The notes under the pieces are model-generated. The model was not told where the DNA came from and did not search any database. It saw only the letters and a list, made by a program, of their open reading frames with translations. DNA of 63,028 bases, the filler included, from Reticulomyxa filosa (lineage: Eukaryota > Protista > Foraminifera): the NCBI GenBank assembly GCA_000512085.1. It is 17 parts of 17 records of this genome, joined end to end, with 100 filler letters (N's around TTAATTAATTAA, not from the genome) between each part and the next. Parts side by side here need not be neighbours in the genome. Positions count along the whole stretch, not along the records: positions 1 to 8,828 come from ASPP01006162.1; positions 8,929 to 19,824 come from ASPP01005852.1; positions 19,925 to 22,176 come from ASPP01020897.1; positions 22,277 to 26,603 come from ASPP01023736.1; positions 26,704 to 28,048 come from ASPP01011193.1; positions 28,149 to 29,702 come from ASPP01023322.1; positions 29,803 to 32,198 come from ASPP01011917.1; positions 32,299 to 33,534 come from ASPP01021145.1; 9 more parts are not named here. One strand, given 5' to 3'. Position numbers and translations under genes: made by a program. Of the stretch, positions 1 to 63,028 are shown piece after piece; within the stretch, counting starts at the first letter, position 1; every line of letters starts with the position of its first letter.

Positions 1-2952
1 TGCAATGACAATGACAAGCAAGACAAAGGAAAGGTAAATAAAAAAGATGAAGAAGAAGATGATGATACGCATGATAATGAAGCGAATAACGATACCGCAA
101 AGCCAACTGCAGATGGGACATCCGCCAAAGAAAAAAAGTCGGCAAAAGGCAAAGAGGAAGCAAAAGAACAAACGAAAAAAACAGCTGCCAAGAAAGTGAC
201 AAAAGAAGATGAAGAAGAGAATGACGGGGATAATAATAATAATAATAATAATAATAAGAATGAAGAGGAAGAAAAAGATGATGATGGCGATGAACATGAT
301 AATAAAGAGATAGTAACGTCTGCAAGCAAAAAGAGAGAAAGCAAGGAGTTGGTCGAAAACAACAGCAATCCTCCTCCTTTGGCCAATGCTATGAAAAAAA
401 TTGCAGTTGAAAAGAATACTACGAAAACACATGAAATGAGAAAGCGATTGAGCACGAGCCTCATTCAGCCTGTTTTGAAAACAGATGACAATAACGCCTC
501 CAACAACGACGATAATGAAAAAAAAGAAGCGCGAAATCGAATTGACAAAGGCAAATACTTGGAAAAACTTCAAGCGAAAAGAGATGAGGAATTGCGTTTT
601 TTGAAAGAGTTGCAAAACAGACAACACCCATTCAATGGCTTGGAAAGCATTTCCCAATACAAAGAAAACTACGAATTAAAATTCATTGATACCGGCATTG
701 ATGGCAAAATTACACCTTTGCCTGGTTTTCTCCATTTAATTCTCTTTTTTTTTTTTTTTTTTTTTTAATTATCATAATATATATATATGCATATGTACAC
801 ATACATTCACTTATTAAATTTCTTGATTTTTTTTTTTTTTTTGTGTAAAGTGTTTTGGAAGTGCATGTTTTACCATCAACGGGGAGAAGAGTGGCAATTT
901 GAAGAGTTTGAAAACGAAGATGAAAATAAAGAGGAAATGATCGCGGAAGCTTGGAAAAACAACACCTTACGGGCATTCATTCCGACCTATGAAGAAACGG
1001 AAAACACGGCCGAAGAGGCCAATGAAGACGAAGAAGAGGAGGAGGAGAAGGACGAGGACGACGACGAAGACGGAAACGAAAATGAAAAAAAACACAAAGG
1101 CAGGAGTGGTGAAGGCGAGGAGTTACTGGAACTGCCTGAATTTGTTTACAATTTCACTGCGGTGAACGAATTGATGGAATATGTCGATTCAAAGTATTGG
1201 GGAGGTGTGGACGAAAGCGACAACATCAATGAAAGCGACACCCATGAAACGTTGTTTGTCTATCGCATTCGAAGATGGATGCCAAGCAATGAAAAAGAAG
1301 CCGAAGAAGCCATTCCATACGAGTCCCTGCCAGGAGACAAGCCTCGCCTAGAAACTGAAGGTGAAGCCACATTGGTTGATGATTTGGTGTGCATCCAAAA
1401 CAAGTCCTGTCTTGACAAGTTTCAAAATTATTTCTCTTCTCCTTTCTCCAAACAGTAAAAAAAAAAAAACAAAAACAAAAAGAGTCTTTATGGACGAATA
1501 CACAGACCCACTTGGCATCGGTGGTTGAAGGGTGGCAACAAAGGTTTGCGTTACATCCGAAAGAGTGGTTTAATCGACACCAAGTATCCAATCTGTGGCA
1601 AAGAAAATAACGGTACGATATTGGAAGGCGTGTGCCAAATTGGTGACTTTGTTATTGGCGCGTCCAGTGAATCTGCACAATCCAAGTATTCTATCTTGCG
1701 GTTGGATGCATTGGCTCCAGCACGTTAGTTTTTTTTTTATGTGCGTCCACATATGTGTATATGTTTATATATACGTATATGTATATGTGTTTTTGTAAAC
1801 AAAAAGTCATTCGATATGCAATGTTGACACCGCCGATTGTAAATTTGGGAAGTGGTGTCGTTCAATCGCTGATGACAACTGCCAGTGGTAGCGACTTGCC
1901 GTTAATTCGGGGCAATGGTTTGCTGTTCAACAACTTGCAACAGTATTTGACATTAGGTGGCCCGCAGACTACTGTCAAGATCGATTTACAGACGGTTTTG
2001 CACCAACATAAAAAATATAATGCCAAAGGTGCCTCGCAACTCCCTGATGTTTGGACATTGACTGTTTGCTTTTGCCATCCTGCACCTTCAGTTTTGTACT
2101 TTTCATTGTTTTGCATAAATACCCTTTGTGCTAGTGCAACACATCACACAGCCAACTTTGAGGCATCGAATAATAATACACAATAGTCCAATGATGCAGT
2201 GATATTATCAAAAAAGTTCCATTGAAATTGAAATTCAAAGTCGATTCACTATGGATGTCCACAACAACTATGTCTTCTCAGAGGAGTGGTTAATCATACG
2301 CTTATTCGATTCCTCTACCGAAAAACAGCAACGCAATCAACCAATCACGATTCGAAGCAAAATTCGAGTTTAACAATATTTGCTTAATACTTATTTGCGT
2401 GTGTGTGTGTGTATGTGTGTGCGCACAGCTAATATATGTATAAATTTTTGTGTCGATTTATAATAGAATAACTTTAGATCGTGGAGTTACAACATTGGGA
2501 CCCAACAGAAACAATGGGGACAAATGGAATTTGATAATAATACTTACTGCCTTATTCTAACAAAATTGGAGGGTAATTGTTTATTTGTTCTTCTTGTGTG
2601 CCCTTTTTTTTTGAATTATGTGTTTGCCTGAAATTCCTCAGATGGCTCCGTTCGTTGCATTTTGAACGGTAAGGAAGTGTTAATTGAAGAGGGCGACGAG
2701 TCAGAACCCGGAAGTACAAATTTGCTGAGCACCGCGCCATCCAAATTCTTATTTTTGGGACACAAATGTAAAAGTGGTGATAAAGGAATACCAATCAAAT
2801 TGTTCAATGGCCATCTCTTTGAGCTTTCATTGTATCCTTTTGTGTTCAGAGAGTTTGAGATTCGAAGTTATTGGTCCCAATGCAAAGCCCATCTTCAAAA
2901 ATATCTCAATGAACCCGAAATTTCTGATATGTTCACACATGCACTTTTGTGA
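1..2952 (+). CDS. Large multi-exon protein, 5' partial: acidic low-complexity N-terminus and possible LamG/concanavalin-like C-terminal domain
   Basis: ORFs 196-768, 787-1458, 1525-1728, 1755-2186 and 2662-2952 join in frame through GT-AG introns (725-850, 1387-1482, 1724-1806 and others). The C-terminus VRCILNGKEV...FLGHK...FNGHLFELSLYPFVF resembles LamG endings. Confidence 0.6.
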
Positions 2953-3305
2953 ACGCTTTTTGTGTATTGCCTGCATCTTTATTTGATTTTGTTATATGTT
3001 ACTAGACTTCATTTGTGATGTTTGTAAAGATTGACAGATATTCTGACATTTTATTGCGTTGATGCATTTTTTCCTTTCATTTGCTTTTTTTGTTGCGCAA
3101 ATAGTAAACTTTTTTTCGTAAGAGAGAAATCAATTCCAGTTCGGAATTTATTTCAAAGTCTTCATAGTAAAATTAACCTTGAAAGATAAGTTGAAAAGTT
3201 CATAAAAGAACATTTTCAACTTTGGAGACCTGCGCCTGTGTTGACAGTCGGAAATTAACTTGACTGGATTTTTGCAGCATTTCTTAAATTGGGAAAGCAA
3301 ACATC

Positions 3306-5755
3306 ATGTCCATTTTCAGCGAAGAACGCACAGCAAAGACGAGAAAGGCGCTATTGAAAGATTGCCCTCGCACCAAAAACATGTCACCAAACCAAACACA
3401 GCACAAATTGAGCCAAAAGGTGGCAATGAACAATATCTATTTGAAGCTCCAACAAAGAGAATATCCCTGCACCAACCTTAATACAAGCCAGGATAGATAC
3501 GTCAGAACAGTGGAGTTTCACAATTACAACTTGAAAGTTACTTGGTTATATCTGCTTTGTAACTGCATAATAAAAAAATTTTTCTTTGGTTTAACATTAG
3601 TGTAGGCATTTGCCAACATTTTTGAAAAAATTCATTTAAGTGAATTGGATTTACAAAGATTTCAGCAACCACGTCCAGAAATTATCGAATTGTTTTGTGC
3701 CGAAGACGTAATTATTTTGTTGACAAGGAATGGGCTGGGTGTTGCATTTGAAAGGAGTTTTGCATTTGTTTGATTTTTTTGTTGAAAAAAAAAAGAGAAA
3801 AGAAATAACGAAGAGTAGAAAAAGAAAAAAGACAGCAGCCAATCAACTATAAAAAAACCTCAAATTTCGATTGGGTGAATCTCCAAAAAAAAAAGAAGAT
3901 TAACAAAATGATGTGTGGAATGTTTGGGTGGCAAAGGAAATTTGGAAGTATTGTGCTATTTGAACACGGAAGTGCATCAACGCTTCAAAGCAGCTTATCA
4001 CAACAAGCAAGCTGGAGCTATTTTGACAGTTTCAATATTCGATGAGAGTCCGCAACACAGCAACGAGTTGTTTGTGCACAGTTTGTGTTTGGAGTTATGA
4101 TCACTAAGTGTAAAACAAAAGTAAAGAAATTTTTTTACGTGTTTTTATTTCTTTTTTTATTTTATTGTTTTTTGTTTTTTTGCCTGTTTATCATGTAATC
4201 AATAGACACGTTCGTAAACGTAAACCACAATTGGCGAAAAGAATTCTCTCTCAAGAACGCATTTTGCATCCAGGGTTTGTAGAGTTTGATGACAACAACG
4301 CCAAAATATTGACTTATAACGCAAATGACAAGTTACAAATTTTTTCATTTCCACACATATGTCAATTCCTCTTCTCTTCTTTTGCTGTTGTGCCTGTTTC
4401 GTGGTCGTGCTCTTTTCGGTTGTGAAAAAACAAACTCAAATTAATACATGGATTGGAGTTGATACCAATTGTAACAGATTTTATCGCATTTGGAATTGCA
4501 AAGATCACTCTCTGGCTTGTCAAATTCCAAACAATGATGGAAAAATTCAAGAAGTCAAGATCAGGTATTTCGTCATTTGTTTGTTTTTTTTTTGAAATTT
4601 GTTGTTGTGGTTGTTGTGCAGCTGCGGGGTTGCAGTGAAAATTTATGAGATTGGCAACAACGATAAGCATTTGAAGGTGGAATTGGCAAATGCAAACAAC
4701 GGCAAAGTTTTTTTTGAATTATTTTTTTTATTCTTTCTTGGTATTGTTGTACAAGAGACTAAAGACTAAAACTGAGTTTTTTTTGTATTGCAACGAGTCC
4801 TACCGCGTTGTCCATATTCCAATTCAATCTCAAGTGAAATGTGATTTTATTGAGTTGTTTGGAGATAAGCTGTTGCTTGGTCAAAAGGGGAAAAAATTGG
4901 TTGTTTTTGACGTTAAGAATGATTGTACTGTATGTGGGTGTCATTCAAAGAACAAGTTGTTGGTAACAGATGAGCCAGGACAAGATTGTTCGGGAATGTA
5001 AAAATTTTGTAATTCCAGAGGCATTTTTACATATCACTGATTCATCCAAATTGCTATTGGTGAAAAGTGGAAAGCTGTTTGTTCTGGACTTTATGACAGA
5101 CAGTGTGTTACAGTTTCGCATTTCTTTGTGTCTTGGCCTAGAATATGTTTATTGATCGTGATTCATTTGCTAACACAGGGTGGAAACAACGTCTGAATAT
5201 TCTCGACATGCAAGTGTTGGGTTGTTTGTCAGTTCAAATCAAGATACCTTGGCGACTTACTGTCGTCAAAAAATTGGAACGAAGCATATCGGTAACGCTT
5301 GTATTTTTTTTGTCTTATCCAATGCTACTTTACAAATATCACAAAAATTAGGATCAGTCAATCTAAATTGTTTGTCAACTGGAAAACTCCTTGGCAGTAT
5401 TCAATGTCCAATTGATGACACGAGAGTGTCTTGCAGCCCAATTTCAGAAAAAAAATTCAAAAACCAAATGAGTCCACCAAATCCATTGGGGTCGGTTTGT
5501 GGCGTATTCTACAATGAAATAATGAATGAAATCTACACTGGAAATACCAATGGATTCATTCATGTTTGGGGCGTTGCACCAGATACTAGTGAAGATTATT
5601 TGGTGAACAACAAATCACATGGTAGTTATGCTCCTTATCAACCCGAATCAAGTGAAGATGAATGGATTTTTCCGTATGAAATGGAAAGCACCAAAGATAC
5701 ACAAAAACAAATTGATGTCGACAATAAAGAAAATCAACAATTTTTTTCTCAATAA
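3306..5755 (+). CDS. Conserved eukaryotic beta-propeller-like protein of unknown function (PGFVEFDD family)
   Basis: Spliced product contains EIIELFCAEDVIILLTRNGLGVAF, LCYLN...YHNKQ, PGFVEFDDNNAKILTY, IQEVKI and FYNEIMNEIYTGNTNGFIHVW. These match a plant/protist family recalled as PGFVEFDDVNGKVLTY...EIYTGN. Confidence 0.7.
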
Positions 5756-6061
5756 CCAAAAAATGGTGGTTCTCGGTTTGGAGTTTGAAATTTTTGTTGA
5801 TTTTGTGCAAAATCAATTTCAGTTCAAGCTTGTGCAGTTTGTCACAATAAACTTGGGACTTCAATTAATATCCGAAAAATTCAATACACCAAAATCGTTG
5901 TGGAAAAAGAACAATGTACGAAATCATTATCTCAAAGAACATTTTTTCTGTGATGATCAGCATTGCATTCATTTTATGTTAATTTTTTTCCATAATTGAG
6001 TACAACATTCTCATAAGCTCACAATTTTTATGCCAATTTTTTGTAACTCACCGTATTTGAA

Positions 6062-7116
6062 ATGGAGGGACACGCCGAACAAATGTCAGCCTTTTCCAGT
6101 ACATTGACAAAAGATAATCCAAACAAATCGCAATACACTTGGTCCAGACGCGAAGAGAGAGAATTAAAACAATTACTGGAGTTGTACCAAAATCTAGAAG
6201 AAAGAGAAAACGAACAAACACAAATTGCGACATATTGGCACACACAAACTGTCAAAAGATTGGAAGTTGCTCAAAAAGTTGAGATATATTGTTTCAAAGA
6301 GAAGAGGATCGCAAAGACTGTGATGTGTTTCCTTCTTAACCTCTGTAATATTAAACATAAAGAAAATCGCAATCGAAGAAGCTTTAATTGAAGATCAGGT
6401 CAGAATAAGCGATGCAAAAACAGTAAGTGACCTCTTGGAATTACAGCAAACAATTTATCACATAAGAAAAAGAATGGAAAGAAATGCTACCAAAAGGTTT
6501 GTGATCCAATTTCGTTAAATCTTTTCTGGAACTAAGCAAAAATTGCATAAAACCAGAAAACGCGCTCAGCAATGTGAAGCAAAAGATCGCAAAAAACAAT
6601 TTTATCAGCTATTATCCGAAAAAAAAAATCCAGTGTTGATATTCAAAACTGAAGAGGAGATGCGCAGAATCCAATTGCAACAAAATTTACTTGTGGAAAA
6701 GATCGCAAAACAAAAAATGCAAATCCAAAGTATTTTGGGCACAGAACTCGACAACAGAATTCAAGAACAAAATCTGTTATTGCAGGAACAATCACTTCTC
6801 CAAAAAAAAGAGTTTCAAGCTGCCAAAATGTGGAATAACAAGCTCAAAAAATTAAGTGGAAAGGTAACACAATTTACAAATCGATCTCACACAACGTTTC
6901 TAACAAAAATTTGATAAAATGACATTAATATAGATCATGTTAGATCCAGGAAATCAAATACAAACGGTCTATCCGTCTGATCACTCGATAGCGAGTGATC
7001 AAATCCTTGGCACAGGACTTACAAATAAAAAGCTTTACGGTCGAGTACCACAATCACTACAAGCGAAGAGTGCCAGTATTAACCGCAACTGCACACTCAC
7101 CGAGTCTTCAGTATAA
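6062..7116 (+). CDS. Coiled-coil protein of unknown function (multi-exon)
   Basis: Q/E/K-rich ORFs 6062-6391 and 6543-6914, plus a final exon ending in TAA at 7114-7116. Confidence 0.5.
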
Positions 7117-8210
7117 TCAAATGAGTGACTGTTGAATAAACCAACGAATCAACAGCATACAAAATGAAGATGCACAACAGTGTAAAAGTTCTGACGGTTT
7201 TCCAAAACTATGTTTCAAGTGCAGCGACGCACAAAGTACTACCTTACGTCATGTAGAAAATACCAAATGTTCGTAACCGTGTTTTGTCCCATACAAAAAT
7301 GCTATGTTTAAAGAAAGTTAATTTAGCAATAAAATAAACAAAATAAAATTTTTTAAAGTCGTGTTTCATTTCATTTCCACCTGAATTTATCAAATTAAAA
7401 ATCTTTTGCGCAATATAAAATATTCTTTCAGTTTTGTTTTCTTTTCAACAAGTTCACCAGCAACAATTGTTTCCTCGCTCATGAGCAATTCTCCAAGTAG
7501 ATTTTGTGTTATAATGTAGTATTTGCGATTGCGTCAAAAGCTATTTAATACGAATAATTTTGTAGCGTAAAATAAAAAAACTGAACCAACTCCCCTTGTA
7601 ACACTACAGTTTTAATTGATTTGCTAAAATACTCAATAACAATAAATTCAACAAATAAATAAATAACAATACATTTTTTAATTGAAAACACAAAAATAAA
7701 ATTATGATTAACTGAACAGTTTCTTAAAAAGGGTCTAGTTAGAGGTTTTTTCTTTTTTTATCCAGTATCGTTAATCTAGTTGCTAAAAATCAAAGTTTAG
7801 TAAAAAAAGTTTTTCATTTCCAGATTGCCGACGAAATCTTCTGTACAAAAGTAACTTCAAACGTTCGAAACAACTATAACGACTTTGTCACAAGTTTTTT
7901 GATCAAAGTGCACCGATCAAACATATCACATGATAGATTGTCATAGGAAATATGTTGTGCAAATCCGACAACATGTCAATCTTTTTAAATATTCGTATGT
8001 TACAATCACCACGCAATTTTTTTTCCAATACAATAAGAAAGTTAGTATTGAGTCAAAAAATATAAAGTTGTACTTTTGAACGGCTAAGAAGAGCAGAGCG
8101 CCCAATAGACCCTTTGGCCCACAAATTGGAGATTTGGTTCCGAAAAAATACACAAGAAATACCGAAAAAAGGAGTATTTCCTTTTAGACACATTCGCACC
8201 AAAAAAAAAA

Positions 8211-8828
8211 TCATCCGACAACGTGTTGATTCACTTCCTTTTTTTGTTGCCCTAATCGTTTGGCACATTTGGACAATTCTCTTTGATCAATTTCAATGGA
8301 AGTACCAGTATTTTTGACAAAGGTGATAGCTTGTTCCAAGAATTCGTCAAAAAATTTTCTGCATTGCATGGTGACATAACTTTCCATGCATTCTAAAATG
8401 AATTCAACTTCGACAAAGATCAACTGTAGTCCACCAACTCCCAATATGACTGATTTGGAGGTTTTTTGAGAAGGCTTTGAGGGAATGTCGCTGGAAGGGG
8501 CAATATTGTTTGTAAGGGAGGCATTTTCATCATCGAAGTCACTTGGAATATGGATTTTCAATCCACGTACAAACATTTCCAAGCACTTTTCCATGACAAA
8601 GACAACAGCTTCAGCACCTAAATAGTGATCAATATTTTGTTTGAGGTCTTCTAATTTTTTGATCACATCATGCATAGGTTTAGTGATCTGTGCATCCTTG
8701 GTATTGAAAAGCAGCAAAGTGGCATACTTGGTGCCAAAGCCTTTTTTTGTGTTTCCATTGGGAGTGTACAACTCTTGGGTCCATCCCAAGACTTTTTCCA
8801 TCTCAACACCGTGATACACACCGAACCG
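8211..8828 (-). CDS. Partial helical tethering-complex subunit, possibly Exo84-like C-terminal region
   Basis: LGVGGLQLIFVEVEFI...FFDEFLEQAITFVKNTG resembles the plant Exo84 C-terminal motif (LGPxGLQQxxLDMxF). Truncated by a spacer. Confidence 0.4.
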   Translation of the reverse strand, partial: RFGVYHGVEMEKVLGWTQELYTPNGNTKKGFGTKYATLLLFNTKDAQITKPMHDVIKKLEDLKQNIDHYLGAEAVVFVMEKCLEMFVRGLKIHIPSDFDDENASLTNNIAPSSDIPSKPSQKTSKSVILGVGGLQLIFVEVEFILECMESYVTMQCRKFFDEFLEQAITFVKNTGTSIEIDQRELSKCAKRLGQQKKEVNQHVVG

Positions 8829-8928
8829 NNNNNNNNNNNNNNNNNNNNNNNNNNNNNNNNNNNNNNNNNNNNTTAATTAATTAANNNNNNNNNNNNNNNN
8901 NNNNNNNNNNNNNNNNNNNNNNNNNNNN
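8829..8928. other. Artificial contig-joining spacer N44-TTAATTAATTAA-N44 (first of 16)
   Basis: Identical 100-nt spacers at 8829, 19825, 22177, 26604, 28049, 29703, 32199, 33535, 41459, 44297, 45595, 47475, 49578, 51433, 58344 and 59750. The core gives stops in all six frames. Genes are truncated at the spacers. Confidence 0.98.
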
Positions 8929-9947
<1,019 letters not shown>

Positions 9948-10718
9948 AGAGTTTTTAAGGCTACCTCTTGTTATTTGCGGCAAAGAAAGCCATGTTGAAA
10001 TAAAAAAACGCACTTTGTTGTTCGAGAATGGGTGGGTTGTGCTGTTTTGACATTGTGTTTGTGTTTTGTTCTCATGAGCAATGTCACAATCGATTTTGTG
10101 AAATCACTTACGCAATCATTGATCAATACAATCCATGTGCAGAATTTTCTTGGGCTAGTTCCTTGTGCACGATCGTCACTAAAAAAAAATTTTGCTTTTT
10201 ATTAGGGTGGCACATCTACTTATGTCATTAGCAACTAATTTTTTAACTAAAAAAAAAATAGATATGCCATTTTTGCAATATCTTTTGCAGATTATTGATT
10301 CAATTCTCAGAGGAAAAAAGAAATGTTTGTCTCGAATTCTACCTTTCAAAAACAAAAGATAAAAACAATACAAAACGTAAAAATAAAGAAACAGACAACC
10401 CTGAAAATTCGGATAAAAGAATTATCCATAGTTATGACGTTTCAAGAAATATCACACAAACAATACAAAATAAAAAAACGACGAGATCATCAAACAGCAA
10501 AAACATAGGTGATACCAAATAAGTCCTAAAAACATGGTACATCCTCAATTTCAACATATATTGATTTTATGTAACTTCATTTGGTTTTTTTTTCCTTCAA
10601 ATGATTAAAATAAAAGCCATTGGTGGGGCAAACAAAGCAAAATCCATCCAGTACAGTTTTTTTTTTTTGGGTAACAAATCCAAGAAAGGAGGAAGTAAGG
10701 CATGAACAGTTTTGTGAT

Positions 10719-11797
10719 TCATGTCATGCCAAAAGCAAAGGAAATGGGTGGTAACACTGAATAAGTGCAAAATCCAACATCCACTCCATCACGTAATTTA
10801 GCACTTGATCTACACTCTTGAATTTTGTGATGGAGTAATGAATGGTTGATGCTCTCTTTTATCGTGGTTATAATTTCATTGCGATACTTATATCGACTCC
10901 TAGTTTTGGATGAAACGAAAAATGTGGTAAAACAGCCATATTTGGACTGAAAATTATTAACGTGTACACAATTGATGTCAAGTCCATATATTTCTTTGTC
11001 AGCAAATGGCTGCTGTACTTGTGAAAACAAATCTGTGGATGTGGATAATGGTTGCATTTGCATACTTTTGTTGGCAAGGATAGGCCAAAGTTGTGTTTGA
11101 CATTTTAGCCAATAAGACAGAGACAATGACTTTGGATTGTAAAAAGACATCACCATATCACACTCATTATTGTTGAACAAATCATAGCCGACTAAACATA
11201 TATTTTGAAGCGCGTTTGATGGAGTCAAGTACAAGTTTTTCGAAAACAGGGTGACATTAATTGGAAGGATTGTAATATCCGTCGAAAATTGAAATGCAAA
11301 TTTCTTGTCATCCCAAATTGTTTCTTGTGCACTTTTTTTTTGGATCAATTGATCACTCTTTTGCTTTTCCAATTCTTGTTGTTGTTGTTTTGGATTATAC
11401 ATTTCTGTTTTTTTTCTACCACCGATCCCATGTTAAATATCACTGAATACGGAATTGATGTCACATTTGTTGGTAAGTTATTATGAATCAAACATTTCAC
11501 ATATTTCACACTGTCTTCCCGAACAAATTTCAATTCTAATGGAAAGTACTTATTACTTGGATTCCATTTTGACGATAATGACGCCATAGATAAATAGCGA
11601 CTCTCATTTTTGCTGGATGCTATGCAAGGTGTTGCTTCTGACGGTTTTGTCGCGAAATAGTGAGCTATCGCTGGGAATATCAATGACAATATTGACATCC
11701 ATATCAACAAATGAATCAAAATGTTGTTTGTGGTTGATTTTATATTTGAACCACGTAGGCTTGTAAGCCAAGAAAGTCCTTCGAACATTGCAATCAC
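10719..11797 (-). CDS. Uncharacterised membrane protein (frameshifted; gene or pseudogene)
   Basis: ORF 11345-11797 (with a TM helix) and ORF 10719-11402 join by a 1-nt change in the A8 run at 11408-11415. Further hydrophobic sequence lies downstream. Confidence 0.4.
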
Positions 11798-12381
11798 TTC
11801 CTTTTTTCTCTGGCTAGCTCAATTTTTTTTTCCTTCCAAACAAGATTGCTAATCATCGTTTCTGTTTTTTATAGCCATGGTCATTTTTGGAGCTTAAATA
11901 AATGATTATTTATTAAATAATCTTGAAAAAAATTTGTAAAACATAAATTAGCATGAAAGAAAAAGTTATCCATCATATTTTTAAATTTAATCAAGTCAAA
12001 TTATTCACATTATCTTTCAATTATATAAAATGTCCTTAGTAATGTTTATGTATTAAAAGATAATTGTGTTAGCATGTTCTATGCTAGATATTCAATCGGA
12101 CAAGGCAATTGTATCCACAATCGATGCCAGTAAAAATGTTGCTGCACAACTACTGTTAAGACACTTAAATGTTTTGTTTTTGATTATCAACAAATTAAAT
12201 TTAGTTGAAGAAAAAGATACGATTAATAGTTTGCCATTGAAGTTACAAATAAAAATGGAGATAACTTGTTCTATCAGTTGCAAACTTGGGGGGGGTGGAC
12301 GCAAGTATTTTTTCGAAATAGATAGTTTTCTTTTTTTTTTCTTCTGTGAAGTTTGCCAAGAAATTCAAAGGCAATAAGAAT

Positions 12382-12975
12382 ATGGAAATAAATGCACACT
12401 ATTACAATGAACAAAGAGGTGATGGACCAAAGTTTATTTTAGTGATATTACTTCTAGAAATACTAAGTTTAATAGTGCTCGCATGTTTTGGAATTTGGAA
12501 CATGCACGCATTGTTTGGTGCTGCTGTTTTCCATTTTTTTGTGTATTGTGGTTTCCGAGTGTTGGTGATTGCACATAAGGCCGAGAGTGAGCCTTATTTA
12601 GATGTGCGTTTTGGTCCATGTAATCTCAAATGTTTTGGCCAGTCGAAGCAAATCTACTACTCTGACATTGAGTATTTCACTATTATTCCATACAATGCGT
12701 GGTGTGACATCTATGGTGTAAGGATAAGAAGATGGGGCTCATTATTGTACTCAAACCCAAAGTATAGATGCTGTTCGTCTCAAATCCCACATGTAGTATT
12801 TGCGTTCCACATGAAGAGTACGTCAAGATTACGATATGGCTTATGCTGTGGACGTGTGAACGAATTCTTATTGGTGACAGATGATCTTTACAATTTGAAA
12901 AATCATTTAATTGAAGAATGTGATGTTACTTTTCGAGATAACTCGCGTACAGGTGAAATAAGGGAAATGTTGTAG
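12382..12975 (+). CDS. Small intronless membrane protein: two N-terminal TM helices and a Cys-rich soluble part
   Basis: 198-codon ORF from ATG 12382 with hydrophobic segments FILVILLLEILSLIVLACFGIW and ALFGAAVFHFFVYCGF. Confidence 0.55.
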   Translation: MEINAHYYNEQRGDGPKFILVILLLEILSLIVLACFGIWNMHALFGAAVFHFFVYCGFRVLVIAHKAESEPYLDVRFGPCNLKCFGQSKQIYYSDIEYFTIIPYNAWCDIYGVRIRRWGSLLYSNPKYRCCSSQIPHVVFAFHMKSTSRLRYGLCCGRVNEFLLVTDDLYNLKNHLIEECDVTFRDNSRTGEIREML

Positions 12976-13385
12976 GTCAGCACAAGTGATTGTAGGTTGT
13001 TTTTTATTTTCGTGTTTAAGTCTAAGTATCTTTAAAAATGAAGAGCGCGCAGTAATTATCGGAACATATATACCTTTTTTTCCTTCCTAAAATTTTCTTC
13101 CAAATGACTTCAGATGCTATTAAACTTAAATAAACATTTTTTTTTTTCACTACCACAACTCGTTGGGCTGGATTTGGATACTACGTAACTTGAGAGAAAG
13201 AACAAAAAAAATCGTTTATTTTATATGCTTGCATGTTCAAGTCACTTTTTGGAAAAAAATTAAAATACTTTCCTTGTTACAAACGTTTCGTCGGCCGAAA
13301 ACTGTGAAATCAACAAAAGCAGGTACCCAGGAACGACGAGTGCAATCAGACAACTTCAAATCATACCAGTTTCCCCACATCATCA

Positions 13386-14786
13386 ATGAAGGAGAAAGAA
13401 GCTCTGGGATTAGTATTAGCGACAGGAGCAGGTCTGTTAGCGCCATTTGGTGCGTTATTAGCGACCTTTATTCCGACAAGGCAGTTCCGAATGGTTCCAT
13501 TGGTATTGGGGTTCAGTGTGGGGATCTTGGTTTGGGTGTCTCTAGTAACAATGCATCCAGTAGCATTGCGAAATTTTGAAGAAGCTGCACAAGCACATTA
13601 CGGAGAAAATTGGCACGAGTCACATGGGTACATACCGAGGTTATACACAATGTTGAGTATAATGGGAGGATTGTTATTGGGTGTGATAATGGACAAAGTA
13701 GTGAAATGGATGGACAAAGAAGAAACTATCCCAAGAAGACCAAGGCTAAACACCAATGGCACACACACGACACAAAAATCAGGTTATCGAAAGGGGTCAG
13801 ATGATTCGAGTTCCTATCAATCCGGAGATAGCAACGCTAACAATCACTCGGTCCCAAAGGTACAAAAGCAATCCACCACAGATTGTAATGATGAAGATGG
13901 GGGCGAACTCCACCAATCCGAGTTGTGTGTGTTGTCCAATCACGCCATTGAAAGCATTGAATCTCAGGCCAAGCAAAATGGAAAACTGTCGGATCATTCC
14001 GAATTGCTTTCCAATAAACAAAGCAAAAATGAACCTCAATCTTATGGGACCGATCAACTTAACACTAATTTGCTGAGTTGGATTTTTTTGTTTTGTTTTG
14101 TTTCCGTCAATCAAAAAAAAAAAGTGTGTGTACGTGTAAAATATATGTATATAAAAAAAAAAAGAGGAAAATGAAGAAAAAGAAAATGAGGATAGTATAC
14201 CGCCATTGACAAGACAAGAGTCGCAACGTCTTCTTAATGCAATTGCTATTTCCATTTTTGCAGTTTGACACATACTTGTATGTTTTTTTTTAAAATGGCA
14301 AAGAAATGTTGTTTTTTTATTAAAAAAAAGGCTTCCATTGACAACTTCCCTGAAGGATTGGCAATATTTATGAGTACTGTAGACAAAGTAGATTTGGGGG
14401 TGCTTGTTGCAGTGGCGGTTGGAATCTACAATTTTCCAATGGGTGTGTCCACGTCGATGCCAATCTATATGATTAGCAAGGGGTCAATCACGGCGAGGCG
14501 GTGCAAGGCCATTGGAGCAGGGCTGGCTGTTGGCGTCCCAAACATTATTGGTGGGGTCGTTGGCTTCCTTATTTTGTCCTTGACCGAGAATGACACTGAA
14601 GTACTTGCTACCAATACTAAAGGCATTATGTTTGGAGTCATTGCAGGGCTAATGATCTGGACTGCTTGGAAAGAACTTTTACCCGAGTGTCGAATACACG
14701 ATTCTGACGATAAATATACCACGAAGCTTATTTTTGTCGGCTTTTTGGTTATGGATCTGTCATTGATACTGGTCGACAGTCTTTAG
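13386..14786 (+). CDS. ZIP/ZupT (GufA-like) metal transporter with degenerate metal-binding motifs
   Basis: 3 TMs, a long loop, then 5 TMs. Motifs DNFPEGLAIF, AVGIYNFPMG, GVIAGLMIWTAWKELLPE. Introns 14077-14164 and 14263-14330. Confidence 0.88.
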
Positions 14787-17015
14787 TTTGTTCTTGTGCT
14801 GGTGCTACAATATTAGATTCTTGTATTTTTTTGTATTTGTTTTTAGTAGAAAATATTGGACTGCAATATATATTTTCTTGTTTTGAGATCGTTGTTGATA
14901 TCTTTTAAATTTATATTTGGTTATTTTTGTTCTAAATTTGCAAAAAATTAAACTAATGAATACTAATTTCGTAAATTTCTTAATTATTTTTGTATTTTTA
15001 AAAAAAAAAGAAAAAAACGTGAAATTTGTGGGAAATATAATCCCGAAAAAGGCAAGAACTGCCAATAAAAAAAAATCATCAAAAAGAAAAGTAAATAATG
15101 CTCAAAAAACGAGCAAACAGCTAAAGTTCTTTGGATTGTGCATGGATCCAATGAATTCTCAAAAAAATCAACAAATTTTCTTTTACGAAATAAATTTTTA
15201 GCTTTTAAAAATTGTAAAAGTCAAAAACATCGCTTTAAAAAAGATGATTCCATGGCTAATCAGACAAAGCCCTTTTTCAAGGTTTGAATAAATGTTCACT
15301 TCACTTAATTGCTCTCAGTGTGTGAACATATCTTTTAAAAAATATGAGCCATTTGATAAATACATTTAAATTTATTAAGCAAGATACTTTATTATCTTAT
15401 GATTGGACACATATTTGCATCAAAATCAAAAAAATAAAAAATGCAAAATGGCGTTGTTTTGTAAAAAGACAGAATTATCAATTGAATATGTGAAAAAACA
15501 ATACTTTGAAATTTCATCAGTAAATATTGGTGATGATATTGCAATATTCAATGAATAATATCATTGATACATATTTTGTAATTTGGATGGAATGGTGATC
15601 ACATGAAATATGATTGTATAAAATTAAAAAAATGATGACATTTAAAAATACTTTGAACAGTCAACTATATTGCTGCGTTCAATATTGAGTGAAATAACAA
15701 TAATATAACTGACAGATTCTGGACTACTGGCATGATATACAAAAGTAAATCACAAATATTAGCAACATAAAGAAAATTAATATACACAACTATATGTTCA
15801 TATAAGCATTATCGCGATCCGGGTGACCTTGTAATCTTGTTTCTAAAAGTAGAAATAAGTGGAAATACGTATGTGAAACTACCAGATTCTGGAATCCTGT
15901 ATGATACATAAAAGTGGTTTTCAAAATGGATAATCTTTGGATATTGAACAAAAGCAAATTCATTAAAACATCTTTAGTTTTCTTTCTACTAAATTACAAA
16001 TAATTTCTCAAAGTCAATTACTTTGTGCAATTTGCGGGCGTAATTGTGCAGAACAAGGAGTCACTTTTTAAAATATTTCAAAAATGATACTGATTTCCTG
16101 CAAGAAACGAATTTGATACACTTGCACCAAAGTTTAGAACTATCTTTTGTTGATATATAATCAAATCAACAAGAAAGACACAAATGTTTGTCTTTGTTGT
16201 CTAAAAATTAGTTGTTTCTTACAATTTCAATCAAAATTGAAGTAAAACAAAAAATTTCAAAAAAAAAGGCATATCTCGCATTTGGTTGATTAAAAAGGAA
16301 TACCGATATAATTTGAATTGTACTTGTCTTTTTTTAAAATTTACTGACTGCATTTTATTTCACATTCTTTTTAGTTATAATAGAAAAAAGCAGTTAAAAT
16401 GGAGTGTCAAGGATAAGCGTAGTTCCCTTTTTTTTATTCTGCTTATTTGTGATCATTGTTGTTCTTTTAACTGAGAAACAGTTTTCTGTGGTCCAACAAC
16501 AATGCGCTTCCTAGAAACAGTACTTTTGCTGCAGTAAGGTTCAAATGCAAACTTATTTCTATATTACGAAACAAATCTGTTCTTTTGAATACATATAATA
16601 CTTTTTGTTGGACTAACATCACGAATACAAGATAGACTTGATATTAAATACAATGATAATACCAAAGGCATATCAATATTGAAACAAAAGACATGCTTTT
16701 TGAAAATGAATTAAATATGTTTTTGTGTGCCTTAAATGATAAAAAAAGAAAGGAATTTGTAAAGATCAAACAAAGAAGTTTTTCGTTTGTTAAATGGTTG
16801 AGGTATTTCTTTCAATGTAAACACAAATGAATAACTTTGATTTTTTGTTTAAAGAGCAATTGAATAAAAAGGGCTAGAGATTTGATTTGCATTAATTTGT
16901 TTATTTTACGAAGTAGTTTGTTCATTCAAACTTAGAATAGTTTCGAGGATCTTTTTTATTATTTCTTTCAAAAAATTAATAAATTTTGAAAAGAACAAAA
17001 CAAATTTCTTTGCAG

Positions 17016-18909
17016 TTATTTACACAATTTAGTATCAAAGAGTAATTTGACATCAGTGATAGTCATATTTCTCCAAAGATCGTCTTTTCCAGACTGATGC
17101 AAGCCATACTTGTTGTTTGGATCGCTGTCTTTGTCATGAAATTCAACCTCACACATGGCTACACCTGCATTCATCAACTTTTTTTTCTTTAGTTGTTCCC
17201 ACAGCTCATTTTTGTCTTGAGAAGGTTGTAATTTCTCTCCATCGACTTCCTCATCTCCAGCAACGTCGACGTCTTCCTTTGTTTCCTTTTCATCTTTCGA
17301 CGCACTGACATTGGAAAGTTCGGACGTATCATTGCCGGACAGATATCTTTGGAAAAAGCCCCGAAAATATAACGAGTGTCCGACACAGACAACTACATCT
17401 TCATCGATATATCTCAAGTACTGAACCAAGTCATTGTAGCGTTGTATAAGCTCTTCCTTGTCGTCAAAGAAATCCGTCCTTTTTTTTTTTGCGACAAAGA
17501 AAAAAAAAAGGGGTTAAAAGTGCAAAAAAAAGGGGGGAGCAGACAACCATATTACAAAAACTAACCACCACTTTTCAGTGGCATCATTGTAATCGACCTG
17601 AATCGACTCGATTTTATCTTTCAAATCTGGGCATTCTGCGACCGTTTGTTTCGACACCCGTTCGAACAGTGCTTTCCCGGATACATCTGCTTTTGTATCC
17701 AGACCTATTCAACGCGTGTACACAACCCCCCCCCCACCGATCTCTTCGCAATTCATATTACTTACAACTTTGTAAGGGACTACCAAACAAACCTCCCAGA
17801 TTTTTCATTTCCCTCAAATTTCGCACCAACCGAATTCCTCGTGATGTTAGCGTTGGATGATCCATCAATGTTAGAATACACGTCTTTTATGATTTGTTCC
17901 CCCCCCCCCCCCTCTCCTCGTATACGTAGCTCGTCATGTACGGATTGTTTTTTTTTTTATAAATAATAATCGAAACAAAGAAGTTCAACTTGTGTTGCTC
18001 GACAAAGAGGCGAAGTCAAAATGACTTGGGCACTTAAAAACTTTTGCAATTCAGGAGTGCTTTCTTGTTCCGATTGCTGCTTTTTCCATTTCTTGTTCAG
18101 TTCCAACGCTTGATCAACTCCGTTTGCGTTCAATGGATGATCGCACCGTTTGTACATGTCAACCAAGTTTTTATCTTCTTGTGCTTGGTTCCAATATGAC
18201 TCGCCATGTCGTATCAAAATCAATGTTTTTTTCTTCAGCTCTCCGCCTTCATGTTTTTTCAATTGGACGTACAGTTTCGGTTCCGTTGTATGTTGGGACC
18301 TCTTTGACATCTTGTTTTCCCCAAAAGGAAACAAAAAAAAAAAGGTACAGTGTGTATACGTCAAATTTCATTTGTAAACATTTTTGCTATGTGCATGTAT
18401 GCGATTTTGCTTACATTCACTGGCAGTTCCAACACTTCGTTCAATTTTGCTGAACCTATTGATAGCGTACATTGTCCAATGAAGTCATCCGATCCCACGT
18501 CATCCTCGTCATATAATGTGAACAACAATGTGTCAGTTGCAGCTGCTCGCATGCGACGGTATGCGTGCCACACCGGATTTGGACAATCAGAGCGTGTCAA
18601 TGTACGGATGCCTTTGTCATTCTAAAATCCTCAACATTAACACCCTTTTGCTTTTCTTCTTTTTCACAAACGTTGCAATTAGCTTACGCACGTACATATA
18701 CATATAGAAATAACCTTTTCATATTTTGCCTCTTTTCCTTCCTCGTAATTTTCTAAAAGTCTTATAATCACATATGGATCTGATTCACTGGTAGGATCAA
18801 GCTTGGGGACGTTTTTGGCTTCAATCACATGTAGCACATAGTCTATGCGTTCTACGTTGTTTTTGTTTGTGTTTGTGTCAGAATCTTGCGTTGACGAACA
18901 ACAGCCCAT
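17016..18909 (-). CDS. N-acylated C2-domain + histidine phosphatase (PGM-like) fusion protein
   Basis: MGCCSS start. C2 motifs LHVIEAKNVPKLDPTSESDPYV and NPVW...LYDEDDVGSDDFIG. Phosphatase motifs LILIRHGESYWN, SPLCRATQT, LREM and VCVGHS. Exons join through GT-AG introns (e.g. 17479-17565). Confidence 0.85.
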
Positions 18910-19163
18910 TGGTTATTTGTGTTAATACGTGTTAGGTTTTTTTTAGTTTGCCAAGTTTTTTTTGCAACTTGACGTTAGAATAGTCCGACAGTGCATTTGG
19001 TGTGGAGAAAGACCAATTTTCCAAATCTTAGAAAAGTTATATATGTCTTTAGATAATAGTGATGGTGTAATTTTATAATGAATTTTTGCAAAGAGAAGAA
19101 AAACTGTCGAGAAGAGCAGGAACAGCAAAGCTGACAAAAAAAAAAACTTGAATATTGAAAGAG

Positions 19164-19560
19164 ATGGGAAATACAGCCTCAGACGAAAACGCTTGGGACA
19201 AGATGAGCCCAGCTAGGCAAAATCGTGCGGCATCTTTGTTTGGGCCATTGACAAGTCAAGACACACCCGGGACCAAAAAAAACACTACCGAAACATGACA
19301 AACTACCAAAGAGTTCCATTGGTAGCAAATGACGAAGGATCGGCCAATGGGAACGAAAAGTGGGGACAAGAGTTTTCGACCCCTAAGAAAAGCGTAAAAG
19401 AAACGGGGACACCTCAATTAAGGAAATGGACAAAGATGAAGACGACAGCCAAAATCGACAGTCCAACACAGAAGCAAGTTATAAAAAAAAAAAAGATAAA
19501 AACGCAGATCCAAGTATTGCGACGCATTATGTGAACAAAAAAATATATATTGATATATAC

Positions 19561-19594
<34 letters not shown>

Positions 19595-19824
19595 CAAACT
19601 GTGTGTCTGTGTAGTTTGTAAGTTAAGTCTTGACAACATGTAAACGCAAACGAAAAAAAGACGAGCGAGCGCATCCACGTGGACTATCGGGTCCATTTAC
19701 AAACATAGTCCGTAAATGGGGAAAAGGCAACAATGATGGCTATACGGAAGCATCGAACAGAGATACGAGTGTGTCGACGACAAGTACAGCAACAGCAACA
19801 ACAGCAACAACAGCAACAACAGCA
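19164..19824 (+). CDS. 5' part of a low-complexity protein with a probable N-myristoylation start (MGNTAS)
   Basis: ATG at 19164. The reading frame is interrupted at A/G runs and ends in an ACA/GCA (T/A) repeat at the contig end. Confidence 0.4.
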
Positions 19825-19924
19825 NNNNNNNNNNNNNNNNNNNNNNNNNNNNNNNNNNNNNNNNNNNNTTAATTAATTAANNNNNNNNNNNNNNNNNNNN
19901 NNNNNNNNNNNNNNNNNNNNNNNN

Positions 19925-21963
19925 AATGTAAACAAAAATCGGCCTGCAACGAAAACGCTGACAACCAGAGTGTTTCAAGATGGGATTATTCAATTCAATG
20001 AGTCAGCAGAAAGGGTAGCGTTAGTCACTAAAAAAAAAGCCACAAATTCCTCTGGGTTGACTTTGATCACTACACAGTTTCAAGTTCAAGTTTTTTTTTT
20101 TTGGCCTTCCCCTCCCCTCTCTCTTTTTCAAAAAAGTCAAGACAATGATTGAAACAAATATGAAAAAGGAAGAAAAGTTGAAGGCATTGGAAGAGCGTCG
20201 TGAAGTGAAGATGACCGAACAAATACTCGAAAGCAAAGGAGAAAGAAAGGAAGAAGACAAACAGAACAAAAGAAAAGGAAAACAGGAACGTCCGAAGCAA
20301 GTGCAACCAATTCAAGTTGAACCTGAAGAAGAAGAAGAAGAAGAAGAAGATAATAATGATGATGATGATGATGATGATGATAATAGTGACAGCATGACAA
20401 TGTCATTAACAAGTGTAAAAACGCCAGAGGCGTTAAGTCCATGGATGATCAACGACCCATTGGTTAGTACATCTCACAAGTCATTTGGATTGGACCCCGT
20501 ATTTTCGAGGTTGGATCGCAGTCGTAACTCTTCTTTGGAAGACCTTTTGTTCGATATCGAATTGATCACCGAAGACCAAGACCAAGAACAAGAACAAGAA
20601 ACAAAAGAGAAAGAAAAAGAAAAAGAAAAAGAAAAAGAAAAAGACAAAAACAAAAACAAAAACAAAAACATAAACATAAACATAAACAAAACTAAAAACA
20701 AAGAAATAGAAAGAGAGTCAAAAGAAGATGCTCATTCTCCACCGGTTTCTCTTGCACACACTCCATTTCCCATTGCAAAGATTTTATCTCCATCGATTGC
20801 TCGATCTCCTCGTGTGTTTTTTATGTTTCTGTATCTTTCTTTTCATGTAGTTCTCACAAATGAATGTACTTTGTGTTGTTATGAAAAAAAAAAAAAAAAA
20901 GATGCGGACAGTCCTTGTTCAATAGCCTCAGATCCAAACGCGTCACCAACAACGCCGAATGAGAAAACGCGAGAACAAATGAAAAAAGTGTCAAGTGAAA
21001 TTGTCCAAGTTGGCAATGCGGATCAAATGCGTAATCGATCCAACCATAAATCGAAAAAACATCGCAGGGTTAAATCCATTCTGTTACGTCTGTGTTTTTT
21101 TTTTTTTTTATTGTGTATGTATGTATCTATTGCATTATCAACCTTCAACCATGTGTGAATGATCTCTCCTTCTCTGTTAATTTTTGTGGGGAAATTCAGA
21201 ACAGTATATGAAAAATATCCAACTGCCGCAGACTATCCCAGTCTTGCAGAATATCGCAATGAAACACTCATCGCAGATATCTTGGACAATAGCACATACG
21301 ACAAGTATCGCGATGTCATTACCAGTCCCTATCGATACACCTTGGACAATTGCATTCAATGCGCGTGCTTTTTCATTCCCGATCCAATTGGATTTCGTTT
21401 GGGGGATCCAATGTGTTATGACGTTAATTGTTTTGTTCTTTTTTTTTCTCTCTCTCTCTCTCTCTCTTCTCAATTCTTGTTATTATTATTTGTAACATTA
21501 AATTCAAATAACCCCAACAATCACACGCAGCTGTACTCCGAACTAATCGACGAATTACTACGCATTCTACACTGCAACGACAATGCCAAAAGCGAATCGC
21601 TGAGTGCAATTCGTTATCAACCCGACAAAGATTGGACCCAATTGCTCAACAAACAAGATAAACCACACGTCACTTCCAACTCCAAACCCAAGTCCAATTC
21701 CAAATCCAACTCCAATTCCAAAAAGCAATCCAAAGTCAAGCACTCCAACTCAAAAGATGACTCCAACTTCCACACGCGCAGCAAAAGTGTACAACCGCCG
21801 ACTCCAATCCCCTCTTTTCATCAGTCATCTTTGCACGTTAATCCGTCCATGCTTTCCAAAAGTGGCTTTCGTCTCACAAGACCCTCACTAGTAGTTATAT
21901 ACATATATGTATATGTATATGTTTTTGTTGATGGAATAATAAACTAACACTCCATTCTCTTGA

Positions 21964-22002
<39 letters not shown>

Positions 22003-22176
22003 TTAGCAATAATAAGCACAGTCAAGACTTGGAGGGGGTTGACGAAGAGAGCTTGCAAGACAATGAGGAACAGCTTGATTCGGAGACAAACAAGTCGTCA
22101 AAGAAAAGAGCCAAAAGACATCGCAACAAACCCCAAATCTCGCAACTGGCGACTACGATCGACTGGGGGAGCGGCA
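19925..22176 (+). CDS. Partial low-complexity protein containing a phosphagen (ATP:guanido) kinase N-terminal-like domain
   Basis: E/D/K-rich ORF 20145-21158 and ORF 21159-21947. Segment KYPTAADYPSL...YTLDNCIQ...GDPMCYD|LYSELID...LH spans intron 21423-21530. Confidence 0.65.
20573..20700 (+). repeat. Coding hexanucleotide microsatellite with drifting units
   Basis: CAAGAC/CAAGAA, then AAAGAA, then AAAAAC, then ATAAAC, encoding DQ/EQ, EK, NK and NI dipeptides. Confidence 0.8.
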
Positions 22177-22283
22177 NNNNNNNNNNNNNNNNNNNNNNNN
22201 NNNNNNNNNNNNNNNNNNNNTTAATTAATTAANNNNNNNNNNNNNNNNNNNNNNNNNNNNNNNNNNNNNNNNNNNNAAAAATT

Positions 22284-22323
<40 letters not shown>

Positions 22324-22328
22324 TGCAG

Positions 22329-23181
22329 AAACGGAAGCTGATCTTCCACATCAAGTGAAGCGAGACAACGAAAGCAGCGAGCCAGGGCCGGCATTGCGTA
22401 TGGACATGAAAAGAGACAGAATAAAAAGCAGAGGCAAACCAAAGATGGTGAAGACAAATGAGACGGAAAATGAAAGCGAAAGGCAAAAGAAGAAGCCAAT
22501 ACTAAAGCTTCGGCTGCAGAAAACCCCCCAAAAAAAAGAGACATTTGCAAGTGAAGCCATAAACGAAAGCAAAAAGAACAAAAACAAAAACAAAGATAAA
22601 GATAGGGACAAGGACAAGCAAAGAGAAAAGGAAAAAAAAGAAAGAAAAAAAGAAAAATTGCTGCCAACCCAACAATGCGTCGATGATCTTTCCAAGTGTG
22701 TTCTGTTTTATTGTTCAACTGTGTTTATCATTACTGCTGTTGAATATGATAATACATATACATATGCATACACATATATATGTATATATATATATATACC
22801 TAAATTATAATATGGTATATGCATATCAAATTATTTTAAAACCAAAAAAAAAAAAAAAAGTGTAAATGAAAAATATATGAGCGAGCAATTACGACAGTAT
22901 TTGAAAAATTTCACAAATGAAAAGTTACAACAAGACTTAAGTCTTTTGTTTACAAAGAAACCTCCAGCGATGCCAGAAAAAGTCGAAAAGATTACACCAG
23001 GTTAGAAGCTGACAAAATATTATGGCACAGACCGTTGGCCGCGTCCAGCTCTGAATATGAATACTTTGTTTTATGGAAAGTTTGGTTTCTCTCTTCTCTT
23101 TTATTTATTTCTTTATTATTATAATTATTATTATTATTTTTTTTTGGAGAAATCTCGAATTGTTGTATTCTTTTACTTTCC

Positions 23182-23226
<45 letters not shown>

Positions 23227-26200
23227 GGGACTATCTCACTTGCACAGTGAATGGGTTAGCGAAAAACGCATTGAAGAGGACGCAAACGGAATGAAGAAAT
23301 TAAAAAACTTTATGAAAAAACATCCAGCAGTATGGGATGGACGAGTGGACTTGTTTGACTCATCTTACGTGGAAGTGGACCGACTGTTAGCAGCACGTCC
23401 TGGACCGGGCTATTTGGAAGGGGACACCCGTTTTGAATATTTGGTGAAATTCACTGGACTGAATTATAGCCATAGTCGTTGGGAGTTCCCGGATGACTTT
23501 GCGGATGATAATGCGATTGTTGCTTTTCAAAAGCGCAATATGCTGCCCTCTCATTATCTATCCTCTTTTTCTTCTTCCTCCTCTTCTTCTTCTCCCTCGT
23601 CACCTTCACCGCCTTCGCTCTCGCCAACATCGTGGAAGCCGATGGGCGAAGAGGAAAACTATTTCAAAGGTGGCAATCAATTGCATCCTTGGCAACTGGA
23701 AGGAGTGAATTGGCTGCTGTTCAATTGGTATCACCATCGCGGCTCTATTTTGGCAGACGAAATGGGTTTGGGCAAAACAGTGCAAATCGTGGTGACATTG
23801 AACAAAATTGCACAAGTGTGTAGCAATCAGCCGTTTTTAATTGTCGCGCCGTTGGGCACGATTCCGCACTGGCAAAGGGAGTTCCAAACATGGACAGATC
23901 TCAACCCTGTCGTATATCAAGGCAACAAGGAAGATCGTCGTGTGTGTCATTTCTTTGAATTTCGATATCTTGACAAAGTTTATTTGTTCATTCATTTATT
24001 CATTCATTCATTCATTCATTTGAAACAAACAAACAAATAAATAAATAAATATATCATGTATATAATATAAATATATAAAAGAATGGACATCGGGTAATAC
24101 ATAAAAATGGTCCCTACAAATTCAATGTTTTATTGACAACGTTTGAATCAGTGATGTTGGAAAAAGAGCTGTCGCAAATGCATTGGAAGGTATGTATTGT
24201 AGATGAAGCGCATCGATTGAAAAACGCAGATTGCAAATTGCACCGGTTTCTATCGGGTTGCAGCATTGAGCATAAGATTCTGTTGACAGGGACACCCATT
24301 CAAAACAATATTCGCGAGCTGTGGAACTTGCTCAACTTTGTGTCGCCACACAACTTTAAAAACTTCCAAGTGTTTGACAAGTCGTTTGGACAAGACAAGT
24401 TGGAATGCGAGGAAGATGTGACCAAATTGCATCAGCTCATTAAGCCGTATTTCTTGCGACGCATGAAAGAAGACGTGGCCAAATTCATTCCAAAAAAGAA
24501 AGAGACGATTATTGAAGTGGAATTGACGCGCTTGCAAAAGCAGTACTATCGCGCCATTCTCGAAAAGAACCGCGAGTTTTTGAATCAGTCGGCATCGTCG
24601 CTGTCGGCCAAACAGGTGCCTTCGCTGATGAATATCGCAATGCAGTTGCGAAAAGTATGCAATCATCCATATCTGATCGAAGGAGTGTTTGAAAAGGCCA
24701 CGACCAATTGCAAAGACGCAAGTCAAGGCCTGGCCAAGCTGATCGAATCTTCGGGAAAGTTTGTGTTGCTAGACAAGCTGCTGCCCAAGTTGCAAGAGGG
24801 TAGGCATCGTGTGCTAATCTTTTCTCAAATGCGAATGACATTGGATTGGTTGGACGAGTATCTGCGACTTAAGAAATACCCGTTTGAACGAATCGATGGA
24901 GCCATTCGCGGCAACGAAAGACAAGCAGCGATCGATCGCTTTAGCGCGCCGCAATCAAAGGCATTCATCTTTCTGTTGACTACCAAAGCAGGAGGGATCG
25001 GTTTGAACCTGATGGCAGCTGACACGGTGATTATCTTCGACTCAGATTGGAATCCACAAAACGACATTCAAGCCATGGCCAGATGCCATCGTCTGGGACA
25101 AGACAAGCATGTGAAAGTATATCGACTAATCACGGCACGTTCGTACGAAAAGGAGATGTTCGTCAAGGCATCCAAAAAGCTCGGACTGGACAAGGCGATA
25201 ATGGGCTCGATGACCAATGAGCCCAGCAGCTCCTTTCTGCATGCCGCTGCCGCCGTCGCCGCAGGAGCCGGTGATCAAAGACACAAAGTGTCTGCCGAAG
25301 AGATCAATGGATGGCTCAAATATGGAGCTTACGATGTGTTTCGAGATGATGACACGCAGGCCGATAAGTTTTGTGCGGCAGACATTGACCAGATCTTGGA
25401 AGAGCATGCCACCGATGTCGTATTCGACGAGGGCAGTGGGGAAAACACATTCAGCAAGGCTACATTTGTTTCCAGCGATGCCGCCGCCGGCGTGGATATC
25501 AACGACCGCGACTTTTGGGAAAAGGTGCTCCCCGCCGAACTCAACCTCGAAGAAATGCTACAACAGCTGACCAATCGCGATTTCGCTGACTACTCGGACC
25601 AATTGGAACAGTTTTGGCAACGACTCAACGAGCAGGTGTTGGAGGTGATTGAATTGAGACAAAAGGGGCAACTGAGTGACAGGGGCAATGCCATCCTTTC
25701 GTTGCTCAGTCAGGTGGTGGATCACAGCAAATGGTTCAATCCGCAGCAAAGGGCTCAGGCGCAGGAGTGGCAGGAGTTTATACAAAATCCTCGGCGCTTT
25801 TTGCGCAATCAAAAGAAGAAACAAGATCACAAAGCCGGGTCGACAGATCCTTACGTGTATTTGGAAGAGAGTGAAGCAAATAGTCCATTGAAGACAAACG
25901 TATTTGGTAATCGCACTTGGTCCAAACCTCTTTGCGATGCCGTGTTTGAGGCTCTCTTCTCCGTATTCGCCACTGCCTTAAACGGACCCGATTTTTGGAA
26001 CAAAGTGTATGCGCAAATCAAACTGAAGAAAAAACGATCGCTACGTGAAGTGTGCGCGTGGTGCATTGCCTGCTTACAACACTTGTCTGAAAAAGCCATC
26101 GACAAAGACGACCAACACGTCTTTGCCAAAGTAAGGAAACTCGTTCAAAAGGATGTCCCTGCCTCCTTTTCCAACCACATTGAATACACCAACAGCGGCG

Positions 26201-26603
26201 AAAGCGACGAAGAATATAATCCCTCCCATCGTCGCGTCAAACATGTGAATCCGAGGGCCGTTCAACCCAAAGACTTTCCATCGTTAGACGAACCTTTTTT
26301 CGCAAGCATGGTACTGAGTCATTCCGGTAGATGGGCCAAAGTCTTTCGCTTGGCTTTGAAACTCCGCAAGTACTTGAAAGTTGTCGCCGTCGAACATCAC
26401 CACGACTTGGACGACAAACTGGCCTTGCCCGATCATGTGCAAGGAGAACCCCCGCCCACCAGCTGGTGGACGCAAGATGAAGACAAGGCGCTCGTCATTG
26501 GCGCCTCTCGCCACGGTGTTGGGAACTGGGAGGCCATTCGCATGGATGATCAACTCCCTTTTATGAAAAAGTGTTTAGAAGCGGCCAAATCAGAAACAAG
26601 TTT
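22329..26603 (+). CDS. CHD: Chromodomain-helicase-DNA-binding (CHD, SNF2 family) remodeller, partial; CHD6-9-like architecture
   Basis: Two chromodomains (EYFVLWK|GLSHLHSEW; YLVKFTGLNYSHSRWE), ILADEMGLGKT, DEAH, SDWNPQNDIQAMARCHRLGQ, FSKATF, and a SANT/SLIDE-like WWTQDEDKALVIG. Introns 22696-22860, 23080-23227, 23978-24081. Confidence 0.96.
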
Positions 26604-26703
26604 NNNNNNNNNNNNNNNNNNNNNNNNNNNNNNNNNNNNNNNNNNNNTTAATTAATTAANNNNNNNNNNNNNNNNNNNNNNNNNNNNNNNNNNNNNNNNN
26701 NNN

Positions 26704-27046
26704 ACCGCCGTCCACGCGATCGATGGTGCGAGTAGGTTCCAAGCATGAGGTTGTCCAGAACGCTCATCTCGCCAAAGAGTTCGCGCCCCTCCGGCACCAG
26801 ACTTATGCCGAGGTGGACCCTGTCTTCGACTGCCATCGTCGACAGATCCTGTCCGTCGAAGAGAACCCTTCCCTGGGACGGAAGAACACCCATCAGCGAA
26901 TTCAAAAGCGTACTCTTGCCAGCGCCGTTCGGCCCTATCACCGTAACGATCTGCTCGTGCGCCACGCTGAGCGAGACTTCCTGGACGGCCGTCACCTTGC
27001 CGTATGCCACGGACACGCTCTCCACGCTGAGTAACGGCTGCGCCAT
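26704..27046 (-). CDS. livF: Bacterial branched-chain amino-acid ABC transporter ATPase (LivF-type), 3' truncated
   Basis: Walker A GPNGAGKST, LVPEGRELFGEMSVLDNL. Its ATG overlaps the upstream TGA (TGATG, 27048-27044). GC-rich, no introns. Confidence 0.88.
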
Positions 27047-28048
27047 CACTCGATCCCGCCCAGGTACGCTTCGATGACTTTGGCGTCCCGCTGAACCTCC
27101 GCCGGTGCCCCCGTCGCGATCTTCTCTCCATGATCAAGTACGATGACACGATCGACGAGATTCATGACGAAATCCATGTCGTGCTCGACAATCAATACGG
27201 ACATGCCGGCAACCTTGAGCGACCGGGCAGAGCTGCAAGAGACTGCTTCTCGTGGAACCGCAGACCCGCAGCGGGCTCATCGAGCAGCAGCAGAAGCGGA
27301 TCCGCGGCGAGGGCGCGCGCAATCTCGAGCACACGTTGCTGGCCCAGAGCGAGACTGCCCGCGCCGAGATGCGCCTCGTTATTCAGCCCGACCCTTGCCA
27401 GAGAGTCGCGCGCCTCGCTCAGCAGGAGCCTCTCTTCGCGCCGGTCGAGGCGGAACATCGACTTGATCATGCTTGCCGAAGCTCGATGGTAAGAGCCCAA
27501 CGCGACGTTGTGGAGCACAGACAAATCGTCATGAAGGATCACGTGCTGAAACGTGCGCGCGAGGCCGAGCCGGATCAGCTTCTGTGGAGGCAGCGTGTCC
27601 ACGCGGCTGCCCCTGAACCACACCTCTCCAGCCGTGAGCGAGAGGACCCCCGTCGCAAGATTGAAGAGCGTGCTCTTGCCCGCGCCGTTGGGCCCGATCA
27701 GCGCGACGATCTCACCCGAATTGATCGCGAAGCTTACATCGTTCACCGCGACAAGCCCGTCAAACTGCTTGCGCGCATTGCGGACATCGAGCAACAGCTC
27801 GCCGGGATTCGGCAGCAATCGCCGGGGAAATCGCTTGCCGTCGTCCGAGGGTTCGCGCCCGGCGCGCCTCGGAATGTACTTAAGTACATACGAGGTAATG
27901 CCACCACTGGTCCCCTGCAGCAGCAGGATGATCAGCAGTCCGAAAACGCTCAATTCGTAGTTGTTGGCGCCACCGATCAGCTGGGGAAGCGTCTCGCGAA
28001 GCCAGGTCCGCAGAACCTCTACGATTGCCGATCCCGCAAGCGCCCCCG
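27046..28048 (-). CDS. Bacterial LivM-type permease fused to LivG-type ABC ATPase, 5' truncated, one frameshift
   Basis: Permease tail (GALAGSAIVEVL...VFGLLIILLLQ) is continuous with GPNGAGKST, LARTFQ and LLLDEPAAG. After a frameshift near 27226 it continues SVLIVEHDMDFVM...VIEAYLGGIE*. Confidence 0.88.
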
Positions 28049-28293
28049 NNNNNNNNNNNNNNNNNNNNNNNNNNNNNNNNNNNNNNNNNNNNTTAATTAA
28101 TTAANNNNNNNNNNNNNNNNNNNNNNNNNNNNNNNNNNNNNNNNNNNNGTGAAGTCGTTTTGGTAATAAAATAAAAAAAAGCTAGACACAGCAATAATGT
28201 GTCAAACATGAAATAGTACCCTATTTACTTATTCTATTAAATTTTGCCCAAAAAAAAAAAGACTCAATGTACACTTTAAAAGAAAAGAAAAGT

Positions 28294-29652
28294 TTACAAC
28301 TCTTCGTTGAAAATGGCGGACATGTTCAAACGAACATATGGTCTTTCATAAGCCATGAGTTGGGGTTGTCCAGAAACGTAAATTTGGGCATTGCTGACAT
28401 ACATGAATTGGTTTAAGTAGTCATACACAGCGACGTGCATATCTCCCGTTTGCAATCGTGCAGCGGCTTGTTGGAACAAGTATTTAGCGTCAATGTTTCC
28501 CCATCCTTCGTTTAAGACATTTCCGAGACATGGATCACTGGATGGTTGTACGTGTTTGTCAACATAGATTACATCTTCGATATAAGGATGAGCTGTATAC
28601 GTCGGATAAGATGTACTGTTGTATGGGGTCAGTGATTCATAGCTGTATTCGACAATGTCCATTTGGTCAGAGGTACTATCTCCAACACCCACAAAAATGC
28701 TGCACGTGCGGTCCGTTGTGTTCATTCTGTTGATTGCATCTTCCTTGGTTTTGTCGAATTGCAAGATATCTCTTAATACAAATGTAAATGGCGTGCCGCG
28801 ACGACTATTCCCCATATTTTTATCAATTTGCATTTCAATAACTTACATATCGCTTATATCACAATACACAAGCGCACACACATATATAAATATATTATGT
28901 ATACAAACCTGTCTTTTCCGTCATAGCTAATCCACACCTTCTCACAAATGCCGACTTGAGCATTGCTAAAGCCAGTGATTGCACCTACCAAGCCAGCCCA
29001 GCCTATCACACAATATCAATTCACATCTCTTTTTTTTTTTTTTTTTGTAATTAAAAACAAAAGAATAATAATAATAAAAAAAGCAATGATGACTAAACTG
29101 ACAACAGAAAACGGATGTCCACCATCAGTAGGATGATACACTAACACAACAGGGAATTGTTGAAAAGGGCCATTTGTGTCCCAATCCAATGCTCTCAACT
29201 GTGGTCACAACAGCCATGTTTATTTTCAAAACAATAATAATAATAATAATAAATATACATATATATAATATATTATATATATGTATATATTTATTATTAT
29301 TATTATTATTATTATCCGACGTTTGAATGAACAAAACAAAAAAAGCAATCACACTTGAACAAGGGTATAGCCTTCAGGAGTCGCTTGGTCCCATGCACCG
29401 ACCATTGAGCAGCTGGCCTTGATTGCCTCAGGAATCATTGCCACCTTTGTTTGCAAAAAAAGTGAATCAATCAATTGAACATCACACACCACCAAACAGA
29501 CCAATCAAAACAAAGCAAAACAAAACTTGATAGATTTGTTCGTAAGGAACACCACTGCCTTCGGCAATACCTTTCATTTCCTCAATGTATCGCTCTGGGA
29601 TATGTGGACGAGCCAATGCCCAAACGTAATCCAAAATTATTGTCACTCCTTC
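28294..29652 (-). CDS. Ntn-hydrolase (peptidase C45 / acid-ceramidase-like, Dictyostelium Dcd1-like), 5' partial
   Basis: EEMKGIAEGSG, KASCSMVGAW (candidate nucleophile Cys), LRALDW, WAGLVGAITG, FVLRDILQF, RTCSIFVGVG, TGDMHVAVYD. Five exons joined by GT-AG introns. Confidence 0.8.
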
Positions 29653-29657
29653 CTATT

Positions 29658-29691
<34 letters not shown>

Positions 29692-30283
29692 CCAAAAAAA
29701 AANNNNNNNNNNNNNNNNNNNNNNNNNNNNNNNNNNNNNNNNNNNNTTAATTAATTAANNNNNNNNNNNNNNNNNNNNNNNNNNNNNNNNNNNNNNNNNN
29801 NNCCCCACTGGGTCCTCCCGAGTTCAAGCCTTTAGAATAGGGACTTGTACTACATGTAGTATCAAGATTGTTTGCTGTATTCTTTCAGCTGCAGATAAAT
29901 ATAAATTGGTTTGTAAAGCCGATAAAATGTAAAACTAAACAGATATAGTTGAAAGAAGAGAAATTTCATTAAAAGAGTATAGATATGAAAAGAGCATCGT
30001 TTGTAACAAAAAAGATAGGGAAAAAAAAATAATAGTAGTAATAATAATAATGATAATTAAAAGTAGGACAGCATTGCCCTTCTCGACACATTGACAAAAT
30101 GGATTATTACGAGACAAGCAAAAAAGCAAAAAATAAAACAAAAAGAGGAAGTCAGAATGAAGAATTCTGAAAATGTGATAATGCAGTCGATCTCAGTGTA
30201 GACAGGATTGAAGAATGAACTGAAACATTGATATTATAACAAAAAAAAAAAAAAAGTAATAAAAAATAAAAAGTATTGCGCGT

Positions 30284-31275
30284 TCACATTTGATTAGTTT
30301 TGTTCGTCATTCCAGCAGTGGTCATGAGAAGCATAGGTTTATTTAGTGTGGTGGATCTGCGCTTTCGATCGTGTTGTGTATAAAGAAGCTGTTGCTCTCG
30401 ACGAAGATGGCGCACGTGTAGACAGAAAGCGCAGAAGGTGTATTGAAGACACGAGCCAAGTCCAAAGAGTAAGCTGACAAAGACAAGGATCCAGAACGAG
30501 TGTATACCGGGCTTGGTCATGGCCACAATGGTAATGGCCGCGGAGCAACACAAAGCCAAGTTCAGTTGTAACTCCTTGACTCTGGTCCTAAGCTGAACGG
30601 GAACGTTGCCCGCTATCATTCTGGACTGCACTATTTCAAATGCAACCACGCCACTGCGCGACAATATCATGCATCCGAGTATGACAAATGAGTTTTCTCT
30701 CGTCGAGTTCAATATATCTCTGTTCAGCACTCTTTCCACAAAAAAGTTTGCTCCGCTCGGACACAAGCATAGCCAACTCAACCACAGCACAATGCTCCCA
30801 TTCACTCCCAATGTCCACTGTATTTGGTCGAACATATAACTACCCATCCAATTGCCCGTCACGCCGAATACTGCTGCACAAGCCTTTCCAATGCCTTTCA
30901 CATTAACATGTATATGTAATAATGTTAAGGTTAATGTTATTTGCTGTTTGCGATTTTTCGGTTGGAGAGAAAAAAAAAAAAAAAAAAAAAAAAGAAAATT
31001 GCTAACCCAACCAAAAAGGAGAAATGCCATTGCACTTCAAATATGCGATGGACAAGGTCCCCACGTCCAACACGGTGACATGGACTAGGGCATAGGCAAG
31101 ACAACCCCAGACGATGGATGTGCTCCCAGCACAGTAGAGGACCGCCTCGAACATGGGCGGGCCAAACAATTGTTCGTTTGTGACCAAGAGTGGGTCCCAT
31201 TGACCCGAATGGTCTGCGTCATTTTGATGGGTTGCATTGGATGTGGTCAATTCATTTCCATTGTAATGTCTACCC

Positions 31276-31309
<34 letters not shown>

Positions 31310-31336
31310 CATTATCATCATTTCGATCATCATTAT

Positions 31337-31369
<33 letters not shown>

Positions 31370-32122
31370 AATTATCTTTAGCCTTTCTTTTTTCTTTTTC
31401 CTTTTCCTTTTCTTGTTCAGATGGACGTAATGCCAAATCCATTGCGTGTTCGTGCGGATGGGAATCACTATTACCCCCTTGGTACACAAAGTTGTGATGA
31501 GTGAAGTGGTCACCACTTGTGTGGTTGGCGTTGTCGATCGAACTGGAATATTCCCGCACCATGTTCGACAGTCCCAAGCTTTGGTTCCACGCGTTTTGTT
31601 GTTGCTCTTTGATCGCCATTTCGTCGATCAGCTCGTCCGAACTATCCTCCAACTCACTTCGATCTCGATAAGGCTGCAGCAGCCACCCTTTTTTCTTTGG
31701 CTTTGATTTCGACTTGGTATTTGTCTTTGCCTTGCTTGTTGCTTTTTTATTTGTCGATACTTCGCCACTTTGTTGTTCTTGGCTATTGCTAATACTATTA
31801 TTATTGTTATAGTGATGATGTTGATCAAGCTCCACCGCTTTGATCACATTCGAATTTAGCATTGGCGATTTTTTTTCCCCTCTTTGCATTCCATTGCCAT
31901 AACGATGATCATTATTATACGTATTATTATTATTATTGTGACTATTGTTATTCCTATTGGCGTCGTTGTCGATGTGCCATTGTTCGATGATCTTGTTCTT
32001 ATTGTAAAACACTCGTATACTCCAGCAACTCAGCCCTATTGCCAACACATGCCATAAACCCATTCCAATGCATCCCCATTTCATCTTTGCACTTGTGTCA
32101 TCTACTCGGTCCAATCCAATTC
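30284..32122 (-). CDS. Ferroportin/IREG (SLC40)-like transporter, C-terminal two-thirds, with a long Asn-rich central loop
   Basis: CLAYALVHVTVLDVGTLSIAYL..GISPFWLG|IGKA, ILSRSGVVAFEIVQSRMIAGNVPVQLR and KPGIHSFWILVFVS align by eye to ferroportin TM7, TM10 and TM11-12. Intron 30895-31006. Confidence 0.72.
31277..31369 (-). repeat. Coding (AAC)n/(AAT)n trinucleotide repeats encoding poly-Asn
   Basis: Plus-strand (att)n and (gtt)n runs inside the ferroportin-like loop. Confidence 0.85.
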
Positions 32123-32408
32123 CTTTTTTTTATTTTATTTTTTTTTTTTAATTTCAGTGTCAACTTTCTCTCATCAAACTATTTTTTTTTTTTTTTTTNN
32201 NNNNNNNNNNNNNNNNNNNNNNNNNNNNNNNNNNNNNNNNNNTTAATTAATTAANNNNNNNNNNNNNNNNNNNNNNNNNNNNNNNNNNNNNNNNNNNNTT
32301 TGGTAGACCAGTCGTCAACCTTGCAACGTATACTTTTTATTTTTTTATTTTTTTTTTGGAAACACAGCACGCAAGACAACAATAAACAAAAAAAAAAAAA
32401 AAAAAAAC

Positions 32409-33229
32409 TTCGATGATAGCGCATGTGATGACTCAAGTTGTGACGATTGTTGAACACTTTGTTACATTCTCTGCACTCGTATTTCCGCACAGTCATTGGA
32501 CTGGTATTGGCATCAGCGGAGGTGGACGTAGAAGTTGAGATGGAAGTCGGGGTAGAACTGGAACTGGAACCAGAACCAGAAGAGATGAAAGCCGACGTGG
32601 GATTTGGGCAAGGTGTGGTCTCACATTTGATACTGCCCGAGCTCTCTTCACCGCTTTGTGGCAACGGCGGCTGAAACAATAAAAATTGCTTGCCAAACGA
32701 ATTGTCCATTAGCGTCATGCCTTCCATTTTTGCGCTGTCAAATCCGTCTTTTGAAGTGTCATTAGGGTCCATCTGGAATTGTCCTTTTTTTTTTTTTTTT
32801 TTGTAGATAATGTGAAAATTAACACATTATGCAAACAAGAGACAAGATGAAATGAGGAAGAACAAAAAAAAACAAAAAAAAAAACCGATCCTTCCTTCAA
32901 TTGATTGTCCATCTTTTAGAAAAGGGAAGGAAAGAGGGGAGGGAATGAATTTGAAAGAAAGTAACGAAGCAAGCAAAAAAAAAAAAGGGGGGGGGGGGGA
33001 AACCTTGAGGTGGTAGGACGATATCAGGTGGAATGGAAGGAAAGTTTCCGGCACTCGAACAGGTGTCCGTTTGGACTTTGCTCTTCTTGTCGTGGTCTTG
33101 GACGAACACAATGTGAGTGACGTCTTTTTCATTGCCACTGGACAGCTGTGGCATCCAAGGCAGCGGCACGAAGCTATTGTGCGACTGAGACAACTGCTGA
33201 CACCAAGGGCCCAATAGTGGGGCCGTCAT
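32409..33229 (-). CDS. C2H2 zinc-finger protein, 3' truncated
   Basis: YECRECNKVFNNRHNLSHHMRYH finger preceded by an S/T-rich region. Upstream exons can be joined in phase 1. Confidence 0.8.
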
Positions 33230-34854
33230 GGGACCATTTGTCTGAGTAGTGAAGACCGGTCTCTAAGAAACAGGAAGGAGGGACAAGGTAGAGAGGGGAG
33301 AGAGGGGGAGAGAGATCGACAAAAAAAAAAAAGGGGGAAGGAAGACACATCGAAAGAACACAAAAAAAAGTTTGTATACGGTGTAATATAAATTAGTTTA
33401 AAAACCATTCAAAAAAAACAAAACTGTTGTTGTGGTGTCAGGGACCGTATTTTGAGTTTCAAATTTGGGATGGAAAAAAATTAGATAGGGCAAATTTTGG
33501 CCACAGGTCGAGAAATTTTCCTTTTTTTTTTTTTNNNNNNNNNNNNNNNNNNNNNNNNNNNNNNNNNNNNNNNNNNNNTTAATTAATTAANNNNNNNNNN
33601 NNNNNNNNNNNNNNNNNNNNNNNNNNNNNNNNNNATGTTGTTTTTTCATTTAGAAACACAATAATCTCTATAAGTTGTCATTTTATGTCAACTTTCTTTT
33701 TTATCCTACTTTATATAACAAATTTTGTAAACGTCATTTGACTTGTTCCAAATGTTGTAGTGTTATTCTAGTTATTGTCTGTCCTTAATTTGATCAGTGA
33801 TGTCAATATTCACGATAATCAAATATCAAATAAAATTTCAATATCAATATCTATATCAGCAAAATCCAACCAATATGTCACCATTGCCTTTGATCAGTCC
33901 AATTTATAATGTTCACAAAATTTATTAAGAATTTCCAAAGTTGTTGCAGCGAAAGTTATTATAAATTTTTAAATATTTTCTTCAAATTTCTTAATATAAT
34001 GCTATTATCTAGTTGTTTCACTTAATTTCCTTCAGTTTATAGCTTTTTCATGTAATGTATATTTATTAGTATTAATGAGCTTTTCAAATAAATACAAATT
34101 TGTTATATGCTCAAATTATATATTACTGCAAAAAGTTTATTTAGTTTTTCATTTATGTATTATTCCAATATCAAAAATCACATATTCTATCGTTTAATTA
34201 TTATCATAATGCCGTAATATATTTTTTGATATTATGATGATTATATGCAAGTTTATACACTATGTGTTCAAGTTCTTAAAACAGCAAATATTATTTTATT
34301 AGTTTGACAGCATAGTCTGTTTTACTAGCCAAATCTATAATTGTTGCTAACCGCACAATGGACTCTGTCACTATCAATTTCGTGACTGCTGAAAAATGAA
34401 TTGCGATATTACCAGAAATATCGTCGGTTACATTGTCGATCATACGAGAAAATGTTTGTTCTGTCACAAGCAACTTCAACTTTGTCTGTGACTGGTTTGT
34501 ATCGAAATTTCCATGTGCCACGTTTGGAACTGGAACAGATGAACTTCTTATGTTCTGTACTCATATCTGTTTTGGATGTAAAATTGATGCATCTTGTGAA
34601 CGTCTAACGTTTTTTTTCTGTCTGTGCGCTTCCGTTTTCAACAAAAAAATCATGGGTCTGTTTAGTTGTACTTTCTATTTTAACGAATTCACAGCTTTGT
34701 AAATATTGTCTGTTTAAATTAGAAAATGTCATATTTGAAATATTACAATTAAAAAAGATAAAACAAATGAAATTGCTACAAATTACGCCTTTAAAAAAAC
34801 AGTTTTCTTTTGGGATCTCTATTTGCTTCTTGTAGATTTCATCCGTTCATTTCC

Positions 34855-37800
34855 ATGAGCCTGTCAAGTGAGCCAGATCATGAACATTTGATGACAGGCA
34901 ATAGTGCCTTTGACTTTCGAGATCGTCAACAGACGTTTGATTCTTCAAACATTAACTTTGGGAACTACAATGATATCCTAACTCAGCCCGTGAAGAAGTT
35001 GCTTTCTAATCACGCGGAAATCCAACCGTCCTCAGATCAAAAACCTGTGAAAAAGTCGAAACAGGAAGGCACAAAAAAATCAGGGAAAACGCCTCCACCT
35101 CAATCATCTTCACAAACAACCTCTGCCGTCCAATTGGCAGTACCAAGACCCAACGACAAAGTTTCTTTTTTTTTCCCTTTTCCCTTTATGCGTGATGTCC
35201 TAAGAATAAACGATTCAAAGAAACAACAAAAAGAACGTATACGCTTGGTTGTCTTGCAACGGAATTGATATTAGATATACAGTGCAACAGCACCATCTTC
35301 ACCTCGAAGCCAAGAAAATATCGAATTATCCTTGTATCTTTACTCTTTTGTTTTTTTGAATGTGAAAAGAAATGAGAATAAATGTTGTGCATTGCATATA
35401 GTGAAGACAATGAAGATGACAAAGTGGGAAAGTGGGTGAAAGGACGACGACACACGATTCACGATTTACAACAAAAAGGCGTTTTGTCGGAATTTCTTGT
35501 GCCAGTGATGGTATGATTGACACGCAAAAAACCTACCAATACACCGCCTTTATGTCCACCTCCCCTTGCACCACTATGTGCATCACAACATGATATCAGT
35601 TACAAATTTGTGTTTATTTGTGTGTGTTGAATATATCTCGACCCCTATCATAGAAAGGCGATGAGGAGTCAGTCACTCGTATAAGTTAATTGTGCTTTGC
35701 AAGAAAGGAAGAGAAGAAAGGGGGGAGCATGTAATGTGCCAACATTGTTGACAGCAGAAAAACATCCAATGATATACAAACAACAAAACAGCACAGACAA
35801 ATGAGAATGAATGGATGAAAGACGATTTGTTTTACATACACAGCCATCACACGACACACGCAATAAGAGAGCAGCGTGCAAAGACCTTTGTGGATAAAGA
35901 CAATCCTGCAAGCAGCGATAACGGAAGCAGCAGTGGCTGGAATGGGTCGAATGGACAAGACCTATCTGGCTATTACAATATCGCCGAAAATATTGACGGT
36001 GGCATTTTGAGTAATTGGATTTTCTTGCCTTTCAACCAATGGTGCAATGCAAACATTGAGTTCCATACAAGTCAGGCGGATCAATTGTTGAATCAAATGA
36101 AGAAAGAATCACAAAACCTAACTTCGAAGGTATCTGTTTGCTCGCTGTGCTTGCTTTTGTCCTTATTCGAAACGACAACAGCCACTGTTCTTTTTTTTTT
36201 TGGAACAACACCGACGACAGGCAAAAACAGATGATGACATTATCATCACAAATAAGTCCCAACCAAAGGTAATGGCCAATGCACAACTGTCCTACATCGA
36301 TGGACAACTATCTCTCGAGGGCGAGAAATTGAGAAACTTATTGAAAGTTCAAGGACACGTCAAGTCCATTCAAGCACAATTTGATACATTTATCGACAGC
36401 TTGCGTCAACGACAAATTGAAATACTTGAGCTGTCCAAAGAGCTGAAAGAGCGCCACCAAATATGCACTCAAACATTGCAATGTTTGTCCGATCACGAAA
36501 TATGGCTAGTCCAAAACATTGCCGACACCATTGCCGAAAGGGCCGAAAAAATCGATCGTATGAACAAACGATTGAAACAACACGCTACTGGCCATGAACA
36601 AAAAACAACTGAGACTCAAGGCAAGCCACTTGAAGATAGGGACTCGGTCGAGGCTGAATTGATGCATACAAGGGCATTTGTTGATCATTTGCATCAAGTC
36701 ATTGTGGAATTGCAGCAAATTAATGATAACAAAAGACAGGAAGTCAATGCAATAAAAAATGATATCGAGATTTTACGCGCCCAAAATGTCAAAATTGGCG
36801 AGGCGTCGTCCAACGCTGCAGTCATTGCCATGGAACGTTTGTTTGGGGTGCAATCTCATTATCAAATGCCAACTTTAGTCAAAGTAGGTTAAGGTTGTTT
36901 GCTTCTTTTTAGAAAGAAAATGTTTGGAATATGTTTTTTTTAAAAAAAAAAAGGGGGCAACCGAGGTCACACTAAGAAGTCAATCAATATTGCAATCCAT
37001 GGATACATATCTGTCCAATGCCGTTTCACGAGATGCCTATTCCAGAGCAATGGAACTTTGGCAATGCTGTGTAATATTCAGTAACAATCGCAATAAAACT
37101 TTTTTTAATGAGTACGTTTCTCTTTGCGTTCAAGCTTTTGTTGATGCTTCATTGGCCAGGGATTATATTCTTTCGAGCTCTGCTTCGAAAAAAGGTATTT
37201 GCCTTTTTTTTCTTTGGAAGAAAGGGGAAAAAAAATTGAAAATCGAAACAAAAAATCAGACTTTGGCAAAAAAGAAAACAAATGGCTTCCATTGGGAGGT
37301 CGACTAATGCACACCACTCGCACAAGTATGACGGAACATGATTTGCCAGTCATGACAAACATTTTCAAAGAATCAGAAAAAATGTTTGAACTAATTAAGC
37401 AATCTCAAAAACTTGGGTTCAAAGGATTGGACTTACTGATGAATCTATCAGAGGTATGCTGCCGAGAAATCAATCACGATGCTGACTATAAAGAAAACAA
37501 GGAAACTTACAATCCGGCAGTTCGGCCATTCATGACGTCACATTATCTCTCTGGAAAATGTGTCGTTCACGTCAACGACAATGAACCGGTCAACAAACAA
37601 ATAGAAACTCAAAAAACTCATCTTGACAATTTGCTTGACAGAGTCTTTATATTTGCAAAATATGGAGACAAAATCCATAATTTGGAAACAGTATTGTCGT
37701 GTGTTGGACAGTATGTTACTTTGCAGTTCCAGCATGGTTAAAACTGTATTTTTATACCATTTCATTGTCTTTGTAAACTCTATTCATTTGTCACTACAAT

Positions 37801-38006
37801 CAATAGATATTCATTGCCAGCAGTCAACTAAAGAATTGACTAAATTAGTAAACGAGCACTGTTCAATCTTGCTTTCGACAATGCTGTGCACTTGGAAGGA
37901 CCCAAAAGGAGTGATGCAATTGATGAATCAGAGCAATGATAACAATGTTTATCGAATTGCTGCACAGATCCTATTCAAAGTGTACTCTATTGCTGATTAT
38001 TGTTAA
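34855..38006 (+). CDS. Large multi-exon coiled-coil/helical protein of unknown function
   Basis: ORFs 34810, 35815, 36200, 36924, 37199 and 37623 can be joined by introns (e.g. 36884-36953, 37195-37259). The 5' exon structure is uncertain. Confidence 0.55.
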
Positions 38007-38359
38007 GATTTAAGGAGTCTTACTTGATTTTTTTTTCGTTGTTTGGATGTGTTTTTTGAAGAAAAACATCTTTGTTGGTATCTTGTAAAGGAAGAAATTA
38101 TGCCGATGCATAATTTTTATTTTTTTGGCAAAGATCTTGTTTGATTTCATAGAATTCGCTAAAAACTAATTTTTTGCTACTAATGATCTAACGAACAGAA
38201 ACGTTTCAACCAAACTCATTTTTTATGCAATATAAAGGCTGAATGCTGCTGGCAAATGTATATTGATTTTAAATTGGAAACAAAGCATTAAACAACCAAA
38301 CACACCAATTTCCACAAAAACGTCGTCTTCCTGAAATAAAACACCTTGTTTTTTAATTT

Positions 38360-40123
38360 TCAAAATTGCGATTTTCTATAACTGTACAAAGAGTGCACAT
38401 TTCCTTCTTTTTGTGCGGCCTGCGTTCTCACTTCAAATCTAATGTCACCTTTTTCGCGTAAGGTCTTCACTTCACTAAGTCTTTGGACTCCCAAATCTTG
38501 AAAGCCATGTTTCACTCCTTGCACAATATAAGGAACAAACTTACGAATTGGACCACGATCAACCACCGTTCCGCTCACGCCCTGAGCGACACGGATCTTT
38601 CCTCGTTCCGTGAAATAACGGTCGTCACTTCCTTTTTTCATTGCTTCTAAACTACCCATTCCTCGATATGTCTTCAATTTTATACCATCTTGATTCACAT
38701 ACTCTCCAGGAGACTCTTCGCATCCAGCCAACAGAGACCCCATCATCGCTGTCGAGGCGCCTGAGATAAAAGAGTGCTGATTTGAAAACCAAATCAGAAA
38801 GCATAACAAATTAAACAATACCTAAGACGAGAGCACGCACAACATGACCACTACTTTGAATCCCTCCATCAGCACAAACAGGAACACCAAACCGGGACGC
38901 ATATTTGGCAACATTGTACACAGCTGACGCTTGAGGACGACCACAAGCAGTGACTTCTTGAGTGGTGCAAATACTTCCACTGCCCATCCCTACACGCAAT
39001 CCATCAACTCCAGCTTCAATTAAGTGCTTTGCCTGTAACGTTGTAACGACATTGCCACCAACAACATCCAATTTTGGGTATGTCTTTTTAACGAACTTGA
39101 TCATTTCGATCTGGTAAATGGAGTCTCCTTGACTGGAATCAATTACCACAACGTCCACACCAGCTGAGAGGATATGTTTATATAGTATCCAATCTTTTCG
39201 GATATACACATATCGAAATCAAAATAAAAACTAACCTTCAACCAAAGCTCGTAATCTTTCCTTGTCAGTTTCTCTAGTGCCAATGGCTGCGCCTACCCGT
39301 AAACGTTTTCTTTCGTCTTTGGTGGACAGAGGATAATCACTATTTTTGAGTAAGTCAGTTCGACTCATTAATCCAACTAATTGTTGTTGGTCATTCACGA
39401 GTGGCAGCTTGCCTTTTTTGCTCCGGATCAAAATCTGATTGCATTCTTCAATGCTTTGTGTGTTCTTGGCAACCACCAAGTCTTTCCAAGGAGTCATGAT
39501 GTCTTTCACCAATGTTTTTCGGTTATCAATAAAGTGAATGTCACGACTACTCACAATACCGACTAATTTTCCATTCATTTGTCCGTCCTCTGTGATTGGG
39601 ACCCCGCTGAAACCAAAGCGGTTTTTTATTGCATCCACGTCTGCTACTGTCGAATCTGGTTTTAATACCATTGGATTTATTATGAATCCGTTTTCGTAGC
39701 GTTTAACCAATTTTACCTAGTTATGATTGTTGTTTATTATTTTTGTGCGATACCCCGTTTGAAAAAATTTGCTTCAACGACACATCCATGCATTTCTGTC
39801 TCACTGCATTTAACTTCATGGGCTTGTTCTTCAACTTTCATGTTGTAATGAATAATCCCCAGCCCTCCTTGTAAAGCCATCTGGATTGCCATGCTATGTT
39901 CAGTCACAGTGTCCATTGGAGATGAGATTAGTGGTGTTTTGACTGCGATGTTTCTTGAAAATTTTGAAGTCAAGGTGACTTCATCCGTTGAAAAACCTAT
40001 GTGTCCCGGAAGTAATATCAAATCATCATATGTATAACCAAATCTATCTTCAAATAAGTCCTTGGCACTCAAACCATCACGAAAATCATCGTTCGCTACC
40101 TCTTCTTTTTGTTCTTGCGTCAT
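38360..40123 (-). CDS. IMPDH: Inosine-5'-monophosphate dehydrogenase (complete, 4 exons)
   Basis: [22 protein letters not shown] pair, [17 protein letters not shown] (catalytic Cys), ADGGI, YRGMGS, VAQGVSG. Three GT-AG introns restore the frame. Confidence 0.98.
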
Positions 40124-41559
40124 TAAAGACTAGTTGAGTTTTTCTTTTCACCTGTCCTAACTCAACAGCTGAGCTTTTCTTGTTGATAGTTAAAAAGATT
40201 TTGATTTAATGGTAAAATTATCGATAAATAGAATTGTGGGAATCAGCATGTAATTTGAATGATGCTCTACTAAAACAGGCGAAGCAATTTAATGTAAAAC
40301 AAACAAATTGACAAAATTTCTTGTTTGTTTACGTAGAACAAATCATATCACGTACTTGCTAATTTGTTGATACTTGACCGAAGCACAAAAACACATTATT
40401 GTATAACTATTACACTGATTAAAAATGTCTTTTTTTCAATTTGGTGTAATAAAAAAAGTGTAAATACAAAACAAAAGTATGTATTATCTTGATTATTTTA
40501 TATGTGTCATCATGTTTTTATTGTATTGAAATTTGATATTTTAAATCATTTTTGTAGAAAATGTTATATGCATATCAATATTATCGCTGAGCATTGCACG
40601 AAAAGTGCTAAGTATAACACAAAAGTGAATGTTTTATCAATATTTGTATAAGTATTTGCAAGTTATTTTGTACTACAAAATCGCTTATGCACAAACTATA
40701 GTAGAACGTATTTTTTTTTTTTTTCGATCTTGCAAAAAAACAAGTGTGGGAGTGACAGTGTTGGACTCTAAACTTTGTCTTAACGCTTTACACTAAAGTC
40801 GGCACACTTTGCTTAAATAACAAGTTAAAGTACCCAATCCAAAAAGGACATAGCAATCAAGAAAACAAAACCACAGTCTTTTGCTTATCTTTTCGATTTG
40901 TAAAGGTTTTTTGGTAGTGAAAATTGTAGTTGGTTTTATCTTTATTTTGTATTGGCTGTAGTATTCAGATTTTCCTTTTTGTTTCTATTACATATTTCAC
41001 AAATTCTTGAGACACTTTGACTCTTATGTCAGGATAACATGTATTTGATCCAACTGCATTCAGGTGCATCCACTTTTTTAATGAGATATAAGTACTCATT
41101 CAGACCTATTTTGCCTGAAATTATTTTACATATAATTCTGCGTTCATGTAGTTGGAGTCGATTTAGCACAATTTTTTCAAAAGATTGAGCTTCGATCAAA
41201 TTTAGGAAGAAAGTTTTGTATGTATATGTTGTATTGTTTCTGCACCTTCATTTATACAATGCCGATTCCATAGTGTAGCAAAGTTTGGAGTCAAACCTTG
41301 TATTTTAATGATACTTGTTATGTTTTTTAATCCTTTAATTCGTGATTGTTGTCGAGACTACGCTCTTTTCCTGGCACGTTTGGCTACGATGTATGTTAGA
41401 GTGTCCTTTGATTCAGTATATTTCCGGTTATGAATCCGCTACAAGGTTACATAACATGNNNNNNNNNNNNNNNNNNNNNNNNNNNNNNNNNNNNNNNNNN
41501 NNTTAATTAATTAANNNNNNNNNNNNNNNNNNNNNNNNNNNNNNNNNNNNNNNNNNNNA

Positions 41560-42087
41560 TTAAAAAAAAAATAATAAAAAATTTTCTCTTTTTATTTTTA
41601 TTATAATTTGTTTGATTTTACAAAACTCTTTTTTTATTTGCTCTTCACACCATGAATTCCTCTCTTTGAGTAAATTACACTCAATTTCTAGAGTCGCATT
41701 CTTCCCTTTCGCTTGTGCCAGTTCGTGCTCCAACCGTACCATGGTTTCCACGGCAGAGTTGTGAGATAAATTAAGTGATAAAAATCGCTTTTGAACGCTA
41801 CCCATGTCCTGAAACAACTGATTGTTTAACTCTTGCAATTTGTGATTGCGCTTCAACATGTTTTGAAACTCTTTGTTTTGTAATATCTTCTCGTTTAAAC
41901 TGTTCTTAAGTGTCACGTTTGCTTTCGCTACATCTTCATAATTTTTTTTACACTCTTCAAGTTCTTGCAATACTTTGTCCAGCTGCTCTTGAAGACCGTA
42001 GCGATCTACTTGATCTCCTTCATATATGTCCCTTTGATCTAGGGTTAATGCTTGATTATCTGCACTATTATCTTCGCCCCACGACAT
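41560..42087 (-). CDS. Coiled-coil protein, 3' truncated
   Basis: Heptad-rich ORF from MSWGEDN (42087) running into an intron and the spacer. Confidence 0.55.
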   Translation of the reverse strand: MSWGEDNSADNQALTLDQRDIYEGDQVDRYGLQEQLDKVLQELEECKKNYEDVAKANVTLKNSLNEKILQNKEFQNMLKRNHKLQELNNQLFQDMGSVQKRFLSLNLSHNSAVETMVRLEHELAQAKGKNATLEIECNLLKERNSWCEEQIKKEFCKIKQIIIKIKRENFLLFFF

Positions 42088-42356
42088 GGACGCTATCCTC
42101 AAATTTTCCTTTTTTTCCAAAAAAAAAAACAAACCCCCTGTTTTTTTTTTCTTTTCTAAACTTTGGTTTTTTTTTCCACCAAAATTTGCAAAAAAAAACG
42201 AAACTAACAATGACGTTTTACAAAAAAACCCAATCATAACAGGTTAATTTTCTGTTTGGTTTTTTTTTTTGCTTTTGTAGTAGGCTTTTTTCCTTCTTCC
42301 CTTGTTCTAATAGCTAAGAATATTCCTTTTAACAAGAGAGGAAAAAAAAAGTAAAG

Positions 42357-43375
42357 ATGACACAGTTGCACATCACAAAGCCATTGACAATCTTTGTCAC
42401 AGGCTGTTCTCGAGGTTTAGGTTTGGAATTCGTGAAACAGCTGCTGACAAAGCAAAAAGATTCGTTGGTGATTGCGACCTGTAGAGAGCCAAGTAAAGCC
42501 GAAGATTTGCAAAAGCTGAAAGAAGGCTACTCAAAGAGATTGCACGTGGTACCTTTGGACGTGAGTGACGAAAAATCGATTGAAAAAGTGCCCCATGTAT
42601 TGTCAAAAGATCTGGGGATATCTTCGATTGATTGGTTGATTAATAATGCGGGCTAGTTATTTTTTTTTTGTCTGGTACAAAAAAAAAAATAAAAGATTTA
42701 ACAAAATTAACATATTCGAATCCATATCTAATATATAGGTATCGCGTCAGATAAAGCATCCGTTAGAAAATATAACAAGTGTTGACAGTGACAGCATGAT
42801 CAAGTCTTAAGAAAAGCATATGTTACTTTTTATGTGGGAGATTTTTTGGGACTAATGCTCCCTTGAACATTAAAGAAAAAAAAAAAAAAAAAAAAAAAAA
42901 TTGTTAAAGGGTGTATCGTACTAACGTGATAGGACCAATATTGATAAGTGATGCATTGATTCCATATTTAACACACGACCTATCAAAGAGAGATTACATT
43001 CCTCGTATCGTTAATCTTTCCTCTTTGCTTGGAAGTATTACCACTTTCCAGAGTATCAAACACAACGCTGATGCCTCTGTTCTGAGTGCGCCTTCTTATC
43101 GTTGCAGCAAGGCCGCGTTGAATATGTTAACACAATGCATCGACAAAGATCTTAATGACAAAATTCAACGTACATATTCGGACTCGAAAAAAGGTGTTAT
43201 TGTTATAGCCTGTAGTCCTGGATGGGTTGTAACAGATATGGGGACTGTTGGTGGTCGAAAACCACCATTGACATCTGAGCAATCCATCCAAGGCATGTTA
43301 TCTGTTATTGAAAATGTCAAATTGGATGACAGTGGAAAATTTTTTTCTTTTGATGGTAAAACCTTGCCTTGGTGA
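42357..43375 (+). CDS. Short-chain dehydrogenase/reductase, C-factor (CsgA)/sniffer-like
   Basis: TGCSRGLG, LDV, LINNAG, NLSSLLGS, YRCSK, PGWVVTDMG and the ending DGKTLPW. Introns 42652-42738 (GC-AG) and 42804-42909. Extra A at about 42753-42755. Confidence 0.93.
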
Positions 43376-43663
43376 TTTTGTATTGGAAAAGAAAAAAATG
43401 CCTATTATTATTGTGCAAGATGTCACGAAACAATTTTTTTTTATGCATCACTTAAATCTGTAGTTTCAAAAAAGACCCACCTTTCTTAATCATTGGAGTT
43501 TATTTTTTTTTGTTACTACTCTCTCCGTTCAATTCAGTATTTGCGGCAAGGGATTTCAACAAACACTCTTTTGAGTGCTTTTTTTTTTTTTGAACGAAAC
43601 CTAAGAAAGTACTCGGCAAACAAAATTTGACCCCTTTAGAAAGATTATTGTTATTCAATATAT

Positions 43664-44254
43664 ATGTTTGGGTTTTTCGAAAATAAGGACTCACGAAATG
43701 CTGAAGCCGAGGCTGATGCAGGTGATAGTGATAAAGAAGGAAGCACACAAAGTGGAGAAAATGAGTCGCAAGAAGAAGAAGCCGAAGAGGATGACGAAGA
43801 ACTAGAAGAAAAAAAAGAGGGAAAGAATGAGCCAGTAAACAGACCGCGGATATCAGTGGTTCTTTTACCAACGTTACCACCGCTTCCAGAAAACTATCCA
43901 TTGCACGCAGCAGTGGTCCGAAAAGACGCAAAAGCGTTGGTGGAGGCAATCGAAAATCTGATGGTGTGTGAAGACCCATTGACGCCATTTCGACACCGAC
44001 CCATCAACGCATTGGACCACCACGGATATACAGCATTGACCTTGAGTGTATTGACATCATGGACGGAAGGGGTGCAAATATTATTGGAGCACGGCGCGTC
44101 ACCAAGCTCGGCTTCGTACGAAGGATGGACAAGCATTCAAGAGGCAGTCTCAACTAGTCAACGCGAGCTCCTACGAATGCTTGTTGTGGCAAACATGAAG
44201 CTAATGAAACAAAGTCTCGCCCTACGAGCACCAAGAGTGCGCAATCAATTGGCA

Positions 44255-44257
<3 letters not shown>
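43664..44257 (+). CDS. ANKRD13-family ankyrin repeat protein, 3' truncated
   Basis: YPLHAAV...DHHGYTALTLSV...LLEHGA...GWTSIQEAVS is the ANKRD13 N-terminal pattern. Confidence 0.78.
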
Positions 44258-44296
<39 letters not shown>

Positions 44297-44448
44297 NNNN
44301 NNNNNNNNNNNNNNNNNNNNNNNNNNNNNNNNNNNNNNNNTTAATTAATTAANNNNNNNNNNNNNNNNNNNNNNNNNNNNNNNNNNNNNNNNNNNNAAAA
44401 AAAAAATTTTGAGGTCAAGTAGTTGTAGAATTTTGGCTTTTATGAAAC

Positions 44449-44790
44449 TTGAAAATACGAACAGTATTCCAAATAATCATCCAAATCGTCAGCTTTGATG
44501 TGCTCTGATATTTGTTTGTGGAACTCTTTTTTATCTAATTTTGTTCTTGCAAAACCAACTATGCTCAATGTCGGTGGAAATACATTCTCGTCATGCAGCT
44601 CTGCCAGACTCGGGTAGGTCTTGGTGCGCGCCAAATGACCACTTGCTCCGAACACCACGACCGTCAATGGCGTTTTAGCTAAGTTGGTACGCAAGTGGTC
44701 TGCCACCAAACCGTGCTCCTTTTCTGGCAGTTCTTCATCGACCTTTGTTTCTACCGGGGGATTATTGCCAGTATGAGAAATTGACGACAT
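44449..44790 (-). CDS. G6PD: Glucose-6-phosphate dehydrogenase, first exon
   Basis: NADP-binding motifs TVVVFGASGHLARTKTYPSL and IVGFART. Confidence 0.9.
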
Positions 44791-45774
44791 GCTCACGCAG
44801 GAATTTTGAAAAATTAGAACGTTACTACAATAGCACGCTACGTTCCTTCGGAGTTTTTCATCGAAGCTACACTTGCTCTACTTTTCACTTTGGCTAAAGA
44901 TTTTGCAGAGGGCTTAGAGTAAAATAGAGCCTTACAACGAGAGTTAAAGTTAGGAATCAAAAATTAAATTTTAAATTAAAAAAGAAAATGGTTAAAGCCA
45001 CTTATGGCTCACTGTTACGTGTCTCGTACCATAGCAATAAATGTAACTTATTGCCAAGCAAACTTTTCCTTCGAAAAAGCTGCATTCGTCACTTAAAAAT
45101 GATATAGCTTGTGAAAGGTGATGAAATGGGAACACATTCTGTCCCTTGCCAACACGAAGATGTTTTAACTGATTGGCCAATAGTCCTATATTTTTTCCAT
45201 TCCCAATTGTTCCCATTTTTGAATCATGTCAGCACATAATTTTATCTTGAATTATTCTATTTGCTGCAGTGGTTGTTGATAAGAAACAGAACATTCACAG
45301 ATAGTGTTTTAAAAAACCATTTTTGATAGTTATGAATAAAAAAAGACGTTCTGTGCCTAAGAGATATTTATTGCACACAAACGCAAATCTACCTAGCTGT
45401 CTAAAGCTTTGAAAATGTGACTGATAGTTACAAACAAAAAAACTTGCAAGAGTTGCTGTTGTACATTGGATGGAAGATGTTGAACGCAAGACGTAGTGTT
45501 TGCTGGCTTTTTCAAGTTCAGCTGTGTGGTATTGATTAAATGCATATTTGGACTGCTCAAAAACACCGTTCGTTCCGTTTTTGATTTTTGATTTNNNNNN
45601 NNNNNNNNNNNNNNNNNNNNNNNNNNNNNNNNNNNNNNTTAATTAATTAANNNNNNNNNNNNNNNNNNNNNNNNNNNNNNNNNNNNNNNNNNNNGGGGGG
45701 ATTTCTAATAATTAACCAAAAAAAAAAAAAAAAAAACAAAGGCAGAATTTTCTAGAAAAAAAAGGCTACATTAC

Positions 45775-46294
45775 CTAAAGCAGCAATAGTGGTCGTCAAC
45801 ATTCCCATAGGATGGGCGTCATAACGGAAGGATTTCATAATTTGTGCCACGTCCTCATGGATGAAAGTGTGCTTCATGACTCTTCCCTGGAAGTAATCAT
45901 ATTGCTCTCGTGTTGGCAATTCTCCATAAAGCAACAAATAGGCCACTTCCAAAAAGCTCGACTTTTCGGCCAGCTCTTCGATTGGATAGCCTCGGTATTC
46001 CAACACACCTTTATCTCCATCGATATAAGTAATCGATGACTTTGCTGACGCTGTGTTGAAGTATCCTGGATCGTACGATCGCAACTTCAATTTCCACAAA
46101 CCTTCTGCTGGCACAAAACCTCCGTGTTCGATCGGCAATGTCACTTTGTTCCCATTGCGGTTGTCCACTACTGTCACTGAGTCTTTGTTCTCTTTTTTTG
46201 ACTCGTCTTCTTTCGCTTTTCCTGCCACTGGCTGTGGAGAAAGTTGCGAAAGCAAATGACTTAAACGCTTATTGCTATTTGGAAGCTGTGACAT
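45775..46294 (-). CDS. Citrate synthase (bacterial-like/peroxisomal type), first exon, with PTS2 signal
   Basis: YDPGYFNTAS..SSITYIDGDKGVLEYRGYPIEELAE..SFLEVAYLLLYGELP, DAHPMG. N-terminal RLSHLLSQL. Confidence 0.93.
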
Positions 46295-46929
46295 AGTTTT
46301 TCTTTAGAAGATTGATCTAATTCAGAGGGGGAGATCAGATCAAATCGAAACCACTTGTTTGAAAAACAGGGAAAGTAACTGGAAAAACAAGGTTAAGCAG
46401 TTTTTTAACTGTTGTTTTTCCTTTGTTCATTATTTCATAGAGCACAATCTTGACCACAAGTGACATACATCGTGCAAACATATTAGTGGCTATGGTCCAA
46501 GAAATTTTCCAGTATTTCTTAGCTTGAAATAATTTGAAGTGTACTATTGCAACTGAAGAGCCAACAAATATCAATATTGAAGCATTCAAAAAAAATTTAT
46601 TAAACGAAGCAAAAATATGAACGAAGTGGTAGCATTTTATTGATTAGAATGCTTTTTTGAAGTGCTTACCAAGATAAAAAAAAGGTATTTCGAAAGCGAA
46701 TGAATTTATTTGTCAAGTAGATATTTTGGTTATGATTGAATTAAATCGACAAAAAAAAATTTTTTTCTTTTATGTTGTTCCGACTTAGCCACAACTGGGC
46801 TTGAAAAAAGACCAAAAAACAAGAGCGTGAACGAAACAAGCTCTTGTTTTCTTCTTCTTTAACAAACTTAGAGATGAAAAACACACAATAACTACAACAA
46901 AACAAACAGCGAAAGAAATATATAACCGA

Positions 46930-47457
46930 TCAATCACGATTTTGTTTAAGGGAGACAATTTCCTGTGAGCGTATGAGCGTGGCATACATTCCACCCAATC
47001 CCATTAAATCTTGATGGGTTCCAATTTCGTCCAATCTGCCATCAACCAAAACACAAATTTGATCACTCTTAGTGATTGTGGATAACCTGTGAGCGATAGT
47101 GATAATGGTATGACTCTTGTTTTTGGCGATATTATCAAGAGCTTTTTGGACCTCCCTTTCTGATTTGGTATCGAGGGCGCTGGTTGCTTCATCAAGCAGT
47201 AAAATGCTTGGTTTTTTCACCAACGCACGAGCAATGCTAATTCTCTGCTTTTGGCCACCACTCAAACGTCCGCCCATTGCACCAACCTTGGTTTTGTATC
47301 CGTCAGACAACTGAGAGATAAATTCGTGAGCGTCGGCCAGCTTGCAAGCCTCAACGACATCTTCAGAGGTCACTTTTTCGAGTCCGGCGCGTACATTTTC
47401 TTCGATTGTGGTATCAAATAGCAAAGGCATTTGAGAGACGTAGCCAATTTGGGAGCG
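46930..47457 (-). CDS. ABCB (MDR/P-glycoprotein-type) transporter nucleotide-binding domain, last exon
   Basis: IGYVSQ, LSGGQKQRISIARAL, LLLDEATSALD, IAHRLST. Confidence 0.92.
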   Translation of the reverse strand, partial: RSQIGYVSQMPLLFDTTIEENVRAGLEKVTSEDVVEACKLADAHEFISQLSDGYKTKVGAMGGRLSGGQKQRISIARALVKKPSILLLDEATSALDTKSEREVQKALDNIAKNKSHTIITIAHRLSTITKSDQICVLVDGRLDEIGTHQDLMGLGGMYATLIRSQEIVSLKQNRD

Positions 47458-47574
47458 CTTTTTTTTTTTTTTTTNNNNNNNNNNNNNNNNNNNNNNNNNN
47501 NNNNNNNNNNNNNNNNNNTTAATTAATTAANNNNNNNNNNNNNNNNNNNNNNNNNNNNNNNNNNNNNNNNNNNN

Positions 47575-47673
47575 AAAAAGAAAGTAAATAATAATGAACA
47601 AAAATCAAAAGATAATTTTGATGTTCATTTATATTATGGCTCAAGCGATGGTCGAATTTATGTTTGTGGATAA
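47575..47673 (+). CDS. C-terminal tail of a WD40-family paralogue
   Basis: Translates KKKVNNNEQKSKDNFDVHLYYGSSDGRIYVCG*, paralogous to the tail LKKKERTNNVKYASSLCYGSWKSSIHIWG* of the gene at 48880-49577. Confidence 0.7.
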   Translation, partial: KKKVNNNEQKSKDNFDVHLYYGSSDGRIYVCG

Positions 47674-48879
47674 ATTTTTTGTTTCAATTTAGAAAATTTT
47701 TTTAAATTTCATTTGTTGACTGATCAAAAAAATAACAAGTTTTAAATTTTGATGAATTGAAAGTTATGATTCTGGAAATAAAAATATTTACTTCAATTTT
47801 GCATAATTTTTTAAAAAAAATGAAATGATACTAAGAGACAAATTTTTAATAAATTCAATACAACCAATGTTTCAAAATATTACAATTCAATTGTTTCTTT
47901 TCATATTTCTTAATACTAAATAAACCTCAATTGTTATTTTACTTTGAAATTTATTAAACTATGCATTATCCAAGCAAACATAATTTTTTTGGATATTATC
48001 TTTATGCTTAACAAAATTGACAATCCATTGGTAATGGCATTGCATCATTTTGTTGTCTCTTTTGAAGAATGCAAAATTTGATTTTTTCAAAGATATCTTT
48101 AAATAATATTCTCATTGATTGTCATATTTATCATCTACAAATAATCTATTATTCAACGATCCAAAATATATTACATCACAGAACTATCATTAACTTCAAA
48201 TTATTTACTATATCAATGCAATCAATTTACCCTTTTCATTTTAACAAACTGATTGTTTTAAATAAAACACACTTCTGTATACCTTTGAATTCAATTAATG
48301 AATGCTTATTTGAGTTTGATAGAAATGATTTGTTTGAATTGTAACATTTTTTTTTGCAAACAATGAAAAAATTCGGATTGGATAAATGACAGATATTTGC
48401 ATCAAGACAAAGAAATACAAATAATAGACAATCATCCGAATGTGACCAAGTTAATGTTATACACAAATACTAGCCTGAATTTTTGATAGAGAAAGATCAT
48501 ATACTCAAATAAATGTGGACGAATGTTCTAAAGGTTTGTCATTTTTTGGTTTTGACAGAAAGATAAGATTGATTATCACTATAGAATATAATATCATTAA
48601 GGGTATATTCGCTTTGCATACAGCCACAGCTTAGATAGAGCTATCTTAAGATAAACTAGTTCTGAGATTAAAAGAATCTTTTTACCTGATTGCATTCTTT
48701 TGAGTTATTGATCATTCATATCCTGCTTCATGAGAAAATATTGTCCTTTTTATTTTATCCTTTTTTAAATTTTCGATACTGCACAAAAAACAATAGCAAA
48801 TAGACATCAGAAAAAAAAATATTTAATCAAACTTTTCAAACAAAAAACACCTCTATTTCTTATTCGACAAAAAAGTAAA

Positions 48880-49577
48880 CTATCCCCAAATATGAATTGA
48901 ACTTTTCCATGAACCATAACACAAACTCGAAGCATATTTAACATTATTTGTCCTCTCTTTCTTTTTCAATCCAATAAATTTAAGACACGATATTCCATCA
49001 TCTTTTTCGTCTCCTTTGATCATAAACAATTCATTCTTATTTGATCGAATATCCCAAAAACGAATTGTATTATCTTCTGATCCAGAACATATCACATTTG
49101 AATTACCAATATTATTCTTTATTACAAATGGTGAATATTCAACACACCAAACCCAACTTGTATGCCCATTGAACACTTGAATTTGTTCGCCAGATCGAAT
49201 GTCCCACATACGAACACTTTTATCTCTTGATCCAGATAATATTGTATTTAATAATTCATTTGATCCATATTTTACGCTTCTCACAAAATATGTATGTCCT
49301 TTGAATACATTGAATTGTTTTGTTGTTTCAATGTCCCATATCCGAATGGTTTTATCTAATCCGGAACAAATAGTATATCCATTTCCACCAATCACACCAA
49401 TATTATTCATTTTATTATTATTATTTTTATTATCATTATTATTATTGCTTTGTAATGGTGAAATATCCAAGCAACGAACAACATGTTTATGTCCATTGAA
49501 AACGTGTAATGATTTTGATGTTTCAACATCCCATAAACGAATTGTTTTGTCATCAGATCCAGAACATAAATATCTAC
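48880..49577 (-). CDS. WD40-repeat protein of a lineage-expanded family, 5' truncated
   Basis: Repeats CSGSDDKTIRLWD, GHTYFVRSVKY, SGSRDKSVRMWDIRSG, CSGSEDNTIRFWDIR. Confidence 0.93.
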
Positions 49578-49717
49578 NNNNNNNNNNNNNNNNNNNNNNN
49601 NNNNNNNNNNNNNNNNNNNNNTTAATTAATTAANNNNNNNNNNNNNNNNNNNNNNNNNNNNNNNNNNNNNNNNNNNNACAAATCAACAGAGTTCTCATCC
49701 ATAATTCATATCAATGT

Positions 49718-51378
49718 TTACATCATTGATTTTCTCTTCAGACAAATATATACATATATATTTATATATGTGTAATATAAGATAAGATATTTGCGACAAT
49801 AAGAAATGCACACAAACATTGGAGAAGACAAGGAATCGTCAGTAAATAAAACGACAGATAAGATCTTGCACTGTGCCTTATTCAAGGACAACAAAAGCAT
49901 GCGAATTGTTTTTGCGATTTCTTCTTCCAGCACTTCAGACTTGAGCTGTTGAGTTAGATCTTCGATATTGAAATCGAACATCGGTATTGTCGGCAAAGGA
50001 ATTGAGACCCACGGACGAAAAGGTTCATTGCTGGATGGATAAGAGTTAATGCTTTGCTTCGACATTTTTGCATGTGTCTTCTTCTTTTTCTTCAATTGCG
50101 ATTCCGCCACTTACACCACCTGTGAACTTATAGCGTTCCAGTGGCTGTAAAAAAACCAAAAACAAATTAATTCAAATTGCTTAGAAAGAAAGACAAAAAT
50201 AGTCAATGTCTTTTAACTGCAATCTCCTTTCAAAGGCATTCGAGTCATTTCCTGCCAATCTTGATTGACAAATAACCCAATCACCAATCAAATTGCAACA
50301 TGCTACAAATTTTACGACGGCCATACCAATTGTATCTTAGAAGTGTTTCCATACACATCTGATATTGACATTTGGAATCACATATAGCATAGCCATAAAT
50401 ACATGTAAAAGGCGACGATAAATATTTAACCAAGTTATGTGCGTTGATAAATTGGAATGAATTCATTGTCAGCTGTCACATCCCTTGATAATAATCCACT
50501 AATAATTTGTTATGTATGTTTGTCTCTTTTTCCCTTAATCTACTATCCTTTCTTTTCTTCTTCCTCTTTCTCTTTCTTTCATTCTAAACCTAAGGTAAAT
50601 CATTCTCCAATTAACTGTTCAATGTTCACATTGTTTTGGTCAATACATTTCACAACAACTGAAAATATTATAAAAATAACATATACCTTCAAATAAAGCT
50701 GCTATCCTTCGTGTTTGGTTGATATCTGCCATTTGCATGCGTTGTCTCGATGTTGGTGATATGCATTTTCTGGATTGAACTCGAATAATGGCAGGACACA
50801 TGCCACGAGGTAATTCTCCACAAAATATGCATTTACTTGAACATTTCATCTTTTCTTTGTCACTCACATGAACCTTCATCAAAACTCTGATAAAGCTATT
50901 CTTCTTGGATTGTATGTATCATATTAATTGATTTGGAACTTACAAACAATCCAGTTTTGACGTGTGATCGCGATAGACCAAGAAAAAACCAACTGGACAA
51001 CCATACAATTGAGTTACATTCTGTCGATAGATTTGATTCATATTTTCTTTGTTATTTTTGATAGCTTGTGGTATTGGTAATATTTTAAGATTGGAAATGC
51101 AATTGTAGATTGCTTCTTGGATACCAATGATCAATTCATAAAGTCGATTCCAGATTGATGAACATGATCCCAATTCACTTGTTTGCTGGACGTATTAATA
51201 TGTTGATTGGATATGTCCAATATTTGACGATTTGCATCAACACAATTTGGAAATGAAGGAATTCGAGCGGCCATGTTATCGAAAGATCGTGTGGCTCACA
51301 AATAGTGCCAATACCATATGTCGCCGATGATAAGATATTGAATAATTCCAATTCACTATTCAGGCCTTGATCATTCAT
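49718..51378 (-). pseudogene. Fragmented coding-like sequence (degenerate gene or unresolved multi-exon gene)
   Basis: Successive short minus-strand ORFs (51175, 50940, 50640, 50281, 49718) with protein-like composition, separated by stops or frameshifts. No family recognised. Confidence 0.3.
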
Positions 51379-52550
51379 CCACGACGGTCAGTAATTGATC
51401 ATGTTATGCCGATTCTGTTTTGTACAAATTGTNNNNNNNNNNNNNNNNNNNNNNNNNNNNNNNNNNNNNNNNNNNNTTAATTAATTAANNNNNNNNNNNN
51501 NNNNNNNNNNNNNNNNNNNNNNNNNNNNNNNNCTATAGTTAATTTAAAAACTTTTAAACTTTTTTTTTTTTTTTTTTTTTATTGTGTGTTGCTGTACTTT
51601 TTCTTTCGTGTTTCAATTTTTAGGTTGTCTAATTTTTTTTAAAAAAGTTTATGTTCATGGAATTTATCTTTTCATATTGCAGATCTGCAATAGCTTTGCC
51701 TTATTTCGAAAAAAGCAATTTCTTCTGTATTGTAAAGTAGGGAGAGCATAACGTAGCGACATAAACAAGACAGTAGTATCACAAAATGATGAGATACCAC
51801 ATATACGTATTTGGGCTTCTTACAAAAATTAATAAATTAAAATTGAAAATAAATGGTAGGCTAATGTAAAACATCTTTTGTACACAATTTTGAGAATAGC
51901 TACATAAACAGTGATGAAAATCGGCTGTGACTTATCTCTATTCACTCAGATAGTATTCATTTAATTGAACAACTTGGTTTTGTATTTAGCAAACAGTTGT
52001 TGTCGACAAACATACACTTATTGATTGAAGTTATTCATTTTTAAATATATTCAATTTTTCGTATTCACAATATATGTTGTTTCACTTATTAAAAATACTT
52101 TTCATGGCTTCATCGACATGCCAAAGAATATCTCCATAATAACTTTGATCACAATTTCGTCATATTACTGCTTTCAATTATATTACCGAATTAATTAAGC
52201 AATTTAGTAAAAAATTTTGTAATTCCAAAGTTGCTCTGTGTAAGAGATATTAATTAATTTTTTAAAAAAGTTTGAAAACAATGACATATTAAATTTTTGT
52301 ATGTATATCCTGTAATTTAAAAGCTTGCTTGTCTTATCAACTTGTGTAACATATAAAATGACCTAAAATTAAAAACAAGTTTGATCAACTGCATTCATTT
52401 TTATTATTGTGACATTTTTCAAACATTTATTGCAAGCTATTCTTTAGTTCAGCTAAAAACTCGGTTTCAACTTAAACCAAGACCGAAGAAAAGGAACAAA
52501 GGTTTGAATGAAAAAAATTTTACTTTTAAGTTCACCAAAATAGCGCAAAA

Positions 52551-53714
52551 ATGAATACTTTTGCTGATGAAAAAGAAGATACAGTACTGCGTTCGGTGAA
52601 TATTTATTCCCACATTTGTAATACATTTTGTCATTGATAGATTTCATTTTACTGTGTTAACCAACAAAAACAGTCAGCAACAGAAATAAAAGCAGTAATT
52701 AATAATTGGCTTCGAACGTTGAACATTAAATTAGGATGGATCAACGATTTTGACAGAATAGTTATCAAATACGTTAAGTGCTTTGTTTTGTAACTTTGAA
52801 TAAAATATGTGTGATCAACATATAACATACAGGCAAAATATTTTAAATTGGTGAAAATTCTAAAAGGACATGATGGTGCAGTAAACAGTGTAAGCTTTTC
52901 ACCTGATGGTGACAAGATTGTTTCAGTATCAAAGGATAGAACAATTCGAATATGGGATATTAAATCAATGAAGCAAATACAATGTCTCAGAGGACATTTT
53001 GGCGAGGTCACATTTGCAGAATTTTCACCAAATGGAAAGACTATTGTGTCCTGTTCACAAGATGATACAGTTCAATTATGGGATGTGAAAACAGGAAGCA
53101 GAATAATGAAACTGGAGAGAAATCTGAATCGAGTACGTCATGTCAACTTTTCTCCAAATGGTCAATATGTTGTGTCAGGTTCTCAAAGTGGAGTAATTTT
53201 ATGGGATGTAGAATCTGGAATGGAGATTCAACAATTGATTGGCCATGTTGATAGTGTAGGATATGTACAATTTTCACCTGATGGTAAAATGCTTGTGTCA
53301 TCGTCTGATGATAAAAAAATAATTTTATGGGATGTGCAATCAGGTGAAATATTGAAACAATTAACAATATCTACCGATATTGTACGATGTGTAAAATTTT
53401 CTCCAGATGGGAAATTTATTGTTTCTTGTTCAGATAATAGTGTAATTTGGATATGGGATGTGGAATCAGGAAAAAGATTACAAACATTTACAGGACATTC
53501 AACTGTTGTATCTGGTATAAAATATTTTCCATATGGTCAAATTATTGTATCTTGTTCATGGGACAGTACCATTCGTTTATGGGATGTTGATTCAGGAAGT
53601 GAAATAAAATCGTGGAAAGGAGATTTTGACTGGATTTTGGGTGTAGATGTTTCACCAGATGGTAATACAATTACGTCATGCTCTTTTAGCAATACCATAA
53701 AGATATGGAGATAA
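52551..53714 (+). CDS. Seven-bladed WD40-repeat protein
   Basis: N-terminal exon NWLRTLNIKLGWINDFDRIVIKY, then GH...FSPDG...WD repeats to TAA at 53714. Confidence 0.93.
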
Positions 53715-54849
53715 AACTAAATGCCAAAAAAAAAATAACTTTTTACTGTACGGGCTTTCACAATAAATATGTTCATGTATTTATTGCTCGCTAAACTTTC
53801 GTTGACAAATTTTCTCCAAAAAAACTTGAAAAAAAGTCTCTTTCCATGCTGTTTTTTTTTTTAAGCACCTTTCGTATAAAAAAAATTTATCACAAACATA
53901 AGTCTTGCACGGAAATTCGGTCAAAGTTTATCTTAAAGCAACACGAAAGTGACGGAATATATCCATGGTAACTTTCTATAAAAATCTTTACCCCTTTGTG
54001 AGCATGAAGTTATCATTTGTGGAGGCAATCTTAAAATAATTGTGGTGGAGTGTTTAACAACGTTTAACATATTTGAAAAAGGTGGAAAGATGGATAAAAG
54101 ACAGAGAAGAAGATCAACTGATAAAAGATATAACAATTAAATGTGCTGAGCCAGATTATCCATTTAAGAATTGAGAACATTCTGGTTCTGTTAATAATGT
54201 ACAATTTTCAGTTACAGCAAAAATTTTTAAGCAATGTTTTGACAAAGAACTCAACAAGTGACTTGCTATTAAAAAAAAGATTCTGAAGAATGAAGAAAGC
54301 TTTCAAAAGATTTGGTGTCAGTCAATAAAAATGTGACAAAACATGTTTAGCGCGATTGAAGCTAGCAAACAATCATTTTTAACTTTCATTCTATAGGATA
54401 AATACTAATTATTGGATAAACATGTCTAAACAAGGTTATGAACCACTTAATGGCCAATGAGATGACAGGAAATATCAATATCTATATTGTATGACAACAC
54501 TGCAAGCTGCAAAGGGTTAGCCATGATATGTGGGATTGGTACATGAACACATTTTGAGATCGTGATAAGTATCGTTTTCAAAGATACTTTCTATTTCTTC
54601 TTTCTTTTCCTTCTGGTGTGCTTTATATCGAATGTTATCACAAAAAAGAAAAATTCAACAAATCTCTTTTTTTTGACCCGTGAAAGATAGTTTGGTTCGT
54701 GAAGTTTTAAACTTTTACTTCGTTTTCTGTAAAAAAAATCGACCTACTTTTTTTTTTTGTTGAGACGAATAGGTACATATCTATCTTGACTTACTGTCCT
54801 CTTTTGTCTTTGGTGGATTGGAAAAGATTGTGGATTCTTTTTTCGCAGA

Positions 54850-56487
54850 ATGCAGCCAAAGCAATTGAAAGGAGTCGCTTTTGTCGGCCTGTATGGAATA
54901 TTTTTGTTATTTCTTTGGTTTTTCTGGACGTTAAATCCCGGGCATCTTTTACTGCTGAAACAAAAATTGGAAAATTTGTTTGAGCGAGAAGAATTTGCGT
55001 CGACAAGACACACTTACGTAATCCAAAACGAAAATTTTGAACCATTAAATCAGAGCCATTGGGATTTAGACATAAATGAAAGAATTAATAAAAAAGGCAT
55101 TTTTAAATTCAGACGCTTTTACACGATTGGTCGTTATCAAAACAATAATGTTTGTGAACTTCCAAATGCTCACTTTTTTATTTTGAACGCATCAGAATTG
55201 ACTTACAAAAAATAGAGAACATGAATTTTCGATAATGGATCCACGCAAATGTGGTTATTATGAGATCTATGGAATGTATCAATATTTATATGATCACCCA
55301 TGTCGAGTGCACCACATAGAAGACGCTCAAATTATATTTATATCCTTTGGAATGATCCAAACAGCGCGAAAGCAAAAAAAATTACGATCGTGTTATTACA
55401 TTCAACATAAAACGAGTGAAAACGAGAAACTTCTTTTGTCTGAGCCACAAATTTTCCATTCGATTATGAAAGTTGCATTTCAAACGCTTATTCAAAACCA
55501 TTCACAGTTTAACCCACGTTTGCACCACATCTATTATTTCTCAATGGCAAGTTTCACCCAACATACTTATCGGTACATTGGTGATATGCCCATTGCGCAA
55601 ATGACGTACAACGCCTATGTAGAGCAATTTCGTCCTCATGTCGATATTAGCTTGCCCACTATTGCTCAGCACGATCTTTTCAAAATTGCAAAAAAAAACA
55701 ACTATTGTCTCCAAAACGCGCAGCTTTGGGTTGGTTTTTTTTTTTTTTTTTGAAAATGTTTAATTAAAGGGAAATGACTAAAAAAAAACTGGCTTTTTTT
55801 TTTAGGAAGTGGCTTAAATTTTTCAAAAATAGGCTCAAGACAATAAATTAAAAAAAAAAAGGATAATAGGGCTACACCAAATAGTGTGACGAAATTGAAA
55901 GAGTGGTATCGTTATGAGATTGTGTTCCAAGGTCGTTCACGAAAATACTATCCTTGGTATATAAATACAGGTGCTGGTCGAGTGCAAGAGTTGCGAGACA
56001 AAATCGGAACAGCTTTGAATGCCTCCAGCATCGATACAATTCGCATGGGAATCTATTTTATAGTTGGAGATTGGCGTCAAAAAAAAGAAAATTTTTTTGA
56101 CTATAATGACACACTGTTGCATGCACATTTTTGTTTGGTAATATCCGGGGATATGGTATGGTCTTACCGTCTTATGGACGCGTTGAGTGCTGGCTGTATT
56201 CCTGTCATTGTCGCCAATGGCTGGATTCTACCTTTTGAAAATCTCATCGAATGGGAAAAGTATGTTTTGTTTATCGACGAAAATCTATTATTCAAATGAA
56301 TGCAAGCTCTTTGCTCCACTACTTATGGAATGGACCACAAACACAGCGTATTTTAAGTCAATTTGGTGGAAACATATGTTTGTGGCATTCTCAAATTTGG
56401 AATCTTTATGTTGATTTTTTCAATTCTTTTTCTTTGGTTGTGGATCGATTGTTACAATCTATTTCCAGTAAAATCAGAAAGGGTTGA
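54850..56487 (+). CDS. Exostosin-family (GT47) glycosyltransferase, type II membrane protein
   Basis: N-terminal TM helix. FQGR, FCLVISGD..WSYRLMDALSAGCIPVIVANGWILPFENLIEW. 1-nt frameshift in the A-run at 56280-56283. Confidence 0.88.
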
Positions 56488-56861
56488 AATAATCAAATAG
56501 TAATAGAATACTTGAATTGAAGAAAGAGAAAAGAATGTATGTTAGCGTAACATATTACTACAATTGGTAGAAATGATGTTCAGCGATTTTTCTTTTTAAA
56601 GAGGAAAAAAAGATTAACGTTTTTGACACCAAAAACATATAAACCCATTACTTCAATTTTTGTTTTGAAAATTCAGTGGTAAAGAGGGTTTATCACAAAA
56701 ATAAAAAGATGAGGATCACTCACACAGATTGCTATTATTATGTTTATTGTTAAAAATGTGGAGTTGTAATAAGCAAAGCTGTCTTTTCGCTTGTTGTCCG
56801 GTCTCAAATGATAACAAGAGGGTAGTATGTTTTCTTTGGTTTTCTTTTTTCATTATATTGC

Positions 56862-58343
56862 TCATAATTGTAATCTATGTTTTAAAAAATCGATCAATTG
56901 ACCTCTGGGTAGGCCAGTAGTTTGGAGTTTGCTAACGGTTTGTTCTTGATTTTGTTCAATGACATGAGCAATTTCATTTTTGGTAATCTTCCATGCTTGA
57001 GGGGAAGCATGTTTGGAACGTGGCGACTTGCTTTTGTGCAGCAAGGCAGGATCATCGGGAGTGACATAAAAAAAAGGAGCTTTTTCAGTGGGCTCAATGA
57101 CAGTGATGACAGCAGTATGTCCATTAATCTCTGAGTTTTTGGAGGAGATTAGAACTCGGTCACCTACTAAGGTCAATCTTCGCAAATTCACAATGTTTTG
57201 TGACAACTCTTCTTCGCCAAGGATAACAAGCCATTTGATATTCCTATCTTCTGCATAGCTGATTTGATCACGGAACGAGGGCTTGAACTTGTTCATCGTT
57301 TCGCAATGCATACCATGATGTAATTTCAATTCTTCCAACAATTTCAATCGTTCCAAGTACAACACGTCATCGACACTACTTTTTCCGGAAACTTCGCAGA
57401 CCAGGATTTGCATCAAAGGGGCATTTGAAAACATGGTGACACCCCCGTTTTTCTTTTTGCGTTCTTCCAACAAGTAATGAAAGATCCTTTCAAAGCCAAT
57501 GGAAGCGCCAATGCAAGGAAATTGTTGGGAAGGAACAAAGTCTTGGATTAGTTTGTCATATCTCCCTCCAGCCGCAATGCTGCCAATAGCTTCACTCGTA
57601 TTGTCATCTGCATTTGCATTTGCATTTGCATTTGCATCAGACTCCACACAAGCTTCGAAAATGAGACCCGTATAATAATCCAATCCCCTTACCATAGACA
57701 AGTCCAAATGCAAACGATCCACGTAAATGTCTCCATGATAAGCGTGCAACAGTTTAACGACGCGTTCCAACTCGTCAAGAATTTGCGCAACCGCGTGAGG
57801 TTGATCGGGATAGTGTGAACAATTCTTTCTTACCCTTCAACTGTTCCAACACAACCTCTGCCTTTCCTTTGATTTGCACAAACGAATACAATTGGTTTGC
57901 ACATTCTAGCGACACACCTTTTTCGATCATCTCCTGTCGAACCTCTTCCCAGCTCCGTTTGTCCAGTTTGTCAATAGCCGAGGATATTGAACGTACATGT
58001 TCTCTCTTCACTCCACAGATCTAAAAATCCCCCCCCCCCCCCCTCTCGTCATTTGCCGTCAATATACAAAACAAATAGTACTGAATCCAGACAAGAGTAT
58101 ATTATATATAATATACTTTTTTTTTTTTTTTCTTCCTTCTGCAAAATGCACTAAACATCGAAAATGACATCAAGTAATTTGCGATGATTTAACTTGATAA
58201 TGAAGCGCTGGACATTCAAATCCATCAAGGTCTGCGAGATCAAAGCGAGGACTTCCATGTCATCCCACAGCAGGTCCTTTGCGTTGGTCGGCATTACCGT
58301 CCTCACAATGTCAAAATCGCATTGCCAAAACTCACGCAAACGC
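56862..58343 (-). CDS. HARS: Histidyl-tRNA synthetase, 5' truncated
   Basis: REFWQCDFDI, IKLNHRKLLD, AIDKLDK, RGLDYYTGLIFE, GSIAAGGRYDKL, GASIGFERI and the anticodon-binding domain. Frameshift near 57810-57820. Confidence 0.96.
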
Positions 58344-58969
58344 NNNNNNNNNNNNNNNNNNNNNNNNNNNNNNNNNNNNNNNNNNNNTTAATTAATTAAN
58401 NNNNNNNNNNNNNNNNNNNNNNNNNNNNNNNNNNNNNNNNNNNTTTTCGCACACGGTACTGAAATACACACAACTATGATAAAACAAAATAAATTTACCC
58501 TTTTTTGTGGTGAACTTGTCCATATTGCTTCTATCATATTATTGACCCACCAAGCATCGAGTTCGGTTCCAAATTCTTTGCTGCGACTAAAGTCAGCACG
58601 CCAATCTATTTCACCACATTTACAACTATGGTCCAATTCAATACAATTGCCATCTTTGATATTTTTTTTCTGGATCGATCCAATCATCGTCGTTTGATAC
58701 TCCCATGCCATTGACTTTTCCTTCATGCCCACTGTATCCATTGACCAATCCAAACCGATCACTTCCTCGCCAATTTTTCACGAGCCAGTTTACTTTGTCG
58801 CTGACTTTGAATTTGTTGGAGACTGGGCTTTGTTGTAATGATCTAAGTTCGCTTCCAATTCGCCCAGACTCACATTTGAAGCATCCGTTGCCACTCTTCT
58901 GGTTCCCCTTCTTCTTTGAACAACGCGCTAATGCGCATCTATTCCACGTTCTTGGGAAATATCCCAGTT

Positions 58970-59290
58970 TTTCTTTCCAATTTCCCTCCCTTTTTCAACT
59001 TTTCTCCTTTTTTTTTCTTTTTCTTATTTTTTTTCCAATTTCATTTTTCCCATTGTCATTTTTTTTCATTTCTTACTTTTCTTTATTTTTTTTTTTCTTT
59101 TTTTTCTATTTTCTTATTTTCACTCTTTAATTTTTTTTCTTATTTTCACTCTTTAATTTTTTTCTTTTCCAACTTTCCCTCCTTTTTCTCCAACAATTTT
59201 TCCCCTCCCTTTTTTCCAACAATTTTTCCCATCCCTTTTTTCAAATAATTTTTCCATCCATTTTTTTCCCAAAAATGTTTCCTATCCCTC
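58970..59290 (+). repeat. Polypyrimidine low-complexity tract with short imperfect repeats
   Basis: Almost G-free T/C tract containing duplicated tcttattttcactctttaattttttt and tccaacaatttttccc units. Confidence 0.7.
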
Positions 59291-62200
59291 TCAGCTCAAA
59301 CAAAAATAAAAAATAAAAAATAAAAAAACAATAAACTTTACGTTTGACCTTTGCATCCTGTAAACAACAATTAAATAATTTTTGATTTTTTAAAGAAAAA
59401 AAATAAAACAACATACTTTTACATCGGAACTAAAAGTTCTAATTCCATTAACCTATTTTTTGTTGTTGTCTCAGGGAAGGGAGGGGATATATAATTTTTT
59501 GATGGTGCATGCCTGTTACAAAGACAAACAAACATTTGATAAAAATAAAATAAAAAAAATAAATGCAAACTCTTTTATTTTTTATTCAGCGCGGGGTGGC
59601 TTCAGCCCCGTTTTCTTTGAAGGGCATGGAGTATACTTTTTTTAAATAAGCGGGCTGTGGCTGTTATAAAAAAAACTCAAAGTTAATTTGTCCAAGAAAA
59701 AAAGTATATGAATATAACAAACCTTTTTGTCTCCTTGCGGAGACGGGGGNNNNNNNNNNNNNNNNNNNNNNNNNNNNNNNNNNNNNNNNNNNNTTAATTA
59801 ATTAANNNNNNNNNNNNNNNNNNNNNNNNNNNNNNNNNNNNNNNNNNNNAAAATAATTGTATTTAGTGAGTTGTTTTCTCCAACTGAAAACACATTATTC
59901 AAGATATAAAAATAAAATTTGAATAATAATATAACATTTATTTTATTTAGATGAAATACATTATTTGATTCTAGCTCGTTTTTGTAAAAATAAACATAAT
60001 TTAATTTATCAAGATTAATCAATAGTCTAAAAATATTCTAAAATTAATATAAATTTATGTGTTATTAAATATATATCCAAATCCCAAAAAATAAGCATAT
60101 GCATTACACTTTTTAAAAAATATCATAATCTTAGTTGAAATATTTCTGAGATTTTGCAGAAATTGACATTTTAAATTAAATTATTTAATCAAGTATTATT
60201 TGCAAAAATTTAAAGCGCCTTTTAATTAGACAATGTGATGTGCTGATAAGTATGAGGACTAATCAATTTTGTCTTTATCAGTCACATTACAAAATATTGA
60301 AAATAATTATTGTAAGCACATTGCATATTTTAAATAATCATAAACCAAAGTGAAACATCAATCACGGAATGTGCAAAGTAGTCGAAAGATAAATCTTAAT
60401 TTGGAGATTAGCATTTAACAATTTGTTAACTTTCATCTTTGCTGGAAAAAACAGATAACTGACAGTTTTCCAAAGAGGCTTTTTTCCCTCTTTTACCGAT
60501 TGCTTTGATTTGCGAATAAATACATCACAAAATAATTATGAAATAACGTTTAAAAAAATTTTATAAAAAATTCGAAAACAAAAAATTTAATTTCTTTTGG
60601 TAAATCCGATGATAATGTGATGAATTATTACTTTTTTTTTTAAATGATGCGTTTTTTGTAATGTGTATTATCATACTGCTTCAAAGGTATGTTAACAACA
60701 TATTTGACTTTCTCAATGTGTGAGTGTTCTTGAATGTAAAGATTTTTTATAAATTATGAACACAATATATTACTGGCAAATAGTTATTGTAAAATTGATT
60801 AATGTATGTTATTTATTTGTTCAAATTAGTGAAATTAAAAAAATAACTTTGCTGCCAATAGTCTTTATCAGATGCTTTTGATTGAAACACGAAGTCCGTC
60901 ATTTAGTAAGTTTTTTTATATTTCTCTTTCATTATTGGATAAGTCAAATTTTTTGTATATAATATCGACTTTTTAGTGTTTGTTATCTATGAAATATATA
61001 CTTTCATTGTAATTTTTACAATAATGTTATAGTGCGTTTTTATTATTTTAAATTTTTCAATAGAATGCAGATTTCATTTTTATTGATAAAAAAATGAAAC
61101 ACAAATGAAATAAACAAAAACAAACAAAGCCATATGAACTTAGAAAAATTTTTCCTCAAAAATGATCATTGAAATAATTACTTTCAAGCCTTTTTTTTAT
61201 TTGTTGGTGCCTGTTTTGTGGTAAAAAATGTTAAGAAGCTTGTGTTGAAATTAACACAATATATCTTAAGTTAAGGTATCTTTGATAATAAAACTTTTAT
61301 GTTTGTGGTTTCCAAATGACTTTTACAAGGGCTATACCATAGTTTTCTTTTTTTTGTTTAGGAGAAATGTTAAAGTCAATGGAAATCTTGCAATTTTTTT
61401 TAACATACATTTTCAAATGAACTTATTTTTTAAAAAAATTAACATTTTGTTTGAATGTTTTATGAAAGGCATTATCCAGTACTCACAAATAATGAAAACA
61501 AAGATATTGTAATATTCAATTTTAAACAGAATCTCGATTACATCATTGTTGGATAATAACAAATCTGGGCAAATAAATAAAACATTGAAATACAAATTAC
61601 TGATATAAAAATATGAATATATGATTAGATTTAAAAAAATAATTAAATTTTTGATTATTAAATGTTGAAAGCTTTAACTATTATACTTTTGATAATCAAT
61701 GAAAAGGAGTTAGTTCCATTTTATTTTTTTTTAACTTTGTCATGTACTTTCTGTTAGAGTATTTTCTCTTAAGCAAGCAAGTCTTTCAGCAGATTAACAC
61801 AGTTCAAACATTATACACTCACTGTTGAAAAGAACTTGTCTTGTTTCTCTTTATTTGAAAAAAAATAAAGTATGTTCGATTTGCTGGATATGTGAAGTTA
61901 TAATTACATTTCTTTTTTATTTCAGTTTGTGGTATTTTTGATAAAAAAAATTCTGTTGTACAAATGATGTGTTTTTTGATAGTGATGCTTTAAGTAGCAA
62001 AAAAACTTAATTTGCTACTGTCGCGCAATTATGCGTCTGAAACTTGTTGGGTGTAACGAACGAGCGATACAAATACAACAAAACTTGACAAACTGTGAGT
62101 TCAGTGGAGAACAAAAAGAAAAGGATTGTTGTAATTTCTGCCAACATGTGAATACATGTTTTTTCTTTGTCTGTCTATTTAAAAATAATTACTTCTATCC

Positions 62201-63028
62201 CCCTTTTTTCGCATAATAACAATTATTTTTCTACAACAATTGCACATTTGATAGACATAACAGTATTCGAATTTTTTCTATTTCGAAAATCTTTCAAACG
62301 AGACTTGATAATCTCAACTTTCTTTACTCACTTTTGATCAAGGACCAGAGAAAGAAGAGAAAAAGTGGTTAATAACTAAAAAAACATGACAGTTAACAGC
62401 AAGTCAAAGTTATTTCCGGGATCAATGAAGATTTCAAACGAAAAGAACTACTTCCGACATGAATTTTCATCATTCTTTGGAAAACCTTTCAAAAAAAAAA
62501 CAGAAACCGCATGAAAAAAGTAAACGAAGCAACGAGTGCTGGATATCGATCAGCATTTGATACCATTAACGTGATTGCCAATTTCTTGCAATGCATGTTG
62601 TGGAATGAAAATATGTTCAATCACTATTTCAATGCATTTGGTGATGAAAAATCAATGCTTTGACGACCTCGAAAAAAATCCAAATGATTACTTAAGAAAA
62701 AAACTGTTGTAAGCTGTTCTTTGATGCCGCGATTATGCTTCCTGATTATTTTGATGATAAGTTGGACAATCTAGGCGATGCCATGATTAAAGCGAGTGTG
62801 TCCATATATTGCAGTGGTGCAAAAGTAAAAAGACTTCCCAAATTATACAAATTTTTCTGAATAATCAAATTTCAACGCATGAAAAAACTGTATTTAGATT
62901 AAACAGATTACTTATCTCCATCAATTCTACATATGATGTAATCTATGGAGAGAAAATAAAAGATATCAATCTTTAGTTCGTTATAGACTGGAACAGAAAA
63001 CAAAACAAACGAAAGAAATCTTTAATAA

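What the first reader, a model, noticed from the sequence alone, without database searches (positions are those of the whole stretch)
725..47458. Inverted intron polarity: pyrimidine runs after the donor, poly-A/purine runs before the acceptor AG
Seen: many frame-restoring introns end in an A-run abutting AG (1482, 1806, 14164, 14330, 20901, 22860, 23227, 36953; minus-strand acceptors at 17479, 32123, 32784, 47458). T/C runs sit just after the donor (1724, 14077, 31006, 32408, 37195, 42652, and 44258 where G is followed by an unbroken T run to the contig end). Sense-strand G-runs also fall in 3' halves (plus-strand C-runs near 17726, 17899, 58028). Established: canonical U2-type introns have a polypyrimidine tract before AG, read by U2AF. 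Inference: this lineage may define introns differently, e.g. by U-rich 5' recognition, U:A pairing that brings the ends together, or a divergent U2AF. The pattern is a tendency, not universal: the IMPDH acceptors are ordinary and the HisRS intron has a 5' A-run.
Basis: partly seen in the sequence, partly recalled or inferred. Interest (0 to 1): 0.8.

Follow-up and report, generated by a model that had tools for sequence, protein, structure and literature searches.

The report
Foraminiferan introns with reversed U/A polarity
The short introns of this foraminiferan (Reticulomyxa filosa) carry their U-rich tract just after a degenerate start site and lack the usual pyrimidine tract at their end, which is often A-rich, so the standard splicing machine likely recognises them mainly from the start side; each half of this pattern is known elsewhere, and pairing between the two ends is not supported.

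Summary
Real, but more ordinary than proposed. The window is Reticulomyxa filosa. All 19 cited coordinates hold. Of 51 introns placed (19 by homology), the 5' end is more pyrimidine-rich than the 3' end in 44 of 51, 18 of 19 and 16 of 16 genes; intergenic DNA shows no such polarity. The solid parts are a U-rich tract at +7..+26 (57% T), U-rich donors (T at +3 in 33 of 51; GTRAG once), A at -4 (34 of 51) and near absence of a 3' tract (2 of 51). A-runs abutting AG are a minority (9 of 51; 2 of 19 homology-fixed, not significant). U:A bridging is not supported. A published table already lists 52% purine-rich acceptors for this species, second of 154 protist rows; 5' tracts are widespread in eukaryotes; GUUU donors are known in Entamoeba. 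Likely mechanism: U2-type intron definition weighted to the 5' side, relaxed 3' constraint, slippage-grown A-runs. No RNA, lariat or spliceosome data were available. The scan noted the same grammar before in Bonamia (unchecked). New variant of a known kind.

The parts
3757..3936 (+). intron B2 (DUF7899 gene), homology-fixed
   Evidence: Pfam PF25463 offsets run 68, (69), 70 across the junction
9309..9392 (+). intron MAPK1, GC donor; acceptor fixed, donor inferred from frame
   Evidence: PDB MAP kinase alignments; open frame
14263..14330 (+). intron ZIP2, ends in A8-G
   Evidence: gapless alignment to 12 ZIP homologues
17884..17989 (-). intron C2P3, G14 run then purine-rich acceptor
   Evidence: stop-bracketed acceptor with no alternative AG; histidine phosphatase profile
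18622..18714 (-). intron C2P1
   Evidence: C2 profile on both sides; stop-bracketed acceptor; a second in-phase donor lies 27 bases on
21423..21530 (+). intron H3, long 5' pyrimidine tract
   Evidence: creatine kinase alignment ends at the donor; no alternative AG
23080..23227 (+). intron CHD2, T31 then A11-G
   Evidence: human CHD1 chromodomain alignment fixes the junction
23978..24081 (+). intron CHD3, purine-rich acceptor
   Evidence: SNF2 profile both sides; stop-bracketed, no alternative AG
28805..28908 (-). intron D4, purine-rich acceptor
   Evidence: gapless alignment to P0003 (87% identical) and six more
29003..29098 (-). intron D3, internal A17-G not used as acceptor
29199..29354 (-). 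intron D2
29445..29526 (-). intron D1
30895..31006 (-). intron F1, T24 after the donor
   Evidence: ferroportin profile offsets continuous, 293, (294), 295
38761..38821 (-). intron IMP3, the most tract-like homology-fixed acceptor (Y 0.73)
   Evidence: TIGR01302 offsets continuous
39164..39235 (-). intron IMP2
   Evidence: TIGR01302 offsets continuous
39717..39814 (-). intron IMP1, no 5' tract, A-rich acceptor
   Evidence: TIGR01302 offsets 75 then 76
42652..42738 (+). intron SDR1, GC donor followed by T10
   Evidence: SDR profiles end at the donor codon; stop-bracketed acceptor
42804..42909 (+). intron SDR2, A25 ending 10 bases before the end
   Evidence: PDB 3wxb alignment starts at the acceptor; stop-bracketed
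58021..58156 (-). intron HIS1, the one homology-fixed counter-example (5' A15, 3' G15)
   Evidence: human HisRS residues 222 then 223
14077..14164 (+). intron ZIP1, ends in A11-G; frame-only call
   Evidence: open frame; no upstream alternative AG
17479..17565 (-). intron C2P5, ends in A11-G; frame-only call
20812..20901 (+). intron H1, ends in A17-G; frame-only, a tract-bearing alternative AG exists
22696..22860 (+). intron CHD1, ends in A16-G; frame-only call
32784..32885 (-). intron E3, T11 at the donor and A18-G at the end; the one clear end-to-end U:A fold
36884..36953 (+). intron K6, ends in A11-G; frame-only, tract-bearing alternative AGs exist
55730..55861 (+). intron EXO, T17 after donor, A11-G at end; frame-only call
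725..2641 (+). five frame-only introns of the first gene (725-850 with an ordinary 3' T16 tract, 1419-1484, 1724-1806, 2368-2466, 2573-2641)
   Evidence: open frames; no homologue
3537..5351 (+). eight further introns of the DUF7899 gene (3537-3605, 4085-4205, 4332-4477, 4565-4621, 4707-4797, 4930-4984, 5113-5178, 5292-5351)
   Evidence: open frame; profile offsets consistent within a few residues
6320..9852 (+). frame-only introns 6320-6362, 6497-6556 and 9710-9852
17705..18414 (-). frame-only introns 17705-17792 (G10 run) and 18311-18414
21083..21199 (+). frame-only intron H2
32913..33003 (-). frame-only intron E2, pyrimidine-rich throughout
35161..37806 (+). frame-only introns 35161-35274, 35334-35401, 36130-36220, 37195-37259, 37737-37806
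   Evidence: 35334-35401 is followed by an unresolved stop
29653..29702 (-). 3' end of an intron cut by the contig end: A33 then CAATAG
   Evidence: alignment to P0003 fixes the acceptor
47458..47474 (-). 3' end of an intron cut by the contig end: A16-G before an ABC domain exon
   Evidence: ABC profiles start at the exon's first residues; no alternative AG
32123..32198 (-). A-rich 3' end of an intron cut by the contig end (not fixed by homology)
32299..32408 (-). donor followed by an unbroken T run; acceptor not placed
44258..44296 (+). donor G followed by T38 to the contig end
45695..45774 (-). citrate synthase donor followed by T-rich sequence to the contig end

Best explanation
These are short GT(GC)-AG introns of Reticulomyxa filosa with a U-rich tract just after the donor and almost never a pyrimidine tract before the acceptor, and they are likely removed by the ordinary major (U2-type) spliceosome working across the intron with recognition weighted to the 5' side. 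Shown: degenerate U-rich donors, a tract anchored at +7..+26 whatever the intron length, A at -4, no 3' tract, no detectable branch consensus. Inferred: the tract helps U1 bind the weak donor, through a TIA-1/Nam8/UBP1-type protein or a U1 with a changed pairing region as in Entamoeba; the acceptor is taken as an early AHAG after a degenerate branch point without needing U2AF65 to bind a tract; freed from that constraint the last bases drift to the A-rich make-up seen before other exon starts, and replication slippage grows the A's into runs in about one intron in six.
For: T 57% at +7..+26 against 41% over the intron interior, rotation p<0.0002 in both tiers; the tract falls to about 35% T by +37 in all three length classes; T after donors exceeds T after stop codons, 57% vs 40%, p 0.0004. 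T at +3 in 33 of 51 and 15 of 19, GTRAG in 1 of 51, two GC donors. Y>=0.8 before the acceptor in 2 of 51, 0 of 19. A at -4 in 34 of 51 and 13 of 19 (p 0.003). 24 of 51 acceptors purine-rich by the published definition, against 31,807 of 60,647 (52.4%) annotated R. filosa acceptors (PMC6339879 Table S3). Only 6,244 of 50,607 annotated introns score as plain 'major' and no minor snRNA was found (PMC11347168 Tables S4, S7). 5' tracts act through TIA proteins in other eukaryotes (PMC2766253 passages); fission yeast splices without a 3' tract (PMC8624252 passages).
Against: No junction is confirmed by RNA, and no U1, U2, U2AF, SF1 or TIA-like gene was examined. Weak donors are only marginally more often followed by a strong tract (rho -0.24, p 0.10). 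Some introns have no 5' tract (IMP1, SDR2, HIS1). T also exceeds A after stop codons (14 of 19), so part of the 5' skew is generic. PMC2766253 found no TIA homologue in the two protozoa it examined. No branch motif was enriched over all 51 introns (YTRAY 20 vs 16.7, p 0.18; 10 of 19 vs 5.8, p 0.018 uncorrected in the fixed set), so the acceptor step is unexplained. The published 52% rests on a gene-prediction annotation that disagrees with my model in 8 of 9 introns of the one gene compared.
Confidence: 0.5

Rival explanations
1. The A-rich end is a positive signal: a changed U2AF (or another factor) reads A-rich sequence before AG, so the grammar is truly inverted at both ends.
For: A rises towards AG (47% at -13..-4, 67% at -4); 9 of 22 intronic A-runs of 7 or more end exactly at the acceptor, above a 3'-half rotation null (9 vs 2.1); the published matrix of the purine-rich class shows A climbing to 73% at -4 (a class selected for purines); an earlier scan note reports the same in Bonamia (unchecked).
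Against: Not significant in the 19 homology-fixed introns apart from -4; 5 of 14 A-runs followed by G are not used as acceptors; A before start codons is similar (p 0.60); 27 of 51 acceptors are not purine-rich.
Confidence: 0.2
2. The polarity is a by-product of DNA-level forces (nucleosome borders, mutation bias, slippage) that make sequence T-rich after any exon and A-rich before any exon; T-first/A-last reads the same on both strands, so it need not be an RNA signal.
For: T>A after 14 of 19 stop codons, A>T before 7 of 12 start codons; first 30 bases T>A in 8 of 11 intergenic stretches; oriented poly dA/dT next to ORFs is reported in Plasmodium (PMC4194402 passages); the window is full of homopolymers.
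Against: Intergenic stretches have no pyrimidine polarity (mean -0.02 vs 0.25, p 0.003); the donor tract is stronger than the post-stop skew (p 0.0004) and stops at a fixed distance from the donor; +3 T and -4 A are position-specific.
Confidence: 0.2
3. The U-rich start pairs with the A-rich end and bridges the splice sites, as (AC)m-(GT)n repeats do in fish.
For: Single introns fold that way (E3: 19 end-to-end pairs, z -4.1); 9 of 51 have z<-2 and the mean z is -0.66; precedent in PMC4691745 (passages).
Against: Own 5'/3' duplex -5.18 vs -5.33 kcal/mol permuted (p 0.63, n 48); end-to-end pairs 3.7 vs 4.4 in half-shuffled controls; T-runs and A-runs do not co-occur (Fisher p 0.22; Spearman 0.22, p 0.12); folding is weak, -0.12 kcal/mol per base. 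Pairing would not explain why U comes first.
Confidence: 0.05
4. Artefact of wrong intron calls or homopolymer sequencing errors.
For: 32 of 51 introns rest on frame alone and were placed by eye; four frameshifts at short runs suggest run-length errors; the public model differs from mine; at least three tract-bearing acceptors were left out because their introns could not be placed.
Against: The polarity holds in 18 of 19 homology-fixed introns and with runs capped at 4; only 5 of 53 acceptors have a frame-compatible tract-bearing alternative and homology excludes it for CHD2.
Confidence: 0.05

Closest known systems
Purine-rich 3' splice sites / REPA class (Nguyen and Xie 2019, PMC6339879)
   Same: No tract next to AG; this species is in the paper's tables with 52.4% purine-rich acceptors, and my set gives 24 of 51.
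   Different: The paper's main text does not name the species (0 occurrences), treats G tracts and alternative exons, and says nothing of the 5' side. Here the purine is A and the class is half of all introns. The ciliate Ichthyophthirius (54.3%), Entamoeba invadens (44.7%) and Dictyostelium discoideum (34.2%) are similar; the rhizarians Plasmodiophora (10.6%) and Bigelowiella (11.6%) are not.
5' polypyrimidine tracts bound by TIA-1/TIAR, Nam8, Pub1, UBP1 (Gal-Mark 2009, PMC2766253)
   Same: Tract centred about 15-25 bases after the donor, next to weak donors.
   Different: There it is a second tract in 20-40% of introns; here 26 of 51 have Y>=0.8 at +7..+21 and it is usually the only tract. 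The binding protein is unknown here.
Entamoeba GUUUGU donors with a co-evolved U1 (bioRxiv 10.1101/2022.06.08.495308)
   Same: U at +3 and +4, U at +7, many purine-rich acceptors.
   Different: Entamoeba donors are strict (about 88% GUUUGU) with a fixed branch point in an intron-poor genome; here donors are degenerate (23 different first 5-mers in 51), the genome is intron-rich, no branch consensus was found and U1 was not examined.
Fission-yeast/fungal introns with the tract upstream of the branch point (PMC8624252)
   Same: Short introns, tract absent from the acceptor, intron definition.
   Different: Fungi compensate with a clear branch consensus (PMC3033335 passages); none was detected here.
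Fish (AC)m-(GT)n bridged, U2AF2-independent introns (Lin 2016, PMC4691745)
   Same: Complementary low-complexity sequence at opposite intron ends, no tract.
   Different: Co-occurrence in the same intron and strong end-to-end folding, which define that class, are not met here.

Membership tests
U2-type spliceosomal introns | GT-AG or GC-AG ends whose removal restores a conserved protein | tested here: met
   49 GT and 2 GC donors, 51 AG acceptors; 19 junctions fixed by homology
U2-type spliceosomal introns | Not U12-type (no GTATCCTT/ATATCCTT donor with U12 branch site) | tested here: met
   Donor 5-mers listed; two begin GTATC but continue TT and TG; no minor snRNA reported for the species (PMC11347168 Table S7). 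The U12 motifs are recalled.
U2-type spliceosomal introns | Donor pairing with standard U1 (GURAGU) | tested here: not met
   GTRAG in 1 of 51, purine at +3 in 17 of 51; degenerate donors are tolerated in this family, so this marks a variant, not exclusion
U2-type spliceosomal introns | Branch point consensus near the 3' end | tested here: inconclusive
   No motif enriched over dinucleotide shuffles in 51 introns; weak signal in 19
U2-type spliceosomal introns | Removal in vivo by U1/U2 spliceosome through a lariat | not testable with these tools
   No RNA run was listed; no snRNA in the window
Animal-type U2AF65-dependent acceptor | Pyrimidine tract directly before YAG | tested here: not met
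   Y>=0.8 in 2 of 51, 0 of 19; -3 is A in 21 of 51
TIA-1/Nam8-assisted introns | U-rich tract within about 25 bases after a weak donor | tested here: met
TIA-1/Nam8-assisted introns | TIA-like protein present and bound; tract needed for splicing | not testable with these tools
   No genome held; needs CLIP or minigenes
Structure-bridged (AC/GT-like) introns | Complementary repeats co-occur across the same intron | tested here: not met
   Fisher p 0.22; own-pair duplex p 0.63
Structure-bridged (AC/GT-like) introns | Strong hairpin joining the two ends | tested here: not met
   End-to-end pairs 3.7 vs 4.4 in controls; E3 is a single exception
Entamoeba-type transformed donor | Strict GUUUGU and a U1 with complementary change | tested here: inconclusive
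   GTTTG in 5 of 51, GTTT in 18 of 51: not strict; U1 not testable

The most novel reading that the evidence does not exclude
Foraminifera, perhaps together with ascetosporean parasites such as Bonamia, run an intron-rich genome on a rewired early spliceosome: a U1 or U1-helper that reads GUUU plus a U tract, and a U2AF that has lost U-tract binding or reads A-rich acceptors, with no branch consensus. That would be a lineage-wide inverted intron grammar within Rhizaria, absent from Plasmodiophora and Bigelowiella.
Probability: 0.2. Interest if true: 0.7.

Novelty: new variant of a known kind. Interest (0 to 1): 0.42.

Why it matters
It shows an intron-rich eukaryote whose introns have weak donors, no 3' tract and no visible branch consensus, which raises the testable question of where the recognition information lies and whether U1 or U2AF co-evolved. 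Practically, gene finders trained on standard grammar likely misread foraminiferan genes: the public model of the one gene compared translates 60 or more bases of 5 of the 9 introns in my model.

Tried and rejected
No genome held. No RNA holder was listed for 33635-41458 (not evidence either way), so no reads were laid. Homologue search with 17016-17477 found none. The one metagenome scan gave 40 loci, 39 at 31-42% and one at 62% identity; by the listing none looked like intron-bearing foraminiferan DNA and I did not open them. Rfam found 0 families in the window. U:A bridging tested three ways and rejected. Branch motifs: nine patterns, none enriched in 51 introns. T-runs starting at the donor's own T are not enriched (2 vs 3.5), so the 5' tract is not slippage of the GT. 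AG depletion before the acceptor (25 vs 86 expected) is not used as evidence because AG is also scarce further upstream (27 in 36 introns) and acceptors were chosen partly as first compatible AG. Left out before counting because donor or phase could not be placed: introns near 2090-2210, 12300-12350, 19480-19620, 21885-22020, 35500-35870, and lone acceptors near 33263(-), 50145(-) and 52832; at least three of these (T34 before AG near 22002, 33263, 50145) have ordinary pyrimidine tracts and count against the pattern. B3's donor was moved from 4070 to 4085 after profile offsets, and B2 and F1 joined the fixed set then (17 became 19). Not seen: Fig. 2 and supplements of PMC10245619 (R. filosa spliceosome inventory), file 2 of PMC6339879's supplements, supplements of the Entamoeba preprint; these may bear on U2AF presence and on prior description.
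Full report
What the window is. It is 17 contigs joined by N-padded spacers, about 35% GC and rich in homopolymers (78 A-runs and 77 T-runs of 8 or more). An exon at 4204-4332 is identical to a public protein named RFI_07884 of the foraminiferan Reticulomyxa filosa, on a contig of the same length as the window's first contig. No whole genome was held and no RNA run was listed, so introns were placed from homology and reading frame.

Intron set. I placed 51 whole introns in 16 genes (43-180 bases, median about 90) and six half introns cut by contig ends or unplaced partners. Removing them gives open frames, with one unresolved stop after intron 35334-35401. Nineteen are fixed by outside evidence of differing strength: gapless alignment to homologues (D1-D4 with an 87% identical relative, ZIP2), continuous profile offsets (IMP1-3, B2, F1), PDB alignments (HIS1, CHD2, MAPK1, H3, SDR2), or profile support plus an acceptor bracketed by a stop (CHD3, SDR1, C2P1, C2P3). 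Thirty-two rest on frame alone and were placed by eye. Several introns that could not be placed were left out; at least three of their acceptors carry ordinary tracts (see Tried and rejected).

The observation. All 19 cited sites are as described. Eleven intergenic stretches show no such polarity (4 higher, 6 lower, 1 tied; p 0.003 against introns).

The two ends differ in strength. The 5' side is solid: 57% T at +7..+26 against 41% in the interior (rotation p<0.0002 in both tiers), stronger than after stop codons (40%, p 0.0004), and ending near +37 in short, middle and long introns. Donors are themselves U-rich and degenerate: T at +3 in 33 of 51 (15 of 19), GTRAG once, two GC donors. On the 3' side the solid facts are the missing tract (Y>=0.8 in 2 of 51, 0 of 19) and A at -4 (34 of 51; 13 of 19, p 0.003). 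General A-richness of the last ten bases (47%) and A-runs of 8 or more abutting AG (9 of 51 against 1.35-2.1 expected) are significant overall but not among the fixed introns (37% vs 35%; 2 of 19, p 0.11-0.15), and A before start codons is similar (40%, p 0.60). Five of the seven frame-only A-run acceptors have no upstream alternative AG, and the ABC acceptor is fixed by homology, so A-run acceptors are real but a minority; 5 of 14 intronic A-runs followed by G are not used. No branch motif was enriched over all 51.

Mechanism. U:A bridging fails three tests: an intron's own ends pair no better than ends of other introns (p 0.63), end-to-end pairs are no more than in half-shuffled controls, and T-runs and A-runs do not co-occur (p 0.22); mean folding z is -0.66 with 9 of 51 below -2, and E3 does fold end to end. 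I therefore favour ordinary U2-type splicing across a short intron with the information on the 5' side (0.5): a U-rich tract that likely helps U1 onto a weak donor, an acceptor taken without a tract, and A-runs that likely grow by slippage where nothing forbids them. The protein and snRNA steps are inferred, not shown. Rivals are a positive A-rich signal read by a changed U2AF (0.2), DNA-level composition bias around exons (0.2; T-first/A-last is the same on both strands, and T exceeds A after 14 of 19 stops), bridging (0.05) and artefact (0.05).

What is known. Nguyen and Xie 2019 (PMC6339879; passages, section 5, Table S1 part 1 and rows, Table S3 parts 16-18 read) list R. filosa with 31,807 of 60,647 annotated acceptors purine-rich (52.4%), second of 154 protist rows after Ichthyophthirius (54.3%), against a protist mean of 14%; Plasmodiophora and Bigelowiella have 10.6% and 11.6%. 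My set gives 24 of 51 by their rule. The main text never names the species. The figure rests on an annotation that shares both ends with my model in 1 of 9 introns of the one gene compared. Olthof 2024 (PMC11347168; passages and table rows) scores 6,244 of 50,607 R. filosa introns as plain major and finds no minor snRNA. 5' tracts are enriched in almost all of 22 eukaryotes (PMC2766253, passages); fission yeast often lacks a 3' tract (PMC8624252, passages; PMC3033335, passages); GUUUGU donors with a changed U1 occur in Entamoeba (10.1101/2022.06.08.495308, passages); repeat-bridged introns occur in fish (PMC4691745, passages). Passages of PMC11069148, PMC13746701 and PMC10245619 (also its section 7) on rhizarian genomes do not describe this grammar; PMC4194402 (passages) was read for the DNA-level rival. 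Searches found no paper describing the combined pattern in foraminifera; the library lacks most subscription papers, and the R. filosa genome paper was seen only as a citation.

Verdict. A real, lineage-typical intron grammar whose two halves are each known elsewhere and whose 3' half is already in a published table for this species; the combination and the U-rich degenerate donor appear undescribed in what I could search. New variant of a known kind; interest 0.42.

Noticed in passing
window 26704-28048: GC-rich contig with two intronless ABC-transporter ATPase frames (Pfam ABC_tran); looks like bacterial contamination in the assembly.
   Followed up: partly
window 3306-5755 (+): The public protein RFI_07884 (646 aa) shares both ends with my model in 1 of 9 introns and translates 60 or more bases of five of them; the annotation likely misreads this genome's introns.
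   Followed up: yes
window 9309 and 42652 (+): Two GC donors among 51 introns (2 of 19 fixed ones), more than the under 1% usual in other genomes (usual rate recalled; 0.2% in the rhizarian Lemnamoeba); small sample.
   Followed up: partly
window about 9672, 23001, 42757 (+) and 57835 (-): Four apparent frameshifts at short base runs inside conserved genes (MAP kinase, CHD, SDR, HisRS), likely sequencing errors; many contigs also end in long A or T runs.
   Followed up: no
window 23080-23227, 36884-36953, 14263-14330 (+): A T-run meets an A-run just before AG; the T-to-A junction could act as a degenerate branch site. Untested idea.
   Followed up: no
window 17016-18909 (-): Myristoylation-like N-terminus, C2 domain and histidine phosphatase domain in one protein; no homologue found for its last exon.
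   Followed up: partly
window 20145-22176 (+): Long low-complexity protein with a lone ATP:guanido phosphotransferase N-terminal domain; the contig ends before any catalytic domain.
   Followed up: no
window 33263-33380 (-): About 110 bases of almost pure pyrimidine before an AG at the 5' end of a zinc-finger gene, an ordinary strong tract unlike most acceptors; a 5' UTR intron or possibly a trans-splicing acceptor.
   Followed up: no
window 45752-46294 (-): Citrate synthase of bacterial type I (TIGR01798, NF004126 best) with an N-terminal extension and an intron, in a eukaryote.
   Followed up: no
window 48880-49577 (-) and 52815-53714 (+): Two WD40-repeat genes in AT-rich, gene-poor contigs.
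   Followed up: no
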